Under the pieces are notes generated by a model. The model was not told where the DNA came from. It saw only the letters and a list, made by a program, of their open reading frames with translations, and did no database searches. Made by a program: the position numbers and the translations under genes. Positions 1-64,000 of a DNA stretch of 64,000 nt are shown piece after piece. Source of the stretch: a virus; IMG/VR virus record IMGVR_UViG_3300032245_001466, positions 18,938-82,937 of that record, one strand, 5' to 3'. Each line of letters begins with the position of its first letter. Position 1 is the first letter of the stretch.

Positions 1-2
1 GC

Positions 3-131
3 TGGGCTCCTGGCCAGAAGGGATTCCCTTCAGCCGGAAGAATCGCGTGGGCTCTCTGGGGTGGAGATTCGGGCAAGGCGTGGTCAAACAAGGTCATGCG
101 TTCGGTTGAAGCCAAAGAGAGAAACGGCTAG
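3..131 (+). CDS. C-terminal fragment of a conserved phage protein
   Basis: Frame 3 reads WAPGQKGFPSAGRIAWALWGGDSGKAWSNK...NG*; the PSAGRIAWALWGG motif is recurrent in phage proteins. Confidence 0.6.
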   Translation, partial: WAPGQKGFPSAGRIAWALWGGDSGKAWSNKVMRSVEAKERNG

Positions 132-286
132 CGCTTTATGGCAGATAAATACTTTCACGTGCAGCCTTGCTTTTGCCTCCCCTGTAAGGTGCTAAAGCAG
201 GACAAGGGAGAGCGACTTCCGCTCAGAGCAGAAACAGCAGCGCCAGAGAAAAAGCCTAAGAAGGCACGTGGCGCAAAGAAGTCCTA

Positions 287-601
287 ATGGCGCACAAAGA
301 TCCCGTCACGCCGGAGCTGAGGAAGGCCATCTTGGATCGAGATCGAGGATGCGTTGGCCCAAGGGTTGGAATGCACGATCAATGTGGCAGCCAATTTGGG
401 TCGGGAGGTCAAGTTGTTTTAGAGCTCGACCACGTATTTAATTCTGGCATGGGGAAGCGGGGGCCATCGGAAATGTGGAATCTGGTCACCCTCTGTGGCT
501 GGCATCATAAGATTAAAACCGAATCGTCAAGAAAGTGGCGTGAGGTTTTGTATGAGTATTTGGAGACGTTTCAATATGACAGAGAACAATATCTACCGTA
601 A
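287..601 (+). CDS. HNH endonuclease
   Basis: ILDRDRGC...LELDHV...NLVTLCGWHHKIKT HNH signature. Confidence 0.85.
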   Translation: MAHKDPVTPELRKAILDRDRGCVGPRVGMHDQCGSQFGSGGQVVLELDHVFNSGMGKRGPSEMWNLVTLCGWHHKIKTESSRKWREVLYEYLETFQYDREQYLP

Positions 602-772
602 CCAACCTTGCTCGAGCAAGATCTGCCCCTCAAAGCAGGCCAGCCTTGTGTCGCGGGGGCTTGGCCCAATGGTTAAGCGGGGAAATCAAAAATACCACCT
701 GTGCTGCCTTCCTGAGCGCGGCTTGACAAAGGGTGATACAATCAAGTAAGGTGATACCGAAAAGGAGGGAGC

Positions 773-1093
773 ATGGCAGATAAGGGAATCTGGTGGCGAT
801 CTTGCTACGCGTGCGGCGGAAAGCTTTTTGAGCTATCTGCTGGTCCATTGTTTTGCTCAAACGAGCATTGCAAGCGTGGCGGAAGAATAATGTCGTTTGA
901 AGAAACGACAGATAAGCAGGGGCAGGCGCAATCGGTGTGCATCTTAGATGACTGCCTGATGCATAGAAAGGGAAGGTACGCAGATGACGGAAGCGGAGAT
1001 GGCGGATCTTGGGAGATCCCGGTTCGACCTTCAACTGAAAAGGGTTCTAGAAGGCGATCAGGGAGAAAGACCAAAGGTGGTTCTGGGGTTTGA
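773..1093 (+). CDS. hypothetical Zn-finger-like protein
   Basis: AGGAGG RBS; CYACG...CSNEHC; TTGACA at 723 upstream. Confidence 0.5.
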   Translation: MADKGIWWRSCYACGGKLFELSAGPLFCSNEHCKRGGRIMSFEETTDKQGQAQSVCILDDCLMHRKGRYADDGSGDGGSWEIPVRPSTEKGSRRRSGRKTKGGSGV

Positions 1094-1213
1094 GGCAGCA
1101 AACGCAGCGGCCGCGATGGAACAGGGCCTCTCTTACGAGGATCGGGCGGCGTATCATTTAGGAATTAATTATGCACTTGAGGCGTGGCTGGTGTATGATC
1201 TCAGCCAGAAGGA

Positions 1214-1492
1214 TTGAGTTACATGAAGCAGACGGGTCCTAATTTTGCAGAGCAGCGACTAATTCAGCGGAAGAAAACCGCGCAGGTTTGGCGACTGCTT
1301 GAGGAGACCGGCATTAAGCGCAGGTTTCTTGCGCGACACCTTGGGGTGTCGTATGGTTATCTCAACCAGGTTCAGTATGGGCAGGCCCCAATCAGTGGGC
1401 CAATGCGAAAGCGCATCGCTGAGTTTCTTGGTGTAGACGAAAAGAAACTGTTCGAAGATCTCGATCAGTTCATTAGCAATAAGGAGAGCTAG
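1214..1492 (+). CDS. XRE-family HTH transcriptional regulator
   Basis: RRFLARHLGVSYGYLNQVQYG...RIAEFLGV pattern. Confidence 0.75.
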   Translation: MSYMKQTGPNFAEQRLIQRKKTAQVWRLLEETGIKRRFLARHLGVSYGYLNQVQYGQAPISGPMRKRIAEFLGVDEKKLFEDLDQFISNKES

Positions 1493-1493
1493 T

Positions 1494-2063
1494 ATGGCAT
1501 TCGACAAGAGCGCACTCAAGGATTACGTAGATGTTGCAGAGCGCATCCGTGCGTGGTACGAAGCGTACCCAAACGCACGTATTGAAACAAATATTATTGA
1601 GCACACCGAAAAGCGTGTGGTGATTGAGGCAAAAGCATATCGTGGCGAAACCCCCGAGGACAAGCCGGCTGGCGTTGGCCACAGCGCCATGCAGATTCCA
1701 GGAGCAACGCCATATACTCGTGGTTCCGAGATTGAGAACTGCGAGACATCGGCTGTTGGTCGCGCGCTGGTGATGGCGGGCCTCCCATCAAAGCGCATCG
1801 CCTCAGACGACGAGATCAAGTCAAAGGGCGGAACGTCCAAGACTCTGGCAAAGGCAGCGGCAGAGATTTTTGATGATGCCGTTTTGCCACCGCACGTTCA
1901 GAAGTATGTTGACGAGTTTGACGCCGCTACAACGGTTGAGCAGCTCAATGCAATTGGCCAGAAGATCAACAATTCTTCGGCAGACGGCGTTGAGATTGAC
2001 GATCTCTCTCGCCAGTACCTTGTGAATAAGTTCAAGACACGCCGAGCGGAGATTGCTGGATGA
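1494..2063 (+). CDS. putative single-strand annealing protein (Rad52/Sak-like)
   Basis: DYVDVAERI...ENCETSAVGRAL...IAS.DE motifs; next to exonuclease. Confidence 0.6.
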   Translation: MAFDKSALKDYVDVAERIRAWYEAYPNARIETNIIEHTEKRVVIEAKAYRGETPEDKPAGVGHSAMQIPGATPYTRGSEIENCETSAVGRALVMAGLPSKRIASDDEIKSKGGTSKTLAKAAAEIFDDAVLPPHVQKYVDEFDAATTVEQLNAIGQKINNSSADGVEIDDLSRQYLVNKFKTRRAEIAG

Positions 2064-2932
2064 TTCCAGAGAGGCACCCAGAGCACGTTAGCGTAAGCGA
2101 GTTACGCGAGTTTCTTTCCTGTCCTCTTAGGTGGTGGTACAAATACCGCCTGGGTATGTGGACGGAAAAAACAACGCCATACTTTGCTCTGGGCACCTCT
2201 GTCCACGCTGGTCTTCAGAAGTGGTACGAGCCAATTACTGGCGGCAAGCAGCATGGCGACCTTACGAAGGTCTTTGATTACTACCGAAAGACTTGGGCAC
2301 TTGAATCGTCAAAGGTTGACTGGACTGGAGAGAAAGATCGAGACCTTCTGAGTGAAGGTTTTAACGGCGAGGAGATGCTTCGCGCCGCGATCTATGCCGG
2401 CGACGATTGGGAGGCGAAGGCCGTTGAGCATGCGATGTTCTCGGAGATTAAGCACTCAAAACTTGGCAAACTACCAATTAAACTGAAGACGCAAGTTGAC
2501 ATGCTTACCAAGGGTCTTGACGTTGTGGAGCACAAGACCGCTCAGCGAAAATGGGAGGCCGAACGAGAGCACGGAGACATTCAGGCGACCGCTTATGCGC
2601 TTGCCGTCCGTGAGAACTATTCCCACGACCCGACGGTTACCTTTAACATCATTAGCAATTCCGCAAAGGGTCCGAATGTTGATCGAAGAATGACGACAAG
2701 AACGCAGAGCGAAATTGATAAGTTGTACATTGGCGCTCGGGCATTTGTTGACGCAATCGAAAAGGGTGCGATCTATCCAAACCCAACAGCGTTTGCCCAC
2801 GCGACGTGCGAGTTCAAATCGCTGTGCAATGATTGGGAGAGCCACCCGCAGAAACTTCCAGATACGCGAAAGAAACTTTATGATAAGGTTCCGACCCTAA
2901 AGAAAGATCTCTGGCCAGATCACGACTGGTAA
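2060..2932 (+). CDS. PD-(D/E)XK (RecB-like) exonuclease
   Basis: SVSEL..FLSCP..W..KY, GTSVH, VD...EHKT, Q...YA, C-terminal Cys. Confidence 0.8.
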   Translation: MIPERHPEHVSVSELREFLSCPLRWWYKYRLGMWTEKTTPYFALGTSVHAGLQKWYEPITGGKQHGDLTKVFDYYRKTWALESSKVDWTGEKDRDLLSEGFNGEEMLRAAIYAGDDWEAKAVEHAMFSEIKHSKLGKLPIKLKTQVDMLTKGLDVVEHKTAQRKWEAEREHGDIQATAYALAVRENYSHDPTVTFNIISNSAKGPNVDRRMTTRTQSEIDKLYIGARAFVDAIEKGAIYPNPTAFAHATCEFKSLCNDWESHPQKLPDTRKKLYDKVPTLKKDLWPDHDW

Positions 2933-2954
2933 CGCGCAAATTAAGGAGGGGAGA

Positions 2955-3119
2955 ATGTACGACTGGGCGATGAAGTGCGCCACTTGTGGCGAAATCAATA
3001 CTGCCGAGTTTTTCCAGGGCGATGACAACGTTTGTATTGATTGCCAGGTGGAAATCATTTCGGATGCGCCGAAATTTGACCAGCTTTCCTTTGCCCTTGA
3101 TGACGAGGGTAGTAAGTGA
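2955..3119 (+). CDS. small Zn-ribbon protein (54 aa)
   Basis: AGGAGG RBS; MYDWAMKCATCG...CIDC; translated by hand. Confidence 0.55.
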   Translation: MYDWAMKCATCGEINTAEFFQGDDNVCIDCQVEIISDAPKFDQLSFALDDEGSK

Positions 3120-3805
3120 AGCAGCAGATTATTCCGATCGAGGAGATGGTCGAAGTGCGCGTTTATTGGCGCTGCTACAGTGATCTTCCGCGGCACGCGA
3201 AGCTGTGGAGGCTTCCCGACAATAATGCGCGCTGGGCATGGATTACGTTGCTCTGCGCGGCATCCGAGACTAACGGCGTCTTTGAGTCTGATCAGCACGT
3301 TGAGGCACTTATTGGAACACAGAACGCCAAGTATCTTCCGCACTTCCGCCGAGTCGGCCTGCTTGACGGGCTCGTTGTTCATGACTGGGATGAGTGGCAG
3401 GAGCCATCAGACGGGTTAACCGAGGCTCGTGAGCGCCTTGCTGAGGCGGGAAGGTCGAGACTTGATCGACTTGGCCTAAGGGATAATCATGAAACGCCAA
3501 TAACGCGCAGTCTTAAGGAGTGGCTTGGCTACGTTGTCGCTGGGCCAAACACGCAGGGCAGGCTTGGGGAGTTTTTTGGCGCAATGCTTGGCGTTGTCCC
3601 GCAGCGAAATGACTACAGCAGGATTGCGAAGTTGATGAAAGATTTTCCTGGCGGCATTCCTGCGCTTATGGCTGCCGTTTGCGACGCCGCCCTCCGTGAC
3701 CTCAAGGGCGACCCGATCTCGTATTTGACAGCGGTTGGGCAGAAGCGTAAGATGGCTGCTCCTCGGCAAACGAGCAGTACGCGCGATGCGCATTTGGAGG
3801 GATAA
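3116..3805 (+). CDS. putative replication initiator / replisome organizer
   Basis: Directly upstream of DnaC-like ATPase; N-terminal K..RL...ARWAWITLLC.A and HDWDEWQ pattern typical of phage initiators. Confidence 0.6.
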   Translation: MKQQIIPIEEMVEVRVYWRCYSDLPRHAKLWRLPDNNARWAWITLLCAASETNGVFESDQHVEALIGTQNAKYLPHFRRVGLLDGLVVHDWDEWQEPSDGLTEARERLAEAGRSRLDRLGLRDNHETPITRSLKEWLGYVVAGPNTQGRLGEFFGAMLGVVPQRNDYSRIAKLMKDFPGGIPALMAAVCDAALRDLKGDPISYLTAVGQKRKMAAPRQTSSTRDAHLEG

Positions 3806-4446
3806 TGCAAGAGACGATCTATATGGGAGACATTGAGAATCGCGTCAAGCCACCAACGGACATCCACGCCGCACTACTGAAGGCTGGAATTCCGCAGCGG
3901 TATCTTGATAGTTCGTTTAAGAAGTTTAACGTGCAGAAAGAGTCTAAGACCGCGTTTGAGGCGGCAGCAGATTGGGCTCGGTCACCGATCACGGATCGTG
4001 GCCTGCTGTTCGTGGGCCCTCCGGGAACGGGTAAGACCCACCTTGCAGTCTCAGCCGTGCGAGAAAAAATCACAGAGGGGATCTCGGGAATCAAGTTTAT
4101 CAACGTGCCACTGTTTTTAGATAGAATTCGCATGTCGATGAAGTATACTGATTCGGAAGTGATCACTCTGTTTGAGCACTGTCTCGAGAAGGCTCCAGTC
4201 GTCGTTCTTGATGATCTTGGGAAAGAGAAAGCAACAGACTGGGCAGCCGAGCGGCTGTATGTGATGGTGGAGAGCCGATATAGTGCGTGCCGTGCGACGA
4301 TTGCCACGACGAATCGTGGGCTTGACGAACTCGACGCCCTTGGATATGGGGCTCTCGTCTCCCGCCTACAGCAAACCTGTCGCGCTGTCAAAGTGGGAGG
4401 GGAAGACCAGCGTATCCGACTTGGAAGGCTGGACCAGCCCGCTTGA
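3805..4446 (+). CDS. DnaC/IstB-like helicase loader ATPase
   Basis: GIPQRY..SF, Walker A GPPGTGKTHLA, Walker B VLDDLGKE, TTN, SRL. Confidence 0.9.
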   Translation: MQETIYMGDIENRVKPPTDIHAALLKAGIPQRYLDSSFKKFNVQKESKTAFEAAADWARSPITDRGLLFVGPPGTGKTHLAVSAVREKITEGISGIKFINVPLFLDRIRMSMKYTDSEVITLFEHCLEKAPVVVLDDLGKEKATDWAAERLYVMVESRYSACRATIATTNRGLDELDALGYGALVSRLQQTCRAVKVGGEDQRIRLGRLDQPA

Positions 4447-4798
4447 GATTTACCTACCGGGGCGGCCGCCGTCTTGGAATCGCGCATATCGAGTGGCGAA
4501 CAGAATTATCTACATGACACGAGAGGCAAAAGCGTGGAAGGAGGAAGTGACAAAGAGGACAGAGGCTGCTATACTCAGCAGACCGGATTTTATTCCGGTG
4601 GATAAGAAGCGAATTGTCATTGACATTTGGGCGCATCTCAATCGCCCGATGGACGCAGATAATTTGCTGAAGCTCACGCTCGATGCGGTCGCGACGGGGC
4701 TTCATGTGAACGATCGCTGGTTCATACCACGTGTGTGGGAACTAGAGTTTGGGAATAAGGATGAGCACATTGTCCTTGTTCTCAGTCAGGAGTTATAA
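4421..4798 (+). CDS. rusA: RusA-like Holliday junction resolvase
   Basis: PPSWN...DADNLLKLTLDA...NDR; start codon uncertain. Confidence 0.75.
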   Translation: MEGWTSPLEIYLPGRPPSWNRAYRVANRIIYMTREAKAWKEEVTKRTEAAILSRPDFIPVDKKRIVIDIWAHLNRPMDADNLLKLTLDAVATGLHVNDRWFIPRVWELEFGNKDEHIVLVLSQEL

Positions 4799-5176
4799 AT
4801 GGCTAAGGAGAGACTAGAGATCACGGGGCGACTTGGCGCGAAGCCAGAGTTGCGCGCAACCAAGAACGGCAAGCAGGTAAGTTCATTCAGCGTTGCCGTA
4901 AAGAACAAGCGCGGCGGCGAAGAGACCACCAACTGGTACGACGTTTCCGTATGGGAGAAGCAGGCAGAGCTTGCGGTCCGACTGCTCGACAAGGGTGACC
5001 TTGTGTGCGTTGCTGGATCGCCAAGCGTGAAGACCTTCACCACCCGCAATGGTGAGCAGAAGGCTTCGATCCAGATCACCGCGCAGACGTTTGATTTGCT
5101 CGCAAAGGGCAAGGGCGCTGGCGGGAGCACGGCCGCAGCCGCGGAGGAGCCAGACTTCTCCGACATCCCATTCTAA
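4799..5176 (+). CDS. ssb: single-stranded DNA-binding protein
   Basis: GRLGAKPELR...FSVAV...WYDVSVW...KGDLV.V.G; acidic DIPF tail. Confidence 0.92.
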   Translation: MAKERLEITGRLGAKPELRATKNGKQVSSFSVAVKNKRGGEETTNWYDVSVWEKQAELAVRLLDKGDLVCVAGSPSVKTFTTRNGEQKASIQITAQTFDLLAKGKGAGGSTAAAAEEPDFSDIPF

Positions 5177-5370
5177 TCGTGGACCTCGGTACGTTCCTGA
5201 GTTACGTGGGCGCAGTTGTAGTTGGATCAACGCTCACGCTGGCTTTGTGGACAATCTGGTTCAGGATCGTTAATCGATAGCAGTTCACTTCTCTTTATGA
5301 GACCCGTACCCAAGAGTTGCCTAGTGGCTCTTGGGTACGGGAACTAGTGAACCTGCGCGCGAGGCTCAAG

Positions 5371-5667
5371 ATGAAACAGAATCGCATGGTTATCGCCATC
5401 AAAGACGATCTTGTCCAGATACTCCCGTTTTCTGCATTGTATTCAGATCACACGGGAAAAATTTTTTGCGGGAAAATTGAGGTAGCGGCTAGTGATGCTG
5501 TACACCACATACGCTTGCTACCCAACCGCCGCTACCAGCAACTCCGTTTGACAAAGTTCATCCCCATGTATTACCCTCAGTTGTACAAGGCTTGGGTATT
5601 GGATGCCTGGCATGTAAGTAGCCCGATGAGCGAGAACTCCATCGGAAAAATAAGGAGAGCAAAGTGA
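5371..5667 (+). CDS. hypothetical protein
   Basis: ORF in operon, coupled to next gene. Confidence 0.4.
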   Translation: MKQNRMVIAIKDDLVQILPFSALYSDHTGKIFCGKIEVAASDAVHHIRLLPNRRYQQLRLTKFIPMYYPQLYKAWVLDAWHVSSPMSENSIGKIRRAK

Positions 5668-6038
5668 GAGAAGGTCTCGACGAGATTGTGGACGCCAGAA
5701 TGGAGACCACGGTCTACAAGCCTGTAATTGAACAGATTGAAGGCGTGATCTACGCAGACGGCTGGGAGGATTGCCTGGTCGGCCATGGAAACATCTTCCA
5801 CGGCAGCGATGGCCCAAAGGTTGTCGCCATCTATGACCGAACCAAGATGGTTGAGCGTCTTGGCAAGGATTTTGAAGACACCTGCGAGGCCAACAACGGC
5901 GCCCTACATGAGGATTGCGACCATATCGGCGAGGCAGATGAGTACATCTCCTACAACGTCGAAGGTGCGTTCTTTAAGACAGGAATGCCAGTCTACGCGT
6001 CTTTTCAGGCCCCAACAATCAACGTGGAGGAGATGTAA
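5664..6038 (+). CDS. conserved phage hypothetical protein
   Basis: ADGWEDCLVG...AIYD..KM...EADEY.SYNVEGA pattern; AGGAG RBS. Confidence 0.6.
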   Translation: MREGLDEIVDARMETTVYKPVIEQIEGVIYADGWEDCLVGHGNIFHGSDGPKVVAIYDRTKMVERLGKDFEDTCEANNGALHEDCDHIGEADEYISYNVEGAFFKTGMPVYASFQAPTINVEEM

Positions 6039-6601
6039 TGGCAAAGAAAAAGACTGAAGCCACAGAGACGATTGAAGTCCGTATGTACGACGAAGAAGTC
6101 GGGGATTTCTACATGCGCTCCGTGCCAAAAGTGCCAGTCAGTGCTTGCGTCCTTTGCGGATGCGCAGGATGCCTCAGTGATAAGTGCTGTGAGCATCTTG
6201 AGTATTGGGGTTCGGAGCATGGTCAGCCAGCGCGCTATCAGGTGCGCACGCTTGCCGAGCGAATCGAACGACTCGAGGGGCTCATTACCAAGCTGGAGCG
6301 CAATCGTACCGACGCGGTTGCAGCGATTACCGCTGTGGTCTCGCAGTACGAAAAATCGAGTTACCAGCCGCAAGAGGTCTCGGTCCTCAGGACGCTCAAG
6401 GCAGCACTCAGCGAGGATGTTGTGGCGACCGGGCGAACGTTCTGCCATAAGGACGAGCACTTGTGCTCTGCGTGCAGTTGCCAGAAGTGCAGCGCTCGAA
6501 TCTATCAGGCGTTGAAGAACAAGCACAATTGGGATTCGTTTACGCCAGTTCCGGAATGCTGTGGTCACAAAGACTACACGCCGGATGAGTTGCCGTTTTA
6601 G
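6038..6601 (+). CDS. Cys-rich hypothetical protein
   Basis: GGAGG RBS, translational coupling, CxxC clusters. Confidence 0.6.
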   Translation: MAKKKTEATETIEVRMYDEEVGDFYMRSVPKVPVSACVLCGCAGCLSDKCCEHLEYWGSEHGQPARYQVRTLAERIERLEGLITKLERNRTDAVAAITAVVSQYEKSSYQPQEVSVLRTLKAALSEDVVATGRTFCHKDEHLCSACSCQKCSARIYQALKNKHNWDSFTPVPECCGHKDYTPDELPF

Positions 6602-6610
6602 GCAGAAGGA

Positions 6611-7042
6611 ATGAAGATCATGACAAAGCGAACCGTTACAGTTGACACGTCGTGGATTGGCGGGGCTAAGGGGAAGGCTCTTGGCTTTGTCCTTGGGCTT
6701 ATCGTTGTGGCGCTCATTGCGTTCAGTGTCGGTCACGACGGCGGATACAAGGAAGGTCTTACCAAGGGACTTGAGGATGGCAATAAGGCAGGATTTGATC
6801 GCGGGGATCGAGCTGGATTTGAGAATGGCTACTGGAGCGGACGAGAAGATGGTTGCCTCTGGGTGATTGATTCTTCAGGTAAGCAGTACGTCATTGGTTC
6901 TGGCAATCCGTTCACCACGTGGTACTACCTGATGGACCTTGGGTCAATCTATATCACGCGATCTAATTGCAGCACTGATGGACACGGCAATGCTCCATAC
7001 GAGCCATCGACCTATGTTCCAAGCACAACGGATACCAACTAA
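6611..7042 (+). CDS. membrane-anchored protein with Gx3G repeats
   Basis: One TM segment then GYKEG..KG..DG..AG repeats. Confidence 0.6.
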   Translation: MKIMTKRTVTVDTSWIGGAKGKALGFVLGLIVVALIAFSVGHDGGYKEGLTKGLEDGNKAGFDRGDRAGFENGYWSGREDGCLWVIDSSGKQYVIGSGNPFTTWYYLMDLGSIYITRSNCSTDGHGNAPYEPSTYVPSTTDTN

Positions 7043-7196
7043 TGTTGGCCATTGTGCAGGACCTTGTCATTGTTGTGGGCGGAGGAGTTTTGCTTTTGAG
7101 CGGAATTCTTGAACATAATCTCATCCACATGTCGATTGGCGGCGCGGTGGAGATCTTCGGTCTCCTCGCGCTGTTCTTCGATGTCACTAGGGGGAA

Positions 7197-7625
7197 GTGA
7201 GCATGCAATACAGCGATCTGACAGTTCAGGATATCAATCGCAAGGTCGAGCTCCTCAATCGCCTTTCTGGTTTTCCAGACGGATTTAAGGGGTACACCAC
7301 GCCAGGTTTTTTCCGCACGCTGAGTGATTACGGTGGCATGAAACTTGTCAGGGTAATCAACTACGCCGGCGGGGTCCGCGCGGTGATTCAGGGTTATCAG
7401 CATCCAGACGTTCTCCTCACCAAGTTAGACGGCTTCATTGCCGGATGGCATGAGGGGAAGATGACGCTGGAAGAGTACAAGAATATCGCCGACGATTACG
7501 AGAAGCGTGGTAATCTCGTCTCGGCACCGTCAGGGGACGAGGCTGCTGAACGGAAGTTCCTTCAGCCGCTCAATCCAGATCCAATTGCGGCGCTGGCGAA
7601 AACACTTAGAGGAGGGAAGAGATGA
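7197..7625 (+). CDS. hypothetical protein
   Basis: ORF in operon. Confidence 0.5.
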   Translation: MSMQYSDLTVQDINRKVELLNRLSGFPDGFKGYTTPGFFRTLSDYGGMKLVRVINYAGGVRAVIQGYQHPDVLLTKLDGFIAGWHEGKMTLEEYKNIADDYEKRGNLVSAPSGDEAAERKFLQPLNPDPIAALAKTLRGGKR

Positions 7626-8035
7626 TTAGCGAAGTAGAGTGCAATTGCGCGTGTGTTGGTTGCTCTGAGGGCAACTGCTGCGACCATAAGGCGTGGGTGC
7701 AGGGTTTTTCTGATTACCAGCGCGGTGCAGCGGTGACCGCTCGCGGAGAGGTGTACCTCACCCCAGAGTACGGCCGTATCGCCATCGCAGCCATGGGGCT
7801 CGCAGGAGAATCTGGCGAGTTGATTGACCACCTCAAAAAGGTCATCGGTCACGGTCACGCCGTAGACAAGGACTATCTGACCAAGGAGCTTGGTGATATA
7901 CTCTGGTACGTGGCGGAGATTGCCACCGTGTCTGGGATAGACCTTGGCGATGTCGCAGTTGCCAACGAGAAGAAACTACGACTTCGCTACCCGCAGGGGT
8001 TCTCTGTGGACCGAAGCGTTAACAGGAGAGACTAA
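7622..8035 (+). CDS. MazG-like NTP pyrophosphohydrolase
   Basis: GLAGESGE..D..KK...KELGDILWYVA...N..KL..RYP.GF. Confidence 0.88.
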   Translation: MISEVECNCACVGCSEGNCCDHKAWVQGFSDYQRGAAVTARGEVYLTPEYGRIAIAAMGLAGESGELIDHLKKVIGHGHAVDKDYLTKELGDILWYVAEIATVSGIDLGDVAVANEKKLRLRYPQGFSVDRSVNRRD

Positions 8036-8745
8036 TGCCTGAACTGAACGCCAATATTCCGTCAATTGAGTGCTACGTTCGTGGCAACTATTTGCGCGAT
8101 CAGGAAGACAGCCACGACAAATACTTCCCAGTTGTCGTCTTCGGCGTCGCTTCTATTGCCGGAAGAAGCCCACTCTTTCACTTTATGATGGAAGACGGTG
8201 GGATCTGGTGGAGGGCCCCGCTTAGTGCCTTCTGCGCAAAGCCAGGCGTTCCAGAAGTGGACATCCACGATCTTGTGCTGTGGAATTCATTTTCACACAA
8301 CATCAGCGTGACAAAGTTTTACGCGCTGGATGGCATGCGCGTCTCGTACATTGATCGCCACAAGAACAACATTGGCGGAAAGTATCTGTTCACGCTGGAC
8401 TGGAGCGCGCCGGACTACAACACGCTGGATGTCGGGTATAGCCAGAACCCAGGGCAGCACAAGTGCGGTCACATGATCCTGCGCGACGATGGTAACTTTG
8501 CCATTCAGCCAAACAACCGCATTCATCTTTATGACCCATCGTTCTCTACGAAGCCGAACGAAAACCTGATTCAGCGTAAGGTCAATACCCGCAAGTGGGA
8601 TGTCGAGGATGCGGCAAAGTGGATCACGTCCGACGACGATCTCTACAACTACGGCGTGGTAAGCAACCCGCTTAATTTTACGGCGCAAGACCTTGAGCCG
8701 TTCTTCCTGACCAAGAAAGGACCGAACGATGCCGAAGCCAAATAA
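8035..8745 (+). CDS. conserved phage hypothetical protein
   Basis: LNANIP..ECYVR...YLFTLDW...HKCGH...GNFAIQPNNR motifs. Confidence 0.65.
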   Translation: MPELNANIPSIECYVRGNYLRDQEDSHDKYFPVVVFGVASIAGRSPLFHFMMEDGGIWWRAPLSAFCAKPGVPEVDIHDLVLWNSFSHNISVTKFYALDGMRVSYIDRHKNNIGGKYLFTLDWSAPDYNTLDVGYSQNPGQHKCGHMILRDDGNFAIQPNNRIHLYDPSFSTKPNENLIQRKVNTRKWDVEDAAKWITSDDDLYNYGVVSNPLNFTAQDLEPFFLTKKGPNDAEAK

Positions 8746-9538
8746 GTACGCTCCGAACGCAAGGCCAGAACAGAAGCCAATCTCTTTGTATGTCGGTGGC
8801 CCAATTGCTCATGATATGCACCCCCGCAATACGATGGGGCTGATGACGCTCCAGCGCGAGTGCGGAAAAGCTGGCATCCCGTTTAAGTGGAAGATTGTCC
8901 ACGGCTCTTCGGTCTTGCCAGATGCGAGAAACATTGTGTGCTCGCAGTTTCTTGAATCAGACGCTACGCACCTCTTTATGGTGGACGCAGACATTGAGTT
9001 CCAGGGCGTTGATGTCTTGCGCGCAATTGTGACGGGTAAGGACATTGTTGGTCTGCCGTGCGCAAAGAGACAGCCACACTTTGACCTTGCGGCGGAAGTG
9101 CTTCGAAAGTACCCAGAAATTCCAGGAGAGAACCTGCCTGCTTATCTTGGCGGAATGAACTTCCTTCCGTTGAATGAAGAAACGCAGCCAGAGCAGGACA
9201 TGACGCTAAAAGTTACACACATTGGAACAGGCGCAATGATTATTAGCAGAAAGGCGCTGGAAACATTTATTGCCGCCTACCCAGACCGATGGTATAGAAA
9301 CACGATCACCGGTCAGGACCTTAAGGAATTCTTTAGATTTTGGAATAATCCTGAGACAAAAGAGCAGTGGGGTGAGGACTACGGATTCTGCATCGATATG
9401 CGGAACGCAGGTGTAGACGTTCACGTGCTTATTGACGCAAAAACGATTCATTACGGATCATTTGGCTTTGAGGCGGACTTCTCTAAGCTCGCCGTGCATT
9501 ACATTAAGGATGTGGATGTGGAGGTGGAAAATGGTTGA
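8729..9538 (+). CDS. GT-A fold glycosyltransferase-like protein
   Basis: ARN...FL...THLFMVDADI, GTGAMII.R, GEDYGFC, H.G. Confidence 0.75.
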   Translation: MPKPNKYAPNARPEQKPISLYVGGPIAHDMHPRNTMGLMTLQRECGKAGIPFKWKIVHGSSVLPDARNIVCSQFLESDATHLFMVDADIEFQGVDVLRAIVTGKDIVGLPCAKRQPHFDLAAEVLRKYPEIPGENLPAYLGGMNFLPLNEETQPEQDMTLKVTHIGTGAMIISRKALETFIAAYPDRWYRNTITGQDLKEFFRFWNNPETKEQWGEDYGFCIDMRNAGVDVHVLIDAKTIHYGSFGFEADFSKLAVHYIKDVDVEVENG

Positions 9539-9839
9539 GCAGAATAAAGAACTTGGGGTTATTGCCAGCGAGATTAGCAGCAACCTACGGAAGTTGATCT
9601 CTTCACTTCCAAGTGGTGAGCGCCTGTCGTCGATTGAATACAATCACGATCAGGCCGAGTGGATTGCGGCATCATCCCGATGGAACGAAGAAGAGATGTC
9701 CCCGCCGTCCATGCTGAATTACCTCCGACCAGAGGGTGAGCCACTTGCCCCAAGCGGCGCATGGGTAACGGTTGGTAGGGCAACGGGCGCAAGCATCGGC
9801 GAAGCAATCAAGAACCTTGTTGAGGACCGCGCAAAGTGA
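9531..9839 (+). CDS. hypothetical protein
   Basis: GGAGG RBS, coupled to neighbours. Confidence 0.5.
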   Translation: MVEQNKELGVIASEISSNLRKLISSLPSGERLSSIEYNHDQAEWIAASSRWNEEEMSPPSMLNYLRPEGEPLAPSGAWVTVGRATGASIGEAIKNLVEDRAK

Positions 9840-10087
9840 GCCCGCGCTGGATGGACTACGCCACCCTCTCGCACGAAGAGGCAGAGGCAGAGATCAACCA
9901 ATCCGGCTATTTGCTCGCAGCCATTCACCACGCCTTCGTAGACGGGGACTGGATGGCAGTCTCCTACGACAAGAAGGGGCGCAGAATTACCGCAAAGGGC
10001 AGAAACCCGCAAGAAGCCGTCTGTAAGCTTGCGTGGGAGCTCCGGGTGCGGCTAGATGGTAAAGAGGGCTCTACGGGCCGCAAATAG
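9836..10087 (+). CDS. hypothetical protein, last gene of left operon
   Basis: Coupled ORF. Confidence 0.5.
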   Translation: MSPRWMDYATLSHEEAEAEINQSGYLLAAIHHAFVDGDWMAVSYDKKGRRITAKGRNPQEAVCKLAWELRVRLDGKEGSTGRK

Positions 10088-10340
10088 GCCTTTCTGTGGG
10101 GTTTGGAAGGCGCTTGGGGGCTGATTATCGAACCGCCAACCCCACTGCTGTGAAAAATCCGCCGGTGTCCCTAGCGCAGGGGCCAGGGGGGGCCTCGAGG
10201 GCGCACGAGAGGGGTTAGACCCGACCCTCCGGGTCTATCAGTCGACCAGATACAGACTGCGTGCGCGTGGCATTCTCTCCTCAGCGGCGAGACACTCTCG
10301 CCCATAGACGCATCGGACGCGATGCGAGAAGGAGTCAATC

Positions 10341-10637
10341 ATGACGGATCGAGTAGACGCAATCGGAGCCACGCTCCTCGCAATCTTCGCGGCAACGGTT
10401 GCCGCTATGATCTTCGGCAGCGTGCCGTTCAGCGTGCTGAACGATCACGCGTTCGCCTACGCGGTGATGTCGCTCACGATGGGCGTCATCGCAGCGGTAG
10501 CGTTCTTCGCTCTCATGGAGTTCGTTGTTGTTCCTGTTGTCGATAGGATCTACTGGGCGCGGCGAGCAGCACGCCAAGAGCGCGAGCGCATTGAGCGCGC
10601 TTATCGCTCGTGGTCAGTCACGCGCAATCAGCGCTAG
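10341..10637 (+). CDS. cassette gene L0, two-TM membrane protein
   Basis: AAGGAG RBS; two hydrophobic segments. Confidence 0.7.
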   Translation: MTDRVDAIGATLLAIFAATVAAMIFGSVPFSVLNDHAFAYAVMSLTMGVIAAVAFFALMEFVVVPVVDRIYWARRAARQERERIERAYRSWSVTRNQR

Positions 10638-10868
10638 TCGGATTCACCCGCTGTACCGCGGACGCGCGGTGCGGCGGGTGGTTCGTTCGCGCCCACCTGT
10701 GGCCGCGTTCGATCTCACACACACATAATATAAGTAAGTAACTAAGTAATCTGACTAACCTAACAGGTTCGAGACAGCGCTCCGCGCTTATCGAGGCCAC
10801 CTAATGACTGACCGCTATCGTGGCATTCTCTCGGTGCGGCAGTTGCCGTATAGTTTATTGGAGGGTGT

Positions 10869-11183
10869 ATGTTCGAGTATGGTGAACCAGTCGTATCCGC
10901 AACCTACCGCAACGACGCGGTCGCAACGGTCACGATGACCTATCCGTCATTGGAGGGCAAGCTTCCAATGTGGTACACGCTTGATTTGACAATCGGCGAT
11001 CTACCGCGTCTCGTTTGGGGCTACGGCGAATGGAAGGCGGGTAGCGTCAGCGATACGCCGCGCGTCTACTCACTGCTCAAGAATATTGGCGTGTGGACGG
11101 ATGTGCCAGCGTTCATCCGCAGGGATGTTCTCAACGACTACGCGTCATTGGTCGGCGTGACCATTCGCGGCAGCGTCCTGTAG
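10869..11183 (+). CDS. cassette gene L1, hypothetical
   Basis: GGAGG RBS; fills the space between repeats. Confidence 0.75.
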   Translation: MFEYGEPVVSATYRNDAVATVTMTYPSLEGKLPMWYTLDLTIGDLPRLVWGYGEWKAGSVSDTPRVYSLLKNIGVWTDVPAFIRRDVLNDYASLVGVTIRGSVL

Positions 11184-11408
11184 CGCACGCAACCCCCATC
11201 GTCCAGACCATCGGGTCTGGGCGGTGGGTGGTTCGTTGGCCGCCCCCCGATGGGCACAGTTCGATATCGAGACTCCATAATATAAGTAACAGCCTAACTA
11301 AGTTCGAAGCGGCGCTCCGCGCCTAACAACACCACCTAAACGAATCTGCTGCTCGTGGCACTCTCTTGGTGCGGGGCAACAGCACCGCAATAGTATGGAG
11401 GGAATCAA

Positions 11409-11624
11409 ATGGCGTCAACGGCATGGAATCGCAAGAGTGCTGATTGGTATCAGCACAAGGCTACTGAGATCGTTGATATTGCGATGGACCTCACGAATCC
11501 ATCGGCAGACCTGGCGTTGGGTCTAGCCCACAAATGCGCAACGGCGTGGAGCCTCTCACCGCTCAATCGTGAGAAGTTCATGATGCTCGTATACGCAACG
11601 TTCAAGAACGCAATCAAGAAGTAG
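11409..11624 (+). CDS. cassette gene L2, hypothetical
   Basis: GGAGG RBS; between repeats. Confidence 0.75.
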   Translation: MASTAWNRKSADWYQHKATEIVDIAMDLTNPSADLALGLAHKCATAWSLSPLNREKFMMLVYATFKNAIKK

Positions 11625-11869
11625 ATCGACCAATAGGTCGGCAACAGAATCCACTCGCGGGTCGCAGTCGATGCGGCTCGCGGGTGGTTCGTTCGCCACC
11701 ACACACAGGCCAGAGTTCTATCTCGAAGCTATGTAATATAAGTAAGTGGGTAACTAAGTTCGACGCGGCGCTCCGCGCCTAACATGCCCACCTAAACAAC
11801 ACTCTGGCGTGTGGCACTCTCTGGTCAGCGGCGGACGCGCCGCGTAATCGTATAGTAGTAGGAGGTAGT

Positions 11870-12166
11870 ATGGTAGACGCAACCGTCAAGCACTACAACC
11901 CTATCGAGTGGGTTGTCTGGTTCGTAGAGGATAGGTCGCTATCTGATACGGAGAATAGCATCGAGTTCACGGAGCTTCAGGATCGTGTGAATGATCGGAT
12001 CACCGCCGCAATCACGGCGCTCCGTCATTCCAATCCAAACGGCTGGCTCGATAGCCTGGATCAGGGTGGCATGCGCATCATTAACGATGCGCTCGCGCCG
12101 ATCCAATGCCGCACGAATCGTCAGGACGATTCTGGCGCGTGGATCATTGAACGAGTAGACGCGTAA
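11870..12166 (+). CDS. cassette gene L3, hypothetical
   Basis: AGGAGGT RBS; between repeats. Confidence 0.75.
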   Translation: MVDATVKHYNPIEWVVWFVEDRSLSDTENSIEFTELQDRVNDRITAAITALRHSNPNGWLDSLDQGGMRIINDALAPIQCRTNRQDDSGAWIIERVDA

Positions 12167-12402
12167 AACATCCCCCACTCATCGCGGACGCGCGGTGGGT
12201 GGGGGGTTAGTTCGTCGCACCCCGTTCTGTGGCCAAGTTCTAACTCGAGATCCCATAATATAACTAACAGCCTAACTAAGTTCGAGTCAGCGCTCCGCGC
12301 TTAACGAGCACACCTAAATGAATCTGCTGCTCGTGGCATTCTCTTCTTGCGAGCGATGGCACCCGTATAGCAGCGGTGCTCGCAGAAAGGTAGGTGTTCA
12401 CG

Positions 12403-12645
12403 ATGTCTAAGAATGACAATCTTGCCGTCGCGATCAAGCGCCGAGACAATGCTCTCGCGTTGCTTGTAAGCGCGAAGGCGGATGTTGTTGCTGCGACGCG
12501 TCGTATCGCCGAGAGCGGTGGTTCCTATTTGGGGAATCGCCCTTCGTCGCATCCGAGCGTTCAGACAGCACAACGCGTCCTCTGGAACGTTGAAGAGCAG
12601 TACGCCAAAGCGGCGGCTGATCTGGCAACGATCCAGAAGGCGTAG
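12403..12645 (+). CDS. cassette gene L4, helical hypothetical
   Basis: RBS-like AGGTAGGT; between repeats. Confidence 0.7.
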   Translation: MSKNDNLAVAIKRRDNALALLVSAKADVVAATRRIAESGGSYLGNRPSSHPSVQTAQRVLWNVEEQYAKAAADLATIQKA

Positions 12646-12916
12646 CGTCCGTCTGGATTCTCCGAACCGCTCGTCGCTGCTAGGCGAGCGGTTCCCCTTC
12701 TCCCCTCACCGAGCAAGCGCGGTGGGGGGAGAGGTCTATCGGGCCTCTCTCACTACGTTCGATCCCGACAGTCCATAATATAACTAACTAAGTAACTAAG
12801 TTCGAGTCAGCGCTCCGCGCTTAACGAGCCAACCTAAATGAATCTGCCGTCCGTGGGAATATTCATTTGCGACGGGAGAGACGTCGCCCATGTGGTTAAA
12901 GCAAATAGGAGGCTCT

Positions 12917-13189
12917 ATGACGGATACCGAAAAGAAGGCAGCTCCGGTCACGTTGCTGCCATTTGTTGTCGTGGTCGCACGACTCGTTGAATTCTACATC
13001 CCTGTAGCAGCGGCTACAGCGGCTGATGCGAGTGATATCGCTCAGCAGATGGTCATGGATGGCCATGCTGATGATTTCTCCAACGAATGCGACATCCAGG
13101 AGGATGACGTTGACGTTCGGGGGGCGACGTTTGACGATCGCAACCTGTACAAATTCTTTGACGCGGACGGCGAAGAGCACCGCTTCTAG
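12917..13189 (+). CDS. cassette gene L5, acidic hypothetical
   Basis: AGGAGG RBS before ATG 12917. Confidence 0.75.
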   Translation: MTDTEKKAAPVTLLPFVVVVARLVEFYIPVAAATAADASDIAQQMVMDGHADDFSNECDIQEDDVDVRGATFDDRNLYKFFDADGEEHRF

Positions 13190-13455
13190 ATCCTGACCGC
13201 CATCTCTCGGCGGTCAACATCCCCCTCACCGCAGCGATGCGGTGAGGGGGATGGTAGATCCCTAGTCTCTCTCACTACGTTCGAGCTCGAGAATCCGCAA
13301 TATAACTAACTAACTAACTAACCCAGAGTTCGACTCGCCGCTCCGCGGCTAACATGCGTACCTAAATGAATCGGGCGGTCGGGGCATTATGTCGGCACGG
13401 GGACGCCCGACGCGTTGTGAATCGCAACGCGAAACAGAATCAAATAGGAGGCAGT

Positions 13456-13716
13456 ATGGACGCACTGGAAATCTTGTACAAGGTATTCGCACTATCGTAT
13501 GTTGCCGAGCGCGAGGCGTATCGCAATGTTCAGCGTTGGGAGACGCTCGCAGCGGCGCAGGGGAAACCCGAACCGCAGTACGCAACCGATAGCGTGTACG
13601 CTTCGCTCATTGATGAGTGGGACGAAGCGCACAAGGAACTGAAGAAGTTTGAGCGCGAACTTCTCAAGGAGTACCGCAAGCAGCGAGCAGCGGGCACCTT
13701 CACAGTGATGGCGTAG
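13456..13716 (+). CDS. cassette gene L6, hypothetical
   Basis: AGGAGG RBS before ATG 13456. Confidence 0.75.
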   Translation: MDALEILYKVFALSYVAEREAYRNVQRWETLAAAQGKPEPQYATDSVYASLIDEWDEAHKELKKFERELLKEYRKQRAAGTFTVMA

Positions 13717-13951
13717 ACACCGCCACGACACCACACCCCATCAACCGCGGACGCGCGGTTGGTGGGGTGGTCGGTCGGTACTCTCTCTCACGTTGTTCGA
13801 GCTCGGCAGCCCATAAGATAACTAACTAACTAACTAACCAATAACTGGTTCGAATCGGCGCTCCGCGCCTAACGAGCCCACATAAACGAATCCGTCGCCT
13901 ATGACATTATTCAGGTGCGGCAGTTGCCGTGTAGTATGAAAGGGGAAAGAA

Positions 13952-14278
13952 ATGTCACACGAGTTAGAGTTCAGTCACGATCCAAAGAGCGTCGCAGATC
14001 CCTGCTCTCTGGATAGTATCGTTGAGGCGTACATTGAATTCCGCAACGCACCTGTGCGTGGCACGAATCTCGTTTATCGGCAAATGCCCGTAGACGAGAT
14101 GCTCGCGATGACGCGCCGACCAGAGGATTTCATTGAGAGGCTAGGATCGTGGGCTGCGATCTGGGGTTCAGATTCTCAGCGATACGACATCGGCAAGTTC
14201 GGGTGGTGGTCCTGCTCCGAGTGCGGCGCCGATGACATTGAGTTAGGTTCATACGACGACGAGTGCGACGAAGAGTAG
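13952..14278 (+). CDS. cassette gene L7, acidic, C-terminal CxxC
   Basis: AAGGGG RBS; WSCSECG...DDECDEE. Confidence 0.75.
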   Translation: MSHELEFSHDPKSVADPCSLDSIVEAYIEFRNAPVRGTNLVYRQMPVDEMLAMTRRPEDFIERLGSWAAIWGSDSQRYDIGKFGWWSCSECGADDIELGSYDDECDEE

Positions 14279-14499
14279 TCGCCAATCGCTCCACTCTCCC
14301 ACCGCTCACCGCTTCGGCGGTGGGCGGTGGTAGTTCCATCCCGAGTCTCTCACTTCGTTCGATCTCGAAACTCCATAAGATAACTAACTAACTGGGCGTT
14401 CGATCCGACGCTCCGCGTCTATCAGGAGAACCTAAACAATAATGGCGTCTATGTCATTGTCTCTCTGCGGCACCTGCCGTATAGTTTGTAGGAGGTAGT

Positions 14500-14823
14500 A
14501 TGTCGGACACAGAAACGATGAGCCTTCAGGAGATGGCTCGCGAACTGACGGTAATGCGCATTGAGCGTTCCCGCTGCTGCGATCCATACGATTGTATGCA
14601 TCACGAGATGTGCGGCGAAGAGTGGTACGGGAAATGCAGCGGCTGCGAGCGTCGTGCGTACCTTTCCAATGAATTCTACGCTGCGTGCGAAGCAGAGAAT
14701 GCAGATCCTGCCGCGCTGCTCAATGCAGAAGAGCGCGCTATTGAGGATGAGCGCTTTGACTTCTACTCGCGAATGAACGAGTGGGGCAATGACGACGCTG
14801 CCTTCTGGACCGATCAAGAGTAG
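14500..14823 (+). CDS. cassette gene L8, acidic Cys-rich
   Basis: AGGAGGT RBS. Confidence 0.75.
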   Translation: MSDTETMSLQEMARELTVMRIERSRCCDPYDCMHHEMCGEEWYGKCSGCERRAYLSNEFYAACEAENADPAALLNAEERAIEDERFDFYSRMNEWGNDDAAFWTDQE

Positions 14824-15032
14824 TCGCATCACCCCGTTCACCGCTTTGGCGGTGGGCGGGGTGGTCTACCGAGGCTCTCTCACTACGTTCGATACCGAAC
14901 CCCCGTAAGATAACTAACTAACCCTGAGTTCGACTCGGCGCTCCGCGCCTAACGAGAGCACCTAAATGAATCACCCCCTCGTGGCATTCTCTTGGTGCGG
15001 CACTTGCCGCGTAGTATGAAAGGGGAGCGCAA

Positions 15033-15338
15033 ATGTTTGATTGCGTAAAGCACGGCGAGGTAGCGAAGAGTCTCAGTGGCTATTGCGTTGCTTGCTGCTC
15101 AGAGGATCATATCTGCGAAACCTGCGGATTGCGCAGCGGCAGTGATGATGGCTTCACTCTCGTTGAGTGGCGCAGCACGCAAATTTGGAAGGGTCAGATG
15201 CTTTGCGATGATTGCGTTGCGTGCGCAGATTGCGAAGTTTCTGGTGACGGTACCGTGAACACCCACAACGATTACAGCGAACTGCTTTGCGATGCTTGCG
15301 TTGAGGATCGCGACGCAGAGTGGGAGAGCGAAGAGTAG
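15033..15338 (+). CDS. cassette gene L9, multi-CxxC acidic protein
   Basis: Several CxxC pairs; ends WESEE. Confidence 0.75.
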   Translation: MFDCVKHGEVAKSLSGYCVACCSEDHICETCGLRSGSDDGFTLVEWRSTQIWKGQMLCDDCVACADCEVSGDGTVNTHNDYSELLCDACVEDRDAEWESEE

Positions 15339-15571
15339 TCACAACCGATCCACTCCACCATCGTCAACCGCTCGGCGGTTGGCGGTGGTGGTTCAATCGG
15401 GAGTCTCTCACTTCGTTCGATCCCGACAGTCCGTAATATAACTAACTAATTAACTAACTAATAACTGGTTCGACTCGGCCCTCCGGGCCTATCGGCCTAA
15501 CATAAATGAATCAATCGTTTGCCGTACTCTCTGGGTGCGGCGGTTGCCGTGTAGTAATAAGGAGGCTAGTA

Positions 15572-15916
15572 ATGGGAGCAATGAAGAATCAAGCAATAGA
15601 GGAGCGCAACGATAGCGTCGTTGATTATCACACATGGCGATTCGTAGAAGCCGATGGCGGTGCTGATCAGCACGCGCTAGAGTGGTGGGCGTCATCATAC
15701 GCTCGCCGTGCCGATACCGCCGACGAAGCGGTAGACGTCATGGAGAAGCCGCATCACTACGCTGAGGAGATTGCAGAGTTCGCCAGCATTTATGCTGACG
15801 CGAGCGATGACGACCTCTCGCTATTCGGCTATTGGGAGTGTGAAGAGTGCGGCGAAGAGTCCAAGAGGATCTCGCACTCGATAGACATGGCGAAGACCTG
15901 CTACGGTCAGCAGTAG
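15572..15916 (+). CDS. cassette gene L10, acidic
   Basis: AAGGAGG RBS before ATG 15572; WECEECG. Confidence 0.75.
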   Translation: MGAMKNQAIEERNDSVVDYHTWRFVEADGGADQHALEWWASSYARRADTADEAVDVMEKPHHYAEEIAEFASIYADASDDDLSLFGYWECEECGEESKRISHSIDMAKTCYGQQ

Positions 15917-16145
15917 CGCACCGCCCCACTCACCGCTTCGGCGGTGGGTGGGGCGGTCTATCGGGCCTCTCTCACTTCGTTCGAGCTCGCCAACCTGACT
16001 AATAACTAACTGCATAACTAACTAAGATAACTAACCTAACGTTCTGACGCTCGCTCCGCTCGCTTCGGCCGAACTATAATGAACCCAGCGATTCAGGCAC
16101 TATGTCGGTGCGGGGCTTCCCGTGTTGCGATAAGGAGGCAATAAA

Positions 16146-16376
16146 ATGGTAGCGTGCCAAGATTGTGGCGTTGAGTTCTTCAACGAGTTTGAGCCACTAT
16201 CAACTATCTGCGCAGCGTGCGTAGATGAGCGCGATTCCTATTACGAGAAATGGGCGGCAGAATACGCTGACGCTATGGCGGAAGAAGATGACGCTTGGGA
16301 GCGCACCAAGCGCAGGATTAGCCCTGAGCGCGGGTTTATCGGAACGGATACCGACCCGCTACCAGGCGGCGACTAA
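16146..16376 (+). CDS. cassette gene L11, acidic Zn-ribbon
   Basis: AAGGAGG RBS; CQDCG...CAAC. Confidence 0.75.
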   Translation: MVACQDCGVEFFNEFEPLSTICAACVDERDSYYEKWAAEYADAMAEEDDAWERTKRRISPERGFIGTDTDPLPGGD

Positions 16377-16381
16377 ACCAG

Positions 16382-16502
16382 AAGCCCCTCGTTGCCACGC
16401 GGCAGCGGGGGGCTTTCTGTTTGACCCCTCCTCGCCGGGCGAGGAGGGCTTGCCCAAATAATAAGCCCCCCAAGAGCCTCGGCGGTTTCTTGGGGGGCTT
16501 GC
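16382..16502. terminator. convergent terminators at the junction of the two arms
   Basis: AAGCCCC...GGGGCTTTCTGTTT (+) and AATAATAAGCCCCC...GGGGGCTT (-), with a third hairpin between them. Confidence 0.75.
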
Positions 16503-16518
16503 TTTGCTTCTGGTGTGT

Positions 16519-16836
16519 TTATGCTTCTGCCTTTGCCTCGGCTTTCGCGTCATCTACATAGGTGCGTGCGATTTCGTGCCAGTTGATTGCCTCAACCGCG
16601 GCGCGCAATAGGTCTGCCTCAAGTCCTGCCGCCTTCGTTGTCCAAGTTTCGTCAATCTCGTTGCGCAAGGTGTCCGCGAGAGTGTCGGCGGCGTCGTCCG
16701 TGTCGCCTTCGTTGTCCGTAAGAATCTCGGCGGCAATCTCCGCAACATAGTCGCTGCCGCCCGCATAGCCTTCGCCAATCCACAACGCGGCAAGCCAAGT
16801 TTCGTAGTTGCTCCAGCCGTTGTATTGTCCGCTCAT
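16519..16836 (-). CDS. cassette gene R1, acidic YNGW-motif protein
   Basis: YNGWSNYETW...INW.EIA; GGAGG RBS; TTGACA(16903-16908)-18-TATAAT(16879-16884) promoter. Confidence 0.8.
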   Translation of the reverse strand: MSGQYNGWSNYETWLAALWIGEGYAGGSDYVAEIAAEILTDNEGDTDDAADTLADTLRNEIDETWTTKAAGLEADLLRAAVEAINWHEIARTYVDDAKAEAKAEA

Positions 16837-17017
16837 TGTCTAGCCTCCTTCTATGCCTTGCCCAAGTGGGCTAGTCGCATTATAGAGTGAGATTCTGCGC
16901 CCTGTCAAGCGTTCTATCTCAGGTAGCCGGGGCTACCTGAGCCATAACAATAAACCCCGCCGAAGCGGGGCTTATCGTTTCACGACGGGGGGCTAGTTCC
17001 CCGTAGCGAGCATCTAG

Positions 17018-17239
17018 TTATCGCGCAAGCGCGACGGCCTCTTGTACGCGGCTTGCCGCGCCCTCGGCGCTACCGAACTCCTCAATGCCGAACACCTCAA
17101 CGAGATTGTTTACAAAGTCGGTCGCCATCTTCTCAAAGTAGAAGGTCGTATCGCCCTCCGCGTCCTGCCCCTCATACCAACGGGCAAAGGTTGTGCTTGC
17201 TCCGTTTGTGTGAATCTGATACCAAGTGTTTGCGTTCAT
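17018..17239 (-). CDS. cassette gene R2b, hypothetical
   Basis: ORF coupled to upstream small Cys-rich ORF. Confidence 0.65.
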   Translation of the reverse strand: MNANTWYQIHTNGASTTFARWYEGQDAEGDTTFYFEKMATDFVNNLVEVFGIEEFGSAEGAASRVQEAVALAR

Positions 17240-17244
17240 TAGTC

Positions 17245-17394
17245 CTACTCCTCACATACGCAGGTTTCGCACCCGCAGTTGATTTTGTTGTGGCACTTCT
17301 CGCAAAGCACCTTGCCGCTCTGGTTGAGTGTTTCGCTCATACCATCGCCGCAGTTCTCGCAGGGCGAGTAGTCCAAGTCCTCAAAGGTCGCCAT
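17245..17394 (-). CDS. cassette gene R2a, 49-aa Cys-rich acidic protein
   Basis: MATFEDLDYSPCENCG...LCEKCH...CGCETCVCEE*; AGGAGG RBS; translated by hand. Confidence 0.65.
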   Translation of the reverse strand: MATFEDLDYSPCENCGDGMSETLNQSGKVLCEKCHNKINCGCETCVCEE

Positions 17395-17555
17395 TTCTAG
17401 CCTCCTATTCCTAGCCAGCCCAAGTGGGCTACGGGCATTATAGAGTCATCTTCTGCCTGCCGTCAAGTGGTTCTAGTCCAATCTGCCGAGGCAGATTGGA
17501 GGCAAACAAAAACGAGGGGCGCACCCCTCGTTTCTGTTTTCTGAGCTGCGAAACC

Positions 17556-17963
17556 TTACGCGATAGGGTAGCCGCCCAGTTCTAGCAGCGTGCGGATTTC
17601 TTCCACCTGCTCATCATTGAGGGCGAGCGTCTGCCCGTCCTTATCCTCTGCGGTGAGTACGCAGTTGCCATAGATGCCGTCAAAGTTTCCGCCGAGGATT
17701 TCATTTCGCAGCGAAGTTGCCGCCTGATTGCGGACGACTGGCTCATTGAAAAGCCCTTCCTCATCGCACCAGAGCACCACACTCGTTGCGCCGTACTTGC
17801 CAGAAACCGCAACCTCGGTAATGTCAAACTCGCCCACGCGGTAAATCTCTTTGAGCGTGCTGCCGTCATCGTTGAAGTCCACCACCTCAACCCAGTTGAA
17901 GAGTGCGCCGTTTGGCGTTGCGTCCTCAAACTTGCCGACTCCGAACTTGAACGCCTTACCCAT
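17556..17963 (-). CDS. DUF3846-like protein
   Basis: LWCDEEGLF....RN..AT...IYGNCVL...DG.T..L. Confidence 0.65.
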   Translation of the reverse strand: MGKAFKFGVGKFEDATPNGALFNWVEVVDFNDDGSTLKEIYRVGEFDITEVAVSGKYGATSVVLWCDEEGLFNEPVVRNQAATSLRNEILGGNFDGIYGNCVLTAEDKDGQTLALNDEQVEEIRTLLELGGYPIA

Positions 17964-18093
17964 TTTCTAGCCTCCTACTTTTTCCATCGGGAAGCCCCGA
18001 CCTCTGAATCTTACGCGATAAATCCGCAGCCTGTCAAGCGGGTTCTACCCCTAATGGCCGGAGCCATTAGGGGCTGAACTATTATCTGGCGAT

Positions 18094-18435
18094 TTAGGCG
18101 AAGACGCTTGTGATGTCCTGCATTTCGCGCTCAGCGGCTTCGGCGGAATCAAAGACAACGAAGTCAATGAATCCATCGTTGCGCCAGTGAACGATTGCAT
18201 ACTGGAACCTATCGTAAGTCCCATCAAGTTCGGTTTCATACGATTCATCTGGGATAGCAACGCCATCCATCGTATCTCCATAGATGAGTTCAATCTTGAT
18301 AGCGTGCGGCTCAACGCGGCTCCGAACTTCTGGTCGGAGATACCAAACTGGGCACTTGCTGCACACTTCGCCCTGTGAGCAGTGGAACTGGTAGAAGTCG
18401 CTCTTCGTGAGTGAGATTGCAAACGCCTTGAACAT
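18094..18435 (-). CDS. cassette gene R4, hypothetical
   Basis: AGGAGG RBS and own promoter. Confidence 0.7.
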   Translation of the reverse strand: MFKAFAISLTKSDFYQFHCSQGEVCSKCPVWYLRPEVRSRVEPHAIKIELIYGDTMDGVAIPDESYETELDGTYDRFQYAIVHWRNDGFIDFVVFDSAEAAEREMQDITSVFA

Positions 18436-18636
18436 CCTAGCCTCCTGTTCTCAATCAGCCCAAGTGGGCTACGCCCATTGTAATGTGAACTTTCCCAGCC
18501 TGTCAAGCGTTCTATCCCAAGTGGCCTCGGCCACTTGGGGCATAACAATAATAAAGCGGGCTAGTTGGCTGCGATCAACTAGCCCGCTTGGGGAAGAGGT
18601 GGTGGAGGCTGCCGCCACCTCGTAGACATTAGTCCG

Positions 18637-18900
18637 CTATGCGAACTCAAACTGGCGACAATCTGCGCCGAACAAACAACTGGCTGGCTCGTGTGGTTGT
18701 GGCTCTATTGCCCAGTTTAGGCAAGTGCCGCAAGAATCGCCACAAAGGTTGATGTCATCCCAGTCAAAGACAGGTCCGAGGGTGTTGCCCTCGCGGTCAG
18801 TTGTCTGTGGGTCGTCAAGCGCGTCGCCGAAGCGAACCTCAGCGCACGCCACGCAATGGAATGAACCCTCGTAAGTCCAAGCCAAGATTCTGCTATCCAT
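18637..18900 (-). CDS. cassette gene R5, Cys-rich (HC..CA..RF...DREGN)
   Basis: GGAGG RBS before ATG 18900. Confidence 0.7.
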   Translation of the reverse strand: MDSRILAWTYEGSFHCVACAEVRFGDALDDPQTTDREGNTLGPVFDWDDINLCGDSCGTCLNWAIEPQPHEPASCLFGADCRQFEFA

Positions 18901-19094
18901 AAGTCCTCCTACTCGCAACTATCGGTAGTTCCCGACCACACGATTATACGCGATAAGTTCTGAGCCTGTCAAGTTCCACCGCAAGGAGCCGAGGCTCCTT
19001 GCGCCTACCCAATAATGCTATCTACTGCTGATGAGGGCGAGTGTGTACAGCATTAGGAGCAGGAGCAGCCCGTAGAAGATGGCGTACTCCACAA

Positions 19095-19352
19095 TCATAC
19101 AACCACGCTTTGGAGCGCGTCGTAGCAGTCATCGCATAGCGACTGCTTATGCTCGTAGGCGTTCTCGTAGCCGTTCCAGCCGTAGGCAAACGAACGCGTC
19201 TTGCCCTCAAACGGGCAACGCTTGTCCAGACCAAGAGCCTCCTCGCCCTCGCACTCCTGAACCATTGGGTGATCGTGCGTTTCGCACTCGCATTGGTCGT
19301 AGTAGCAATCGCCGTTGCCACACATCGTCATTGACGCTTGTAGGTATGCCAT
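19095..19352 (-). CDS. cassette gene R6, Cys-rich acidic
   Basis: AAGGAGG RBS before ATG 19352. Confidence 0.7.
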   Translation of the reverse strand: MAYLQASMTMCGNGDCYYDQCECETHDHPMVQECEGEEALGLDKRCPFEGKTRSFAYGWNGYENAYEHKQSLCDDCYDALQSVVV

Positions 19353-19469
19353 TGTTGCCTCCTTCACTAGCCTCCCCAAGTGGGGTACTCGTATTCTATA
19401 CACACTCCTAGCCAGCCGTCAAGCGGGGTTCTAGTCATCTTTGCCGGAGCAAAGATGAGCAGAACAAAT

Positions 19470-19695
19470 AGAAAGACCCCCCAGAGCCGTCGCCCTGAGA
19501 GGTCTTTCCTCGGATTCGTTGTCTGGGGCTAATCACTTCCCCAGACTCCTTTTCCTTCCGCTCCGCCGATACATTGGCTCCTAGCGGTCATCGTCCTTTG
19601 CGTCTCTATCCCCGCATTTCTTGGCTGCGGCATCTGCTCGCTCGTCCAGAGTCTCACCCAGTCGGTTGCTATTCCTAGGATCGCTTCCGACATAG
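19470..19695 (-). ncRNA. candidate small RNA occupying a cassette slot
   Basis: TTGACA(19722-19727)-18-GATACT promoter and terminator hairpin near 19472-19508, with no RBS-led ORF between. Confidence 0.45.
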
Positions 19696-19855
19696 GGAGT
19701 ATCTCACCTCGTCTGGGGTCTTGTCAAGCACTTTCCCAAAGATTCTTTATGAATCTTTTTTATCCACCAGCCGCCCCCTTGACAGTTCTATCCCGAAGTG
19801 CAGCTGCACTTCGGGCTGCCACAATAATAAACTCAAAGAACAAGGAGCCAAATAA

Positions 19856-19990
19856 CTAACTCTCTTGCGGGTGCTCGCAGTTTTCTGACTGCTCCAACTC
19901 GTAGCACGCGTTATCCCGAACGGGATTGTCTACACACTCGCAGACAATCTCATTGCGTTCGCAGTCATCGCACCAAACCATCGTACTCAT
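19856..19990 (-). CDS. 44-aa Cys-rich acidic protein
   Basis: MSTMVWCDDCERNEIVCEC...; GGAGG RBS; translated by hand. Confidence 0.55.
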   Translation of the reverse strand: MSTMVWCDDCERNEIVCECVDNPVRDNACYELEQSENCEHPQES

Positions 19991-20208
19991 TAGAGCCTCC
20001 CAGTTCCGCCGCAGCCGCAGATGCCGCCCTCGCAGGTTGCGCCTTCCTCAACGAGCAGCGCGCAGCCGTACTTCTCGGCTCGGTGTTCCTCGCACGATTC
20101 GCAGTAAAGAGCAGATTTGCCAGACTCATTGTTGTCGGAGATGTACGCTGCCTGACCGTCGCAGAAGTCGCAGAAGCGCGACTCCAAGATGAACTCGCCC
20201 TCGCTCAT
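19990..20208 (-). CDS. Cys-rich small protein
   Basis: CDFCD...YCESCE...CEGGICGC. Confidence 0.65.
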   Translation of the reverse strand: MSEGEFILESRFCDFCDGQAAYISDNNESGKSALYCESCEEHRAEKYGCALLVEEGATCEGGICGCGGTGRL

Positions 20209-20414
20209 AGTGCCACCTCAAATCCGTCAGCCTGAATACCATCTAGAATCTGCTGAACATAGCGGCGCTCAATCGCAAGACCGCGACCAAGATACATCGC
20301 GTCCTCGCCGATGTTCTCGTCCAGCCAGCGGCGAGCATCGCTCGTCGTCGGAGTGAGTAGGCAGACGGAGCCGCCGTCCGTGAGCGTGAAGTCCGCGCTG
20401 TGCTTCTTTGCCAT
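20205..20414 (-). CDS. conserved small phage protein
   Basis: GSVCLLTP....A..WLDENI...LAIERRY...I..G...DG; AGGAGG RBS. Confidence 0.7.
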   Translation of the reverse strand: MAKKHSADFTLTDGGSVCLLTPTTSDARRWLDENIGEDAMYLGRGLAIERRYVQQILDGIQADGFEVAL

Positions 20415-20734
20415 TGTGTCCTCCTATCGCAACGCGCCCAAGTGAGCGTGAGGAAAGTGTAAATGATCATTGACCAGCCGTCAAGTTCTAACTCAAACAG
20501 CCGCGGCTGTTTGAGCCGAAACAATAAAGGGGAGCCGCGCCAGACACCACATCTGGCACGACTCCCCGCGTATCGCCGCTATGACGCTTATCCCCTTGCG
20601 GAGGCAACCTTCGGCTCTCGCCTAGTTGCTGCTGACTCTACCTTCTCTGGTTAGGAGCCCAAGAGCCAGACCTTATCGTCGCGGGCAGTTCGTCAATCTG
20701 CCAACTAGCCGTCCTCTACACGGCGCGGATTTAT

Positions 20735-21019
20735 TTACGCTTTCACCTCGTACTGCTCGCCGCCGATTCGCAGCGCGGTGATTGCGTCAAGGGCGATTGA
20801 GCGATAGCCCTCTGCGGTAATGTCATAGACGAAGATGAGGTCTTTGGCAGCAGCGTCATACGCAGCCTCGCCGCCTTTGAGATGCTTCTTTACGCCAAGA
20901 CGCGCCGTCATCTTGCGAAGTTCGCCCGTGGTTCGCTTGATGAAGTCCACGCCGAAGATTGCGCCATTGCTGTTGCGAATCATCTCTGCCGCTTCGCTTC
21001 GCTTGATTGCCTTTGCCAT
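20735..21019 (-). CDS. SH3/WYL-like beta-barrel protein (DUF2693-like)
   Basis: F.V.F.KRTTGELRKM.ARLGV...VYDI...GYRSI. Confidence 0.6.
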   Translation of the reverse strand: MAKAIKRSEAAEMIRNSNGAIFGVDFIKRTTGELRKMTARLGVKKHLKGGEAAYDAAAKDLIFVYDITAEGYRSIALDAITALRIGGEQYEVKA

Positions 21020-21141
21020 TTCTTCCTCCTTGTTCACAGCACCCCAATCGGGGCAAGCCCATTATAGGGTCATCTTTTGCCAGCCGTCAAGTGGGTTCTA
21101 GCCCAAGAGGCCGGAGCCTCTTGGGGCTGAACTATAATCGC

Positions 21142-21318
21142 CTACTTCCAGTCTTCTGGAACTAACTGCCAATCCTTTTCGCAATCACTAGAATAAAGGT
21201 CGCAATGCCGACACCAGACGACAAAGCAGCCCTCCTCGTGTCCGTCTTTCTCGCAATCAGACCAGAGCCAATGCGCCTCGCGAAGATTGTCTGGGCAGTC
21301 GCAGCGAAGAACGCTCAT
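21142..21318 (-). CDS. small Cys-rich protein
   Basis: Coupled to upstream gene. Confidence 0.5.
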   Translation of the reverse strand: MSVLRCDCPDNLREAHWLWSDCEKDGHEEGCFVVWCRHCDLYSSDCEKDWQLVPEDWK

Positions 21319-21764
21319 AGGACTTCGCAACCTTTCAGGGTGCGGCAAAGACCCAGAAACTCTCGCCACTCCTCAATAATCGCAACCCAAGCCGTAGCCT
21401 CTTCATCTGGGTCAGCCTTCGTCTTATCGTCCGTGTACGGGCTGGCAAGAAGAATACCAGTAATAATCTTCTTGATTTCTTCTTCGCTCAACTTGGAGAT
21501 GGCATTGTGTAGTTCTTCGCACTCATAGTCCTTGATGATGTTGCCGCTGTTATCGTACAGATTCTCATTGACCTCGGTGAATCCAATCTCATCGTGGAAA
21601 GCGCGCAGGTAGCCCATACCCCAAATGTTCAGTCGGAAATAGACCGCGCTTGGAGCCTTCTCAGCGTAAGAGCCGTCTGGCTCAATCCACATTGAGCGGA
21701 ACTTCTTGGCGTGCGCCGCAGCCAGTTCACGATTCTCTCGCAATGAGTAGATGTCGTATCCCAT
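21315..21764 (-). CDS. conserved phage protein (YFRLNIWGM...FL..C..CEV)
   Basis: AAGGAGG RBS before ATG 21764. Confidence 0.7.
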   Translation of the reverse strand: MGYDIYSLRENRELAAAHAKKFRSMWIEPDGSYAEKAPSAVYFRLNIWGMGYLRAFHDEIGFTEVNENLYDNSGNIIKDYECEELHNAISKLSEEEIKKIITGILLASPYTDDKTKADPDEEATAWVAIIEEWREFLGLCRTLKGCEVL

Positions 21765-21917
21765 TTTGTCCTCCTTATTCCACACCCCAATCAGGGCAAG
21801 GTCATTGTAAGGTACCGCTCTCCGCTCGTCAATAGGTTCTAGCCAAGATGGCCGGAGCCATCTTGGGTACAACAAAAAACCGCCCGAAGGCGGTTAGTTG
21901 TTTGGAAATAATCCTGA

Positions 21918-22394
21918 CTAAACGATAACTTCCTGCGGCTCCATAAGCCCAGCCCAGATGTTTGGCACATTAGAGCGGATGCTCGTGTATCCGTCAGAGG
22001 AAATAACGAGATGGTCAAGAAACTCAATGTCCAACAGGCGCGCCCCTGCCACCAAGTCCTCAGTTAGTTTCTTGTCCTCGTCGGACGGAGTGTGGTCGCC
22101 GCTTGGGTGATTGTGAACAACCACAATGCCCTGACCGCCAGTCAGGATACAAGAGCGAAACACTTCGTTGATGCGAACGCTTGTGCCTGTTGCCGTGCCA
22201 AGATAGACCTGCTCAATCCCGATGAGATTATTCCTTGCCCCAAGCACCATCACAAACAGCGACTCCTGATTAGAGTCCTTTGCGAAATCGCGGAACATCT
22301 TTACTGCCTCGGCTGGCTGCTCAACCCTCTCATCGGACTGATCAGCAACCTTCTTTCTCTTTACCACCATTTCGTATGCTTTCCAGTTCTTCAC
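21918..22394 (-). CDS. RadC-like JAB domain protein
   Basis: QE...V..L..RN, VHNHPSGD..PS.ED..LT, LLDIEFLDHLVI. Confidence 0.9.
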   Translation of the reverse strand: MKNWKAYEMVVKRKKVADQSDERVEQPAEAVKMFRDFAKDSNQESLFVMVLGARNNLIGIEQVYLGTATGTSVRINEVFRSCILTGGQGIVVVHNHPSGDHTPSDEDKKLTEDLVAGARLLDIEFLDHLVISSDGYTSIRSNVPNIWAGLMEPQEVIV

Positions 22395-22939
22395 GCTACC
22401 ACCACCTTTGCTGCTTCCTCTTTGGTTGTCTTGCCGCTGCGAATCTCATCTCGCAACTCAATCCCTTCCTTCATCCAGATTGCGTCAAGTTCGGCGTTGC
22501 GCTTCTCAGCGTGCTTTGCCTCGCGCAAACCTTCCTCAGTCATACGCTCAACAACGCGCTTGCGCCAAGCCGTCGGCGACTCATAAGAGGCGTTTGTTGA
22601 GAGTCCGATGTGCCGAACGATGTCGGCACGCGTCAGAGGGCGAGCCTCAAAGCAATCTGCGTTCTTATCGCCGTCTGGCTCGTTTCCGTTCCATACGGTC
22701 ATCTTTGAGAGCCAACCGATTTCGTATGCGAGCGCGAGTCGCTGCTCCCACTCATCCACATTGGCTTCGGTGATTTCGTTTAGTCCAATCGTCATCGTCG
22801 CCCAGATGAAGGAGTTCGTGATTGGGCTGAGGTACTCCTCGCCGCGCACGCGTCCATCCATCACGCTGCTCTTTGTTGCGGTGAGCCAACAGACATCATC
22901 CGCGTCCTTGATGTTTCCCACGAACCAACTTAGTGGCAT
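22391..22939 (-). CDS. hypothetical protein
   Basis: AAGGAGG RBS; IGL.EITE.N...HIGLSTNA. Confidence 0.7.
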   Translation of the reverse strand: MPLSWFVGNIKDADDVCWLTATKSSVMDGRVRGEEYLSPITNSFIWATMTIGLNEITEANVDEWEQRLALAYEIGWLSKMTVWNGNEPDGDKNADCFEARPLTRADIVRHIGLSTNASYESPTAWRKRVVERMTEEGLREAKHAEKRNAELDAIWMKEGIELRDEIRSGKTTKEEAAKVVVA

Positions 22940-23067
22940 ACTGCCTCCTTATGTCCTCTTATCGGGAAGCCCCGACCTGCTTATTCTAAGACCACGCTTG
23001 ACCCGCTGTCAAATGGGTTCTAGTCCAATGAGCCGGAGCTCATTGGAGGCGAACTATTATCTGCTTA

Positions 23068-23538
23068 TTACTTGATTTGGTTTGTCGTATAACCGCACGC
23101 CATACAAACTGGGACGGAGCAGCCTTCGGGATTGTCGCCCGTATCTACGCCCTCATCTGGGTCGCACAATCCACACGGCGCATAATCGACATCACGGCAG
23201 AGGCACTCGCTTTTCGCATCTCGCGGCAAGTCGTTGTAGTGCCTGTGCCAGTTTGCGTCGCCGTCGCGATTCAGCGCAAACTCGCAATCAGGGCGGAAGC
23301 ACCAACCATCAGCAACGGCTTCCTTGTCCGACATAAATGGCGGGTGAAACTCACACTCGCACGGAGCGCAGTCCAAGCAGTAGACGAGATAGCCATCTGG
23401 CACGCTTCCATCATACTGATCAAAGTCAAGCGTATCGAATCGCGTGTACGGCATACCATTCCAAGTGCCGATGACCTTCTCGTCGGCGTAGAAGACCATC
23501 GTGGAGCAGCGAACGCATTTGTCCATCTGCCCACTCAT
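23068..23538 (-). CDS. Cys-rich hypothetical protein
   Basis: Multiple CxxC; coupled. Confidence 0.6.
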   Translation of the reverse strand: MSGQMDKCVRCSTMVFYADEKVIGTWNGMPYTRFDTLDFDQYDGSVPDGYLVYCLDCAPCECEFHPPFMSDKEAVADGWCFRPDCEFALNRDGDANWHRHYNDLPRDAKSECLCRDVDYAPCGLCDPDEGVDTGDNPEGCSVPVCMACGYTTNQIK

Positions 23539-23843
23539 TCTGCTTCCTCCCACTCCGCGCCCTGCTCAATCAGGGAAACGAATCCTTCATTTGGATCATC
23601 GTGGTTGGTGTGAACTGCCTGTACGAATCGCAACGAACAAGAGTTCTCGTACCACTCCATCACCGCGCTCAGCATCTCATCTGGCGTGGTGTCTTCCGCG
23701 GAGATCAGCGGATCATAGCCGTACCCGCGCATCTCCGACATCTGCTCATCGTCCATCAAGACATAGATCTTGTGGCAGGTATCAAACGCGATGCCCTTCG
23801 CATTTTCTAGATACTCCTCAACCTTGTCGAAACTCGCTGCCAT
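23535..23843 (-). CDS. conserved acidic phage protein (IAFDTCHKIY...WYENSCSLRF)
   Basis: AGGAGG RBS and own promoter. Confidence 0.7.
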   Translation of the reverse strand: MAASFDKVEEYLENAKGIAFDTCHKIYVLMDDEQMSEMRGYGYDPLISAEDTTPDEMLSAVMEWYENSCSLRFVQAVHTNHDDPNEGFVSLIEQGAEWEEAE

Positions 23844-24003
23844 TTCGTCCTCCTAGTTTCTACACGGCAACTGCCGTAGGTGGATTGTAAGGCACAACCT
23901 AGCGGCTCGTCAAATGTTCTACTCCAAGTGGCCGGAGCCACTTGGAGTAAAACAAAAATCCCGCCCCGAAGGGCGGGATTTCTGGTTGATCTTCTGGTGA
24001 AGA

Positions 24004-24966
24004 TTACGCGAGGGCGAGAATCGCCTCGCGCTTTGTCTTCGCTGCGAAGCCCGTATCCAACATCACGCTTGACGCTCGCGCATCAAGAGCCGTTGAGCGA
24101 ACGCCGCCACGATACGAAACGCCGTGATCGAGGTACTCCGCGATGGCGTTGTACACGCCCCACTTCGTATCGCGAAGCCCGTCAAGATTCTCCGCGTTAT
24201 TGAGAATCGCGAAAGTTGCCTTAGCGCGCTCCGACATTACTTCCTTATCGCGCTTCTCCGATTCAGAGAGCGGGAAGATCTTTGAGATGATGCGGAACGC
24301 CTCAGATCGCTCAATCTTCTGGGCAACCATCTGCGAGCCGATGCGCGAGAACTCATCAACAGCGGCAGAGGCAAGCCCAAGAGCGCGCTTCGCCTCCGCG
24401 ACTTTCTCCTCAATCTTCGCCGTGTGGCGAAGTGTGAACGACATCTTCGCGCTTCCAAGAGCCGCGTTGAGCGTATTCTGGCATACCACGCGCACAGGAG
24501 TGATCATCGCTTTGAGCGGGAACAGCCCGTTGTGCCCATTGGCGATGACGAGGTAAGTCGTCGTGCCGCCGTTGTCGCCCTTGATCTCGATCTTCTCAGG
24601 AATCTCCAACGCCGCGAAGATCACCTGACCGCCTTTGAGTGAACCAGCCGTTTCGTAGCGCGCACCCTCATCAAGCAGCGCGTCCGCGAACGACAGCATC
24701 TCATCGTTCTGGATTGGCGTGTAGCGGTCGCCGACAACGCCAAGAACCGCGCCGTCAGTTGATCGAACATTTGCGCGCTTGCCCTCGATGGCGAGCGTCT
24801 TGTTGTCGAGCGTTGTGAAGATCGGCTGCTGCTTGACCTGCCAATCAAGACCCGCGGCAACGATCATTTCCGCGCTCGTAGTAAGACCTGCGTTTGCTAC
24901 GCCAAGTCCGTGCCACGGCATACCGCGCTCCGCGTTGTATGCCATCGTTTCTACCTCGTGTGCCAT
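24004..24966 (-). CDS. DUF932 family phage/plasmid protein
   Basis: MAHEVETM...PWHGLG...AGLDW.V...LGVVG.RY..IQN...YETAGSL.GG...TPVRVVCQNTL...RHT. Confidence 0.9.
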   Translation of the reverse strand: MAHEVETMAYNAERGMPWHGLGVANAGLTTSAEMIVAAGLDWQVKQQPIFTTLDNKTLAIEGKRANVRSTDGAVLGVVGDRYTPIQNDEMLSFADALLDEGARYETAGSLKGGQVIFAALEIPEKIEIKGDNGGTTTYLVIANGHNGLFPLKAMITPVRVVCQNTLNAALGSAKMSFTLRHTAKIEEKVAEAKRALGLASAAVDEFSRIGSQMVAQKIERSEAFRIISKIFPLSESEKRDKEVMSERAKATFAILNNAENLDGLRDTKWGVYNAIAEYLDHGVSYRGGVRSTALDARASSVMLDTGFAAKTKREAILALA

Positions 24967-25151
24967 TGTGTCCTCCTTCTTTACATACGGCAACTGCCGT
25001 AAGAAGATTCTCCCACAAGCACAAGATCGCGTCAAGTTCTAGCCCAAAGGGCCGGAGCCCTTTGGGTGGAACATAATAATAAGCCCCCCGAATAATCGAG
25101 GGGCTTATTACTTTGTGGGGCGCAGGGAGGACGCCTTGCGCCCCGAAGTCA

Positions 25152-25964
25152 TCAGCCTCCGACGATGCCGCCGAAATGCTCCTCGCAGAACGACTCAAAC
25201 TCCGTCTGCGGAACGGCATCATAATCTCGCTCGCCGTATTGCGGCTTGCCATCTTCGCCCTTGTACCACGCCTCATCTGGCAGCGAGTCGCCATCGCCAA
25301 ACTCACGCCGCGAGATTTCGTTTCCCGCGTGATAGACAACTTCGCCAGCGTAGCCCATACCGCCTTCGCAATAACGATGAGTAATGGTCAGCGTTGGGAA
25401 TAACCCAGAGAGCGCGTGAATCACAGGCTCGGCAGGGCTCCACGCGGTATCAAAGTTGTATGAAGTTATACCCGCGACAAATGAGTCGTCGCGGTCGTGC
25501 CAAGCCTCGGAGCAGTTCCACTTTGTTCCCCAATGCTCAACATTCCAGTTGTACCACCAGTCTGGGTGTGAGGAAATCTTTGGGGTGTTGTGCTTTGGGC
25601 AGACCTCTGAGCCGCCGAACATCTGAGCAACAGAGTCAGTAATCGTGCCGTTATCAAGGTTCGTCTTCTTTACCTCAACGCCGTCCACAGCCCAATAGCC
25701 TTCTTGAGGCTCAAAGCCGTAGTCCTTCTCGTACTCGTGTCCTTCGGCTCCCTTGACCACCGCCTTGGTGATAACGAACTCTGGGTGGCAGCCACAAAGG
25801 AAATCGTTCTGATTCTCGTTGGCTGAATAGTACGGAACATCAGGAGTCGGAACAATCTTCGCGAAATCGAAGCCGTCCTCTTCGCCCTTGACCAACTCAA
25901 TGAGTCGGACAATCTCCTGCTCGTTTCCGCTGATGTCTACTTGGTTTACGCACCAGTTTGGCAT
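25152..25964 (-). CDS. DUF1281/YubB-like ferredoxin-fold protein
   Basis: MPNWC.N...FDF..IVP.P...WYNWNVEHWGTKWN...FDTAWSP...Y.E.G. Confidence 0.85.
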   Translation of the reverse strand: MPNWCVNQVDISGNEQEIVRLIELVKGEEDGFDFAKIVPTPDVPYYSANENQNDFLCGCHPEFVITKAVVKGAEGHEYEKDYGFEPQEGYWAVDGVEVKKTNLDNGTITDSVAQMFGGSEVCPKHNTPKISSHPDWWYNWNVEHWGTKWNCSEAWHDRDDSFVAGITSYNFDTAWSPAEPVIHALSGLFPTLTITHRYCEGGMGYAGEVVYHAGNEISRREFGDGDSLPDEAWYKGEDGKPQYGERDYDAVPQTEFESFCEEHFGGIVGG

Positions 25965-26085
25965 TGTGTCCTCCTTGTGTCCTCGCGGGAAGCCCCGCAC
26001 CATTGGATTGTAAGCCACCGCTTCCGCTGCTGTCAAGTTCTACCTCAACAAGCCGGAGCTTGTTGAGCGCGAACTAATTATTTTT

Positions 26086-26418
26086 TTATTTATCGAAAGA
26101 GAGTGCACTAACTCCGTCAGGCGTCATGACCACATGTCCACCTTCGACGAAGATGCGTCCGCCATCGTTAGCCTCATCATCAGATGAAATAATCAGGGAA
26201 TAACGCTTGCCGTTCTGCTTGACGAATAACACGGGCATGTATGGCTCTTCCTCGCCATCGCCAATAACTGTCCCACCAATAATCGTCGCCCCAATAAATG
26301 GCTCGACCATCTCTGTCCGAAGGTAGTGGCGCTCAATGGCATCGCGGCTCAAGCCAGTCCGCTCTTTCACTAACTGATTCCTATTGCTCAATAACTGCGC
26401 AATCGTTTCGACAGCCAT
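26086..26418 (-). CDS. first gene of right arm, hypothetical
   Basis: AAGGAGG RBS; TTGACA/TATAAT promoter at ~26458-26488. Confidence 0.7.
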   Translation of the reverse strand: MAVETIAQLLSNRNQLVKERTGLSRDAIERHYLRTEMVEPFIGATIIGGTVIGDGEEEPYMPVLFVKQNGKRYSLIISSDDEANDGGRIFVEGGHVVMTPDGVSALSFDK

Positions 26419-26623
26419 AACTTCCTCCTTACACCTATAGGCTAACTGCCTAACCGCATTATAAGTCAGCCAATAACCGTCTGTCAAATAATAAGGTTCG
26501 GGCCTCGCTTGCGAGCTCGGGACTGCCCCAAATAATAAGTCTTGTCAACTCCCCCCACCCCCACCCCAAACTTGACTCCCCGCTATCCCCTGCCTTACAA
26601 TGCCCCCATAGGAAAGGAGTCGC

Positions 26624-26839
26624 ATGGAAATCATCACGATCATTCTCTTCTCGCCGATCCTGTTGGTTGCGTATCTCTGGCAGGTCGCAGAGGCAGACTG
26701 GTGGCAGCGGCTACATCTGGTCATGCTGCCAGTCATCTTCTTCGTAGCGGCGGGTAAGGCGTATCTGGGAGTTCTTGGCGGTATCGGAGCGATTGTCGTT
26801 TCCACGCCATTTCTGATTTGGGCACTAAGGAGGATTTGA
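26624..26839 (+). CDS. small membrane protein
   Basis: Hydrophobic; divergent TTGACT...TACAAT promoter at ~26572-26601. Confidence 0.65.
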   Translation: MEIITIILFSPILLVAYLWQVAEADWWQRLHLVMLPVIFFVAAGKAYLGVLGGIGAIVVSTPFLIWALRRI

Positions 26840-27081
26840 TGAAGCGTTTCAGAGTGTACATTAAGAAGATCGATGACTTCTCAGTCGATCTCTCTTACGA
26901 TGGAGAGGACTTGGCTGGCTTAGAGGGTAATCAGTTGCTTGCCGCGGTTGCGGACGATGCAGCCGAGCAGGGGCTTGGCAACTGGGATTTCCTTGAAGGC
27001 AACACTATCGCGGTGACGGTAGCCGAAATCAATGAGGACGGCACCGAAGGTAACTCCTTGCAGATCAATAAGGAGGTCTAA
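26839..27081 (+). CDS. acidic hypothetical protein
   Basis: GGAGG RBS. Confidence 0.6.
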   Translation: MKRFRVYIKKIDDFSVDLSYDGEDLAGLEGNQLLAAVADDAAEQGLGNWDFLEGNTIAVTVAEINEDGTEGNSLQINKEV

Positions 27082-27082
27082 G

Positions 27083-27472
27083 ATGTGGCACATCATTCAC
27101 GACGAGAGCATCACGGCAAACGAGAATCTGTCGATCTGGGCGAAGGATGGCAAGGGTGATCGAGAGGTTCTCTTCGAGAAGAGCAATCAAGGTCTTGAGG
27201 TTGTCTACTATCACACAGCCTTCGACGGGATCAATGAGAAGTTCCCCGCAGCGCGGATCTGCTACGGCTGGGATGTGATCCAGATGGAGAGCGAGGAGAA
27301 GGACGCGTTCCTTGAGCGCGTTGTTGACAACCAAGACATCCATCGGGTACTCTCTTGTGAGCATGACTTCACCTGCGAGGAGATCTTCCACGCAGCAGCG
27401 GTCATGCTGAGCAATGAAGAGTGCGACGGCTGTGAGCCATGCGCCCGCTATGGGTACAAGGAGGAAGAATGA
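27083..27472 (+). CDS. acidic hypothetical protein
   Basis: AAGGAGG RBS. Confidence 0.6.
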   Translation: MWHIIHDESITANENLSIWAKDGKGDREVLFEKSNQGLEVVYYHTAFDGINEKFPAARICYGWDVIQMESEEKDAFLERVVDNQDIHRVLSCEHDFTCEEIFHAAAVMLSNEECDGCEPCARYGYKEEE

Positions 27473-27663
27473 AGTACACGGTGAAAGTACAGTATCCGCT
27501 CTATCTCGACATCGAGATCGAAGCAGACGACGTGCCAGAGGCGCGGGCAGAGGCGATGAAGATCGCTGAGGCTACGCCCATTGGCGAGTGGGACGCGTAT
27601 GCGCTCCCTGAGGTCTTTGAAACTGAGTGGACAGACGAGAGCGGTATCCACACCATCATTTAG
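27469..27663 (+). CDS. DpnD/PcfM-like small protein
   Basis: MKYTVKV......IEIEADD..EAR..A. Confidence 0.55.
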   Translation: MKYTVKVQYPLYLDIEIEADDVPEARAEAMKIAEATPIGEWDAYALPEVFETEWTDESGIHTII

Positions 27664-27671
27664 GAGGAATA

Positions 27672-27992
27672 ATGTTAGTTCATAAATCGTGTGATCTTCA
27701 GGACGTAGACGGTAGGGACGCGGTTGCTCGCGTTCGCCGCGGGGTCTACTTCCTTGGCAATACGCCTGTATCGTTTGAGTTGTTCAGCACCACATCGGCA
27801 GAGGGCGGCATTCAGATTGCCGTTGCCAATGATTACGCAATCGGAGAGGGCGGCGGGTACATCGACTCGATCGAGTGCTACGACTGCGGCAAGACGGTTG
27901 AGTCGTTCCCAGAGATCGAGATGTACAAGTTGGAGCGGATTCTTGACGCGTCCCCAGAAGACTACGACTTGGTTGAATACCATGCCGAGTGA
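27672..27992 (+). CDS. hypothetical protein
   Basis: AGGAGG RBS; CYDCG. Confidence 0.55.
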   Translation: MLVHKSCDLQDVDGRDAVARVRRGVYFLGNTPVSFELFSTTSAEGGIQIAVANDYAIGEGGGYIDSIECYDCGKTVESFPEIEMYKLERILDASPEDYDLVEYHAE

Positions 27993-28203
27993 ACACCGAG
28001 GACACGAGATCGAGGTTGGGGTCTACGGCCCTAATCTTGTCAAGAATGATCAGTTGTTATTCGATATGAGCGACATACACAACTTATCACTGGAATGCCT
28101 TGACTGTTCCGCGGTCATCGTGGATTATGACATCGACGCAGAGATGACTGTGGCGAAGGCCCGCAATCTGATCTCTGACGCAATCAAGGAGGTACTCGCA
28201 TGA
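27982..28203 (+). CDS. hypothetical protein (HRGHEIEV..YG...LECLDC)
   Basis: Coupled ORF. Confidence 0.55.
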   Translation: MPSEHRGHEIEVGVYGPNLVKNDQLLFDMSDIHNLSLECLDCSAVIVDYDIDAEMTVAKARNLISDAIKEVLA

Positions 28204-28646
28204 TCGAAACTGTCCTACCCCAAAGTTCAATTGTTTTCTTGATCGCAGTCTGGCTCTTTGCTTGGGTAACTGCTCGATGATCGTGGAGGAGGCGACGGAA
28301 CGGTTCCTCTGCTACGACTGCGAGGACTACCATCACGGCAAGCCATACTTCACCATGATCGCCGCGACAAAGCGCGACCCAGGCGCGTTCCTCTGTAAGG
28401 AGTGCTTCGCGGGACTAGAGAAGCGGGGGTACGTTCCCGATTCTGAATAATAATAGCCCCGATTAGGGGGCTAGGAGCCCTGGAAACGATAGACCCCCTC
28501 CTGGGACACCAGGTTGGGGGTTTTCGTTGCTCTCCGTGGCGCAAATCTGGGTGTGCGGTTGTTCTAACTCGGGACTCTGTCCCCTGGTTCTATCCCGCCA
28601 GCCCGGACAATAACTTTTGTTCGATCCCGCCAGCCCAGAAAATAAC

Positions 28647-28817
28647 CTAGCCGCGCCGTGCCCAGCCCTCTCCGCGGTATACAACCTGGATACTATTTAT
28701 GCAGCGCACTAACTCACCCCCACAGTCTTCGTGGACAAGGTCCGGCACTTCGTCTGCCTTATGGAGGAGCTCAATAACTGCCTCGCACTTCTGGCACTGG
28801 TAGTCGTAGGTGGGCAT
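28647..28817 (-). CDS. FmdB-family zinc-ribbon protein
   Basis: MPTYDYQCQKC...CGGEL.R......YRGEGW; AGGAGG RBS; translated by hand. Confidence 0.8.
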   Translation of the reverse strand: MPTYDYQCQKCEAVIELLHKADEVPDLVHEDCGGELVRCINSIQVVYRGEGWARRG

Positions 28818-28835
28818 ATGGGCCTCCTGAATAAC

Positions 28836-28911
28836 TGGTGGGGGCGCCTGGATTTGAACCAGGGGCCGTCCGGATATAAGCCGGATGCTCTAACCGCTGA
28901 GCTACGCCCCC
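28836..28911 (-). tRNA. tRNA-Ile(UAU)
   Basis: GGGGGCG/CGCCCCC acceptor + ACCA; D arm GCTC..GAGC; anticodon arm TCCGG-CTTATAT-CCGGA; T loop GTTCAAATC; 76 nt. Confidence 0.9.
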
Positions 28912-29108
28912 TCGGTGTCGTAGCGGTTCCATTCTTTGCGGGCGCGCAACTTCTTCATTTTTTGATCAATCTCTAACCTGGTGATGACGTCCTTGATGCA
29001 TCGCTTACAGACCAGGAAAATAACCCGTTGCTCGTCTTCCTGCTCATAGATAGGACCCAGTTCCTGGCAGTAGTTGCACATCCCTATCTTTTGCTCTGAT
29101 TTCGCCAT
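28902..29108 (-). CDS. small Zn-finger protein
   Basis: CNYC...CKRC. Confidence 0.5.
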   Translation of the reverse strand: MAKSEQKIGMCNYCQELGPIYEQEDEQRVIFLVCKRCIKDVITRLEIDQKMKKLRARKEWNRYDTEGA

Positions 29109-29582
29109 ATGGGCCCCCGGAATAACTACGTGGTTAGCGCGAAAACCTAACGAATGAGCGTGAACCTGCTCGAGAGGCATTCGGCCGGGGGGTGGCCCAG
29201 GTGTTTCCACCCCACCCCACCTCACGCAATAGTATCACCTTTTTCACCATCCGCAACCCCATCGCCACGATCCTCTGTGCTCAAACTGCGGAACGACCCC
29301 AAGATTTCCTCACCTGACGGCATCCCGTATAAATCCCCCACACGTAGGGTATCGATGGTGCCTTTCAGCCCCTTTATCATTGCGACCCGAAGATCCATAT
29401 GATCGCTGTTCATACAGATCAACCCTGTGCGATTTCCGCCACACTCGCAGTCATTACGCTTTGCGATAGAGAGCACGGTGACATGGGAGAGGGAGCCCGC
29501 ATTCCATAACTCCCATGCCTTCTCCAAAGAGATGATCTCTGCAAGATGGGCTTCCAGTGCGTTATCAATCACTCCTTGCACC

Positions 29583-29798
29583 TCACTCACCCAAGAAGTC
29601 ACGGATGAGCCATGCACGTGCTGGGTGCTTGAGCTTCTTCAGTGCTCGCTGTTCAATCTGTCGCACGCGTTCACGAGAGATACGGAACTCTGCTGCGATC
29701 TCCTCCAATGTCCATGGACGACCTGTGCCAATGGTGAGATTCCCTGCGTCGTAGGTGCCTTGTTCGTCTTTTGTCACTGCTACCTTTTTGCGTCCCAT
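29583..29798 (-). CDS. stand-alone sigma70 region 4 protein
   Basis: TLEEIAAEFRISRERVRQIEQRALKKLKHP...RDFL closely matches the RpoD/SigA C-terminus; AGGAG RBS. Confidence 0.85.
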   Translation of the reverse strand: MGRKKVAVTKDEQGTYDAGNLTIGTGRPWTLEEIAAEFRISRERVRQIEQRALKKLKHPARAWLIRDFLGE

Positions 29799-29915
29799 GT
29801 GTTTCTCCTCTCCTTAGGTGCCCATGTGGGCGTGCCCCTCGCAGGCTCGGGTCGGGCTCTCGCCTCACGGTCAAGCCTCGCTGTCGCGAGTCTTGCCCCT
29901 ACGGGCTTCGATCCC

Positions 29916-30392
29916 TCACGTGTCTGCTGGGAAATATCCGCTATTCCAACCGAACTTTCTGCTCTCAGGGATGATACCATCATGCACCATCTCTCGCGCA
30001 GCGACCATCGCTTGCGGGTATGAGTTTGCCACAGTCCACACCTCGGTGTCAAATAGGTCTGGTGTGTATTGCTTCATAAGCGCAAAGAAGCCCATCGCCC
30101 AATCCTTCGAGTGCGCCTCGTTCAGCCACACATGGGCCAACTCATGCAGCGCAATCAGGATGTCTGGCCGACAAAGCTGGACAGAGCGCTCCGAGAATGT
30201 CGTAAGCCCAAGAGGATGGTTGTCTTGTGGGTATCCGTCTCCATGGCGATGAAGCACTAACTCTGCGAGCGGGATGTCGTAGGAGGAGCAAGCGTCGGCA
30301 AGTGTTGCCACAACAGTATCCCACTCATCCAGATTTTCATACTCAATGCCGTCGCCAAAAGAGAGGAGGAACGGCAAGCCTTCAAGCGGCAC
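29916..30392 (-). CDS. HExxH metallopeptidase-like protein
   Basis: ALHELAHVW...H...W. Confidence 0.6.
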   Translation of the reverse strand: MPLEGLPFLLSFGDGIEYENLDEWDTVVATLADACSSYDIPLAELVLHRHGDGYPQDNHPLGLTTFSERSVQLCRPDILIALHELAHVWLNEAHSKDWAMGFFALMKQYTPDLFDTEVWTVANSYPQAMVAAREMVHDGIIPESRKFGWNSGYFPADT

Positions 30393-30395
30393 GAA

Positions 30396-30797
30396 TTAAC
30401 TCTTAGGGAATTGTGGGAGCGGCAGGAGTGGTGAAACAATGCGCGCCCAGTGGTCTGTCGCCCGCTCGGTAGCGTCAAGATAGTTTGGCTCAAACGTCGA
30501 CCAGCCAATCTTCCCCAGCGCCTCTTCTAGGTTCTCAACAACGCGATCGGTTCCGGCGTTGACGATGTGTCCTAACTCGTGGCACAGCGTGACGCGTTGC
30601 TTCTCTGGGTCGTAAGAGAAAAAATCTTTTTGCAGTCGCATCTCAGCATAGCTTCTCTGGGGTGATACTTCAATGTCAGCGTCAGCATCTGGATCAGCAA
30701 AGTCGCGAGAGATGGCAATCTCCCAGTGCGAAATACCAAACACAATAGCGGCGGCGGTGACCCACTCTTCAACAGCCTTAAACTTGTCTACCTTCAT
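30396..30797 (-). CDS. HExxH metallopeptidase-like protein
   Basis: TLCHELGH...ERA. Confidence 0.6.
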   Translation of the reverse strand: MKVDKFKAVEEWVTAAAIVFGISHWEIAISRDFADPDADADIEVSPQRSYAEMRLQKDFFSYDPEKQRVTLCHELGHIVNAGTDRVVENLEEALGKIGWSTFEPNYLDATERATDHWARIVSPLLPLPQFPKS

Positions 30798-30913
30798 TGC
30801 ACACGCTCCGTACTACGCACCAGCATTGGGTGGGGGCAGAGCATAACAGCGGTGCATCTTCCGCCGCAATCTGTCATAATGCTGCCTATAACCACCATAG
30901 ATAGGAGCCCCCC

Positions 30914-31216
30914 ATGATCATCAACCTTGAGTCGTCGACCCTCCAAGAGACCATCGGAACCGCCAGTGCCATTGTAGACTTTTGGGCGCCGTGGTGCAAC
31001 CCATGCAAGGCAATCAATGCGGAGTTGGAAAAGGTTAATCAAACTCGACCAGACATCACGATTGTCAAGGTGAATGTGGATAACCATCAAGAACTGGTAC
31101 GGGAATATCATATCAAATCAGTACCCACCGTCTTGTTTATTCGCGATGGCGGGGCACCCACCTCGGTGGCGGGACTGATCCGCGCCGAAGAAATGATCAA
31201 GAAGGTTAGCCGTTGA
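30914..31216 (+). CDS. trxA: thioredoxin
   Basis: VDFWAPWCNPCK...KVNVD...IKSVPT. Confidence 0.92.
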   Translation: MIINLESSTLQETIGTASAIVDFWAPWCNPCKAINAELEKVNQTRPDITIVKVNVDNHQELVREYHIKSVPTVLFIRDGGAPTSVAGLIRAEEMIKKVSR

Positions 31217-31376
31217 AGCTCGTTGCGACAATCACCCTGCTTCCTGGGCGGGTGCAGGTATGGCGGGTTGACGCCAATGGAGAGGTGCATCTTGCCATTA
31301 CCCCAGAAGAGGCGCTTGACGCAGTGCTCTCCGCTGCGACCGGTCGGTCAGTGAGTGTAAACTGGATTGGCGTCCC

Positions 31377-31895
31377 TCAGGACTTTGACCCGCCCGGATG
31401 GGATGGTCGCCTTGATCGTCTTCCACCAAACGCAATGGCGTGAAATTTGTGCCCACACATCGGGCACTCAGTCTTTTTCTCGTCAAGGTCCATTGGGTCT
31501 GGCTCCATCGCCTGCCGAACCAGTCGGTCCATATCTTCAAGGTCATAGCCAGTAGAGTCAAGGAGCCCATCTACGGCGGACTCGTACACAACGCGCGCCA
31601 GGATTTCGTCGTCATAGCCACCAAGATCTGACGCTCGATTGTCGGCAAGAAGAATTGCCCTTGCCCGCTGATCGTCGACATCTGCCCATTGCACGGGGAT
31701 CTCTTCAAGATTAAGAATGAGCGCGGCCTTAACTCGATGGTTTCCAACCAAGATTCTTCGCGTAGACTTTTGGCAAACGACTACGCCGTGCCAGCCATTC
31801 TTTTTGATTGACTCGACAATTGCCCCAACGTCACCCGAGCGCGGATTGTCTGGGTGCGGCTTTAGGGTTGCTGGTCGCTCTTGCGTGATTTCCAA
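31377..31895 (-). CDS. ParB/Srx-like N-terminal domain protein
   Basis: PHPDNPR.GDV..I.ESI...GNHR..A...LADNR; C-terminal CPMCGHKF. Confidence 0.85.
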   Translation of the reverse strand: MEITQERPATLKPHPDNPRSGDVGAIVESIKKNGWHGVVVCQKSTRRILVGNHRVKAALILNLEEIPVQWADVDDQRARAILLADNRASDLGGYDDEILARVVYESAVDGLLDSTGYDLEDMDRLVRQAMEPDPMDLDEKKTECPMCGHKFHAIAFGGRRSRRPSHPGGSKS

Positions 31896-32593
31896 GCTTC
31901 ACCCCCATCGTTGGGGAAGCCCTTATGCTTTCGGGCCTCAAAGATCATCTTGTCATATGTGTATAGCCATGGCTGCTCGTTTCTCTCAAGCAATGGATCG
32001 CGAAATTCATTTGTGCCAATCCATTCGTGCTTAACAATATCATCAGAAATGTACGTCAATTTACCAAGGGCATTGCCAACTTCGGTATACTCGTTGTCGG
32101 CAAAAAGAGATTTGTACCCAGGGTAGTATATATGACCAAAGCGTTCATAATACTTTCTCCCAGAGGCGACAATTGTGCAGTTATTGCTTCCGCCCATTGC
32201 ATGATCATCCAGCCATAGCGCGCCGTCCGTGTCCGGATAGTGCTCAATTAGGCGAGAGAGCATCATGTCATCATAGCCAAATGAGAGCGGGATCATGTCG
32301 TCCTGCCCATTGAAGACCATATCCCAGTCGTCGCTTGCCTTGTCCATGTCGGCGTTAATTGCCTCAATCTTTGTGGAAGAGTTTCCGTAGAAATATTTAA
32401 GATCCGTGCCGTTTGACTTAATGCGCTCAAGCTTTTCCTTCACGGCGTCGTTGTTCATTAGCTTGTCGTCTTCGTCCATAGAAATAAGAATCTCAATCTG
32501 ATGTCGACCAGATGCCATGGCAATGTACTTTTCTAACGTCTTAAAGAAAAGCTCAGGGCGCTGTCTAGTTGGAAATTTAATAAGTAGTTTCAC
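31862..32593 (-). CDS. glycosyltransferase (GT-A)
   Basis: KFPTR.RP, KIEAIN, DDM, YYPGY.SLF.DNE. Confidence 0.75.
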   Translation of the reverse strand: MKLLIKFPTRQRPELFFKTLEKYIAMASGRHQIEILISMDEDDKLMNNDAVKEKLERIKSNGTDLKYFYGNSSTKIEAINADMDKASDDWDMVFNGQDDMIPLSFGYDDMMLSRLIEHYPDTDGALWLDDHAMGGSNNCTIVASGRKYYERFGHIYYPGYKSLFADNEYTEVGNALGKLTYISDDIVKHEWIGTNEFRDPLLERNEQPWLYTYDKMIFEARKHKGFPNDGGEAWKSRKSDQQP

Positions 32594-33177
32594 TTGATGT
32601 TCTTCAACAGTTCTGCCCGGAGTGCCAGCGGGAACTCATGGGACTGATAGTAATAATAAATCACGCCATCCACCTTTCCTTCCGTCTTCAGATATTTCTG
32701 AAGATCCTTTGAGTATTGATGGTCCTCGCCATGATTAATCTCTTGGAACCGAACTTGCAGCGCATACTCTCGCTTGATAGCGTTTAGGTGACTTGGCATG
32801 CGGTAGTCAATGCCCTCGCTTGTATACCAGCTTGTGTACTCGATTGAATGCCTAAAGAGCCGCTTGCTTCCGTCGCGCCAGTAAACATACCCATCGAGAG
32901 AAGCGCAGTCTGGGTTGCCCTCAAGGGCCGCCAAGACCTTTTCCACATAATCCTTGCTGATCATGTCGTCATCGTCAATGAACGCGACGTAATCGCCGGT
33001 AGCACCCTCAAGCAGCGTGTTCCTCTTGGCCCCAATGGTCTGCTCCCCATTGTCGGGGAGGATGAGCATCTCAACGTCAGTTGTCAGTTGATTGACAATT
33101 TCTGACGTAATTTGCTCACAAATTTTTGAGCGCTCATGCAGCGTTGGGATTAAGAGCGAAAGCCGCTTGTGACCCAT
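32590..33177 (-). CDS. family 2 glycosyltransferase
   Basis: LSLLIPT...GAKRN.L...A.GDYVAFIDDDD...GED. Confidence 0.85.
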   Translation of the reverse strand: MGHKRLSLLIPTLHERSKICEQITSEIVNQLTTDVEMLILPDNGEQTIGAKRNTLLEGATGDYVAFIDDDDMISKDYVEKVLAALEGNPDCASLDGYVYWRDGSKRLFRHSIEYTSWYTSEGIDYRMPSHLNAIKREYALQVRFQEINHGEDHQYSKDLQKYLKTEGKVDGVIYYYYQSHEFPLALRAELLKNIK

Positions 33178-34163
33178 TACTCCGATCCCCGCTTCTTCTT
33201 CTCTACCTGCTCAAATACCCATGCATACGTTTTTTCTAAGCCGCTGCGCAAAGAGATAGACGGCTGCCAACCAAGGCGCTCCTGAATCATGGTGTTGTCG
33301 CTGTTTCTTCCGCGAACGCCCTTTGGCGCATCAAGGTTGTATTGCCGCTCAAGTTTTATCCCCGCAATGTCTTCCACAATAGAAACCAGTTGATTAATCG
33401 AAACCAACTCAGACGACCCAAGGTTTAGCGGATCATGAATGTCCGACTGCATAATGCGAATCGTCCCCTGGACACAATCGTCAATGTACATAAATGATCG
33501 CGTCTGTTCGCCATCGCCCCAAATCTCAATTTCATGCTTTCTACCAATGACCGCCTCTGCAACTTTTCGACAAATAGCGGCGGGGGCTTTTTCTCTTCCG
33601 CCAATCCACGTTCCATTTGGTCCGTATACATTGTGATATCGAGCAATGCGAGTCTCAAGTTTAAAGTCTTCGTAAAAGTGTCGGGCCATGCGCTCAGAAA
33701 AAAGTTTCTCCCAGCCATAGCCGTCCTCTGCCATTGCGGGATAGGCATCAGACTCTTTTAGCGCGGTGACATTGGGGTCAATCTGCTTATCTGCCGCATA
33801 CACACAGGCGCTGGAAGAATAGAAAAATCGTTTAACGTTTGCTTTTCGGGCAGCAACCAACATGTTGGTGCTAGTTAAGACGGAAAGCATGCAGGCGGCT
33901 TTGTTGTGTTCAATAAAACCCATACCGCCCATGTCGGCGGCAAGATTGTACACCTCGTCCATGCCAAGCGCTGACATATTGGCATACTCCGCAATAGAAA
34001 GATTTGTCTCACCATGCGACTTTGCCGTTGGGGAAATTTGCTCCCACTCCGAGAGCGGCTTTTTATCCACGGCAAAAACTTGGCCCTCATCGCGACGCAC
34101 AAGTTCACGAACAAGCCACCCGCCAATAAAGCCACCCGCACCCGTAACAAGAATTCGCTTCAT
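33177..34163 (-). CDS. NAD-dependent sugar epimerase (GDP-mannose 3,5-epimerase-like)
   Basis: GAGGFIG, NLAADMGGMGFI, YSSSACVY, YGWEK, GGREKAPAA, GVRGRNSDN. Confidence 0.9.
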   Translation of the reverse strand: MKRILVTGAGGFIGGWLVRELVRRDEGQVFAVDKKPLSEWEQISPTAKSHGETNLSIAEYANMSALGMDEVYNLAADMGGMGFIEHNKAACMLSVLTSTNMLVAARKANVKRFFYSSSACVYAADKQIDPNVTALKESDAYPAMAEDGYGWEKLFSERMARHFYEDFKLETRIARYHNVYGPNGTWIGGREKAPAAICRKVAEAVIGRKHEIEIWGDGEQTRSFMYIDDCVQGTIRIMQSDIHDPLNLGSSELVSINQLVSIVEDIAGIKLERQYNLDAPKGVRGRNSDNTMIQERLGWQPSISLRSGLEKTYAWVFEQVEKKKRGSE

Positions 34164-34210
34164 GGGGGGAGTATACACAACCTTTGGATATTGCCAGGGT
34201 TGTTTGTGTT

Positions 34211-34513
34211 TTAGCCTGTGCCAAGCATACTTTGTAACTTTTTTCTGTCGCGTTTTCTTCTCTGACGCTCGGCCATCTTTGCCTTCCATACCGGGTCCCC
34301 TTTACGGCGTTGCCAGCGGAGGCGCTGTTTTTCCGCCGCCCTTGCCCTCTGCTCTGGGGTTCTTACCCTGCTTGGGTCTCGATCGTGCTGCGCTTTTTTT
34401 ACTTCGTATTTGCAGGCCTTACAGTTTTTGTCCGTACTTTTTTGATAAAAATCCGCAGAGTCTGGCCAGTTCTCGCCACATCGACCGCACGTTTTTACAT
34501 CAACCCAAGCCAT
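34211..34513 (-). CDS. Zn-finger basic protein
   Basis: KTCGRCGE...FY...CKAC. Confidence 0.55.
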   Translation of the reverse strand: MAWVDVKTCGRCGENWPDSADFYQKSTDKNCKACKYEVKKAQHDRDPSRVRTPEQRARAAEKQRLRWQRRKGDPVWKAKMAERQRRKRDRKKLQSMLGTG

Positions 34514-34526
34514 TCCCGAACCCCAC

Positions 34527-35246
34527 CTACGGAAGATATTCTACCGTGATCCAGTTGCTTCCCCACTGCGCGCCCGTTAATGCATTTCGGTAGTATCTCT
34601 TGCCGTTTATGTAATACGTTTCTCGCCCCATCTCGGCCCACGCCTCTGGGCTTAAGTCTACCAAAGGACGAATCTTTTTGCCATCAGAAACCACGTATCC
34701 ACTACACTCGCATGAATCAGCAACCCAGACAACAACACGAATACCTGTCTCCAGGGATGTGATTCTAAGTTTGTGAGCCGGAACCGTGTGGTGTCTTGGA
34801 ATTTGCTTCGCAATGATGCTTCGCAAATATGGCCCAAGCGCTGCATAAAGATTTTCTGTTGTTGAGGTCCATTTCCTTCGATACTGAATCCATCCGCCCA
34901 TATTAACAGCGCGACACTTCCATTGCGGGTTTTTTGCACATGACTTTTTTGTCTCAACGAGATATCCATTTCTGCCGGGCTTACCTTTTCTGCTAAGCGA
35001 ATACCACGCCTGGACGTTACCAGCATAAAAAGCGTCATAAGTTGTCGCGTATCCAGTAACTGATTCAGAAAAAATCCACTCAAGTGGCTCCGAACATTCC
35101 GGCAGTTGCCTATCTACCCCAGCGCATTCTGCCTTCGTAATCTGAAAATTAATTGGCTGTTTTGGCTCGACCAAAATCGTCGTCGGGAGAGCCAGCGACG
35201 CAATGACGATTGCGGAAACTACAAGGCGCAAAAGCCTTAGCTGCAA
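34527..35246 (-). CDS. secreted/membrane-anchored protein, possibly RlpA/double-psi-barrel-like
   Basis: Signal-like N-terminus; G.AT.Y...V.V.V.DSC.C...VDLSP.A. Confidence 0.5.
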   Translation of the reverse strand: MQLRLLRLVVSAIVIASLALPTTILVEPKQPINFQITKAECAGVDRQLPECSEPLEWIFSESVTGYATTYDAFYAGNVQAWYSLSRKGKPGRNGYLVETKKSCAKNPQWKCRAVNMGGWIQYRRKWTSTTENLYAALGPYLRSIIAKQIPRHHTVPAHKLRITSLETGIRVVVWVADSCECSGYVVSDGKKIRPLVDLSPEAWAEMGRETYYINGKRYYRNALTGAQWGSNWITVEYLP

Positions 35247-35441
35247 ATCCCGATACCACGACGAGTCATCTCCTCGTCAACAAGTGCGATGCCACCCATC
35301 GCGCTGGCAATGTAGCGAAGGCGATCTTTTTCGCTTCGATCCTCAAGATACGCTACCCAGCTAAACATTAGCGATCTTCTTTCTGCTGCGCGAATCAGAT
35401 CGCTGTCGCTCATTTTTGAGAAATCTTTTCTAGGCTTATGC

Positions 35442-35774
35442 CTATGCTTTGCCACGCTTTTCCTCCTCTTCGTAAAAAGCAAGCCAAACGCAAAGCGCCA
35501 TTGCTTTGCACTGTGCGGCAATGCCTTGCTTTTGATTGTATTCATCAGGGTTTACTTCTAACACATCACAAAGCGCCTGAAGAAATTCTTTATGCCAAAT
35601 GCCATACGAAACAACTGGCTCTGACTGATGTGGGCGGACCAACTGGTCAACAAAACTTTTTGGCCACCCACCGTCAATGTAGAACGATGGGTCAACAACT
35701 TCTCGCCAGTTGTCACCGACGGTTAGTTGCGCCTTGGTCTCACGCATAATTTGCAGTGCTTCCGACCTAGTCAT
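35442..35774 (-). CDS. hypothetical protein
   Basis: ORF downstream of tRNA. Confidence 0.45.
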   Translation of the reverse strand: MTRSEALQIMRETKAQLTVGDNWREVVDPSFYIDGGWPKSFVDQLVRPHQSEPVVSYGIWHKEFLQALCDVLEVNPDEYNQKQGIAAQCKAMALCVWLAFYEEEEKRGKA

Positions 35775-35796
35775 GATGCGAGTATAGCAGAAATCG

Positions 35797-35872
35797 TGGC
35801 GCCGCCGACAGGAATCGAACCTGCGACTAACTGCTTAGAAGGCAGCTGCTCTATCCACTGAGCTACGGCGGC
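35797..35872 (-). tRNA. tRNA-Arg(UCU)
   Basis: GCCGCCG acceptor, anticodon loop CTTCTAA, GTTCGATTC T loop, GCCA end; 76 nt. Confidence 0.92.
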
Positions 35873-35877
35873 GAAGA

Positions 35878-36228
35878 TTACCGCTTCCCCTTGCTCACCA
35901 GTTCGTATGCCGCACTGCCAATCAAGAAGTGACTTACGCCCAACTCTTTTGCAATGCGGCCAATGGGCTTTTTATTTTTTGCTGCGGATTCAACCGCTCG
36001 CAAAAGATTCTCATCAACCTTCTTTGACTTAAATGTTTGTCGGTTGCGATTACTTCCGTAAGACTCCACCTCTGAGCGAACGTACATGATCCGCGGACGC
36101 CCACCGTTAGGTCCTTGGCCGGCGTTAAACTTCTGCCACCCATAGCGTCGAGCGGCCTGTACTGCCGCAGAATACGAGACTCCAAGAATCTCTGCCGCTT
36201 CGGAAATCGAAACGTGCTCTGTCTTCAT
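35878..36228 (-). CDS. HTH DNA-binding protein (excisionase-like N-terminal HTH plus second HTH)
   Basis: SISEAAEILGVS...; IAKELGVS. Confidence 0.65.
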   Translation of the reverse strand: MKTEHVSISEAAEILGVSYSAAVQAARRYGWQKFNAGQGPNGGRPRIMYVRSEVESYGSNRNRQTFKSKKVDENLLRAVESAAKNKKPIGRIAKELGVSHFLIGSAAYELVSKGKR

Positions 36229-36372
36229 TTTCTCCTTCTTTCCCCAAGTCATCTTCGCTTGGACAACCACTATACGCGACCCACAATGAGGCTGTCAAGT
36301 TGGCGATCAAAGTAAGACATCACTCAAAATGCGTCAACGGGGGAAAAAGGGTAGGGATAAAGGGGGAAATAG

Positions 36373-36591
36373 GATTACGAAGGTATCTTAAGAACATGAG
36401 GTATGAAATACCGAATGTTCTTGAGATACCGTAGTAATCGGGTACAGTATCCCGAGAGTTCCTGAGGTACGTAGTACCGAAGGAACTAGAGGGATAGCTG
36501 TACCCGGAAGTTAACGGTATTTCTAAGAGTACATAATACTTAAGTACCGTTATACCTAAGAACCATATTGTTCCTGTTACCTGAGAACAAT
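36373..36591. other. cluster of long imperfect inverted repeats (candidate origin or structured site)
   Basis: Hairpins 36373-36439, 36439-36506, ~36512-36552 and ~36567-36591 in a non-coding gap between divergent genes. Confidence 0.7.
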
Positions 36592-36839
36592 AGAGAGGAT
36601 TGTACAGGTGGAAATTGACTTGTCAAGTCCAGACACACAAACTGCCGAGCAGTCGCCTGAAGATATTATATTAACTTGCGCAAATTGTGGAAAAAAGATG
36701 GAAGAGCGAAAATGCAAGTTGATTTGCGAGTGCGGCTATTACGCGTCGTGTTCTGACTACTATTAAATTTGCGGCAAAGGGAGAAATGTTGTAGGCTATC
36801 CACAAGCAGGTAAATACCCCTGCAAAAAGTGGAGGAGCA

Positions 36840-37208
36840 ATGAATCAAGGGCAAGGCGTTGTTGACCAAATTATTGTTCAACAAGTTTTAATGCATCGAG
36901 CGCCAGCGGGTGTTTCAAGTATTTCTGGAGCTTGTCGCGCACTTGCGTCAGATTACGGAATTACTCCGGAAACTATGCGGACGTATGCCCACAAGGGTGT
37001 TCCTGGGAAGTCAAAAATTGCAAGAAGGATCTTGATGGAATTTTCCGAAGTTGAAGCAAGTCAACATTCCGCCGTCGTTAAAGTTTCTGCGAGCAAAGAA
37101 AACCTTATAAAATCAATTGAAGAAATTACGCAAGCGTTTGAATCCTCAGCAGAAACGCTTCGCGCATTGAAAAAAACCGTTGCAGAAGAAATTGGAGTTT
37201 CAAAGTGA
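36840..37208 (+). CDS. hypothetical HTH-like protein
   Basis: GGAGGAG RBS; LASDYGITPETMR. Confidence 0.5.
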   Translation: MNQGQGVVDQIIVQQVLMHRAPAGVSSISGACRALASDYGITPETMRTYAHKGVPGKSKIARRILMEFSEVEASQHSAVVKVSASKENLIKSIEEITQAFESSAETLRALKKTVAEEIGVSK

Positions 37209-37885
37209 TTATTGACGATCTTATCCCACTTGCCACGCCCATTGAAGGGCTAAAGCCATGGGGGAAAAACCCACGGCGGGGAAACGTTGACGCCATTGCG
37301 CGCTCGCTTGCAAAGTTTGGACAGCGACGACCAATTGTTGTTCGCAAAAGCACAAACGAAGTTATTGCGGGAAACCACACGCTTCAGGCAGCGCAGCAAC
37401 TTGGCTGGAAGCAAATTGCCGTAGTTTGGGTGCAGGACGACGACCAAACTGCGACCGCCTTTGCTCTTGCTGACAACCGCACGCAAGACCTTGGTTTCTA
37501 CGACGAAGATTTGCTTGAAGAGTTGATTAACAGCATTAACGAGCAGGACTTGTTCCTAGCAACTGGGTATTCCGAAGAAGAGCCAGAGTTAGATTTTTCT
37601 AGCGGCACACAGACCGCAACCGTTCCGCAAATTCCGCAAATTTCTGACCCAAACGCAATGCGAACGGAATTTGTCGAGGGCCTTGACGGGAGCATTTCTC
37701 AGCGACCAGCGCCACCGCTTGACCCCAATATGGCAATGCTGGTAAAGATTGGTGGCATTGAGCTACGCCTTGCAAGGGAAGAGGCAGAACCGCTGGTTAT
37801 GGCGTATCGCAGGTACGTTGAAAAGAAGGGAACATCAACGGGATTCTTCCTTTGGCTGGTTGAGGGGAAAGATATCCCCGAGTAA
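37205..37885 (+). CDS. ParB/Srx-like N-terminal domain protein
   Basis: NPRRGNV..IA.SL..FGQ..PIVV...IAGNHT..AA..LGW...LADNRT. Confidence 0.85.
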   Translation: MIIDDLIPLATPIEGLKPWGKNPRRGNVDAIARSLAKFGQRRPIVVRKSTNEVIAGNHTLQAAQQLGWKQIAVVWVQDDDQTATAFALADNRTQDLGFYDEDLLEELINSINEQDLFLATGYSEEEPELDFSSGTQTATVPQIPQISDPNAMRTEFVEGLDGSISQRPAPPLDPNMAMLVKIGGIELRLAREEAEPLVMAYRRYVEKKGTSTGFFLWLVEGKDIPE

Positions 37886-38565
37886 GGAAGTGGCCGCCGA
37901 GGGGAAAAGGAGGAAACCCCAAGGCGGCCAGGGCCAAAGACCCTACCGGCATAGGCCGGTTGGTCAATAATGCCAGATTGTTTTTATTTTTGCCATAAAT
38001 TTACTTTTTCTGTGTTATGCTTTTTTTATGGCAGGTAAGACAGCGGTCAAGAAGCAATCCGGCCCACCCTCAAAGGTGGCGATGTCTTCGCGCGTCTGTA
38101 ATGAGTGCGGCTCCCGCCTGATGAGCAATGCCATTTTCTGCTACAAGGAGATTGCCTTTAGTGGGGCGTCGGCATCAGCCAGAATGCGCTATACTTGCAA
38201 GGAACATGCAAAGAGAACAGAAGCAGGAAGAAAGTAACCCAAGAAACCAGCGGTGTGGCGTTTGCCATATGCGCAAAAGTTCTTGCATTAACGTTGGTTA
38301 CGACGATGGGAGCGGATGGGGAAACCGCATGGTTTGCTCTGAATGCTTCCCAATGATTTTCAAAAAGGGGAAGAAAGATGGATCAGGTATTACTAGGTAA
38401 AATCATCATTGGTTGGCTGTTTTTGCTGACCATATTCCACGCTACAATGTTTGTTCAGGTTTATAGGCGGTCAAATGAGCCGGGTGGAGGGCTTGCTGTT
38501 ACCGTTGCTGGGGCCGTTTTCTTTGGCAGCCTGTTGGCGATGCTTTGGATTGCGCGGAACAACGT

Positions 38566-38919
38566 ATGACCAAAGAAGAAAAAACTTTTCAAGAAACGTT
38601 TAGGGAAATTTATGGTGAGGCGTTTGCCCTGCTTGTTGAAAGACAGGCAAAGTATGGCAATCTCAACATTGAGCAGCTAGGATTGTATGGGGTTCTTAGC
38701 AGGGTTGCCAACGACAAGATGTCTCGAGTCATGAAGAGTTTGAATGGCAAGATTGTCGACGGAAAAGTCCTGCTTGACCCAATAAAAGAGGAGCATGTTG
38801 ACGAGGTTCTGGAAGACGCTCTTCTTGACATTGCCAACTACGCCCTCATTGCCATTGCTTTAAAGCGTGGCGTCTGGGGCAAGGAATTTGACAAAAAAGA
38901 CACAAGGCTGGTGAAGTAA
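38566..38919 (+). CDS. DUF1599-like nucleotide-modification-associated protein
   Basis: RQAKYG..NI...G..GV..R...DK..R...DALLDIANYA. Confidence 0.7.
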   Translation: MTKEEKTFQETFREIYGEAFALLVERQAKYGNLNIEQLGLYGVLSRVANDKMSRVMKSLNGKIVDGKVLLDPIKEEHVDEVLEDALLDIANYALIAIALKRGVWGKEFDKKDTRLVK

Positions 38920-39083
38920 TGAGCAAGAAAGATCGCTACGAAGTTATTCATATTGGCCTTCATGGGGCTGAGTGGATTGCTGTTGTTTGGGACCGCAGAG
39001 ATAAGCGGGTTGTTGGAAGCGCCGTTAGCAAGAGCCTGGACGAGGTTGTCTCTGCCGTTGTGGACCTTATTGCTGCTTTGTAG

Positions 39084-39725
39084 ATGTATTCGCAAAATAA
39101 CGAAGAAGAGGTAATTCTTAGAGTTTTTGAGGGACAGATTGGGTCCTTTCTAGACATTGGCGCATACGATGGCGTGTCGCTAAGCAATACTCGAGCCCTT
39201 GCCGAGCGCGGTTGGTCGGGTGCGTTAATTGAAGGCTCTTCGTTTTCTTTTCAAAAGCTTTTTTCTCTTTATGGGGGAAATAAAAAGTTTACTCTGATTA
39301 ACGCAATGCTTGACCCCTTTGGAAAAAACGCTGGGAAAATTGTTAAAATGTGGGAGGCGCCCAATTGCGCCGTCACAACCATAAGCCCACAAAACTTTGA
39401 AAAATGGCAAAACGACGTTGTAATGCACAGCGATGGTGGGGCTAAGTTTTCTGAGATATTTGTTGCCCCAACGCCGTTTGCTGCAATTCTTGACTTTTTT
39501 AAGAGTCAAGACCTCAAGTTTGATTTTGTATCAATTGACATTGAGGGCGGGTCTGCTGACGTTGCAATGCTTTATGAACCGGACGAATTTGGCACATCTC
39601 TTCTTTGCGTAGAGCACGATGACAGGGACAGTGAAATCGTGGCCAGGTATGCAAAACTTGGCTTTGTTCTCATCTTAAAAAACGATGAAAATATCATCTT
39701 GTCAAGGGGTTCGCAGCAGGGCTGA
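39084..39725 (+). CDS. FkbM-family methyltransferase
   Basis: YSQN.EE...FLDIGAYDG..LSNT..L...GW.G.LIE...SIDIEG. Confidence 0.85.
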   Translation: MYSQNNEEEVILRVFEGQIGSFLDIGAYDGVSLSNTRALAERGWSGALIEGSSFSFQKLFSLYGGNKKFTLINAMLDPFGKNAGKIVKMWEAPNCAVTTISPQNFEKWQNDVVMHSDGGAKFSEIFVAPTPFAAILDFFKSQDLKFDFVSIDIEGGSADVAMLYEPDEFGTSLLCVEHDDRDSEIVARYAKLGFVLILKNDENIILSRGSQQG

Positions 39726-39762
39726 CCCTAGAAAAACACAGGGTCCTTGCTACCATTTGCCA

Positions 39763-40149
39763 ATGGACGAGTTTGAAAGGTACCTTGCTTGGTCAAAGCC
39801 CAGCCGCGATGCAGTGGGCGACTTTTACGCGTCCTCCCTCAAAGTTTTTACCAAGAAGTTCTTTGGGCAAAGCGAAGAAGAGCAGGCCAGTGAAATTGTT
39901 GCTCACATCTTTCGGGTACTGAGCGGCATTATTTCTGTTTACGGAGTTGAGGGAGAACAGGATAATATTGCCGTAAAATGTCAGCCCCCCAGGGAGACTG
40001 GTGGGATTTGGACGTTTGATGTACGATTCTCAATTAATGGAAGAAACTCACAGGTCTTAGCGGCAGCTAGGGATATCAAAGAAATTGCTGAAAGTCTAAA
40101 TAAGGAGATCAATGTCATCCTCAGATCAAACCCAGAAATTAGCCGCTAA
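39763..40149 (+). CDS. hypothetical protein
   Basis: ORF in + operon. Confidence 0.5.
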   Translation: MDEFERYLAWSKPSRDAVGDFYASSLKVFTKKFFGQSEEEQASEIVAHIFRVLSGIISVYGVEGEQDNIAVKCQPPRETGGIWTFDVRFSINGRNSQVLAAARDIKEIAESLNKEINVILRSNPEISR

Positions 40150-40472
40150 GCGCATTGTCGCAAGGCTGTCCGGGGCAATCTCTGCCGCCTTTACAGAGCA
40201 CTCTGGGGATAAGTTCCCAGGCAAAGTAGACTCAGTTTCCCGGCTTTCATACGTGCTTGGTCTCCGCAGAGCCCTTGAGATCGTTATGGAGGAAATTGAC
40301 CCAAGCGATTACCCCCCAAAAAAGAAGTGATTCTGGCTAGTTTCCTTGAATATTTGCAAGATTATAAGGGCAGTTTTATGGGGAAAAACAAGCATTGCTG
40401 CTTAATTGACAAATATGCTGCCACAGTTGTATCATCCACGCAGATACATAAACGTATCACCTAGAAGGAGGT

Positions 40473-40856
40473 TTGAGCGTGAATCAGAGCAAGAAGACTA
40501 GGAAGCAGTTGGTGCTAGAGGTCTTAGAGAAAAACCTCAATGTATGGATTGACGGGAGCGTGCTGATGCAGCCAGACTGCGGCGGTGGCCGCTTTGGCGC
40601 AAGAATTGAGGAGTTGCGCAAAGATGGCCACACGGTAGAGGCCCGTCCGCACCCAGATCCAAAGCGCGACATCTGGCAATACAGAATTTGCGATAAGGCA
40701 TCTCCAGCTGGGTTTTGGGAGTGTTCTAGGTGCGGGACGAGATCGCAAGACAAGCCGGGGGGCAACTTGCGGGCAAGCGTTGTTGAGACGATGATTATGG
40801 CTGCTTGCTGGAAATGCAAAAAGCAGTCGGTTATTTGGCAGTTTCGGAAGATCTAG
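40473..40856 (+). CDS. winged-HTH + Zn-ribbon protein
   Basis: RFGARIEELRKDGH.V; WECSRCG...CWKC. Confidence 0.6.
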   Translation: MSVNQSKKTRKQLVLEVLEKNLNVWIDGSVLMQPDCGGGRFGARIEELRKDGHTVEARPHPDPKRDIWQYRICDKASPAGFWECSRCGTRSQDKPGGNLRASVVETMIMAACWKCKKQSVIWQFRKI

Positions 40857-42313
40857 CGTTTAGCGGAAGTAAAGTAGAAGCCCACAGTCCCAACGTCAGC
40901 AGCATAGACAAGAGCGTCAACAAGGTCGTCATGCTCGCTGTTTGGGAATGACATCATTTCTGACTCAAGCTGCCTGATCCCAGGGCCATTTTTAAGGTGA
41001 AATACCTTGCCGGCCTCGTACCTGGCGGCAAGCGATCTAGAGCGGAAAACCTTGTCTCTTTCAGGGCGTACTGCCCGAGCCGGAAGTCTGGTTTCATTGA
41101 CAAGTTCCCGGACAAAAGTGGATTGGTACTGAACGGCCTCAATGTTTACCTCGGTAAACTTCCTTGGCTCATCCCCCCAGGTGTCCCTTTGGCCTCGCAG
41201 GCCAACAAACTTTGCTGGCCAAAGCAGTTTTGGACTTGACGCATCGTCAATGATTGACCCATCTCGCTCTACTCCAGTTAGCCACTTTTGATGCCCTTGC
41301 TGAATTCTGGTCCGATAGGCGCCAACCACGTATAGGTTGTGATCGTCGTCTTCCACCACCTCAACGGCAGCTGTGTAGTCCGAACGCTCTTTCTCGGAGG
41401 CTGCAAGGTCAACTCCAATTCTTCTTGCCCCTGGTGGAATTTGATCAACATACTGAAAGAACTCATAGCGGAAGATATTGCCACCCATGGAGGTAACGTC
41501 GTTTTGATATTGAAGGTTAAAGATTGGCGTTCCAAGCTCTTCCCGTTTTCGTTCAAGGTCTTCAACCGTGTACATGTCTGGCCATAGCGGGCCGGAATCC
41601 TCAATTGATCTCCGGAGATACGTAGGAATGCCCTTGCTGGTCAATTCGGCATAGAAATCGTCTTCATGCCAACGCGTGCCGATATACCACCTTGTTGCAC
41701 CGGGAACAAGCATTGGATCGATGACCTGCCAATACGTTTCACTTGCTTTCTGACGCTGGGTGGGGGTGGCATTTTCCTTAAGCCCAACAATGTCGTCTGC
41801 GATCAGCAAGTCAAGGCGCGGGCCCGGCTTAATAGAGGTTAGTCCGTCAGCAAAGCAAGTGGCATCTTTACCAAGGTTTACGCCCTTGATGGTCCAAACC
41901 TCGTCGGTCCATTTTCCGCCCGCAACGCCACCCCTTGCCCACGGGAACACTTCTGCAAATTTTGCAGATTCGACAATGGTCTTGATAGCCCTAGATCGCG
42001 CAAGGGCGTCAGAAAGAACAGATGTAACAATACCAATACGAATTTTGCCTTCCGTCACGCCAACAAGGCGAGCGGCGCGATGAATTAATTGCGTGGTTTT
42101 TGCGTGACCGCGCGGCATAAGCACTAAGGCCCTTGGGTTGCCGGTGAGAAAATTCTCCATCTCTCGAAGATGGCGAGGAAAGACTAGCCCGCTGACATAT
42201 TCAGCAAACGCCGCGTCATCAGAAGCGGCACGGTCCCGAAGCCATGAGCGATACTGCTCGTTAGTCGGCGGCGGCGGTATCTTCGATTTGCTTTGCTTCT
42301 TCGTGCTCTGCAA
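40853..42313 (-). CDS. terL: terminase large subunit
   Basis: MPRGHAKTT Walker A, LLIADD, GTRWHEDD, YQN, GVDLA...SDYTA, HDDLVDAL. Confidence 0.92.
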   Translation of the reverse strand: MQSTKKQSKSKIPPPPTNEQYRSWLRDRAASDDAAFAEYVSGLVFPRHLREMENFLTGNPRALVLMPRGHAKTTQLIHRAARLVGVTEGKIRIGIVTSVLSDALARSRAIKTIVESAKFAEVFPWARGGVAGGKWTDEVWTIKGVNLGKDATCFADGLTSIKPGPRLDLLIADDIVGLKENATPTQRQKASETYWQVIDPMLVPGATRWYIGTRWHEDDFYAELTSKGIPTYLRRSIEDSGPLWPDMYTVEDLERKREELGTPIFNLQYQNDVTSMGGNIFRYEFFQYVDQIPPGARRIGVDLAASEKERSDYTAAVEVVEDDDHNLYVVGAYRTRIQQGHQKWLTGVERDGSIIDDASSPKLLWPAKFVGLRGQRDTWGDEPRKFTEVNIEAVQYQSTFVRELVNETRLPARAVRPERDKVFRSRSLAARYEAGKVFHLKNGPGIRQLESEMMSFPNSEHDDLVDALVYAADVGTVGFYFTSAKR

Positions 42314-42797
42314 TCTTTGATGCCTCCTCTAGCTGCTTTGACCATATTGCCAGCCGACCAGAAAGCTCGCTGGCAGTCAGAGTATCAATTTCATGCGGTG
42401 TTTTAGAAATCTCAATTGCCCCGCCGTCAACCCCGCTGACCTCTTGGCGAACTGGGGCATAGGCTCCGGTAAGCTTTGCAACTTTATCTAATATTTCAAT
42501 TTGCACTTTTAAATATTGAATCTCCATGGCGGAACCGCGGGCCTTTGAGGCACCCACCGCAGCCTGCTGCCCAATCATGCGAGCCCTCTGCACCAGTTCC
42601 GCCCGCGTAAGGATCTGGTCCGGCTGATCTTCTGCCCACTTTTTGCGAATAGCCCGAATGTGCTCTCGGACCGTGTGGACTGAAAGGTCGGTTGCTTTGG
42701 AAATCTGTGCGGTAGGCACGCCATTAAGGAGCAGTTGCGTAATCTGCTCTCGCAATGCGTCAATCTGTGCTTGTGGCTTTCGCCCCGGCTTACCCAT
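42261..42797 (-). CDS. probable terminase small subunit
   Basis: N-terminal HTH; EVSGVDGGAIE motif; directly upstream of terL. Confidence 0.7.
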   Translation of the reverse strand: MGKPGRKPQAQIDALREQITQLLLNGVPTAQISKATDLSVHTVREHIRAIRKKWAEDQPDQILTRAELVQRARMIGQQAAVGASKARGSAMEIQYLKVQIEILDKVAKLTGAYAPVRQEVSGVDGGAIEISKTPHEIDTLTASELSGRLAIWSKQLEEASKIAEHEEAKQIEDTAAAD

Positions 42798-42873
42798 ACT
42801 TGTATATTACACTATACCCAACGTAAAACCACACAGCATTGACTTTGCTGCAAATCTGAAGGACAATCCGGCT

Positions 42874-43221
42874 ATGCCTGCAAGTATTTATGACATTATC
42901 TGCGAACAGGGTGCAACGCTTGTCCGGGTGGTTACGTATAAGGATTCTGCTGGTAATCCGGTAAACCTCTCTACGTACACAGCCCGAATGAAGGTGCGCT
43001 CTTCTCGGGGCGCCCCAGGAGCGCAGCTTGCGCTGACTACTGGTGGCTCTGGAATTGTTTTGCAATCTAACGGAGAGATTGAAATTACTGTTCCCGCAGC
43101 AACTACCGCAATTATTCCTGCGGGAAAGTATCGCTACGATTTGGAAATTATGTCGTCTAGTGGAATTGTTACAAGAGTTATTGAGGGAGAATTTACCGTT
43201 AGCGGCGAGGTCACTCGGTGA
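42874..43221 (+). CDS. virion/baseplate-associated beta protein
   Basis: EQGAT...PVNLS.YTARM.VR...YDLE...RVIEG.F.V..EVTR. Confidence 0.7.
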   Translation: MPASIYDIICEQGATLVRVVTYKDSAGNPVNLSTYTARMKVRSSRGAPGAQLALTTGGSGIVLQSNGEIEITVPAATTAIIPAGKYRYDLEIMSSSGIVTRVIEGEFTVSGEVTR

Positions 43222-43517
43222 CAGACGACTATAATGTAATTATTACCGACCCAGATGGCAACATTGTTGTTCAAGATACTGCGTTAAATGTAACCACAAC
43301 GTCGCTAATTTCTCTTGTTGGCGGATCAACCTATGTTCACACTCAATCCTTCCCCTCCGCAACATGGACAATTAGTCACAATCTTGGCCGAAGACCAAGC
43401 GTAACAGTTGTGGATTCCGCAGGTAGCGTGGTTATTGGAGAAGTGACTTATTTGAGCGATAATAGCCTTCGAGTTGAGTTTTCGGCTGGCTTTAGTGGCC
43501 AAGCATATTTGAATTAG
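43218..43517 (+). CDS. small tail-associated protein
   Basis: YVHTQ..PS.TW.I.HNLG..PSV.VVDS.G...G.A.LN. Confidence 0.7.
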
Positions 43518-43525
43518 GAGATAAA

Positions 43526-45250
43526 ATGGCAGTAAAATTTCTAGCTGGTATTGACCTTCAGAAAAATGAGCTGCTAAATGCTGCTATTCAAAATCTGCCA
43601 ACTGCTCCGCCAAGTCCAGTTCAGGGGCAAATTTATTACGACACTGCTGCTGACGCCATTAAGGTTTGGGACGGAGCTGCCTGGCAAACTCTTGCCACTG
43701 GTGGCGGAACAGTTACTTCCGTTGGCGCATCCAGTCCGCTTGCGTCGACCGGCGGCAGCACCCCAACAATTAGTATTCAGGACGGCACAACCATTCAGAA
43801 GGGCGCGGTTCAGCTTGAGGACTCAACAAGCAGCACCTCAACAAGCAAGGCTGCAACGCCAAATAGCGTCAAGACTGCTTATGATACGGCTGCTGCCAAA
43901 GCAAACCCATCAGACGTTACGTACATTGGTACGACTAGCGTTGCCCTTAATCGATCATCTGCAAATCTTGCCCTTACCGGAATTACCAGCGTCACCATGC
44001 CGGGCTCCACTTCTGGTAGTGCGCAAATTATCCCGTCAGCGGTTGCCGGAACTGGCACCGTTATTACACTTCCGGCAACAACCGGCACAGTTGCTTTAAC
44101 AAGCAATAAGATTTCAGATTTTGCCTCAAGCACATCTTCTGAGCTTGCGGGAAAAATCTCTGACGAGACTGGTACTGGCGCGCTCGTCTTTGCCAATACG
44201 CCAACACTTGTAACGCCAATTCTTGGAACGCCACAAAGCGCCACGCTAACAAACGCAACTGGGCTTCCAATTAGCACAGGTGTCTCTGGTCTTGGAACTG
44301 GCGTTGCGACGTTCCTTGCAACTCCATCTTCAGCAAACCTCATCAGCGCAATTACCGATGAGACCGGAACCGGTGCGTTGGTATTTGCTAACACCCCAAC
44401 GCTCGTCACGCCAAACATTGGCGTAGCAACTGGTACAAGCCTGGTGCTTTCTGGTGATTTGACGGTCAACGGAACCACAACAACAATTAACTCGACAACT
44501 ATTACGGTCGACGACAAGAACATTGAACTCGGCTCTGTTGCAAGTCCAACAGATGCCGGTGCTGATGGTGGCGGTATCACCCTCAAGGGCACCACGGACA
44601 AGACGATCAACTGGGTTGATGCGACCGACGCATGGACCTCATCGGAACACGTTAATCTCCTTGCCGGCAAGGCGTATTACATTAACGGAGCCTTAGTTCT
44701 TAGCGGCACAACTCTTGGCAGCGGAGTTACTGGCTCCAGCCTAACGTCGGTTGGAACTATTGGTACTGGCGTTTGGCAGGGAACAGCCGTTGGCATCTCT
44801 TACGGTGGTACTGGGGCAACCAGCGCTAGCGCAGCACGAACGGCCCTTGGGCTTGCTATTGGCACTGATGTCCAGGCTTATAACAGCACACTCGCGGCGG
44901 TTGCTGGCGGAACGTACAGCGGTGATGACAGCATAACGACTGTTGGCACAATTTCTGCTGGCACATGGAACGGCACAGACATTGCCGTAGCCGACGGCGG
45001 AACTGGCGCAAGCACGGCCGCAGGGGCAAAGACCAACCTTGGATTTATGACCCGCTACAGCACGTCCGCAACCTGGACGGCCGGGGAGGCTAAGACGGTC
45101 ACTCACTCACTTAATACCAAGGATGTTGTGGTATCGCTATACGACTCTACTGACAACCTGGTTTTTGCCGATGTTGTAACCGCCACTGTTAACACTTTGA
45201 CAGTCACAATTAGTGCGGCGGGGACGTATCGAGTCGTCGTTATCGGGTAA
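43526..45250 (+). CDS. tail fibre protein
   Basis: [19 protein letters not shown] repeats, [16 protein letters not shown]...AATP..VK motifs. Confidence 0.8.
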
Positions 45251-45259
45251 GATACGCCT

Positions 45260-47548
45260 ATGACTAAGTTCGTAGGCAACAACATTGGGCTTCCAACCCT
45301 GGCGACAGCGCCATCATCCCCTGCTGCCGGGGATACCTACTACAACACGACCTTTAACAAGCCATATACCTATAACGGTACGGTTTGGGTTGACCTCACT
45401 GAAACAGGCACCGTAGATGGTGCAATTGGCTACTGGGGCTCATTCTGGTCAACGCAAAGCCAGACCGCCGCATCTGCCAACACCGAATACCTGCTTACTT
45501 TTAACAATACTGATGCTGATTCAAGCGGCGTCTCCATTGCCTCGTCTAACCGACTTACCTTTGCCAACGCTGGCGTGTACAGCATTATTTTCTCCGTGCA
45601 GTGGGTTAATACCTCAAGCAGCATCTATGACGCAAATATTTGGCTAAAGAAAAATGGCTCAAACATTGCAGATTCAGATAGCAAGTGGAGCGTTGTTAGC
45701 TCGCACGGCGGGACTAATGGGCACGCAATTGGTGCGGTCAACTTTGTTTTGAAGGTCAACGCAGGGGATTACATTCAACTTGCGTGGCAAGTAACAAATA
45801 CCGCAGTATCTATTGAATATATTGCCGCAGCATCTCCTGCCCCAGCAATCCCAAGCGTGATCCTTACCGCAACGCAGGTCATGCATCAGCAAGTTGGTCC
45901 TGGCGTAGCCGCTGGCGGAACAACTGGTCAGGTTCTTACGAAGAACAGCGGAACAGACTATGACACATCATGGACAACGGTATCCTCTGGATCTGGCGAC
46001 ATTACGGATGTCGTTGCTGGCTCTGGTCTAACTGGCGGTGCCACATCTGGCTCCGCCACACTCAACGTGGGGGCGGGCACGGGCATTACCGTCAATGCCG
46101 ATGATGTGGCAATTGACCCTACCGTTGTTGCAACTCTTAGCGGAACGCAGACGCTTACAAACAAGACGCTAACCAGTCCAATCCTAACCACTCCAAATCT
46201 TGGAACTCCATCCGCAGTCAACCTTAGCAACGCTACAAGCCTTGCTGATTCTGCTCTTGCAGCAACGGGAACGGCAGGAACGTATACCAAGGTCACAACG
46301 GACTCTAAGGGTCGCGTATCTTCTGGAACTACGCTATCCGCTTCTGATATTCCAACGCTTACCGCAAGCAAGATTAGCGACTTTGACACGCAGGTAAGGA
46401 CATCTAAGGTCACTGACCTTACTGCACCAACCTCATCATTCTCAATGAACAGCCAGAAGATTGTATCTGTTCTTGACCCAACATTAGCACAAGATGCCGC
46501 TACTAAAGCTTATGTAGACAACGTGACCTCTGGCATTAACACCCACGCCCCAGTTGTTGCTGCATCAACAGCAAATATCTCTGGAACATATACCAACGGC
46601 ACATCAGATCAAAGCGGCGGAACTGGAATTGGCGCAACATTTACTGCATCTGCAAACGGGGCAATTTCCCTTGACTCTGTGTCGCCAACAATCGGCCAGC
46701 GGGTCCTTATAAAGAATCAGACAGATCAAAAGCAAAACGGCGTCTATACGGTCACTACAGTAGGAACTGCTGGCACACCATTTGTCCTAACCCGTGCCAC
46801 AGACTCAGACAACAGCACGGCGAATCAAGTGCGTGCTGGAGACTTTGTCTACGTCAACAGTGACCCAGCAACAACCTCAAATGGCGGACAAGGTTGGGTA
46901 ATGAATACCGTTGGAACTGGCACTGGCGGAACGATTGTAATTGGCACAAACAATCTTAACTGGGTGCAGTTCACTGGGGTATCTGATACTACTGCCGGCG
47001 GAGGTTTAACTCGATCAGGTAACATTATTGCCGTCGGAGCCGGAACTGGAATTACGGTTAATGCAAATGATGTTGCAGTTAATACTTTAGTAGTTCCTAC
47101 AATCTCTGGATCAAATACCGTTACGCTCACCACCAGCGGAACAACTGCGCTTACGCTTCCAACTTCAGGAACAGTTGCAACTACATCAAATAATCTTGGC
47201 GCATTTTCTACCTCAACATCTGCTGCAATTGGTGTAGGAACCATTGAGCTTGGCGCAGCAAGCGATACAACGATTGCGCGAGCTTCTGCTGGGGTTATTT
47301 CCGTAGAGGGAATTACCATTCCTAGGCTGTATAGCGCGGCGCTCACTGGGACGGGAACGTCATTCACCGTCCCCCACGGACTTGGCGCAGTCTGGGTAAC
47401 TGTCATGGTTTACGATGTGACCACAGGTAAATACATCATTCCAGACCACACGATTAACTTGTCATCTGGAACCCCGACAGGAACCGTCACCATTACCTTC
47501 CCTGCTTCCGTCACCGGGAGCAACTACAGGGTTGTTATCACGGGGTAA
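45260..47548 (+). CDS. tail fibre protein
   Basis: GGTTGQVL.K.S.TDYD..W, QDAATKAYVD, RVLIKNQT...QNGVY, AG.GITV repeats. Confidence 0.8.
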   Translation: MTKFVGNNIGLPTLATAPSSPAAGDTYYNTTFNKPYTYNGTVWVDLTETGTVDGAIGYWGSFWSTQSQTAASANTEYLLTFNNTDADSSGVSIASSNRLTFANAGVYSIIFSVQWVNTSSSIYDANIWLKKNGSNIADSDSKWSVVSSHGGTNGHAIGAVNFVLKVNAGDYIQLAWQVTNTAVSIEYIAAASPAPAIPSVILTATQVMHQQVGPGVAAGGTTGQVLTKNSGTDYDTSWTTVSSGSGDITDVVAGSGLTGGATSGSATLNVGAGTGITVNADDVAIDPTVVATLSGTQTLTNKTLTSPILTTPNLGTPSAVNLSNATSLADSALAATGTAGTYTKVTTDSKGRVSSGTTLSASDIPTLTASKISDFDTQVRTSKVTDLTAPTSSFSMNSQKIVSVLDPTLAQDAATKAYVDNVTSGINTHAPVVAASTANISGTYTNGTSDQSGGTGIGATFTASANGAISLDSVSPTIGQRVLIKNQTDQKQNGVYTVTTVGTAGTPFVLTRATDSDNSTANQVRAGDFVYVNSDPATTSNGGQGWVMNTVGTGTGGTIVIGTNNLNWVQFTGVSDTTAGGGLTRSGNIIAVGAGTGITVNANDVAVNTLVVPTISGSNTVTLTTSGTTALTLPTSGTVATTSNNLGAFSTSTSAAIGVGTIELGAASDTTIARASAGVISVEGITIPRLYSAALTGTGTSFTVPHGLGAVWVTVMVYDVTTGKYIIPDHTINLSSGTPTGTVTITFPASVTGSNYRVVITG

Positions 47549-47557
47549 GGAGGTAAC

Positions 47558-48694
47558 GTGCCAGACATTCCAACATCAGCACAGTTGCCTAAATACTCGT
47601 CAGCACCATCTAGTCCTGCGGCTGGTGATATTTATTTTGACATTACTGATAACGAGCTAAAAGTGTATGTCGCTATTGGCGGAGTGTCCTCATGGTTTAA
47701 CCTGGGACAAAAAACTATTGTTCAAGCATATACGCCAGGATCATATACATGGACACGTCCAGAAAATGTAAAACAACTTGATTTTATTTTTATACGAGGG
47801 TCCGGTGGCGGGGGGGCCAGTGGAAATCTTAACTCCACTAACGTCACAACATCATCTACCGCGGGTAATGGAGGCGGTGGCTCTGCCAACTTAATGTTTT
47901 ATACAAATATATATATTGGCGATATCTCAAGCTTGTCAATTGCAGTTGGGGCTGGTGGCGCTGGCGGCGCTGCACGAACATTCTCTAAGGCAGCGACGGG
48001 GACGGCCACATCTTCTCAAATCGGAAATCCTGGGTCGGCTGGCGGCACTACAGCGCTAGGTTCGTTAATAAGTATTGATGGCGGAGCTGGTGGCGGCGTG
48101 GGCGGATCAATGAATACTGCTGGATCTGGTGGCGGAGCTGGGGCTATTACCAATAGCATGCTGCGGTATAGCACTGTTTCGGGGGCCAGCGGTGGAAATG
48201 GTGGAGCAAGTACCGCAGCAGGAACCGCTGGCGGTGCTTCAAGCATACAGCTTTCAAACTTTTTGTATTATAACCAAACAACCGTTACTGCCACTGCTGG
48301 AGGTGCCCCATCGGGCACTGGTGGATCTACGGCAACTGGAACGGCAGGCGCAGCCGCAGGCGCTGGAAATTCCGTTTTAGGTGGCGGTGGTGGCGGTGGT
48401 GGTGGAATCGCTGGGGCATCTGGCGCAACGGCACGCGCAGGGGGGGCAGGAGGAGCAGGTGGTGGAGGTGCTGCTGGTTCATGTCTGCATATTCATGTTG
48501 CGTCAACGCTTACGGTCTCTCGTGCCGCCGGGTCAGGATCTGCTGGTGTGCAGGGCGGCGGAGGCGGAGCAGGTGGATCAATCTCTCTTACAAGCGGCAG
48601 CACAGCAAACTACAACGCCTCTACGCTAACGCTAACATCTGGTGCAGGCGGCGCTGGTGGCGACGGCCTTATTATTATTGCGTATCAGGGATAG
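47558..48694 (+). CDS. glycine-rich virion protein, paralogue 1
   Basis: LPKYSSAPSSP..GDIYF, GSYTWTRP, ends GGAGGDGLIIIAYQG. Confidence 0.75.
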   Translation: MPDIPTSAQLPKYSSAPSSPAAGDIYFDITDNELKVYVAIGGVSSWFNLGQKTIVQAYTPGSYTWTRPENVKQLDFIFIRGSGGGGASGNLNSTNVTTSSTAGNGGGGSANLMFYTNIYIGDISSLSIAVGAGGAGGAARTFSKAATGTATSSQIGNPGSAGGTTALGSLISIDGGAGGGVGGSMNTAGSGGGAGAITNSMLRYSTVSGASGGNGGASTAAGTAGGASSIQLSNFLYYNQTTVTATAGGAPSGTGGSTATGTAGAAAGAGNSVLGGGGGGGGGIAGASGATARAGGAGGAGGGGAAGSCLHIHVASTLTVSRAAGSGSAGVQGGGGGAGGSISLTSGSTANYNASTLTLTSGAGGAGGDGLIIIAYQG

Positions 48695-48696
48695 TT

Positions 48697-49854
48697 ATGC
48701 CACAAATACTTACTAGTACCAATTTGCCAAATTACTCATCAGATCCATCTTCCCCAAATGAGGGTGAAATATATTTCAATACCGCAACTAACTCTGTTCG
48801 CATTTATGTTAACTCGACAGCCCTTAGCGCATCTAGATGGGTTGACCTTTCTGGATATCAAGTTCAATCATTTTCTGCTGGATCAACTACATGGACCCGC
48901 CCAAGCAATGTAAGTTATTTGAAATTTGTTTTTGTTGCAGGAGCTGGTGGTGGCGGTCAAAATGGTGAACTATTTACAACGCGAGGTGTAACTGGATCTG
49001 TCGTTAGCGCAAATGGCGCAAGCGGCGGAGGTTCAGGCGCGTGGGTTTACGCCGAAAATGTATATATTGGAAATCAATCAACAATTTCTGTTTTTGTACC
49101 TACTGGAGGATCTGGGGCAACTGCAAAAACGTTTACTAAATCTGCTGGCTCAACAACGGTAAGCACACAAGGATATGGGCAAGCCAGTCTTTCTGGTTCA
49201 ACAACAACGTTTGGCTCTTATATTTCAGCAGCAAGCGGAGTAGACTACCTTGGCGGCCAGACATCAACATCTACTATCTATGGTTTTTTAAATAGCGCTG
49301 GTAATGATGGCGGAGGTGCCGGCGGGACAATAAGCTATAATCCTGGAGATCCAGGAAGTGGCTCGGCCTTTCGTGATGCGTTGCCTCCGCAAAGCGGTTT
49401 CTCGCCAACGGCCGGAAGTGCAACAGTAACTTCTGGTTCTTCAACCGGAATCGTTACCATGGTCGGAACAAGTGTTGCTGGCGGAAATGTCTCTGCTTCG
49501 GCAAGTGCCAGTGGAGCGCGAACGGCAAGCGGCGGCGGGACAGGAATATCTTCAATATCAACTGCTGGGGTTGGAAGTGGTGGGCAGCCTGGTCAAGGTG
49601 GCGGAAATGGAGGGGGTTCTGCTGGGTCTGGAGCGGCAATGGGCATTAGTGCGTCGGCGGCAACAAGCGGTGTTTCTGTTAGCATTACATCAGGAAAAGG
49701 GGCAGATGGAAAGCCAGGATGTGGCGGGGGGGCTTCTGGGTCAGTTGCACTCGTTGCCCCAGCCGCGCAATATGATGGATTAACAATTAGCGCAACAGTG
49801 CCAGCAGGCGGGAATGGGGGCGATGGAATTGTTTACATTGCGTATGTGGCGTAA
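48697..49854 (+). CDS. glycine-rich virion protein, paralogue 2
   Basis: LPNYSSDPSSP..GEIYF, GSTTWTRP, ends GGNGGDGIVYIAYVA. Confidence 0.75.
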   Translation: MPQILTSTNLPNYSSDPSSPNEGEIYFNTATNSVRIYVNSTALSASRWVDLSGYQVQSFSAGSTTWTRPSNVSYLKFVFVAGAGGGGQNGELFTTRGVTGSVVSANGASGGGSGAWVYAENVYIGNQSTISVFVPTGGSGATAKTFTKSAGSTTVSTQGYGQASLSGSTTTFGSYISAASGVDYLGGQTSTSTIYGFLNSAGNDGGGAGGTISYNPGDPGSGSAFRDALPPQSGFSPTAGSATVTSGSSTGIVTMVGTSVAGGNVSASASASGARTASGGGTGISSISTAGVGSGGQPGQGGGNGGGSAGSGAAMGISASAATSGVSVSITSGKGADGKPGCGGGASGSVALVAPAAQYDGLTISATVPAGGNGGDGIVYIAYVA

Positions 49855-49856
49855 TC

Positions 49857-50993
49857 ATGCCTAAAATTACAACAAAACTTACGCTTCCAAAATATGCAAC
49901 CGCACCATCGAGTCCCGTTGCTGGAGATATGTTTCTTAATACCACAACGGATACTATTGATGTGCATGACGGAACTAACTGGCTTTCGTTAAATAGCAAA
50001 CTGACCATTGTTACATACACCGCTGGCTCATACACATGGACGCGACCAGAAACGGTTGAGGTTATTGATACCGTCGTTGGACTTGGGGCTGGTGGCGGCG
50101 GTGGTGCCGGGTTACTTCGGGTTAACACTGTAACAGGCTTTAATAATGGCGCCGGCGGTGGCGGCTCTGGGAGCGTTGGATTAATTCGTGGATTATATGT
50201 TGGAAATATTTCAACAATAAGCATTTTTGTTGCAACTGGCGGCTCTGGGGGGATTGCGGCAACCTATGCAAAAGCCTCTGGCGTTGTTGGAGATACTTCG
50301 TTGGTGACCCCAGCAACTCCAGCAAACCCATCGGCAACCACCTTTGGTTCATATCTTAACCTTGGTGCCGGGACACCTGGGTTGTCTTCTAGTACGCGGG
50401 GAGTTGGCGCATTTACAAGAAGCTCAACCGTTTATGGAGCAGTACTTTCTAATGGATCTACAGGCGGAACAGGGGCTGCTGGTGCCGCTGTTAACGGAGG
50501 CAGTGACGGCGGAGCGTCACCGCTTGCCTCATATTCATCTTTCAACGGTTTAACTGCCGCCTCTGGAAATCCTGGCTCCGCATTGACAAATAGCTCAAGT
50601 GGAATTTCAACAACCGTATATACTATTCCCGGGACTGGCTTGGCTACTGGTTCTGGTGGGTCCTCTGCAATCGGGGGCGGCGGGGGCGGAGCAAGTGGGG
50701 GCTCTGGTAGCACCGGTCGCGGCCCTTCTGGCTCAGGCGGGTCCGGCGGCGGCGGTGGTGCTGGTGGAAGCATTGGATTTGCTAGTATTACCGCAGCATC
50801 TGGTGTGACACTAAGCGCTTCCGCTGGCAATGGCGGTGCAGCTGCCGCTGCTGGCGCTGGTGGTGGTGGTGGTGGAACAATTTACGCAATGTTTTCTAGC
50901 GCTGCTACATACCAGGCGGCAACAGTAAATATTAGTTCTGGCGCTGGCGGGGCAGGTGGCGATGGCCTTATAATCATTGCATATCAAGGATAG
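49857..50993 (+). CDS. glycine-rich virion protein, paralogue 3
   Basis: LPKYATAPSSP..GDMF, GSYTWTRP, ends GGAGGDGLIIIAYQG. Confidence 0.75.
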   Translation: MPKITTKLTLPKYATAPSSPVAGDMFLNTTTDTIDVHDGTNWLSLNSKLTIVTYTAGSYTWTRPETVEVIDTVVGLGAGGGGGAGLLRVNTVTGFNNGAGGGGSGSVGLIRGLYVGNISTISIFVATGGSGGIAATYAKASGVVGDTSLVTPATPANPSATTFGSYLNLGAGTPGLSSSTRGVGAFTRSSTVYGAVLSNGSTGGTGAAGAAVNGGSDGGASPLASYSSFNGLTAASGNPGSALTNSSSGISTTVYTIPGTGLATGSGGSSAIGGGGGGASGGSGSTGRGPSGSGGSGGGGGAGGSIGFASITAASGVTLSASAGNGGAAAAAGAGGGGGGTIYAMFSSAATYQAATVNISSGAGGAGGDGLIIIAYQG

Positions 50994-51002
50994 GAGAGAA
51001 GC

Positions 51003-51221
51003 ATGGCACGATACGCTTTTGCGGACGCAAATAACGTCTGCAAGCAGATTATTGTTGGAGATCTAACTGAAGAGCAGTTAGCAGTTTTTGACAGAGACTA
51101 CGCTATCCTGTTTCAATCAACCGCTCGGTATGAGATTGGTGCGGAAGACCCGGTGCAGATTGGCTGGGAGCTAATAGATGGTGTATTTATAAATCCAAAC
51201 GCAACAAATGAGGAGATTTGA
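51003..51221 (+). CDS. small tail-fibre assembly-like protein
   Basis: MARYA....N...I.V...QIGW...DG.F..P pattern, often found after Gly-rich genes. Confidence 0.6.
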   Translation: MARYAFADANNVCKQIIVGDLTEEQLAVFDRDYAILFQSTARYEIGAEDPVQIGWELIDGVFINPNATNEEI

Positions 51222-51442
51222 TATGGAAGAAAGACAAATAACAATTGACGATCTGCTAAGAAAAATTGGCGCAATGACAATTCAGTTAGAAATTGCGCAA
51301 GCAACGATTGAGTCGCTTAAAAATGAACTGGAAAAAACCCGCTCTCTTAACGAACAAAAAGCAGACAAGAAAACCGTTGATAAGTAGTTGTACACAACTT
51401 ATAGTGTGGGTGTAAAACCAACCCTACACCATAGGTTGAGGT

Positions 51443-51628
51443 ATGACTGCGAACAACATCAACCAGATCCTTGATCGACTAGACAAGATTGACGAAGAAA
51501 TCTCCGCAATGCGTGTGGAGATGGCAGAAACACGCGGGGCATATCGCCTGGCAAAGTTTGTTATTGGCATTCTTGGCCTGACTGGAATTAGCGGCCTTAT
51601 GGCGTGGCTATCGGGGCAGGGAAAATGA
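51443..51628 (+). CDS. coiled-coil + TM small protein (holin-like)
   Basis: ILDRLDKID...; C-terminal TM. Confidence 0.5.
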
Positions 51629-53190
51629 GCACAAAACTTATTGCAATTCTTGCAACCATTTGGCTCATTGCCGCCACGTTTGCCTATAGCGTTATTGCCT
51701 CGCCTGCTTTTGGGTCGCAAAACAATTACGTAGACCGCACGCAAGATTTTTGGATTACTGTTCCAGAGCAAAGTCTTTTACACATCTGGACTGATTTGTG
51801 CGACAACACCAATAGTGGTTGGTGTGGTGGAATTGTTGATTCCATGCTTTGGCTATATGACAGCAATGGCAACCTGGTTGCGGCCAATGACGATTCCTAC
51901 ACCGACCATACTGGTGGCTATTCTTTGGCCTCAACAATTCGCGTTTCTGTCCCAGCGGGAAATTATCGCATTCGAGCTGGAGTTTGCTGCGGTGACCCTG
52001 CTGCTGACAGGTTTTACGGCAATCATTACTACATGATTAGCAACTTTGAAGCCGAATTGGCACCAGGTACGCCATCGGCTACGTGGACGCCAACCCCGCC
52101 ACCAACTCCAACACCGGAGCCGACCCCGACATTAACGCCGGAGCCTACGCCAACGCCAGTGCCAGATCCATACCTCAACGCGCCAACTGGTTTGATGGTC
52201 ACTGTTTACAACGATGGCAATGTCTATCTTACGTGGAATGCTCCAGAGGAAAGTGGAACCAGCATTGAACGGTACGGGGTCTTCTGGACCACTGGAGATC
52301 TTGTGGGCTGGGGTGCCGCTTCTGGCGAAACCAATATGGGCATTGAAAACAGCGTCTTTGTTATTAACGGCGGCGTTGATCAAACCTATACATTCTGGGT
52401 CAGGGCTGACAATGACACGCTAGGCGTTTACTCGCCCGTTTCAGCGGCTGTTTCGGTGTTTGTTCCGGCCCCGCCGCCGCCAACTCCAAGCCCCACTCCG
52501 GAACCTACCCCAGAGCCTACCCCAGAGCCCACCCCCGAGCCAACCCCTACTCCGACCCCAGAGCCACCAAGTCCAAGCCCTAGCGTGGCTCCTACGCCTA
52601 CGCCAGAGCCTTCTGTAATCCCATCGCCGGTGCCAACGCCGACGCCAACCCCGGAGGTAACCAATGCGCCAACGCCAGACCCGACTGCCACACCCGAGCC
52701 GTCGCCCGAGCCAACGGCCACCCCTACGGACTCTCCTGCCCCTTCTGTTGATCCCAGCCCTGTACCTACTGACACACCTGGACCAATTGATCCGGGCGCT
52801 GCCGTAGGAGCAGTTACGGAGGCGGTTGGCGAGGCCGTAGCCGCAGTCGGCGAGGCGGTTAGTGCCGCTATTGACGCCGTTGCAAATCTCGGTAACGACA
52901 TTACTGAAAAAGAGCGCGAAGAAGCAAGAACTGTTGTTGGACCGGCGGTCATCATGACCACGATTGCTCAGGCTGCCGCATCCGCGGCGGCTGCAAGATC
53001 GGGTGGAGGCGGTGGTTGGTCTGGTGGTGGCGGTGATGGACCAAAGAAGCGCCCGGGAGGCGGGCGTGGTAAGGGTCCAGGCCGTCGCGCAGCCGCACGA
53101 GCAGCAGCAAGGAACGCAGCAAAGCCATCGCCGGCCAAGGCGCAAGATAGCAAGCCCATCAAGGGTGGGCAGAGGAGAAATCTGAAGTGA
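51625..53190 (+). CDS. exported protein: PPC-like domain + FN3 + Pro/Thr linker + hydrophobic C-terminus
   Basis: Signal peptide; [15 protein letters not shown]; APTGL...LTWNAP...YTFWVRA.N; PTPE repeats. Confidence 0.7.
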
Positions 53191-53384
53191 GCAAGTGGAA
53201 GAGCATTCTTATTCAAGCAGTTAACGATGTGGTTGGTCAATCTTGGACAATATTTGGTCTCCTTGTTGGCTGGATCGTCCTGCCAGACGGCGAGACCAGA
53301 GACTTCATTGGGACAACCCTTGCGGTCTTGACGCTTGCGTGGGCAATCACCATGCCGCTGCGCGTCTCTGCCGAAGAAGAGTAA
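53187..53384 (+). CDS. two-TM small membrane protein
   Basis: [17 protein letters not shown]. Confidence 0.6.
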
Positions 53385-53423
53385 TTAAGAACTTTTTCTT
53401 TAACGTTATGGTATGCTCCCTGT

Positions 53424-53876
53424 ATGGAGCAAGTTACCAAGCGTGGAAGACCCAAAACCGACCCATTGGTTCGGTTTCTTAATCATGTCTCTAAGGCCGG
53501 GAACGGCTGCTGGGAATGGGCTGGCGCAAAAGACCCATCTGGCTATGGGGCGTTTAAGGACCAGCATGGCAAGAAGATCAACGCCCACAAGTGGCACTAT
53601 GAGCACGTCAATGGCCCTATCCCCAAGGGCCTTCAGGTGGACCACTTGTGTAGAAATCGCAAATGCGTTAACCTTGAGCACCTCGAGGTCGTAACCCCGA
53701 GAATGAACACCCGCAGGGGTGATGCTGGGAAGCTTCGGGCAACCCATTGCAGACACGGCCACGAATATACGTGGGAAAACACGTATTGGCGAAGGAATGG
53801 CGATCGAGAGTGCCGAACTTGTAAGTATTACGGCGGCAGGCTTGACCCAGCAATTAGGGGGCTAAACCAAAGATAG
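53424..53876 (+). CDS. HNH homing-type endonuclease
   Basis: CWEW.GA....GYG.F...AH...GPIP.GL.VDHLCRN..CVN..HLE.VT...N; THC..GH. Confidence 0.9.
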   Translation: MEQVTKRGRPKTDPLVRFLNHVSKAGNGCWEWAGAKDPSGYGAFKDQHGKKINAHKWHYEHVNGPIPKGLQVDHLCRNRKCVNLEHLEVVTPRMNTRRGDAGKLRATHCRHGHEYTWENTYWRRNGDRECRTCKYYGGRLDPAIRGLNQR

Positions 53877-53895
53877 CCTCGGAAAAGGAGAAAAA

Positions 53896-54333
53896 GTGAG
53901 CGAGGTAGCAAGGGAGACAAAGTTCTGGAAGAGCCTAGCCCCAAGCGGGCCATGGAGGGAATTCCAGTACCTAACCGAGACAAAATGCAAGGGTAAAAGC
54001 CTTGGCGATTTTGTTGATTTCTGGTCCGCTGAGCTGGGGTATAGCAAGTCCTCTGTGTGGTCTTGGCTTCGGGGGGAGCGATCTATTCCGGCAAACGCCC
54101 TCCAAAAGGCAGGTATTAAAGTTGACATTCAGGCTAAGTCCGTAAAGATTGTCTCGTCTGAATCGAACAGCGGTCTTTTGGCCCGACAGTCAGCAATTGA
54201 CATGATGTGCAACGGGTGCACGCTTGGTGACAGATTTTGTCGGATTAGCGACTGCCCGCTTCGGCCATTTAGCCCAAAACCACTTCACCCAAAGGCAAAC
54301 CCTATGGGCTGGAACAGAGTTGACGCTGAGTAG
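53896..54333 (+). CDS. HTH + Cys-rich protein
   Basis: AELGYSKSSVWSWLRGER; C..C...C...CPL. Confidence 0.55.
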   Translation: MSEVARETKFWKSLAPSGPWREFQYLTETKCKGKSLGDFVDFWSAELGYSKSSVWSWLRGERSIPANALQKAGIKVDIQAKSVKIVSSESNSGLLARQSAIDMMCNGCTLGDRFCRISDCPLRPFSPKPLHPKANPMGWNRVDAE

Positions 54334-54383
54334 TAGAATCGATACACCTTGCCCCTAGGGTCAGATAGCGTATTATCCTCTTT

Positions 54384-54779
54384 GTGAAGGGAATCTATGA
54401 GTCGCTCTTTAGTAAACTTGGCGGGGATGCAACCTTGCAGACCTCGCTCAGCGGTACTGCTGGCGACAAGAAGATCTACCCGATCACCGCAACAGTCCGG
54501 ACTGCCTTGCCAGCGATAAAGATTTCGGTGGAGAGCGGAACGTCTGATGCTGGATTTGGGATTAATCGCCCAGAAGTGGAAATTATGGTGGTTTCGGCTA
54601 CCGGATCTCCGCAACTGAGCGAGATCTCAAACCGCGTTGACGCTCTAATCAATACCAAAAACTTTCTTGGGTCGGGTATAACCGTTCATTTCGTTAAGAA
54701 AGTCGCCGAACGAGATGAATACGACGAGGCGACATTGGAGTATCGAAGGCGCCTTCGATACAAATTGATAGTAGTTTGA
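54384..54779 (+). CDS. probable tail terminator/completion protein
   Basis: IY..L...L...KIYP...LPAI; upstream of major tail gene. Confidence 0.6.
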   Translation: MKGIYESLFSKLGGDATLQTSLSGTAGDKKIYPITATVRTALPAIKISVESGTSDAGFGINRPEVEIMVVSATGSPQLSEISNRVDALINTKNFLGSGITVHFVKKVAERDEYDEATLEYRRRLRYKLIVV

Positions 54780-54791
54780 GGAGTATATAGC

Positions 54792-55355
54792 ATGCTAACT
54801 CTAGGATCGGGTACCCTTTCAGTGGCCCCATGGGTTGCTGGTGCTGACCCAGCAAATATTGCGGCCACGTATTCAACGATTTACACCATTGGTGAAGTCG
54901 GTGGCGATGTTGAGCTGAACATTGAGTTCCAGGAGGCCGAATTCCGCGGCCAGTCAAACTTTGTGATCGCCCGCGGTTACTACGGTGGCAACGTCACCGC
55001 AGCTGCCCGCTCGGTCGAGCTGAACTTTGAAAACCTTGCTCGCTTCTTCACCGTTGCAAAGTCAACGGTAAGCGCTGGCAGCGGCAACAGCAACATCATT
55101 TCCGCGACGCACAACGTGTTCACCGCAGAGTATGATGACAAGCCAACCGCAATGTATGTGCGCTTTGTGCACAAGCGAACCGACGACCCAGATAAGAAGG
55201 TTGTTGTTCACCTCTGGAAGGCGTTCTCAACCGCTCTGAACTTCCCGTTCATGCGTGAGGACATCTCGACGACCGACATTGACTTCAATGCCATCGTCGA
55301 CACGACCCTTGCCGGAAGCCTGGATGCAATCATCCGCGTCGAAATCGAAGGCTAA
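54792..55355 (+). CDS. major tail (tube) protein
   Basis: LTLGSG.L...IGEVGG.VEL; position before chaperone and TMP; terminator follows. Confidence 0.7.
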   Translation: MLTLGSGTLSVAPWVAGADPANIAATYSTIYTIGEVGGDVELNIEFQEAEFRGQSNFVIARGYYGGNVTAAARSVELNFENLARFFTVAKSTVSAGSGNSNIISATHNVFTAEYDDKPTAMYVRFVHKRTDDPDKKVVVHLWKAFSTALNFPFMREDISTTDIDFNAIVDTTLAGSLDAIIRVEIEG

Positions 55356-55379
55356 TTTAGCCTTGGGCCAGTGAGCCCA

Positions 55380-55413
55380 CAGAACCCCCGAGGCTTGTCC
55401 TCGGGGGTTTTCT
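55380..55413 (+). terminator. intrinsic terminator
   Basis: AACCCCCGAGG-CTTGT-CCTCGGGGGTT-TTCT. Confidence 0.8.
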
Positions 55414-55501
55414 GCTTTATAAATACATGTGGCGCTGGTTGCGCTATGATATCCACGCGGCGACTTGCCGTGATTGGAATGTAGGGAGATAGAAGGAAAA
55501 A

Positions 55502-55801
55502 ATGGCAAATCTAGTGGAAATTAGCCCTAAGAAGGCGCTTAACCTCAATGACCTGGCGGACCTTGAGGAGAAGTACGGGTCGGTTGACAAGATCGACTTT
55601 AACAAGTTCAACGTGCTCCGATATGTGCTCTGGCTTGCGATCAAGCGCAATGAGCCAGAAGTGACCGAGCGCGAAGTGGGCGATCGATTCGACATTAAGA
55701 GCATGCAGGATACCGTCACGAAGGTTCTTCGCGACAGCGGACTTTTGCCTGAAGAGCCCGAGGAGGGCGAGCAGGTGGGAAAAGCAGTAAATCCGGCGTA
55801 A
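55502..55801 (+). CDS. tail assembly chaperone (gpG-like)
   Basis: Between major tail and TMP; slippery G GGA AAA at 55777-55783. Confidence 0.75.
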   Translation: MANLVEISPKKALNLNDLADLEEKYGSVDKIDFNKFNVLRYVLWLAIKRNEPEVTEREVGDRFDIKSMQDTVTKVLRDSGLLPEEPEEGEQVGKAVNPA

Positions 55802-56115
55802 GTTGGTCAGATATTGATTGGGGAGTAATTATGGGGTCATATGCAGACGCCTTTGGATATACGCCAACGGACTTCATGCATATGACCCTTCCCCAGATCG
55901 CCTCTTTCGGGCGCTACATGGAAGAGCGCGATAAGAAGACCAAGTCTTCTTCAACGCACTCAAAAACCGGCGCAGGAAAGAAGATCCTTGATGCACCGGA
56001 TAAGCAGTCATCTATCGAAGCATTGGTCATGCAGTTTGGCAGCCCAGAGGCAAAGCAGAAGCTTCTGAATGAGCGCATTGATGCGCTCCGCAAGCGATCT
56101 GAGGAAAAGAAGTAA
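55783..56115 (+). CDS. -1 frameshift extension of the tail chaperone (gpGT-like)
   Basis: -1 frame is open from the slippery site into ORF 55831-56115. Confidence 0.7.
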   Translation, partial: SSKSGVSWSDIDWGVIMGSYADAFGYTPTDFMHMTLPQIASFGRYMEERDKKTKSSSTHSKTGAGKKILDAPDKQSSIEALVMQFGSPEAKQKLLNERIDALRKRSEEKK

Positions 56116-59100
56116 ATGGCCGAAGATCAGGTTAAACTTTCAGAAATCCTTGAAGACATACGTGGCGCCTTTTATGGCGAAATTCTTGATGATCCTAAAA
56201 CCGGTAATCTTCCGGCAGCTTCAATTAACAAAATTGTTTCTGCCCTTATGTCGGAAGCTGGTCTTACGGGAAACTCAAAAAGCACAGCAACGGCAGCTCT
56301 TGAGTTTCTTGAGGGCAGAAAAAGTTTAACAATTGGCGGGAAGCCATTTAATTCCCAAAAACAGGAATCGGTTCGTCGGCAGGTTCTTGAAAATAACGAA
56401 GGGGCAATTGACGCCCTTCAAAAGAAAACTCTTAGTGTCTCTCAGGTAAGGGCAGCAAGTCAGCAGGCACTTCTTGATCGATATCTTTCAAGACTTGCAT
56501 CCCTTGGTATTGACGCAAAGCGAGTTGATCTAGTAAAGGCTATCAAGGAAAGCGGAGACCTTCGCGGCGTTCTTAAAAAGGCAATTGCAAAAGACGAAAA
56601 GGGAATGCTTACCAAGCATGAATACGAAATTGCCGAAAACGACTTTATTGAAACATTTGTTGCCTCACAGCTAAGATCAAAGCTTAGCCCGCCAAAGCCA
56701 AGAAAATACGCAAGTAAGCAAGCCAAGTCCAGCGGAACTGTGTCTCCGGCGTATCTTAAAGCCGATGCAGAATCTAAAGCAGTTAACAGCATCCTTGGTG
56801 AGCTTGGGTTTGCGACTTCCGGAAATATTGCTGGCGGCATTACTCGGGGTGTTGCGCTAAAGATCCGATCGATTTCGATGTCAGACCCAGAAACTGCCTC
56901 AATGCTTTTGAGCATGTTGACATACGACTCAAGGGGAAAGCCTAGAAGCTCAAAGGATATTGCTGGCTTCAAGAGCGACTGGGTAAAGGTTGTTAATGCA
57001 GTTTCAAGAACTAGCGTTGGCTCTGTTGAGGAAAGAATCACCGAGGCTCTTATTGAGCTTGGTGACTCCGCAAAGAGATGGGCAGCAACCAAAAACCTTC
57101 CATTTGTTCCTGTTTTTAATAAGAAGGGCGCCGTCGACATTGAGGCAACGCTTGCCGGATATAGGGAGGGATCAAAAGAATACAAGGCGCTATATAAGCT
57201 TGCCTCTACGCTTACCCTTCCGCAAGCCGAAGAAGCAGTTTCTAAGGTCAAGACCAAGAGGAGCACGCGCGCTGCTGCTGATGCGGAGAGATCCCGCAGG
57301 AAACTTGAAAGGCTTCAGAAGCAGTCAGACAAAAGACAAGCAGAGGCAGATCGTGCCAGTAGCGTCTCCGCGGCAGTTTCTTCAGCAAAAAGAATTAGAA
57401 AATCCCTGGGCATAACTGGTTCGAAGACACCGCAACAGTTTTTGGCAACTCAGGAAGCAAGGCTTAGGGAAATTAAAGCAAGTCTTTCCAGGGCAGTAGG
57501 AAAAGACAATGCAATATCTGATCTAAAAGAAAGACAAGCCCTTGCCGATGAGGCGGCTGAGATTGGTAAAACAATTGAAAAACTTGTCACTCTTTCTGGT
57601 GTATTTTCAGGGGTAAGGCTCAAGCCTGGAGAGAGGCAGACCGCAAGAGATCTTGGCGTAAAGATTTCAGCAAAAAAACTTGAATCATTGGGCAATCTTA
57701 TTACCGTTGCATCTGATCCGTTTAGCACTTCGTTAACTCTTTCTGACCAAGAGCAAATTAAGGTAACAAAAAGAATTCAAACAGTTCTTAGTGCTGCTGG
57801 TATTAAGCTAAGTCAGCAAGAGGCGGAACTGATTCTTGGAAGTGGTTCAGTTATGGCGATCGACGAAGCCGCCGCTGCAAGGATATTTACGGCGGCAAAG
57901 GATTCCGCCAAGGACATTAGGGCCGCTCTTGATCAAGTCAAAACAGAACTTGGTATTGGCACTTCATCAAGAGAAAAAGCCGTAACGAAAGCTCAGGATT
58001 TAGCGCTTACAAAAATTCTTAAAGACGCAAAATCAAAAAATAGTCCCCTTAATCAGTACCAGGAATTTGCGCAGAGGTACATTAAAGCGGCCCAGGAAGA
58101 ATATGCTTCTTTGGACCCTAGTGATGAGGCTGGAAGGCTTAGGCTTACGGCTCAATTCACCAGGTCGCTCTATGAGCTTGTCAGGGGTGAGCGTCGACTT
58201 CTTTCCTCAATTTTTGGCCATAGTATTTCTCCAGAAAAGCATCAAGAATTAACGAAATTTGGCGGTGACCTTGTTAGGGTTGTTGCAGAGACTGGCCCAA
58301 ATCTTTATGTGTCGGTAAATAAAAGTAAAACCGGAGGACTTGCCGGGGATAGCGCAAGGTCTTCTGGGATGTCTGCTAGCGGAATGCTTGCGCTTGGTCT
58401 TCTTGCTAAAGACCCAAGAATCCTTAAGGGGACAAGCTACCAGGCGATTAGAGACGCTGCTGAAAGCATTCTTCCTGGCTATAGGGATATTGCGGCTGTT
58501 GTTTCTGGAAAAGCAACTATTTCTAAAGGCAAAATTGTTACTGCTGAAGAAGTTGCAAGAAAGAGATCTGAGGCAAAATCAACAAAAGACAAAGAAGCTC
58601 TTGAAACGATTAGGAAAATCCTTGCCGGAGACAAAGCTGCATTTACTGATCCAAAAGAAATGCTTAAGCTTGTTTCATACATTTCAAGCGCAAGGGGCGG
58701 AAAGCTAACTGCTACTAACTTTATTCAGTCGCTTCTTCAAAAGGCATCTGACCAAGGAAAGCTTGGAGCATCTGCTGGCGACCTATCTAAGCTTGCCGGC
58801 CTGTTTAAGATGGGGGCGGACGGATCAATTGCTGGTCCCGGTCCAAAAGCGCTCATGGGTGCCGGCGGAGTCGGCCTAGTTCAACTTGCAGACAGCCTCA
58901 GAAAGGTTCTAGATCCAAAGGGCGGAGACGTATCAGACGTCGGCAAGGCCCTTGGCGCAACTATTACAAAGTCCTTCCTCGAAGGTGGAGACCTCTTTAA
59001 AAAGGTTGCGACTAAGAATCTAGAAAAAACGCTTACAGATGCTGCAACTGAAACCGCAGCAAAGCTTGAAAAATCTCAAGCAGCAAGAACGAAGAGAGAA

Positions 59101-62100
59101 GAGCGAGCGGCTGCTGGTCCAAGGGTAAGAACAACTCGAGCAAAGCTTGGCGAGCTGACAAAAAATGAAACCGGCGCTTTTGTAGACAGCAAGGGGCTTC
59201 CACTCGGATTTAAGGACAGAGGATTTAAGGCTCAGGGTATTCCGCCTGCCGGCGCTGGGGCCCTGGCAAGCTACCTTGTTAAGCAGGGGCTCATTGAGAA
59301 GCCAGAAGACCTTGTTATGTCTAAGGGCGGCAGGGGGGCAAAGCCGCTTATTGATCTTTCTGCGTCTAAGTTTGTAAGCGAGACCGCCAAGGAAATTGCT
59401 GGCATCGTTCAGGACGTTCGCGCAAAGGCAATGAAGATTGACTCGGCCACGGGAGGAAAGCTTGCCAATGCGGCAGCGGGATCACTTGCCGATCTTGTCA
59501 AAGGCAAGGGGTTTGAGAGCGGGGCAGCCGGGAAGAAGGCAAGAGAAACGTTTAACGCAGCAGTTGACGCTGCAATGCAAGACGCTACCGTCAAGCGATC
59601 GTTCACAAAAGGCGGCGTAAAGCAGGAGCAGACAGCTCCGGAATTCCTTAAGAGCCTACAGGATCAGGCGGCGGAAAAGGGCAAGGTGCTTACGCCTCGT
59701 GCGGCAAGGGCAAAATTCCTTAAGACATTTAAGGGCGATGCGGCAACCGCTGTTGCCTCCAGGCTTGGCGTTGACGTTGGGGCTGGAGCCGATGCGGGCA
59801 GCGCCATCCTCGGAAAGCTTACGCAACAGCAACAAAGCGCGGCAAATGCCAAGGCTGCGGCAAAAGTAATTGCCGACCTCAGAAAGCAGGTACTAGCCCG
59901 ACAGGCAAAACTTGGTCGACTTGCCCAGGGCCCAGAAATGACCAGAAGAAGCAGGGAGCAGTACGCACAGGCAATTCCATTCCAACAGAGAATGACCGCC
60001 TATGACCGGGCAGGGCTTCGTGGCGCTCCAGCTGTTGCAGCAGGTGGGTCTGCCCCCTCTGCGGCCATTGGCGGCCATGGGATGCAGTTTGTTCCTGGAG
60101 CTACTATTGCCATTCCACAGGTAGACATTGGCCCGCTTAAGGAACTTGCCTCGCAGATGGCAGAGGTTGGAAAGGTTCTTGCACTTATCCCAAAGGCAAC
60201 TATACCGAAGACAATGTCTGGCTCCGTAAAAGAAATTGCCAGCCTGATGCAGGTGCTGGCAACGGTCAAGTCGCCACCATCAGGAACAAATATCTCTAGT
60301 TTTAAGAAGCTTATTCAAGACCTAAATTCTCTTACTTCATCATTTGGCGGCAAGGCTCCAAACGCAACCAACATTGGAAACGTTGTTAATGCCATGAAGG
60401 CAGTAAACAAGATACTTGACGCACTCTCAAACATTGGAACAAAGACTCCTGCCAAGACCCTTCTTGAGAACATGCAAGAATTCAAGAAGTCGCTTTCCTT
60501 TATTCCAAAGATGTTTAGCACGCTTGGGAATATGGACTTTGCCGCCATCAGCAATATTGGCGCAACGATTGCCTCGACTAAGTTCCCAAGCCAGCAGCGA
60601 CTAGCGGGTATTAATGAAGCCCTGCTAATGATCAAGCAGATCTTGGAGACCGCCAATGGCATGAAGGGCGGCAGAATGCCAACCATTACTGGCGGAGGAA
60701 ATGTTGGCGGCGGCGGGGTATTAGGCAGGATAAGGGGTCGAGTTTACGCGCGGCAAGAAGCGCTTGCCCAAAAGATTCAGGGGCCTGGATTTGGCCGATA
60801 CGGTAGAAGCGACAGGTTTGGGGCAAGGTCTATCGATGCGGCTCGCGCAATCCCGCTTTCCAGAAGATTGGACTACTACGATCAGATTCGCGCCGGAGCG
60901 GCTGGCGGTGGTGGTCAGCGTCCTCCGCGAGAGCGACCAGTTCGGTCAGGCGGTGGTGGCAATAGATTTGGTGGCGGAAGACAGATTGCCCCAGCTGGGC
61001 AGTTTGGAATGCCACGTCAAGTTGGCGGCCCAATGGGTCCAGAGATTTCTGCCAATGGAGTAAGACAGTTCTCCAATGACGCAATGGGCATACTTGGTAA
61101 TCTTGCGCAGCAAATCAGGTTCGGTTTTACGCAAGAAGTTACAAGAGAGATTGCTCAGTCGTTTGGTCGAATACTTGCGCACCTTAAAGACGGCATTGTT
61201 AAGTTTAACTCAGTTCTTGAGACCGCAACAGTTGCCTTCCAAACGCTCTTTGAGAATGAGCAAAAAGCACAGGGAATGGAAGTTAATTTCAAGAAAGCAA
61301 AAGAAGAGGCCGAGGGGCTTGTTGAGCAACTCAAGAAGTTTGCTAACGTAACGCCATTCCGATTCCCACAACTTGCCGAATCGGCAAGAAGAATGCGCGC
61401 GTTTGGATTTGAGACAAAAGAAATTCTTCCAAACATGCAGGCAATTGGTGACGCAGTTGCGGCGCTCGGTGGTGAAGACGACAAGATCTTTAGAATTACA
61501 TACGCTCTTGGTCAAATGCGCCAAGCGGGACGCGTCTACCAAAACGACATGATGCAGCTGGCAAACGCCGGTATTGCTGGTTATGACATTCTCTCAAAGG
61601 CACTCCTTCAAGACTTTGTCAAGCTTGGGCAGCTAAGCCTTAGCTACAACGGCACAATTATTGACAAGACAACCATTCAAACAGAAGAAGGCTATAACAA
61701 GCTTGTTGCGGCAGTAAACGCAGCAACAAACGATGCAACAAGGGGCCAGGTAAAGATTGTTAAATCAACAAGCTCTGAAATTGCCAATATTTTTGATAGG
61801 GTCTCAAAAGATCCAATTGAGGCAATCCGTGACCTAACGCAAAGCGGACAGATTGCCGGTGGTGCCGCATCTAGCGCAATTATTGAGGGACTTGGGCAGG
61901 AATACGGCGGCGGCATGAGAAAGCTGTCGAAGACGTTTGAGGGAGCGTTCTCAACGCTTTCTGACGTCACCCAGGCGTTCGTGGCGGATATTACAAGACC
62001 AGTGTTCGAGTCTATTAGAAATGAAATGATTGATCTTGGAACATTCCTTCAGTCAATGTTTGTTTCTAACATTGTCAAAAATGTGGCAAAAGGGTTTAGC

Positions 62101-64000
62101 AAGATTGTCGGTCCGGTTCAGGAAGTAATTGGATCTCTCTACAGTGCAATTACCTCAGTTGTAACTGGCCTTGTAAAGCTTTTTGGCGAAGTCAGTGGTG
62201 CATTTAGTTTAATGGATAATGTCACTACAAAATTTGTTGGAGGATTTAAGCAGGTTACCTATACATTTAGCAAGGCAAAAGGCGCAGGGCAGGAGTTTAT
62301 TACAAGAATCGGTGGCGGTCTAAAGATTATTGCTGATTTGATGCAATTCCCACTTGCCAAGGGAATTGCTGGAGCAATTGTTGGATTTAAGCTTCTCAGT
62401 GCGGCGTGGAACATGAATCCAATGCTGCTAACAATGACAGCAATTACAGTTGGGCTAACGTACTTAAGAGACTTCCTATCAAGCGATATCGGAAAGCCAT
62501 TTGCCGCCTCTCTTTCTGGGGCAGCCGCATCGTTGAGCGCGCTTGCTAGAAACTTTAAGCAGCAAATATTGCCAGTGCTTGAAAAGATCATGATTGGCAT
62601 TGGTGGCGATTTTGTCGTTGGGCTGGTTGCATCTATCACTTTAATGATACCAATACTTAAGCAGATTCTAGTTTTGTTCAACTCGATCCTAGAGGTCATG
62701 AATGCAGTCCCATTCCTTCCGCAGGTAATGGGTCTTCTCCTTGGTCTTTCTTTGCTAAGAAAGATGACTGCGCCATTTGGGAAAATGATTATGGGCGTGC
62801 CAGCAGGTATGGATGTTCGTGGAAACCCAATTCCGGCTACTAAGGGTCTTCTTGGCACGCTTGAATCAACAGTAAGAACTATCACCGCAAAATTGCTTCC
62901 AAGAACAACACTTATTAATCGCGCCCCAACTGAGGCACTGCAAAGACTTACCCCTCAGGTTCCGGCCGGAACGCTTGGGCCACTTGGCAGGCCATCTGGC
63001 TTTGGTGCCGTGGCCGGCGGTATTGAGAAGGTTCTTGTTCAACCAGCGCAAAAGAAGATGCTTTCAAGCCAAATGCTCAAGCAACTTCTTGGCAGCGGAA
63101 CCATTAATCAAACTGAATACGAAGCGGCGATGGCGGCAAGAAGGGCTGCTGCGGAGGCTGCGGCCAGAGCAGGAACTGGCCCTGGTGGAATCAGTGGACT
63201 TCGTGAGCTTGCAAGAACTGGTGGCGGAACCAAGGCAGCTCTGAAAGCTCTTGGTGGCTCGTTTGCCGACCCAACACTTAATACAACTGTAAGAATTAAC
63301 TCCCTGGTCGAGGCAATTAAGGGGATGTTTAAGGCATTTAGAAATCTAAACCTTGTTATTGGAAGCATCAACAAGGTAAAGATTGCTGGAAATGCTATTG
63401 GCAATATATTTAAATCTATTGGTCTTGCTGCAAAGTCAATTCCAAAAGCAGCACTAAGCGGAATCAATCGACTTATGAAGTCGTTTGTTCTTGCGGCAGC
63501 TTTGAAGTTTAATTCCTCTGTCTTTAGCCTTGTTCCAAAAGTATTTGTGCCGTTTATGGACACAGTCAAAACCATGGGGCCAAGGGGGACTGGTGGCGAT
63601 CTTATTGGCTCGGTAAGAAGAGCCGCATCTGCGGGGGTAAGCAGGGCGGGAAGGCTTTCTCTTGCTGGGGCTCAGGTTCCATTCGCGATGCCAAGAAGCG
63701 GCGTAACTGGCGGCCCGCTTGGATATCTAGTCAGAGCAATTCGCGGCCTTCGGCCGAATAGGCTTCCGTTTGAGGCGCCAGGTGGCGTGGCGACATCAAT
63801 TGCCCAGAGAATCAGACCGCAAGCACTTGGCGGCTCTCCATCGATGTACGGGGTATCTATCTTCAAGGTAATTCAGGAAAGAATTAAGTATCTGACCATG
63901 AAGGTCAGCGACACGGCTGGACTATACGCTGCAAGAATAACAACAACGTTTGAGAGATCGTTCATGGCGTTCCACAGGATGATGATTCGCCTTGCCGGAG
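56116..64000 (+). CDS. giant tape measure protein (>2600 aa, runs off the window)
   Basis: ATG 56116, apparently open to the end (absent from the ORF track, consistent with no stop); tape-measure motif FANVTPF...AFGF...IGDAVAA...ALGQM...QLANAGI at ~61330-61580. Confidence 0.85.
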   Translation, partial: MAEDQVKLSEILEDIRGAFYGEILDDPKTGNLPAASINKIVSALMSEAGLTGNSKSTATAALEFLEGRKSLTIGGKPFNSQKQESVRRQVLENNEGAIDALQKKTLSVSQVRAASQQALLDRYLSRLASLGIDAKRVDLVKAIKESGDLRGVLKKAIAKDEKGMLTKHEYEIAENDFIETFVASQLRSKLSPPKPRKYASKQAKSSGTVSPAYLKADAESKAVNSILGELGFATSGNIAGGITRGVALKIRSISMSDPETASMLLSMLTYDSRGKPRSSKDIAGFKSDWVKVVNAVSRTSVGSVEERITEALIELGDSAKRWAATKNLPFVPVFNKKGAVDIEATLAGYREGSKEYKALYKLASTLTLPQAEEAVSKVKTKRSTRAAADAERSRRKLERLQKQSDKRQAEADRASSVSAAVSSAKRIRKSLGITGSKTPQQFLATQEARLREIKASLSRAVGKDNAISDLKERQALADEAAEIGKTIEKLVTLSGVFSGVRLKPGERQTARDLGVKISAKKLESLGNLITVASDPFSTSLTLSDQEQIKVTKRIQTVLSAAGIKLSQQEAELILGSGSVMAIDEAAAARIFTAAKDSAKDIRAALDQVKTELGIGTSSREKAVTKAQDLALTKILKDAKSKNSPLNQYQEFAQRYIKAAQEEYASLDPSDEAGRLRLTAQFTRSLYELVRGERRLLSSIFGHSISPEKHQELTKFGGDLVRVVAETGPNLYVSVNKSKTGGLAGDSARSSGMSASGMLALGLLAKDPRILKGTSYQAIRDAAESILPGYRDIAAVVSGKATISKGKIVTAEEVARKRSEAKSTKDKEALETIRKILAGDKAAFTDPKEMLKLVSYISSARGGKLTATNFIQSLLQKASDQGKLGASAGDLSKLAGLFKMGADGSIAGPGPKALMGAGGVGLVQLADSLRKVLDPKGGDVSDVGKALGATITKSFLEGGDLFKKVATKNLEKTLTDAATETAAKLEKSQAARTKREERAAAGPRVRTTRAKLGELTKNETGAFVDSKGLPLGFKDRGFKAQGIPPAGAGALASYLVKQGLIEKPEDLVMSKGGRGAKPLIDLSASKFVSETAKEIAGIVQDVRAKAMKIDSATGGKLANAAAGSLADLVKGKGFESGAAGKKARETFNAAVDAAMQDATVKRSFTKGGVKQEQTAPEFLKSLQDQAAEKGKVLTPRAARAKFLKTFKGDAATAVASRLGVDVGAGADAGSAILGKLTQQQQSAANAKAAAKVIADLRKQVLARQAKLGRLAQGPEMTRRSREQYAQAIPFQQRMTAYDRAGLRGAPAVAAGGSAPSAAIGGHGMQFVPGATIAIPQVDIGPLKELASQMAEVGKVLALIPKATIPKTMSGSVKEIASLMQVLATVKSPPSGTNISSFKKLIQDLNSLTSSFGGKAPNATNIGNVVNAMKAVNKILDALSNIGTKTPAKTLLENMQEFKKSLSFIPKMFSTLGNMDFAAISNIGATIASTKFPSQQRLAGINEALLMIKQILETANGMKGGRMPTITGGGNVGGGGVLGRIRGRVYARQEALAQKIQGPGFGRYGRSDRFGARSIDAARAIPLSRRLDYYDQIRAGAAGGGGQRPPRERPVRSGGGGNRFGGGRQIAPAGQFGMPRQVGGPMGPEISANGVRQFSNDAMGILGNLAQQIRFGFTQEVTREIAQSFGRILAHLKDGIVKFNSVLETATVAFQTLFENEQKAQGMEVNFKKAKEEAEGLVEQLKKFANVTPFRFPQLAESARRMRAFGFETKEILPNMQAIGDAVAALGGEDDKIFRITYALGQMRQAGRVYQNDMMQLANAGIAGYDILSKALLQDFVKLGQLSLSYNGTIIDKTTIQTEEGYNKLVAAVNAATNDATRGQVKIVKSTSSEIANIFDRVSKDPIEAIRDLTQSGQIAGGAASSAIIEGLGQEYGGGMRKLSKTFEGAFSTLSDVTQAFVADITRPVFESIRNEMIDLGTFLQSMFVSNIVKNVAKGFSKIVGPVQEVIGSLYSAITSVVTGLVKLFGEVSGAFSLMDNVTTKFVGGFKQVTYTFSKAKGAGQEFITRIGGGLKIIADLMQFPLAKGIAGAIVGFKLLSAAWNMNPMLLTMTAITVGLTYLRDFLSSDIGKPFAASLSGAAASLSALARNFKQQILPVLEKIMIGIGGDFVVGLVASITLMIPILKQILVLFNSILEVMNAVPFLPQVMGLLLGLSLLRKMTAPFGKMIMGVPAGMDVRGNPIPATKGLLGTLESTVRTITAKLLPRTTLINRAPTEALQRLTPQVPAGTLGPLGRPSGFGAVAGGIEKVLVQPAQKKMLSSQMLKQLLGSGTINQTEYEAAMAARRAAAEAAARAGTGPGGISGLRELARTGGGTKAALKALGGSFADPTLNTTVRINSLVEAIKGMFKAFRNLNLVIGSINKVKIAGNAIGNIFKSIGLAAKSIPKAALSGINRLMKSFVLAAALKFNSSVFSLVPKVFVPFMDTVKTMGPRGTGGDLIGSVRRAASAGVSRAGRLSLAGAQVPFAMPRSGVTGGPLGYLVRAIRGLRPNRLPFEAPGGVATSIAQRIRPQALGGSPSMYGVSIFKVIQERIKYLTMKVSDTAGLYAARITTTFERSFMAFHRMMIRLAG

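Follow-up and report, generated by a model that had tools for sequence, protein, structure and literature searches.

Small-gene cassettes on repeated palindrome-bearing linkers in an uncultured freshwater tailed phage

Comparable systems

Integron cassettes are bounded by attC sites, folded-DNA sites in which structure is conserved over sequence and bulged bases are used for strand choice, and in plasmid RK2 palindromic KorB operators lie just upstream of -35 boxes. The promoters of the N4 vRNAP carry a hairpin from -17 to -5 with a 3-base loop and a GC-rich heptamer centred at -11; variable stem bases need only pair, and the enzyme contacts template bases -8G, -9C, -10G, -11G and -12A (passages of PMC4496689 cited here). 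N4 has three such promoters at one genome end, and their hairpins extrude under physiological supercoiling (same source). T4-type myoviruses have PeSLs (promoter-early stem-loops) in their hyperplastic regions; each of these motifs combines a terminator with a promoter, and through homologous exchange they give rise to indels and mini-circles (Arbiol et al. 2010, PMC2839356; Comeau et al. 2014, PMC4122927; both cited in part).

The PeSL cassettes are the closest known system to the locus described here. In both, as far as the cited parts of those papers go, small ORFan genes are separated by repeated linkers of terminator, AT-rich tract and sigma-70 promoter, every unit is self-sufficient in transcription, indels, replacements and changes of order distinguish relatives, with the exchange falling within the linkers, and no dedicated recombinase is known. 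The present phage, however, is no T4-like phage (it encodes a tape-measure protein, and no isolate has a terminase more than 27% identical to its own), its linkers contain an additional, separate palindrome with Watson-Crick pairing and a stem unique to each copy, and there are two linker types in two convergent arms. On balance we favour the explanation that the region holds early or accessory genes in about 27 autonomous transcription units on repeated, PeSL-like regulatory linkers, in which the palindromes act as DNA and the linkers recombine homologously.

Layout and pairing of the linkers

The window, a stretch of 64,000 nt, is part of the complete 82.9-kb genome of an uncultured freshwater tailed phage. 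Between 10.2 and 26.5 kb, about 27 single-promoter units of tiny genes form two convergent arms; a re-scan confirmed the repeats and the geometry of the original prediction, including the meeting of the arms at terminators near 16.4 kb, where there are three terminator-like hairpins. In 9500-27500 a consensus scan counted 25 sigma-70-like promoters, whereas shuffled sequence gave 9.7 +/- 3.4; 15 of the 25 are strong, lie on the - strand and follow the units. Chance does not account for the array, as shown by hairpins with a TCCG apex, of which there are 19 inside it and only 2 in the remaining 66 kb, and by the class B folds and the covariation given below. The main parts are as follows (sequence reading, element alignment, hairpin folds and Pfam scan for the + arm; sequence reading and promoter/terminator scan for the convergence zone; promoter scan for the last entry).

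10100..16380, + strand: + arm, 12 units
16384..16505, no strand: convergence zone between the arms, three terminator-like hairpins
26458..26533, - strand: first - arm unit, consensus promoter 26487-26458

Each + arm unit starts with an end-of-gene, GC-rich RNA-type hairpin and a CTCTCTCACT-CGTTCGA box, continues with a TAACTAACTAA tract (stops in three frames) and a 26-bp class A element (GTTCGA-N3-5-bp stem-TCC-stem-TAWC), and leads through a ACCTAAAT box, an NAYTNT -10-like hexamer, a 5' hairpin and an RBS to one ORF of 71-114 aa, the promoter being weak and sigma-70-like. There are 11 perfect class A copies and one degenerate copy, with a start-to-start spacing of 456-564 bp (element alignment; additionally a DNA fold for element 5; sequence reading for the degenerate copy).

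10214..10239, + strand: class A element 1 (GTTAGA variant; 5-bp stem, TCC loop, TATC)
10767..10792, + strand: class A element 2
11302..11327, + strand: class A element 3
11758..11783, + strand: class A element 4
12280..12305, + strand: class A element 5
12800..12825, + strand: class A element 6
13328..13353, + strand: class A element 7
13848..13873, + strand: class A element 8
14398..14423, + strand: class A element 9
14928..14953, + strand: class A element 10
15468..15493, + strand: class A element 11
16041..16074, + strand: degenerate 12th element (CTCCG kept, stem non-complementary)

In the - arm the order is terminator (in 8/13 linkers), AT-rich tract, 38-bp class B palindrome, near-consensus promoter of the host sigma-70 type, 5' hairpin and strong RBS; the layout from the -10 box to the 5' hairpin is identical in both arms, and the 5' hairpin is of the same kind. 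The 13 typical class B palindromes lie between 16911 and 26074, together with one variant (promoter scan; also the comparison with relative G003 for the first entry and DNA folds for those at 21095 and 23916). Upstream of promoter 26487-26458 there is an atypical GC-rich inverted repeat, which is not a class B element.

16911..16948, - strand: class B, then promoter 16908-16879; site of a one-cassette indel relative to G003
17470..17507, - strand: class B, then promoter 17466-17437
18042..18079, - strand: class B, then promoter 18037-18008
18509..18546, - strand: class B, then promoter 18506-18477
18973..19010, - strand: class B (5' flank not GTT), then promoter 18972-18943
19428..19465, - strand: class B, then promoter 19422-19393
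19790..19817, - strand: variant palindrome (AGCT centre); next promoter, 19727-19698, about 55 nt off
20485..20522, - strand: class B, then promoter 20484-20456
21095..21132, - strand: class B, then promoter 21090-21061
21836..21873, - strand: class B, then promoter 21832-21804
23017..23054, - strand: class B, then promoter 23012-22983
23916..23953, - strand: class B, then promoter 23913-23884
25036..25073, - strand: class B, then promoter 25035-25007
26037..26074, - strand: class B, then promoter 26036-26007

In both palindromes, changes in one arm are compensated in the other, so that the stems stay complementary, almost exclusively through Watson-Crick pairs. For class B we collected 63 38-mers anchored only on the promoter and GAAC (59 elements and 4 non-elements): all 10 stem pairs vary on both sides, 166 cells are double changes against 39.0 +/- 7.5 in shuffles (0/500 reach that number), and the share of paired cells is 93.8%, falling to 31-47% when the partner is slid, with only 2 G-U cells in the 10-pair helix. 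Three to four positions of the inner stem differ in nearly every copy with complementarity kept, and DNA folds gave z-scores of -5.1 to -8.5. Among orthologous copies, for which detection itself needed at least 9 perfect pairs, stem changes between the window (W) and G003 were 8 double and 0 single, and those between L157 and L161 were 1 double and 0 single. Class A stems from four genomes have 5/5 Watson-Crick pairs, none of them G-T, in 34 of 35 copies (the G001 equivalent of the degenerate last-unit copy has 3/5 pairs), and three of the five pairs covary (17 double-change cells against 3.2 +/- 1.5 in shuffles, 0/500 as high), while single class A hairpins are of unremarkable stability in the DNA model (z -1.3 to -1.5). 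RNA-type hairpins of the same DNA pair differently: the end-of-gene hairpins of the + arm include 85 G-U among 855 pairs (10%), and their sense strand folds better in 30/34. This difference suggests that the palindromes are DNA-level structures and act as DNA, not as RNA signals.

Possible roles of the palindromes

Under negative supercoiling the palindromes might be extruded as hairpins or cruciforms, at about -40 to -80, just upstream of the promoters, and could then serve as boundary or regulatory elements that a candidate factor would recognise by the invariant GTTC(G/T)A and AAC flanks; alternatively, they may be a plain supercoil-sensitive switch. A dedicated reader had originally been suggested from a CTCCG apex described as usual in both arms. 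That apex is found in 11/11 class A elements but in only 8/13 typical class B copies, and it is lineage-specific in the 38-bp element: it is absent from all class B copies of relatives G001 and G002 (0/32), whose loops are GGCG, CGCC, CGCG, TGCG or CGCA, some of them mutual reverse complements. Because the class B loop varies between lineages, a loop-specific reader cannot be general.

The class A geometry matches that of N4 vRNAP promoters (PMC4496689, cited passages), and the elements might therefore be DNA-hairpin promoters with a template 5-bp stem and GGA triloop, at which an unrecognised hairpin-specific RNA polymerase starts at the purine after TAWC, making the + arm a separate transcription class. 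The bottom strand reads GC-GGA-GC at the N4 positions in 35/35 copies, the outer stem bases covary, and the 4-nt spacer at -4 to -1 is TAWC in 33/35 copies and TTAC in the remaining 2, followed by a purine in all 35 aligned rows; GCGNAGC is, moreover, a motif of "extraordinarily stable mini-hairpin DNA" (PMC13037366, cited in part), and the consensus scan found no - arm-type promoter (TTGAC[A/G]-N17-18-TAnAAT) at any + arm unit, the + strand hits there being two weak ones (9/12, at 12230 and 14457) that are not repeated in other units. We nevertheless regard this as unlikely. Unlike the N4 promoters, the 11-12 copies are each followed, about 45 nt further on, by a sigma-70-like -10 box, both lineages keep -35-like and -10-like boxes at sigma-70 spacing after class A, the distance from the -10 box to the hairpin is that of the - arm, and class B, in the same upstream position, fronts genuine sigma-70 promoters and has a 4-nt loop. 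No vRNAP-like gene was found either. A six-frame search of the complete genome with Pfam RNA_pol gave no match, which is weak evidence because control genomes were also silent; a 1590-aa protein, for which a resemblance to a tail spike is a lead, matched nothing in PDB at E <= 0.01; the giant 3611-aa protein, which carries only a tape-measure motif, gave a single insignificant PDB match at E <= 1 with its 2628-aa window part (a glutathione S-transferase, E 0.022), and its 7-sequence profile gave none below E = 0.087 against all PDB chains including N4 vRNAP.

Slightly less likely still is a reading of the palindromes as ordinary operators, bound in duplex form by a dimeric phage repressor or activator and comparable to those of KorB. 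Their outer parts are constant in class B (GTTC...YCCAA / TTGGR...TAGAAC), they lie directly upstream of promoters, and genes for an HTH and a ParB_N protein (the latter at 37205-37885) lie nearby, but a dimer reading the duplex gives no reason for an inner stem that varies in nearly every copy and yet pairs. The spacing to the -35 box is also variable, class B ending 0-5 nt upstream of the promoter in this phage and 13-14 nt from the -35 box in four copies of relatives, which argues against a phased activator.

Cassette exchange and cargo

We compared the array with six IMG/VR relatives and with contigs from three freshwater or lake studies. Relatives and contigs alike share the scaffold, and cassettes are permuted, gained or lost with breaks at the element-bearing linkers, as the original prediction had anticipated; permuted order shows in two cassette maps, one covering four genomes and the other seven. 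In genome-pair comparisons, in which related genomes are not independent, gene adjacencies were broken in 199/311 cases with an element between the genes and in 22/102 without, and among four divergent lineages, likewise not independent, in 49/65 and 6/16 (Fisher p = 0.006). Relative G003 has one extra 90-aa cassette between two elements where the window has a single element; both homology edges fall within the element or the -35 region, and the window element looks chimeric, its outer arms resembling one G003 copy and its inner arms and promoter the other. In the metagenomic contigs whole cassettes are skipped or reordered with joints in the linkers (for example 12324>12876 and 12343>15535, each in two runs). 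The placement of breaks at the elements is partly forced, because linkers are the only sequence common to different cassettes; aligners and homologous exchange both place joints there, and the palindrome is inseparable from the rest of the linker.

In the explanation that we favour, the repeated linkers would be a substrate of ordinary homologous recombination, carried out by the phage PD-(D/E)XK exonuclease together with some partner, or else by the recombination functions of the host, and would move whole self-expressing cassettes while leaving neighbours undisturbed; copy-specific stems may limit uninterrupted homology between adjacent linkers. An annealing protein and an exonuclease had been proposed as the shufflers, which is plausible: the nuclease half (2060-2932) is a PD-(D/E)XK nuclease by Pfam, but the annealing half (1494-2063) was not confirmed, having no Pfam family and matching only PHROGs of unknown function.

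A dedicated enzyme that reads the folded hairpins and cuts out and inserts the cassettes, in the manner of integrons or of HUH/REP systems, seems very improbable. Every cassette boundary does have a hairpin whose fold is kept while its sequence varies between constant flanks, cassettes are gained, lost and permuted there, and the chimeric-looking element would fit such a reading, although two compensated substitutions and one crossover in the shared TAGAACGCTTGAC explain it equally well. In contrast to integrons, every cassette brings a promoter of its own, the elements, at 26 and 38 bp, are shorter, the stems are perfect, without extrahelical bases, and the flanks are GTT...AAC, unlike the attC order. 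The earlier remark that no site-specific recombinase is visible holds for the complete genome, in which the Pfam profiles Phage_integrase, Resolvase and Y1_Tnp had no match (controls responded), and of the tyrosine, serine or HUH recombinase or RNA polymerase envisaged elsewhere in the genome none was recognised. The description as a modular platform of insulated, self-promoted cassettes varying in order and content at their linkers stands, but without an integrase, resolvase or Y1 transposase its integron-like character is not supported.

We give least credence to a role at the RNA level, in which the palindromes would terminate transcription, be cut by RNase III or stabilise the 3' ends of read-through transcripts. 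In favour, every upstream unit has a palindrome on its 3' side, 5/13 class B copies have no other terminator upstream and PeSL stem-loops are terminators (PMC2839356, cited in part), but G-U pairs are confined to the two class B cells, neither strand has a U tract after the stem, and a canonical terminator, a terminator-like hairpin with T tract, precedes 8/13 class B copies, which would thus often escape transcription.

By analogy, the cassette genes are presumably expressed early, and by the same kind of analogy the cargo may act in host takeover or anti-defence, as originally suggested. None of the 10 + arm proteins scanned (10/10) had a Pfam family. The cargo had been described as lacking evident mutual similarity, which does not wholly hold: one family occurs twice in the + arm (13952-14278 and 15572-15916). 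Pfam bore out the predicted DUF932, RadC-like JAB and DUF1281_C domains in the following list.

17556..17963, - strand: DUF3846 protein, cargo (Pfam E 1.1e-09)
21918..22394, - strand: RadC-like JAB domain protein, cargo (Pfam E 7.8e-32)
24004..24966, - strand: DUF932 protein, cargo (Pfam E 2.4e-51)
25152..25964, - strand: DUF1281_C (Api92-like ferredoxin-like) domain protein, cargo (Pfam E 5.4e-12)

Organization of the two convergent arms

The original prediction of a two-arm array of palindrome-fronted units holds now that the element copies have been mapped, with 12 units in the + arm and 15 strong promoters in the - arm. The - arm runs from 26.5 down to 16.5 kb, and its 15 promoters are of the sigma-70 type (TTGAC(A/G)-N17-18-TAnAAT); a promoter scan of the array region returned 25 sigma-70-like sites, compared with 9.7 +/- 3.4 in shuffled sequences. 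At 13 of these 15 promoters a 38-bp palindrome (class B; GTTC-N3-(10-bp stem)-N4-(stem)-N-TAGAAC) lies just before the -35 box, at a distance of 0-5 nt. Of the 13 class B copies, 8 follow directly on a terminator-like hairpin that has a T tract, the palindromes themselves are followed by no U tract on either strand, and three terminator-like hairpins occupy the arm junction (16.38-16.50 kb). The - arm cargo includes DUF932, RadC-like JAB, DUF1281_C and DUF3846 domains, and 7 of the 10 - arm proteins scanned had no PHROG.

The + arm (10.1-16.4 kb) comprises 12 units at a spacing of 456-564 bp. After a stop codon, each unit starts with a long GC-rich hairpin and a CTCTCTCACT-CGTTCGA box, and next come a TAACTAACTAA tract, with stops in every one of the three frames, and the 26-bp class A element (GTTCGA-N3-(5-bp stem)-TCC-(stem)-TAWC). 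The unit continues with a ACCTAAAT box, a NAYTNT hexamer and a 5' hairpin, and its single ORF of 71-114 aa stands behind an AGGAGG-type RBS. Of the 12 class A copies, 11 are perfect; the last (~16041) is degenerate. The GC-rich end-of-gene hairpins lie ~75-135 nt before the class A element of each unit; they have 13-17 pairs and lack a U tract, and may serve as factor-dependent terminators or to protect 3' ends. The + arm promoters resemble sigma-70 promoters weakly and their -35 boxes are poor; an extended -10 (TG) reading fits the window phage and was dropped because it does not fit G001 and G002, two IMG/VR relatives with the same scaffold. None of the 10 + arm proteins scanned belongs to a Pfam family. 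The following individual features were recorded in the array:

19790-19817, - arm: variant palindrome
19470-19730, - strand: cassette slot without an RBS-led ORF (promoter 19727-19698, terminator-like hairpin 19509-19470)
10837-10848, 13918-13929, 23860-23871 and 24985-24996, after promoters in both arms: shared 5'-UTR hairpin core CGGCAGTTGCCG
12776-12799, 13298-13322 and 13819-13839 (examples), directly before class A elements: TAACTAACTAACTAA-type tracts with stop codons in all three sense frames

The ORF-less slot possibly encodes a putative small RNA of ~220 nt; it is shared by G003, another relative with the scaffold. The TAACTAACTAACTAA-type tracts are predicted to act as a translational stop-all. 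Since the CGGCAGTTGCCG core occurs downstream of promoters in both arms, the 5' leader modules are common to both linker types. Counted on the + strand, the + arm holds 20 copies of the hexamer GTTCGA and the - arm 14 of GTTCTA; the two hexamers together have 36 + strand copies over both arms, against 2 reverse complements within the array (1+1 and 0). This near-absence of reverse complements is real and gives the outer hexamer one physical orientation over both convergent arms, to which we attach little weight because it is one binary coincidence between two element classes.

Cassette exchange among relatives

Pattern scans of IMG/VR recovered three contigs with many element copies, and a protein-based scan added three relatives (L157, L158 and L161); a further IMG/VR match to the class B pattern (L003) was a chance match without hairpin. 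More distant DUF932-bearing contigs had neither element at 74 of 79 loci, and in three contigs (L159, L160 and L162) the promoter array was absent altogether. We grouped the cargo proteins into clusters and recorded where each lies with respect to the elements. In the - arm the seven genomes carry the same families in permuted order: the DUF932 cassette takes third place in the window and G003, fourth place in G002, L157 and L161, and seventh place in G001; several further cassettes also change position, and some are present or absent. In the + arm, neighbouring cassettes are swapped between G001 and G002, and one replacement separates the window from G003. Adjacency was lost in 199 of 311 genome-pair comparisons with an element between the genes versus 22 of 102 with none, and among four divergent lineages in 49/65 versus 6/16 (p = 0.006), the counts in both sets being non-independent.

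The window and G003 share 89% identity and provide the cleanest event: an extra 90-aa cassette stands between two class B elements in G003, at a site where the window has a single element (16911-16948) inside which the two homology blocks overlap. The window element looks chimeric, but a single crossover in the shared TAGAACGCTTGAC, combined with two compensated substitutions, would account for this equally well. Among contigs from three freshwater studies there are joints that leave out one cassette (12324>12876) or six cassettes (12343>15535), and joints that connect cassettes in a different order. They fall on or next to class A elements, or within the linker's promoter/5'-UTR portion; the backward joints are compatible with circles or with permuted order. 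Gain, loss and reordering of cassettes at the repeats, as had been anticipated, are seen in the seven genomes, in the G003 indel and in the contigs. Their location is partly forced, because the linkers are the only sequence common to different cassettes and joints must map to them whatever the mechanism.

The best-supported reading is a system like the promoter-early stem-loop (PeSL) cassettes of T4-type phages. PeSLs are described as composite terminator, AT-rich and sigma-70 promoter motifs between ORFan genes, which mediate indels and replacements and whose neighbouring copies exchange to give mini-circles, no dedicated enzyme being known in these accounts, whose authors speculate that the stem-loop might be a protein target (PMC2839356; PMC4122927). 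The general phenomenon is already known from PeSLs. As in PeSLs, a repeated intergenic motif carries a strong sigma-70-like promoter in the - arm (in the + arm weakly so), and relatives differ by indels and replacements with exchange inside the motif. The PeSL stem-loop serves as terminator or attenuator; here terminator-like hairpins stand before 8 of the 13 class B copies and the palindrome itself has no U tract. The linkers of the window phage also carry one more element, which follows the pairing rules of DNA. The window phage is moreover not a T4-type myovirus, as seen from its tape-measure protein, portal, SU10-like capsid protein and terminase (<= 27% identity), and as a phage of a different kind it falls outside the T4-type PeSL set, though its array would work in the same way. 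In a PeSL-like system the linkers would insulate each unit and would be the substrate of homologous exchange, carried out by the phage nuclease and a partner or by host functions.

The integron-like platform of the original prediction is not borne out. Integron attC sites are imperfect hairpins with extrahelical bases and RYYYAAC / GTTRRRY cores, whereas the stems here are perfect and their flanks are in GTT...AAC order; integron cassettes are promoterless and read from one common promoter, whereas every unit here has its own. An IntI-type tyrosine recombinase is not encoded: a six-frame search of the complete genome, made for the tyrosine, serine and HUH recombinases suggested as possible elsewhere, gave no match to a tyrosine integrase, a serine recombinase or a Y1 transposase, with controls responding (for PF00589, tyrosine recombinase, the control was positive in 14/14 genomes). 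The lack of a match to the Y1 HUH transposase family (PF01797) sets the elements apart from REP/RAYT or IS200/IS605 hairpins.

Phages use arrays of self-expressing ORFan cassettes to store and trade accessory genes that evolve fast, probably with roles in host takeover and counter-defence. By analogy, the cargo may be linked to plasmid leading regions and anti-defence.

Palindrome stems and DNA pairing rules

Hairpins with a TCCG apex number 19 in the array versus 2 in the other 66 kb of the genome. Class B copies were gathered by promoter and GAAC alone, which avoids circularity, giving an alignment of 63 38-mers from four genomes (59 elements and 4 non-elements). Both sides vary at all ten stem pairs; double-change cells number 166 versus 39.0 +/- 7.5 in column shuffles (0/500 as high), 93.8% of cells are paired versus 31-47% after a shift of the partner by 1-3 columns, and just 2 helix cells hold G-U. 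What stays constant is the flanking sequence (GTT..., ...TAGAAC), together with the YCCAA/TTGGR outer stem and the loop-closing GC pairs. Class A copies, gathered with no pairing requirement (n=35, four genomes), have five Watson-Crick pairs in 34 of 35 and G-T in none, with covariation at 3 of 5 pairs and the loop TCC in all 35. Between close relatives, with elements detected by at least 9 perfect pairs, all stem differences were compensated: 8 double and 0 single for the window and G003, and 1 double and 0 single for L157 and L161. Class B DNA folds have z of -5.1 to -8.5; the fold energy of single class A hairpins is unexceptional (z -1.3 to -1.5), so that the case for class A rests on conservation and covariation.

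The + arm end-of-gene hairpins served as an RNA-hairpin control: they contain 85 G-U among 855 predicted pairs (~10%), and the sense strand folds better in 30 of 34. The RNA hairpins thus behave like RNA and the palindromes do not; judged against this control, the palindromes do not fit an intrinsic terminator or RNA hairpin, which would tolerate G-U, favour one strand and have a U tract. The ~90 element copies from four genomes, with their compensated stems and near-lack of G-U, together with the control from the same region, are unusually clean sequence evidence for a boundary element that would work as folded DNA, and not as RNA or as a plain operator.

A CTCCG apex had been noted as usual in both arms. 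In class A on the + arm it is constant, whereas in class B on the - arm it is present in 8 of 13 copies here and in 0 of 32 in G001 and G002, where the loops are GGCG, CGCC, CGCG, TGCG or CGCA, some being mutual reverse complements within one arm. This variation between lineages makes a loop-specific reader of class B unlikely.

We propose that negative supercoiling, building up just upstream of active promoters, would extrude the palindromes as hairpins or cruciforms at ~-40 to -80, a placement estimated from the distance between the -10 box and the 5' hairpin, which is the same in both arms. The extruded forms could serve as boundaries or switches, perhaps together with a factor that reads GTTC(G/T)A. 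Extrusion might also place the AT-rich tract beside the -35 box, where it would serve as an UP element. If DNA hairpins do insulate or switch promoters, they offer a design rule that can be tested in phage early regions, and a set of natural, non-identical insulator parts that is ready for use. New in the present case are the arrangement in two arms, each with its own element class, the G-U control assigning the palindromes to DNA, and a mini-hairpin that resembles that of N4 base for base.

The N4-like hairpin and the phage genome

Promoters of the coliphage N4 virion RNA polymerase are described as carrying a hairpin between -17 and -5 whose loop has three bases, and a GC-rich heptamer with its centre at -11; pairing alone suffices for some stem bases, template contacts are at -8G, -9C, -10G, -11G and -12A, and the hairpins extrude at physiological supercoiling owing to their stable loop (PMC4496689). 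GCGNAGC is described as a 'mini-hairpin DNA' motif (PMC13037366). The class A bottom strand reads GC-GGA-GC in N4 register in 35/35 copies, so that the N4 promoter hairpin recurs base for base in an unrelated phage, and all 35 copies fit the N4 geometry (5-7 bp stem, three-base loop, heptamer at -11); the hairpin is followed by TAWC in 33/35 and TTAC in 2/35, then by a purine. Class B differs from the N4 promoter in its 4-nt loop and 10-bp stem.

The likeness may reflect convergent use of one small, easily extruding DNA hairpin, which is more economical than assuming N4-type promoters. We consider it unlikely that class A elements are functional supercoil-extruded N4-type hairpin signals outside N4-like phages, either promoters for a divergent polymerase or switches handing weak promoters to the host polymerase, with the 38-bp palindromes as cruciform counterparts on the early arm; if so, DNA secondary structure would be a common control principle of the whole 16-kb array. 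That class A elements are N4-type promoters served by an unrecognised enzyme is likewise unlikely: the match to the N4 hairpin core and register speaks for this reading, but no T7-superfamily virion RNA polymerase was recognised in the window phage, and a low rating follows from this. The polymerase that the original prediction suggested seeking elsewhere in the genome was hunted by sequence methods, which a very divergent enzyme could escape. A T7-like RNA polymerase (Pfam RNA_pol) was not found in six frames of the complete genome, a search in which the control genomes were silent too; a 1590-aa protein and the giant protein matched nothing polymerase-like in the PDB or PHROGs, including with a 7-sequence profile of the latter, and a crude regex search for polymerase motifs A/B/C was negative. 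The 1590-aa protein is similar to tail spikes, which we take as a lead only. Two ORFs just upstream of the + arm, tried as polymerase candidates, proved PurM-like and glycosyltransferase-like.

The record holding the window (its bases 18938-82937) is complete (82,937 bp, with terminal repeats) and derives from a tailed phage, with the following genes outside the array:

Phage genome: portal; SU10-like capsid protein
Phage genome: terminase; tail fibre proteins
13804-15966 of the phage's own genome record (L034), - strand, outside the window: 720-aa prohead serine protease (Peptidase_S78) fused to a ferritin-like domain
56116-63999, then genome 1-3077, + strand: giant tape-measure-like protein P0001 (3611 aa in the stored copy)
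Upstream of the array: PD-(D/E)XK nuclease; DnaC-like loader; SSB; MazG-like protein
29583-29798, - strand: 71-aa ORF, stand-alone sigma-70 region 4 (Pfam Sigma70_r4, E 1.7e-14)
37205-37885, + strand: ParB_N-domain protein
35878-36228, - strand: small HTH protein
8035-8745, + strand: 236-aa PurM-like protein (<= ~60% identity to phage genes)

The 71-aa protein may switch the polymerase from one promoter set to the other, the - arm promoters being -35-dependent and the + arm promoters having poor -35 boxes. Its C-terminal tail is similar to that of a primary sigma factor. The ParB_N-domain protein and the small HTH protein are candidate DNA-binding factors. Homologues of the giant protein have 3474-3772 aa (one partial match, 2360 aa), and its sole recognised part is a TMP_3 motif at ~residues 1720-1830.

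No near-identical phage records were found. The terminase has at most 27% identity to any isolate (listed matches 24-27%), and the listed DUF932 matches to isolates are at 33-45%; as all isolate relatives by these two proteins are below 60% identity, the host cannot be named from them. A class A pattern scan of 185,579 bacterial and archaeal genomes gave 120 loci, among those listed only single matches with no clusters; these are chance matches, and yield no prophage and no host clue. The matches of the 236-aa protein, annotated as PurM or phosphoribosylaminoimidazole synthetase, are in Pelagibacter phages and cyanophages, which hints at an aquatic host, and contigs 85-99% alike are present in freshwater and lake metagenomes from three studies.

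Follow-up and report, generated by a model that had tools for sequence, protein, structure and literature searches.

In the uncultured phage of IMG/VR record IMGVR_UViG_3300032245_001466, a short repeat ahead of small genes can form a hairpin. Is this hairpin a promoter for a phage-specific RNA polymerase, as an initial annotation proposed, or an upstream part of cassettes read from ordinary promoters? The window analyzed here is the 64,000-nucleotide stretch from position 18,938 to 82,937 of the record, and all coordinates refer to it.

A hairpin element repeated ahead of small genes

Eleven perfect copies and one variant of a 26-bp element precede a dozen small genes in the left arm of the window:

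10214–10239, plus strand: element 1, GTTAGA-CCC-GACCC-TCC-GGGTC-TATC, the array's first copy, in which GTTAGA replaces GTTCGA and the upstream AT-rich (CTAA)n block is absent
10767–10792, plus strand: element 2, stem AGCGC/GCGCT
11302–11327, plus strand: element 3, stem GGCGC/GCGCC
11758–11783, plus strand: element 4, stem GGCGC/GCGCC
12280–12305, plus strand: element 5, stem AGCGC/GCGCT
12800–12825, plus strand: element 6, stem AGCGC/GCGCT
13328–13353, plus strand: element 7, stem GCCGC/GCGGC
13848–13873, plus strand: element 8, stem GGCGC/GCGCC
14398–14423, plus strand: element 9, stem GACGC/GCGTC
14928–14953, plus strand: element 10, stem GGCGC/GCGCC
15468–15493, plus strand: element 11, stem GGCCC/GGGCC
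16041–16066, plus strand: element 12, variant class CTCGC-TCC-GCTCG, not a 5-bp hairpin

A plus-strand scan allowing up to two mismatches returned 11 matches against 0.71 expected, a number reached by none of 100 shuffles; it recovered all 11 copies reported initially, on the same strand and with the same six stem pairs. Perfect 5-bp stems with a TCC loop occur only 13 times in the whole 82,937-bp genome, and 11 of these are the array copies. The 13-mer of element 12 (CTCGC-TCC-GCTCG) lies at the array end in all four related genomes, in seven copies.

Covariation and the template-strand triloop

Four related viral contigs hold 47 elements (11 to 14 per genome), and a more distant fifth contig, G004, holds eight more. 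Across the 47 left-arm elements, variants included, 90.3% of cells are paired; three of the five stem pairs change on both sides (24 cells), none changes on one side only, and the covariation score was matched by none of 500 shuffles. G-U pairs are absent from 185 cells, the departures being C-C, C-T, and A-C. The orthologue of element 11 in contig G002 has GGCGC/GCGCC for GGCCC/GGGCC, a compensatory change; other stems join hybrid arms with a recombinant look (e.g., GCCGC...GCGCC). The TCC loop is invariant in all 55 left-arm elements of the five genomes while stems vary, and G004, in which stems, boxes, and flanks have all changed, keeps the loop, the closing C-G pair, and a GTTCNA flank. 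The hairpin is under selection, and its template strand forms a C(GGA)G triloop.

In most copies, the template strand reads GC-GGA-GC, which fits the GCGNAGC DNA mini-hairpins that PMC13037366 describes as extraordinarily stable. These mini-hairpins are a physicochemical motif rather than a biological system; copies 1 and 11 depart from the motif, reading CC-GGA-GG. Folded singly with standard parameters, the left-arm hairpins are of modest stability (−4.8 to −6.0 kcal/mol, z −1.3 to −1.6). The CTCGC-TCC-GCTCG class, which accounts for seven of the 47 elements, cannot form a 5-bp hairpin and still keeps the downstream boxes; therefore, the hairpin is not indispensable for every cassette.

The N4 promoter geometry invoked initially agrees with the account in PMC4496689, which gives the early promoter bases as -8G, -9C, -10G, -11G, and -12A, and with the N4 genome record (EF056009). 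In coliphage N4, the virion RNA polymerase uses the early promoters P1 to P3. Like the element, they have 5-bp GC-rich stems whose outer positions covary, with a 3-nt loop that reads TCC on the coding strand and so GGA on the template strand. P2 (position 559) and P3 (position 4548) match the element exactly in the GC-TCC-GC core, the 4-nt spacer, and the purine that follows; a purine after TAWC, claimed for the 11 intact copies, is present in 47 of 47 elements of the four genomes. The element differs from N4 promoters in having a conserved GTTCGA 3 nt upstream and a fixed distance to a -10-like box, and in that no cognate polymerase was found here. Also, N4 has three hairpin promoters where each genome here has 11 to 14 copies, and this phage, which is no schitovirus, encodes a tape measure protein. 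The structural part of the initial interpretation (covariation, triloop, and N4 match) is thus upheld, but its assignment of the hairpins to a phage polymerase is not.

Fixed spacing to -10-like boxes

Three further features recur with the elements:

10271–16103, plus strand: twelve -10-like boxes (YAYTNT), each 31 nt past its element (10271–10276, 10824–10829, 11359–11364, 11815–11820, 12337–12342, 12857–12862, 13385–13390, 13905–13910, 14455–14460, 14985–14990, 15525–15530, and 16098–16103)
10784–16095, plus strand: box B (ACCTAAAYNNNNN, 13 nt), beginning 6 nt past each element
10707–15984, plus strand: a second, upstream GTTCGA/GTTCTA hexamer, one per intergenic module (starts 10707, 11259, 11715, 12237, 12757, 13279, 13795, 14357, 14887, 15415, and 15979)

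Behind each element come 6 nt, the 13-nt box, 12 nt, and the hexamer. All 47 elements of the four genomes keep this order free of indels, and the spacers differ in sequence but not in length. The same 6 + 13 + 12 layout holds in eight of eight G004 elements, despite different boxes and stems. Within YAYTNT, A2 (46/47) and T6 (46/47), the positions that matter most in a -10 element, are conserved, as is T4 (44/47). A 5′-leader hairpin begins 4 to 7 nt past each box, followed by a Shine-Dalgarno sequence and the start codon. In the adjoining right-arm cassettes, the -10 hexamer stands where this box does: the leader hairpin CGGCAGTTGCCG lies 7 nt after the YAYTNT hexamer and, in right-arm cassettes, 7 nt after TACAAT or GAGAAT. 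Box B spans the -35 hexamer position (CTAAAY, 17 nt upstream of the -10-like box), and the pair of box B and box C scores highly only beside an element.

Upstream, each GTTCGA/GTTCTA hexamer is followed by CATAATATAA and then a (CTAA)n run of variable length with stops in all three reading frames. No consistent -10 pattern is seen in this AT-rich block, which lies at varying distances from the hairpin. TTGACA-like -35 hexamers and U-tract terminators are both missing from the left arm, in contrast to the right arm; GC hairpins without U tracts follow the left-arm genes.

Homologous palindromes in the right arm

The right arm, which converges on the left, carries palindromes homologous to the hairpin elements:

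16911–26074: 14 palindromic counterparts of 38 bp, GTTCTAN-stem 10-loop 4-stem 10-NNNAAC on the plus strand (starts 16911, 17470, 18042, 18509, 18973, 19428, 19785, 20485, 21095, 21836, 23017, 23916, 25036, and 26037)

All but one of the 14 share a setting: a U-tract terminator comes just before the palindrome, and a TTGAC-N17/18-TATAAT-like promoter on the minus strand follows it by 0 to 5 nt. The DNA between terminator and promoter is not expected to be transcribed. Among 50 right-arm elements, 506 pairs are Watson-Crick and seven are G-T (1.4%), versus G-U shares of 11.6% and 16.4% in folds of neighboring stretches. Relatives have loops of either orientation, CGCC or GGCG.

Through both convergent arms, GTTCKA keeps to one absolute strand, with ratios of 36:2, 44:8, 28:1, 41:12, and 21:2 in the five genomes, whereas the TCC loop tracks gene orientation in G000 and G002. 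The conserved GTTCKA half-site lies on the side of the element away from the promoter in the left arm but on the side facing it in the right, where its distance to -35 varies from 0 to 5 nt. This switch and this variation fit poorly with one fixed RNA polymerase contact.

Search for a cognate RNA polymerase

The initial annotation recognized no polymerase in the window, and wider searches agreed: family models, catalytic motifs, and direct comparison with the N4, T7, and P23-45 enzymes found none in five related genomes. PF00940 gave no match, although its positive control also matched nowhere. The R-x3-K-x6-8-[YF]G motif, sought in all frames of at least 120 aa, appeared only as one stray match in a 151-aa frame. 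With all filters off, phmmer searches of 2,616 open frames from four genomes, using N4 vRNAP, N4 RNAPII, P23-45 gp64 and gp96, and T7 RNAP as queries, gave nothing better than an E value of 0.011 (9.5 bits).

The giant tape measure protein has a 1,650-aa N-terminal extension ahead of its TMP_3 domain. DxDxD is absent from seven of seven homologues, extension included, and profiles of the protein matched no polymerase in the PDB. The extension is low in complexity (13.8% Ala, 9.9% Gly, 0.1% Trp, 0.2% His, and no Cys) and poorly conserved, at only 20 to 25% identity between genomes with identical elements. A hairpin promoter for a hairpin-specific phage polymerase is, then, unsupported: the enzyme was not found, start placement is better explained by the -10-like box at a fixed distance, and, in the right arm, homologous palindromes precede consensus host promoters.

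Possible module exchange and a candidate binder

Between genomes, the modules mostly match and are homogenized, as they are within genomes, while the cassette genes differ. Relatives' contigs join cassettes at module borders, although these contigs were put together at 85% likeness and the joins may be repeat artifacts. Among the phage's gene products are several nucleases, an SSB, and RusA; neither a tyrosine recombinase (PF00589) nor a Y1 transposase (PF01797) was found in the genome, and both controls were positive. The core of integron attC sites reads GTTRRRY, which the flank misfits when compared by eye.

35878–36270, minus strand: 130-aa protein with weak helix-turn-helix matches

All four other array-bearing contigs encode this protein and two array-less relatives lack it, a co-occurrence that makes it a candidate binder of the element, by inference only.

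Alternative explanations

True N4-style promoters, with the extruded template-strand C(GGA)G hairpin read by a highly divergent, phage-supplied, and probably injected RNA polymerase, strike us as distinctly improbable. Transcription would start at the purine after TAWC, and the left arm would form a class apart from the host-read right arm. Agreement with P2 and P3 (stem length, core, spacer, and purine), the invariant loop, and a left arm lacking the -35 hexamers and U tracts of the right, which would fit a second transcription machinery, speak for such promoters, as do the extension described above and the precedent, reported in PMC10770324, of a polymerase hidden in the giant tape measure protein of P23-45. 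Nevertheless, the searches found no enzyme, the extension is low in complexity, lacks DxDxD, and is poorly conserved, and the fixed distance to the -10-like box goes unexplained. A strand-polar site unrelated to transcription is unlikely. Under this view, a hairpin with a GTTCKA flank, loosely like integron attC sites or HUH-enzyme hairpins, would be read on one strand in replication, nicking, packaging, or single-strand recombination, and would lie between cassettes for want of free space elsewhere. It would account for GTTCKA on one absolute strand, for Watson-Crick palindromes whose modules persist while cassette content varies, and for joins at module borders, and the phage has the nucleases, SSB, and RusA. 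It is opposed by the missing recombinase and transposase, the attC misfit, a TCC loop that follows gene orientation, and indel-free coupling to promoter boxes in five genomes, unexpected from mere sharing of a spacer.

An RNA element, transcribed from the AT-rich block or by upstream read-through and serving leader processing, stability, or antitermination, appears very improbable. Stops in all three frames of the (CTAA)n runs would suit ribosomes arriving from upstream, and since the GC hairpins behind left-arm genes have no U tracts, read-through is plausible. Yet G-U pairs are lacking, the AT-rich block has neither a consistent -10 pattern nor a constant distance, right-arm homologues lie between terminator and -35 box with loops in either orientation, and no Rfam family matched in the left arm at E values up to 1. 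That the elements are functionless passengers, spread by recombination and gene conversion and kept symmetrical by template switching within the palindrome, is scarcely credible; homogenized modules and hybrid arms would suit it, but loop, closing pair, and flank persist in the otherwise changed G004, and compensatory changes occur at orthologous sites.

A proposed upstream module of exchangeable cassettes

We give about an even chance to the element being a DNA-level, hairpin- or cruciform-capable upstream module of PeSL-like cassettes before host-type promoters. PeSLs (promoter-early stem-loops) are described for T4-like phages as composite terminator/promoter motifs (PMC4122927; PMC2839356). 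As portrayed there, they too combine a short conserved stem-loop with promoter modules flanking small variable genes and mark places where the gene content of related phages differs. They belong to another phage group and have no sequence relation to the modules here, which add a perfect palindrome with a strand-polar flank between terminator and promoter and fall into two promoter classes in two convergent arms. Thermus phage P23-45, in the account of PMC10770324, fuses a virion RNA polymerase to its tape measure protein. That phage is likewise about 83 kb, with a long N-terminal extension on a giant tape measure protein and a pre-early array of small genes, each with a repeated promoter and terminator motif; its AT-rich promoter abutting the start codon and its conserved terminator hairpin are unlike the element, nothing here corresponds to the DFDGD signature of gp96, and similarity to gp64 or gp96 is undetectable.

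Temperate phages offer another likeness. The stoperators of mycobacteriophage L5 and the conserved inverted repeats of phiC31 are repeated intergenic operator sets, through which one protein is thought or shown to control many transcription units. Tens of copies of one short intergenic site per genome, consistently oriented, are common to both; in those sets the sequence is conserved, whereas here the stem sequence is unconstrained and conservation is confined to pairing, loop, and flanks.

Under the cassette reading, the element would be no promoter itself but the upstream part of a regulatory cassette of about 230 bp before each small accessory gene, most likely serving ordinary host-type promoters as an upstream site for control or recombination. 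Host RNA polymerase would read the cassette by a -10 contact of the sigma-70 type, with no consensus -35, most likely starting about 7 nt past the YAYTNT box, so that the hairpin centre would fall near -54. In favor of this reading are the fixed spacing, the conserved A2 and T6, the leader hairpin shared with right-arm cassettes, the right-arm palindromes between terminator and promoter, the strict Watson-Crick pairing, GTTCKA on one absolute strand in both arms, the negative polymerase searches, modules that match while cassette genes differ, and the co-occurring protein with weak helix-turn-helix matches. Counted against it are the left arm's lack of -35 hexamers and U tracts, the exact match to N4 P2 and P3, the changing side and distance of the GTTCKA half-site, the modest hairpin stability, and the seven hairpin-less elements. 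The palindrome should extrude easily in supercoiled DNA because of its GC-GGA-GC mini-hairpin. With its strand-polar GTTCKA motif, the element is probably protein-bound, most likely as a structure-plus-sequence docking site for a phage or host protein; a hairpin-recognition site, the weaker alternative in the initial annotation, is plausible. The docked protein may coordinately control the cassette promoters, and the repeated modules may be points at which phages exchange cassettes.

Conservation of the left-arm hairpin

The genome under study, G000, is a viral contig that is listed as 100% complete; it spans 82,937 bp and has direct terminal repeats of 123 bp. Its left arm carries 11 copies of GTTCGA-NNC-stem5-TCC-stem5'-TAWC on the + strand, from 10,214 to 15,493 in window numbering, where 0.71 would be expected by chance and where none of 100 shuffles reached 11. 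The initial annotation had described these copies and six stem sequences, and both hold: the stems come in six different sequences, all 11 pair perfectly, and elsewhere in the genome a perfect 5-bp stem around a TCC loop occurs at two sites only. One further copy departs from the pattern, and when viral contigs were scanned for the exact pattern, only three relatives proved to carry the element.

16,041, left arm: twelfth element copy, CTCGC-TCC-GCTCG, for which a 5-bp stem is impossible
G001, 84.6 kb: related contig with the element
G002, 33 kb, a fragment: related contig with the element
G003, 85.2 kb: related contig with the element

The arrays of these four genomes hold 47 elements. A perfect 5-bp hairpin with a template-strand GGA loop is found in 36, a single internal mismatch together with two additional outer G-C pairs in 4, and the CTCGC-TCC-GCTCG variant in 7, always at the far end of the array. 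With all 47 included, variants among them, 90.3% of cells are paired. Changes on both sides were seen in three of the five pairs (24 cells), one-sided changes in none, and the covariation score was reached in 0 of 500 shuffles. Compensatory change is also visible at orthologous sites, where GACCC/GGGTC in G000 corresponds to GCCCC/GGGGC in G001 and G003, and GGCCC/GGGCC in G000 corresponds to GGCGC/GCGCC in G002. The left-arm hairpin is real and selected.

G004, whose tape measure core is 46% identical, is a more remote contig with eight elements that follow the pattern GTTC(G/C)A-NGG-stem6-TCC-stem6-TAC(N). The stems of these eight differ from those of the other genomes and covary too; six are perfect (5 to 7 bp), and two have one mismatch. 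The element is absent from G005 and G008, which are relatives at 34 to 39% identity. No DNA match to the region was found in the phage collection, and no deposited phage has a terminase more than 27% identical. Freshwater and other metagenomes gave small shares, which were not counted as evidence of habitat.

Right-arm palindromes and pairing in DNA

Each of the 14 right-arm cassettes (minus-strand genes, 16.9 to 26.1 kb) has a 38-bp perfect palindrome, which on the + strand reads GTTCTAN-stem 10-loop 4-stem 10-NNNAAC. Thirteen of the 14 directly follow a U-tract terminator and lie 0 to 5 nt before TTGAC(A/G)-N17/18-TATAAT-like hexamers that score 9 to 12 of 12. Across 50 palindromes from four genomes, there are 506 Watson-Crick pairs and 7 G-T pairs; in folds of neighboring stretches, G-U pairs make up 11.6% and 16.4%. 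In the relatives, the four bases at the center are found in either orientation (CGCC and GGCG). The right-arm genes (window 16900-26100, minus strand) include DUF932 (343 aa), a RadC-like JAB domain, and DUF3846, families characteristic of anti-restriction islands and of the leading regions of plasmids or ICEs; an Api92-like ferredoxin domain also appears in the window's Pfam tally.

The flank hexamer GTTC(T/G)A, or GTTCKA, lies on the left-arm coding strand in both arms, regardless of gene direction. Strand counts are 36:2 (G000), 44:8 (G001), 28:1 (G002), 41:12 (G003), and 21:2 (G004), and the remainder of each genome has no such bias. The minority-strand sites of G001 and G003 are part of left-arm ATAGAAC-N3-GTTCTAT palindromes. 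This 17-bp palindrome is the upstream box of the left-arm modules of G001 (L013) and G003 (L020); it is made up of the hairpin-flanking half-site and looks like an operator, and GTTCKA itself looks like a protein half-site.

Because pairing is strictly Watson-Crick, homologues sit in DNA that separates a terminator from a -35 box, and the flank is strand polar, the hairpin is best read as acting at the level of DNA. An Rfam search of the left arm returned no match, and a role for the element in RNA is unlikely.

A fixed, probable promoter module

Twelve left-arm intergenic regions can be aligned over ~230 bp, and they share one order of parts. The stop codon is followed first by a GC-rich hairpin, next by CTCTCTCAC-TWC-GTTCGAT, and then by CATAATATAA with a variable (CTAA)n run, the element, 6 nt, ACCTAAAYNNNNN, and 12 nt; the module ends with the hexamer YAYTNT, 4 to 7 nt, a leader hairpin, a Shine-Dalgarno sequence, and the start codon. 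The hairpins at the gene ends (window 10640-15960) are long, and some are UUCG looped; no U tract follows them, and no U-tract terminator was found after the left-arm genes, whereas those of the right arm close with classical U-tract terminators. The (CTAA)n runs (window 10638-16040) close all three reading frames, and their length is the sole indel-variable part of the module.

The interval from element to hexamer is free of indels in 47 of 47 cases, while the two spacers, of 6 and 12 nt, are free to vary in sequence. Within YAYTNT, A2 and T6 are each present in 46 of 47 and T4 is present in 44 of 47. G004 has other boxes but the same 6 + 13 + 12 layout, and GATGAT, its -10-like sequence, begins 3 nt beyond the hexamer position of the other genomes. 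A two-box weight matrix gave high scores only beside an element. Two lower-scoring B/C box pairs without an element (G001 69220 and G003 80636) are considered chance matches because they lie inside a conserved gene and have no leader.

YAYTNT has the A2 and T6 of a sigma-70 -10 hexamer and stands where the right-arm -10 does with respect to the leader hairpin. In the right arm, leader hairpins lie 7 nt after the -10 hexamers; some of them (CGGCAGTTGCCG) are identical to left-arm hairpins found 7 nt after YAYTNT, which argues that YAYTNT is, by position, the predicted -10 of the left-arm cassettes. The -35 position there reads CTAAAY or CTGAMY, TG is found at -15/-14 in 20 of the 47 elements' promoters, and none of the 12 left-arm cassette promoters passed a scan for consensus promoters. 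The lack of a consensus promoter points to a distinct class of left-arm promoters without a consensus -35.

Other sigma factors were considered. A sigma-54 reading of GTGGCA... was dismissed by eye, as it has the wrong GG-to-GC spacing and the relatives have TATTCT there. The flagellar sigma-28 consensus is TAAA-N15-GCCGATAA. Some left-arm promoters (window 10784-16103; mainly those of G001, G003, and G004) read CTAAA-N15-..GCGAT(T/G)AT and are sigma-28-like in this sense; other copies misfit, and the reading was set aside.

Two small proteins deserve mention as possible partners. A 71-aa protein (window 29583-29798, minus strand) consists essentially of primary-sigma region 4.2 with the C-terminal tail and matches Sigma70_r4 (50.2 bits) and positions 694-733 of phrog_351. 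It was found only in G000 and G002 and was absent from G001, G003, G004, and G005; it cannot be a general left-arm factor, since G001, G003, and G004 carry elements without it. The other protein, of 130 aa (window 35878-36270, minus strand), has weak helix-turn-helix matches; all four other array-bearing contigs encode it, and G005 and G008 lack it. It is no more than a candidate for binding GTTCKA. The phage also encodes two ParB-like proteins and an SSB.

Likeness to N4 promoters and the search for a polymerase

Passages of a review on coliphage N4 describe its promoters as template-strand hairpins with a 3-nt loop of -10G, -11G, and -12A, together with -9C and -8G, and with a stem of 5 to 7 bp placed four bases ahead of +1 (PMC4496689). 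The N4 record gives the following coding-strand sequences.

N4 early promoter 1: GTTGC-TTC-GCAAC-ttat-G
N4 early promoter 2: GAAGC-TCC-GCTTC-tttt-G
N4 early promoter 3: GCTGC-TCC-GCAGC-tttt-G

Transcription from hairpin promoters of the N4 type starts 11 nt from the loop center, resists rifampicin, and relies on gyrase and SSB. The elements read NNCSC-TCC-GSGNN-TAWC-R, with the final purine in 47 of 47 and G at -8 in 9 of the 11 window copies. Most form the 5- to 7-bp stem, and they have the 3-nt loop with a central purine on the template strand, the conserved bases from -8 to -12, and the 4-nt spacer before a purine. With N4 promoters 2 and 3 they share the GC-TCC-GC heptamer, the spacer, and the following purine. 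Since the layouts are the same, the initial annotation was right about N4 geometry, down to this heptamer. The template strand also fits GCGNAGC, which has been described as a stable DNA mini-hairpin motif (PMC13037366), and so the likeness to N4 could be convergence on an easily extruded hairpin.

A dedicated polymerase was sought by several routes. The T7-like RNA_pol family model had no match in the genome, although the family's control matched in no genome either; sigma region 2 likewise had no match, with its control matching in 11 of 14 genomes. When 75 window frames and the larger proteins were scanned with Pfam and PHROG, they matched only replication, recombination, nuclease, ParB-like, glycosyltransferase, and structural families. 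Among the structural proteins is a 722-aa fusion of a prohead protease (Peptidase_S78) to a ferritin-like domain (L001:13804-15972, minus strand), which adjoins an SU10-type major capsid protein. With all filters off, phmmer was used to compare N4 vRNAP, both N4 RNAPII subunits, N4 gp1/gp2, P23-45 gp64/gp96, and T7 RNAP with 2,616 open frames of G000-G003, and the best match had an E value of 0.011 at 9.5 bits. The motif-B pattern of right-hand polymerases was in no long frame.

The giant frame at 56,116 received particular attention. It spans the contig ends (56116-64000 joined to L001:124-3077) and encodes a 3,611-aa tape measure protein. The TMP_3 domain occupies residues 1,700-1,837, leaving an N-terminal extension of ~1,650 aa that recalls phage P23-45, in which a polymerase marked by DFDGD is fused to the tape measure protein (PMC10770324). 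Here, DxDxD is absent from seven of seven tape measure homologues, and the sole [DN]xDxD, near residue 3327, is not conserved in P0008. The extension is rich in Ala, Gly, Lys, and Ser (13.8% Ala, 9.9% Gly, 0.1% Trp, 0.2% His, and no Cys) and fast evolving, with 20 to 25% identity between genomes that have identical elements; in G004 it is shorter (protein of 2,794 aa). PDB searches with the extension alone and as two profiles found no polymerase. Motif, composition, conservation, and profile searches led us to reject a fused polymerase of the P23-45 kind, although a polymerase recognizable by fold alone would escape them. Two other candidates failed. NFDED in a protein of 1,590 aa encoded downstream of the tape measure gene has, by eye, a fibronectin-like context and is TFDQD in a relative, and a 406-aa protein limited to array-bearing genomes is an exonuclease (phrog_284, E value of 1.1e-68).

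Weighing the alternatives

We favor a reading in which the element would serve a repeated cassette promoter as a structural and docking module on its upstream side, with the hairpin held at a rigid distance from a host-type -10 box and centered near -54. Extrusion of the hairpin in supercoiled DNA and its binding by a protein are both probable, and the modules would also act as recombination points. The initial annotation had proposed hairpin promoters or hairpin-recognition sites and had included the giant frame at 56,116 in the polymerase search that it called for. Its geometry stands; the promoter role is not supported, as family models, motifs, phmmer, and PDB profiles, applied to that frame as well, found no single-subunit or hairpin-specific, virion-packaged T7-like RNA polymerase, and the fixed coupling to YAYTNT would go unexplained. 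Genuine N4-style promoters, here in a tailed phage that has a tape measure protein, would call for an injected polymerase without detectable likeness to any known RNA polymerase, and a hairpin-promoter arm with U-less terminators would then lie beside a host sigma-70 arm that has consensus promoters as well as U-tract terminators. The exact match to N4 promoters and the odd lack of both a -35 and U-tract terminators in the left arm speak for this idea, which we nevertheless regard as improbable.

Left-arm alignments between genomes cover mostly the modules only, with cross-matches among all copies, and few gene bodies align (e.g., 14230-15009 and 15329-16463 with G002). The same exchange pattern is described for the PeSL motifs of T4-like phages (PMC4122927). 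The architecture is alike, a stem-loop and an early promoter between small variable genes marking the borders of indels and replacements, but there is no sequence homology to PeSL and the phage is not T4-like. In one metagenome run (X2), contigs of relatives join cassettes at module borders; these joints are given little weight because likeness is 85% and repeat artifacts are possible. Runs X19 and X20 are labeled RNA-Seq, a label that is a guess for both (X19 is probably DNA), and their contigs break at repeats, so they do not bear on transcript ends. The strongest rival is a strand-polar DNA site independent of transcription. Against a site of this kind, the genome has no match to the PF00589 tyrosine recombinase family, whose control matched in 14 of 14 genomes, and no Y1 transposase as an HUH-like partner. 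Integron attC sites have R boxes of the form RYYYAAC...GTTRRRY. An attC-like site was rejected, as the flanks GTTCKA...AAC are in the opposite order, GTTRRRY does not fit by eye, and a recombinase is lacking.

Implications

In this uncultured phage lineage, two promoter classes are clearly distinguished by whether they have a consensus -35. Were the N4 reading true, it would point to a new polymerase family and to a phage that runs two transcription systems side by side; the case also cautions that promoter-like geometry can mislead where a cognate enzyme is not found. If the promoter-module reading is correct, about 25 accessory-gene cassettes would be timed or insulated by palindromes selected for pairing rather than sequence, and those of the left arm would have converged on the mini-hairpin that N4 uses as a promoter. 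They would then show DNA secondary structure occurring naturally at a set position ahead of host-type promoters.

Follow-up and report, generated by a model that had tools for sequence, protein, structure and literature searches.

In a 64,000-nucleotide stretch of DNA from an uncultured freshwater phage (IMGVR_UViG_3300032245_001466:18938-82937; hereafter the window), 14 self-promoted early genes form an array in which they are separated by 38-base palindromes. The joints between them set apart self-contained early-gene cassettes; each is built from an A/T tract, then the palindrome and a sigma70-type promoter, with a 5'-UTR hairpin and finally a Shine-Dalgarno sequence. We tentatively favour a reading in which the 38-bp element, one component of this larger repeated joint, is the stem-loop module of a joint like those of the PeSL cassettes of T4-type phages and is selected as a palindrome at the level of DNA, with putative roles as a boundary or insulator and as a recombination joint.

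Fourteen copies of the joint element span positions 16911-26074 of the window. Thirteen are 38 bp long and one (25036-25072) is 37 bp, a base being missing from its 5' internal loop; these are the counts given in the sequence-only reading of this DNA, whose observation is confirmed. A pattern search of the window for GTTCTA-N29-AAC returned 12 exact matches, all on the plus strand between 16911 and 26074. With at most one mismatch, the distance at which the copy at 19785 lies, there were 20 matches compared with 9.74 ± 3.21 in shuffled sequence (0 of 100 shuffles reached 20), and the degenerate-end copies at 18973 and 25036 were recovered by reading the sequence and with a covariance model (R1). 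Given that the array genes are encoded on the minus strand, the element lies upstream of each -35 in the sense of transcription. In 13 of the 14 copies its end is 0-5 bp from the TTGAC hexamer, as had been claimed for most copies, the exception being 19785. In minus-strand order, the joint consists of an optional intrinsic terminator, six A/T bases, GTTC, 3 nt, a 10-bp arm, a 4-nt loop, a 10-bp arm and N-TA-GAAC, followed after 0-5 nt by TTGAC-N18-TAnAAT, a small 5'-UTR hairpin, AGGAGG and ATG. The window contains 15 strong minus-strand promoters, and no R1 match to the 38-bp element was found upstream of the first (Table 1).

Table 1. Elements, promoters and cargo genes of the cassette array, in window coordinates. 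R1, covariance model used to find element copies; T1, terminator upstream of the element.
Feature	Position	Strand	Evidence	Promoter (-)	T1	Remarks
Arm's first promoter	26458..26487	-				irregular inverted repeat ending GAAC plus 8 A/T-rich bases upstream
Element, 38 bp	26037..26074	-	R1, 50.7 bits	26036-26007	not found	10/10 Watson-Crick pairs
Element, 37 bp	25036..25072	-	R1	25035-25007	~25083-25104	2-nt 5' internal loop; DUF932 gene next
Element, 38 bp	23916..23953	-	R1	23913-23884	23984-23953	
Element, 38 bp	23017..23054	-	R1	23012-22983	not found	
Element, 38 bp	21836..21873	-	R1	21832-21804	21895-21878	
Element, 38 bp	21095..21132	-	R1	21090-21061	not found	
Element, 38 bp	20485..20522	-	R1	20484-20456	20567-20529	CGCG loop
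Element, 38 bp	19785..19822	-	R1	next at 19727-19698		degenerate 5' end (GTGG), AGCT loop; no adjacent TTGAC
Element, 38 bp	19428..19465	-	R1	19422-19393	19509-19470	T1 with G.U pairs
Element, 38 bp	18973..19010	-	R1	18972-18943		degenerate ends (GGGT...TGGAAC)
Element, 38 bp	18509..18546	-	R1	18506-18477	18589-18554	
Element, 38 bp	18042..18079	-	R1	18037-18008	not found	
Element, 38 bp	17470..17507	-	R1	17466-17437	17533-17510	
Element, 38 bp	16911..16948	-	R1	16908-16879	16970-16955	array's last
Cassette array, small early genes	16519..26418	-				own promoter, 5'-UTR hairpin and AGGAGG per gene or overlapping pair
DUF1281_C protein gene	25152-25964					array cargo
DUF932 gene	24004-24966					array cargo
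RadC-like JAB protein gene	21918-22394					array cargo

The upper stems (10 bp) of the 14 window copies are all different, yet 140 of 140 cells pair, in agreement with the earlier statement that the stems differ and always pair, and changes occur on both sides at 8 of the 10 pair positions. The covariation score was 0.610, compared with 0.160 ± 0.027 for shuffled copies (0 of 500 reached the observed value) and at most 0.132 when the partner was slid. As DNA, all 14 copies fold into a hairpin with an energy of -9.6 to -16.0 kcal/mol and a z of -3.9 to -8.5; 0 of 200 shuffles did as well. GC/GC pairs close the loop in every window copy, and its sequence is CGGA on the plus strand in eight, matching the description of a loop that is usually CGGA. 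The element also has a lower stem of 3-4 bp and a symmetric 3x3 internal loop.

Across nine related IMG/VR contigs we counted 101 copies, 100 of them 38 bp long, with Watson-Crick pairing throughout the upper stems (1010 of 1010 pairs). They are made up of 77 copies (770/770 pairs), which reduce to 66 distinct copies (660/660) with 46 different arms, and 24 further copies (240/240). Together with the covariation score, these data bear out the claim that the element is conserved as a structure with terminal motifs and not as a sequence. In orthologous joints 5 of 100 stem pairs had changed, each of them in both partners, and single-sided changes were absent. Stem divergence was 5% in these joints compared with 22% in the promoter spacer, which indicates purifying selection on pairing rather than diversifying selection; it is possible that the diversified stems limit deletion between copies. 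In a comparison of L015 with L016, 7 of 44 loop positions differ against 6 of 198 in the spacer, and two loops are exact reverse complements, which marks the centre of the palindrome as a hot spot. Over the 77 copies, A/T content at the six positions 5' of the element is 82-100%, and 72 of these copies have TTGAC within 14 bp after the element. Copies were limited to one array of ~10 kb per genome in the five whole records, and a pattern scan across 185,579 species genomes yielded seven single matches, none of which was accepted by the covariance model.

Intrinsic terminators are likewise G+C-rich hairpins at gene ends, but the element differs from them in its constant geometry and in having neither a T-run nor G.U pairs. 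A separate upstream terminator is present in 44 of the 77 joints and was not found in 33. The flanking terminators, 29 distinct hairpins, contain 33 G.U pairs and one mismatch among 321 pairs, whereas the element has 0 G.U in 660 (Fisher p = 2.8e-17). In 25 of the 29 the sense strand gives the more stable terminator RNA (mean -3.63 kcal/mol), and 11 have UUCG or GAAA loops; according to PMC8948821, which cites Tuerk et al. 1988, UUCG-loop hairpins are common in the intergenic regions of phages. For the element the sense-minus-antisense mean is -0.83 kcal/mol, the sense strand being favoured in 39 of 66 copies and the antisense in 21, and in the window copies the sense RNA is somewhat more stable (-1.94 kcal/mol). 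No T-run follows the element stem (at most three T in the next 8 nt in 77/77 copies), and 0 of the 14 window copies was flagged as terminator-like. Given the exclusively Watson-Crick pairing, the missing T-run and the location of 44 of 77 elements downstream of a true terminator, we rejected an ordinary intrinsic terminator. Unlike the adjoining terminator hairpins, the element is kept as a perfect palindrome within a fixed GTTC...TAGAAC frame. Pairs that are only Watson-Crick leave both DNA strands able to fold equally, and this pairing, with the position in the little-transcribed stretch between the terminator and the next -35, favours a DNA-level reading. To this extent the earlier interpretation, recognition of structure plus end motifs, is supported in part.

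We consider it unlikely that the hairpin instead acts at the RNA level by attenuating read-through transcripts or protecting their 3' ends from exonucleases. In PMC2839356 a PeSL stem-loop cut lacZ expression as much as a strong terminator did, and in the 33 joints where a separate terminator was not found the hairpin may serve as an attenuator in the same manner. The absence of a promoter after array-terminal copies fits such a role, as do stems that track the upstream gene slightly more closely than the downstream gene (3.15 compared with 3.95 differences per 10). Loops are lineage-specific: TCCG is the sense-strand loop of 15 of the 29 copies in the window and L013, where its complement never occurs. 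This bias, with the stability of the sense RNA, hints at a strand-specific and possibly RNA-level reading. The loops of L014-L016 (CGCG, GGCG, CGCC), however, show no sense preference, and G.U pairs, which make up 10% of pairs in the adjoining terminators, are missing from all 1010 pairs of the element. The lack of a T-run also counts against this role, and where a T-run terminator lies upstream, little transcript should reach the element.

The closest analogue of the joint, which the sequence-only reading had missed, is the PeSL or PmSL (promoter-early or promoter-middle stem-loop) cassette of T4-type myoviruses (Arbiol et al. 2010, PMC2839356; Comeau et al. 2014, PMC4122927). Both systems have many copies of an intergenic composite in which an A/T-rich tract and a stem-loop are joined to a near-consensus sigma70 promoter, a Shine-Dalgarno sequence and a start codon. 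In both it flanks small early genes of the accessory kind, and related phages differ there in which genes they carry and in what order. The phages examined here show the joint of promoter, Shine-Dalgarno sequence and start codon, the A/T-rich tract, and reordering and indels of accessory genes; reporter termination and mini-circle formation are further PeSL hallmarks. PeSL stem-loops are described in those papers as transcription-terminating G-run/C-run hairpins of variable position, whereas the present element has a constant length and frame, a perfect palindrome, no G.U pair and a nearly fixed place upstream of the -35. Often a canonical terminator is present as well, and the A/T tract lies 5' of the palindrome and does not adjoin the -35. 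The phage lineage also differs. The capsid protein is of the SU10 type and the top TerL hits in the phage collection are at most 27% identical, so we rejected a T4-like myovirus as host of the element, which works like a PeSL in another lineage.

On the preferred reading, the element would act at the DNA level by folding into a hairpin or cruciform, which would be extruded or bound under the negative supercoiling that strong neighbouring promoters would generate. Once folded it would form a boundary insulating each promoter from its neighbour, and the element with the adjoining conserved TAGAAC/TTGAC stretch would be the site at which cassettes are exchanged by recombination. A G+C-rich centre disfavours spontaneous cruciform extrusion, which counts against a DNA-level reading. 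The same motifs might serve as a duplex operator, with a phage or host protein binding GTTC, GC-loop-GC and TAGAAC beside the -35 and switching early promoters on or off, for example in shut-off; we regard this as rather improbable. The genome does encode a stand-alone sigma70 region-4 protein and HTH proteins, the loop sequence is specific to each lineage, and 66 of the 72 promoter-bearing joints have the invariant TAGAAC at 0-5 bp from TTGAC, with none at 6-11 bp and six a helical turn further away (12-14 bp). Those six, however, trace back to just two orthologous joints, three array-terminal copies have no promoter after them, and duplex binding leaves the mirrored arm changes unexplained.

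Cassette shuffling among relatives had likewise been missed. Cassette order differs among five phages, BLAST blocks are permuted, and L013 carries an extra cassette bounded by two elements. Stem identity was 0.66 where only the upstream gene was shared, 0.57 where only the downstream gene was shared and 0.59 in the background. Mapping of breakpoints by stem identity is weak, which counts against the preferred reading, whereas the shuffling, and a lambda-Exo-type exonuclease and an SSB encoded in the genome, fit it. The element tends to travel with the upstream gene. This tendency and the shuffling could also be expected of a structure-specific recombination site, a folded palindrome cut and rejoined by a dedicated enzyme in an integron-like cassette store: the structure is conserved while the sequence varies in a fixed frame, and in three relatives an element stands after the last gene, while none stands before the first promoter. 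We consider this improbable. Six-frame searches of the complete genome found no phage-encoded Y1 HUH enzyme (PF01797), no serine recombinase and no candidate tyrosine recombinase (PF00589; control detected in 14/14 genomes), which weakens the earlier proposal of a recombinase or HUH nuclease. Moreover, each cassette has its own promoter, stem identity does not place breakpoints precisely, and the shuffling is explained equally by homologous recombination across the conserved joint, the mechanism proposed for PeSLs. A bolder version has similarly poor prospects. In it, a shape-reading machine would act on the folded palindrome of an integron-like store of anti-defence cassettes that has no recognisable integrase, an unrecognised phage or host enzyme cutting at the GTTC/TAGAAC frame. 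On a second, separate reading the promoter would be cruciform-gated, extrusion of the 38 bp under negative supercoiling placing the A/T tract beside the -35 as an UP element.

A parallel with attC sites had also been drawn. These are recognised by shape and carry GTT/AAC triplets and an unpaired spacer between two stems on the 3' side of cassettes; they are longer, of variable length, with extrahelical bases and promoterless cassettes. The element is also read as structure and shares the short conserved GTT/AAC ends, the spacer between stems and the cassette 3' side, but its triplets are in opposite order, its 3x3 loop is symmetric without extrahelical bases, its length is constant, its cassettes are self-promoted and an integrase was not found in the complete genome, so attC identity is not supported. 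REP/BIME elements of enterobacteria, which are intergenic, are imperfect palindromes some 35-40 bp in size whose base carries a conserved tetranucleotide; the present element shares these traits and likewise lies between co-directional genes. Proposed REP roles are DNA-level (gyrase binding) and RNA-level (3' stabiliser), and 3'-end protection or attenuation is known for them. Within one genome, REP copies are alike in sequence, and they rely on a RAYT transposase, whereas every stem differs here and a Y1 transposase was not found in the phage.

CRISPR repeats are about as long and also place a hairpin between GTT... and ...AAC ends, but in the element the arms vary per copy, and copies are 450-1200 bp apart with genes, not spacers, between them. 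No Rfam CRISPR-DR family matched at the gathering score or at E <= 5, and CRISPR-repeat or solitary-unit identity is not supported. A CRISPR-repeat mimic, or a hairpin promoter of the N4 type serving an RNA polymerase that the phage injects, is very improbable despite the hairpin shape and a giant virion-type ORF (>3600 aa), since that ORF matches tape-measure and lysin families only, searches of Pfam, PHROGs and PDB sequences giving it no RNA polymerase match, and the 10-bp stem and 4-nt loop precede a canonical sigma70 promoter, whereas N4-type hairpin promoters have a 5-7 bp stem, a 3-nt loop and a virion RNA polymerase.

On the preferred reading of a PeSL-like, DNA-level palindrome, the joint is an unusually regular form of the promoter/stem-loop joints that are known sites of accessory-gene shuffling in T4-type phages.

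The window holds 14 copies of the 38-bp palindrome, 13 spanning 38 bp and one 37 bp, and the copy number, lengths and pairing stems described in the sequence-only reading are all confirmed. Between 16911 and 26074 the + strand has 12 exact matches to GTTCTA-N29-AAC and one near match; 18973 and 25036 are further copies with degenerate ends. When the 14 copies are aligned in register, every cell of the 10-bp upper helix pairs (140/140), and eight of its ten pairs show changes on both sides. The covariation score was 0.610, against 0.160 +/- 0.027 when shuffled (0/500 reach 0.610) and at most 0.132 with a sliding partner, and 14/14 copies folded far better as DNA hairpins than their shuffles. 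A covariance model built from these copies was used to search the window, L018 (the rest of its genome), L017 (a distant AT-rich phage) and relatives, including four IMG/VR contigs (L013-L016) obtained through their DUF932 gene. This returned 77 copies on the sense strand, of which 14 belong to the window, while each of the four contigs has 15-16; none lay elsewhere in the window, in L018 or in L017. Pattern scans found 24 additional copies on four more contigs, and in the five whole records the copies are restricted to one array of ~10 kb on one strand. The lower stem is short, GTT and AAC being able to pair across a 3x3 internal loop, with C/G added in 47 of 66 distinct copies. The loop varies by lineage, being TCCG in the window and L013 and CGCG, GGCG or CGCC in L014-L016.

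Pairing in the element is exclusively Watson-Crick, with 770/770 upper-stem pairs in the 77 copies (660/660 in the 66 distinct copies, which carry 46 different arms) and 240/240 in the 24 further copies. The absence of G.U pairs is not a search artefact: the copies score 42-56 bits, with the threshold near 15-20, so that the model can absorb several non-canonical pairs. The terminators immediately upstream of the element served as an internal control, and these 29 distinct hairpins contain 287 Watson-Crick pairs, 33 G.U pairs and one mismatch (element versus terminator, Fisher p = 2.8e-17). Terminator RNA is stabler than its complement in 25/29 cases (mean -3.63 kcal/mol), and the loop is UUCG in seven and GAAA in four. 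Hairpins with UUCG loops are described as extra-stable RNA structures in phage intergenic regions (PMC8948821). Strand asymmetry in the element is small (-0.83 kcal/mol; 39/66 better in sense, 21/66 in antisense). In 57% of joints a terminator precedes the element, which puts it in the part of the joint where transcription is least likely. In these respects the element is a DNA-type palindrome rather than an RNA-type hairpin. An ordinary or bidirectional terminator is rejected: there is a T-run on neither side, 0/14 copies were flagged as terminator-like, separate terminators adjoin the element, and it does not classify with the intrinsic terminator family.

Orthologous joints were compared between the window and L013 (10 pairs), where differences amount to 5% in the stems, 22% in the promoter spacer, 3% in TTGACN and 0% in GAAC, and 5/5 changed base pairs are altered on both sides. 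In the closer pair, L015 and L016 (11 joint pairs), the stems are identical (0/220 different), the spacer differs by 3% and the loops by 16% (7/44), invariably at the first or last base. Together, the conservation of the stem relative to the spacer, the paired changes and the loop differences show that pairing is under purifying selection and mark the palindrome centre as a mutational hot spot. Palindrome centres are unstable, and loop flips are known in plastid hairpins. Such a hot-spot centre fits hairpin events at the DNA level, without proving them. Exact reverse-complement loops occur in 2/11 L015/L016 pairs and 1/10 window/L013 pairs; we do not accept these as proof of inversion, since a two-step path through CGCG could also produce them.

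Features of the genome, parts of the right-arm joint in the reading direction of the minus-strand genes at 16.5-26.5 kb, and cassette orders (each letter is the first gene after an element)
Feature	Location	Strand	Description
Recombination/replication module	window 1494-5176	+	five proteins
Left-arm joints	window 10700-16100	+	more elaborate than right-arm joints
5'-UTR hairpins	window 16840-26480	-	small, just past each -10 box; four sequence classes
Promoter-terminator unit	window 19470-19730	-	promoter 19727-19698, terminator 19509-19470
First promoter of right arm	window 26487-26458		without 38-bp element
tRNA-Ile	window 28836-28911		TAT anticodon
Stand-alone sigma70 region 4 protein	window 29583-29798	-	71 aa; Pfam PF04545, E = 1.6e-13
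tRNA-Arg	window 35797-35872	-	TCT anticodon
Giant ORF	window 56116-63999, continuing at L018 21-3077	+	>3600 aa; spans the record's 123-bp terminal repeat
Protease/ferritin-like protein	L018 13804-15972	-	722 aa; prohead protease domain (Peptidase_S78) and ferritin-like domain
Joint part 1			stop codon of upstream gene
Joint part 2			canonical terminator hairpin with T-run, in 8/14 window joints and 44/77 overall
Joint part 3			six bases, 82-100% A/T
Joint parts 4-5			GTT(C), then 3 variable bases
Joint parts 6-8			10-bp arm with GC end, 4-nt loop, complementary arm
Joint parts 9-11			N-T-A, GAAC, then gap of 0-5 bp
Joint part 12			TTGAC(A/G), 18-bp spacer, TAnAAT
Joint part 13			small hairpin, a few bases past the expected transcription start
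Joint part 14			AGGAGG, then ATG
Cassette order, window			ABCDEFGHIJKLMN
Cassette order, L014			AUCEGBHIJKOVLNWX
Cassette order, L015			ADCBEPJGHKOYLNZR
Cassette order, L016			AaCBEIJGHKOLNQR

Within the right-arm joint, the small 5'-UTR hairpins lie where 5' stabilisers of mRNA would be expected. No Shine-Dalgarno-led gene lies between the promoter and terminator of the unit at 19470-19730, which is possibly a small RNA, and the element upstream of this promoter, at 19785, has no adjacent TTGAC. Helical phasing of the element to the -35 box gave a second mode (12-14 bp) that comes from two orthologous joints only, and the 4-bp lower stem was not significantly fuller where the terminator is absent (27/33 vs 27/44, p = 0.078).

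The promoter-early stem-loops (PeSLs) of T4-type phages combine an A/T tract with a stem-loop, a sigma70-like promoter and a Shine-Dalgarno sequence, and flank accessory genes in hyperplastic regions (PMC2839356 and PMC4122927). According to the same papers, the stem-loop of a PeSL acted as a transcription terminator in a reporter, and PeSLs recombined with one another so that cassettes were deleted, inserted and circularised. The present joints share the composite make-up and the place beside accessory genes, though not the phage lineage, and differ in possessing a strict, constant palindrome and a separate terminator. We regard it as highly probable that the element is the stem-loop part of a PeSL-like joint. 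An attC, HUH or serine recombinase site, suggested by recognition through structure, was set aside, no such enzyme being found in the genome. Identity with the CRISPR repeats that the sequence-only reading compared it to is rejected, no Rfam CRISPR-DR family matching the element, and so is an N4-type promoter, the giant ORF having no polymerase match. No description of such a 38-bp element was found in the literature, supplementary files lying outside the search.

The order of the cassettes is shuffled between relatives, and BLAST shows blocks permuted in the same way as the cassette letters. L013 is colinear with the window but for one extra cassette and the two elements bounding it; letters S, P and T in L013 are probably ORF-calling noise. 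At this site the window's single element has an outer stem in common with one L013 element and an inner stem in common with the other. Stem differences per 10 positions were 1.5 where both flanking genes are shared, 3.15 for the upstream gene only, 3.95 for the downstream gene only and 4.23 for neither, so that linkage of the stem to either single neighbour is weak. Segment identities weakly suggest breakpoints near the TAGAAC/-35 stretch. Among contigs of four DNA runs, one contig from run X3 connects 18535, which falls within one element, with 16903, in the -35 flank of another, and a second contig joins 26429 to 23860; each junction comes from a single contig at 88% likeness, and the two are weak hints of other cassette orders.

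More distant relatives have other joints. The model found no match in 39 loci (602,946 bases) that each encode a relative, 28-72% identical, of the first cassette protein, which limits the 38-bp form to a subclade. Four such loci (L040, L041, L057 and L064) keep the layout of promoter, UTR hairpin and Shine-Dalgarno sequence, with irregular G-run hairpins upstream of or around the -35 box that resemble classical PeSLs. In L040, L057 and L064 a G run followed by C stands immediately upstream of TTGAC, where TAGAAC would be, and in L040 the -35 box lies inside at least one inverted repeat. In a further locus, L039 (5900-6010, 6945-6990), the same first cassette gene is bounded by tandem heptamer repeats and their complement rather than a palindrome, and the promoter is of the left-arm type. 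The 38-bp palindrome is thus a variant, made regular and specific to one subclade, of a joint that is more general. A host REP-like origin was sought in one pattern scan of species genomes, limited to CGCG-loop copies beside TTGAC, which gave seven single matches; the model accepted none of them.

The left-arm joints comprise a terminator, a GTTCGA-N-CTCGA...CCATAATATA box, tandem TAAC repeats and a 26-bp hairpin with a TCC loop, followed by a non-sigma70-looking promoter (CCTAAA ... TGGCATTCT) and then by the 5'-UTR hairpins that the right arm also has. In the sense direction the 26-bp hairpin reads GTTCGA-NN-C, a 5-bp stem, TCC, the stem and TA(A/T)C, with the different promoter type downstream; there are 10 copies in the window, two in L013 and six in L014. 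Homology with the 38-bp element on the same absolute strand is favoured by the GTTC-K-A hexamer, and homology in the sense orientation by the TCC(G) loop and flanking context.

The window covers bases 18938-82937 of an 82,937-bp record that is rated as complete and carries a 123-bp terminal repeat; this DNA and its relatives are found in freshwater metagenomes. Megablast found no close cultured phage, and the large terminase has at most 27% identity to its best matches. Further genes identified encode a portal, an SU10-type capsid protein and tail-fibre-like proteins. The family matches of the giant ORF are only to tape-measure and lysin families, with a tape-measure-like stretch at residues 1719-1830 and a lysin-like stretch. 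Since this ORF crosses the terminal repeat, the repeat probably arose by overlap in the assembly, the map being circular or circularly permuted. A 1590-aa ORF without a family match follows it. The recombination/replication module encodes a 189-aa protein of no known kind, a PD-(D/E)XK exonuclease, a replication initiator-like protein, an IstB/DnaC-like ATPase and an SSB; none of the ORFs scanned looked like a DNA polymerase. The sigma70 region 4 protein is a candidate binder of TTGAC boxes or of the flap of RNA polymerase.

These data allow us to propose how the element might act. Transcription leaves the DNA behind a promoter-driven polymerase negatively supercoiled, as in the twin-domain model. 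In such DNA, behind strong promoters, both strands of the element would fold, into a hairpin or cruciform, and the element would form a boundary between cassettes. Together with its conserved flank it may be the place of cassette exchange, probably through the phage exonuclease/SSB recombination functions. A DNA-level role of some kind seems likely to us. The full proposal, in which folded DNA is both cassette boundary and place of exchange in a PeSL-like joint, is offered more tentatively, the G+C-rich centre and the sense-strand TCCG bias in this phage counting against it.

Between the joints lie genes for DUF932, a RadC-like JAB protein, a DUF1281-type protein and many tiny orphan proteins, cargo like that of the leading regions of plasmids and the anti-defence islands of phages. 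The joints can therefore serve as a ready marker when fast-shuffling early genes are sought in uncultured phages. They also offer a natural contrast, in which RNA-type hairpins with G.U pairs and UUCG loops stand beside a strictly Watson-Crick palindrome, and so allow a direct test of a long-standing question, whether short palindromes work in vivo as folded DNA. Should the palindrome prove to be an insulator or recombination site, it would provide a compact component for constructs with tandem expression cassettes and would explain integrase-free exchange of accessory genes in lytic phages.
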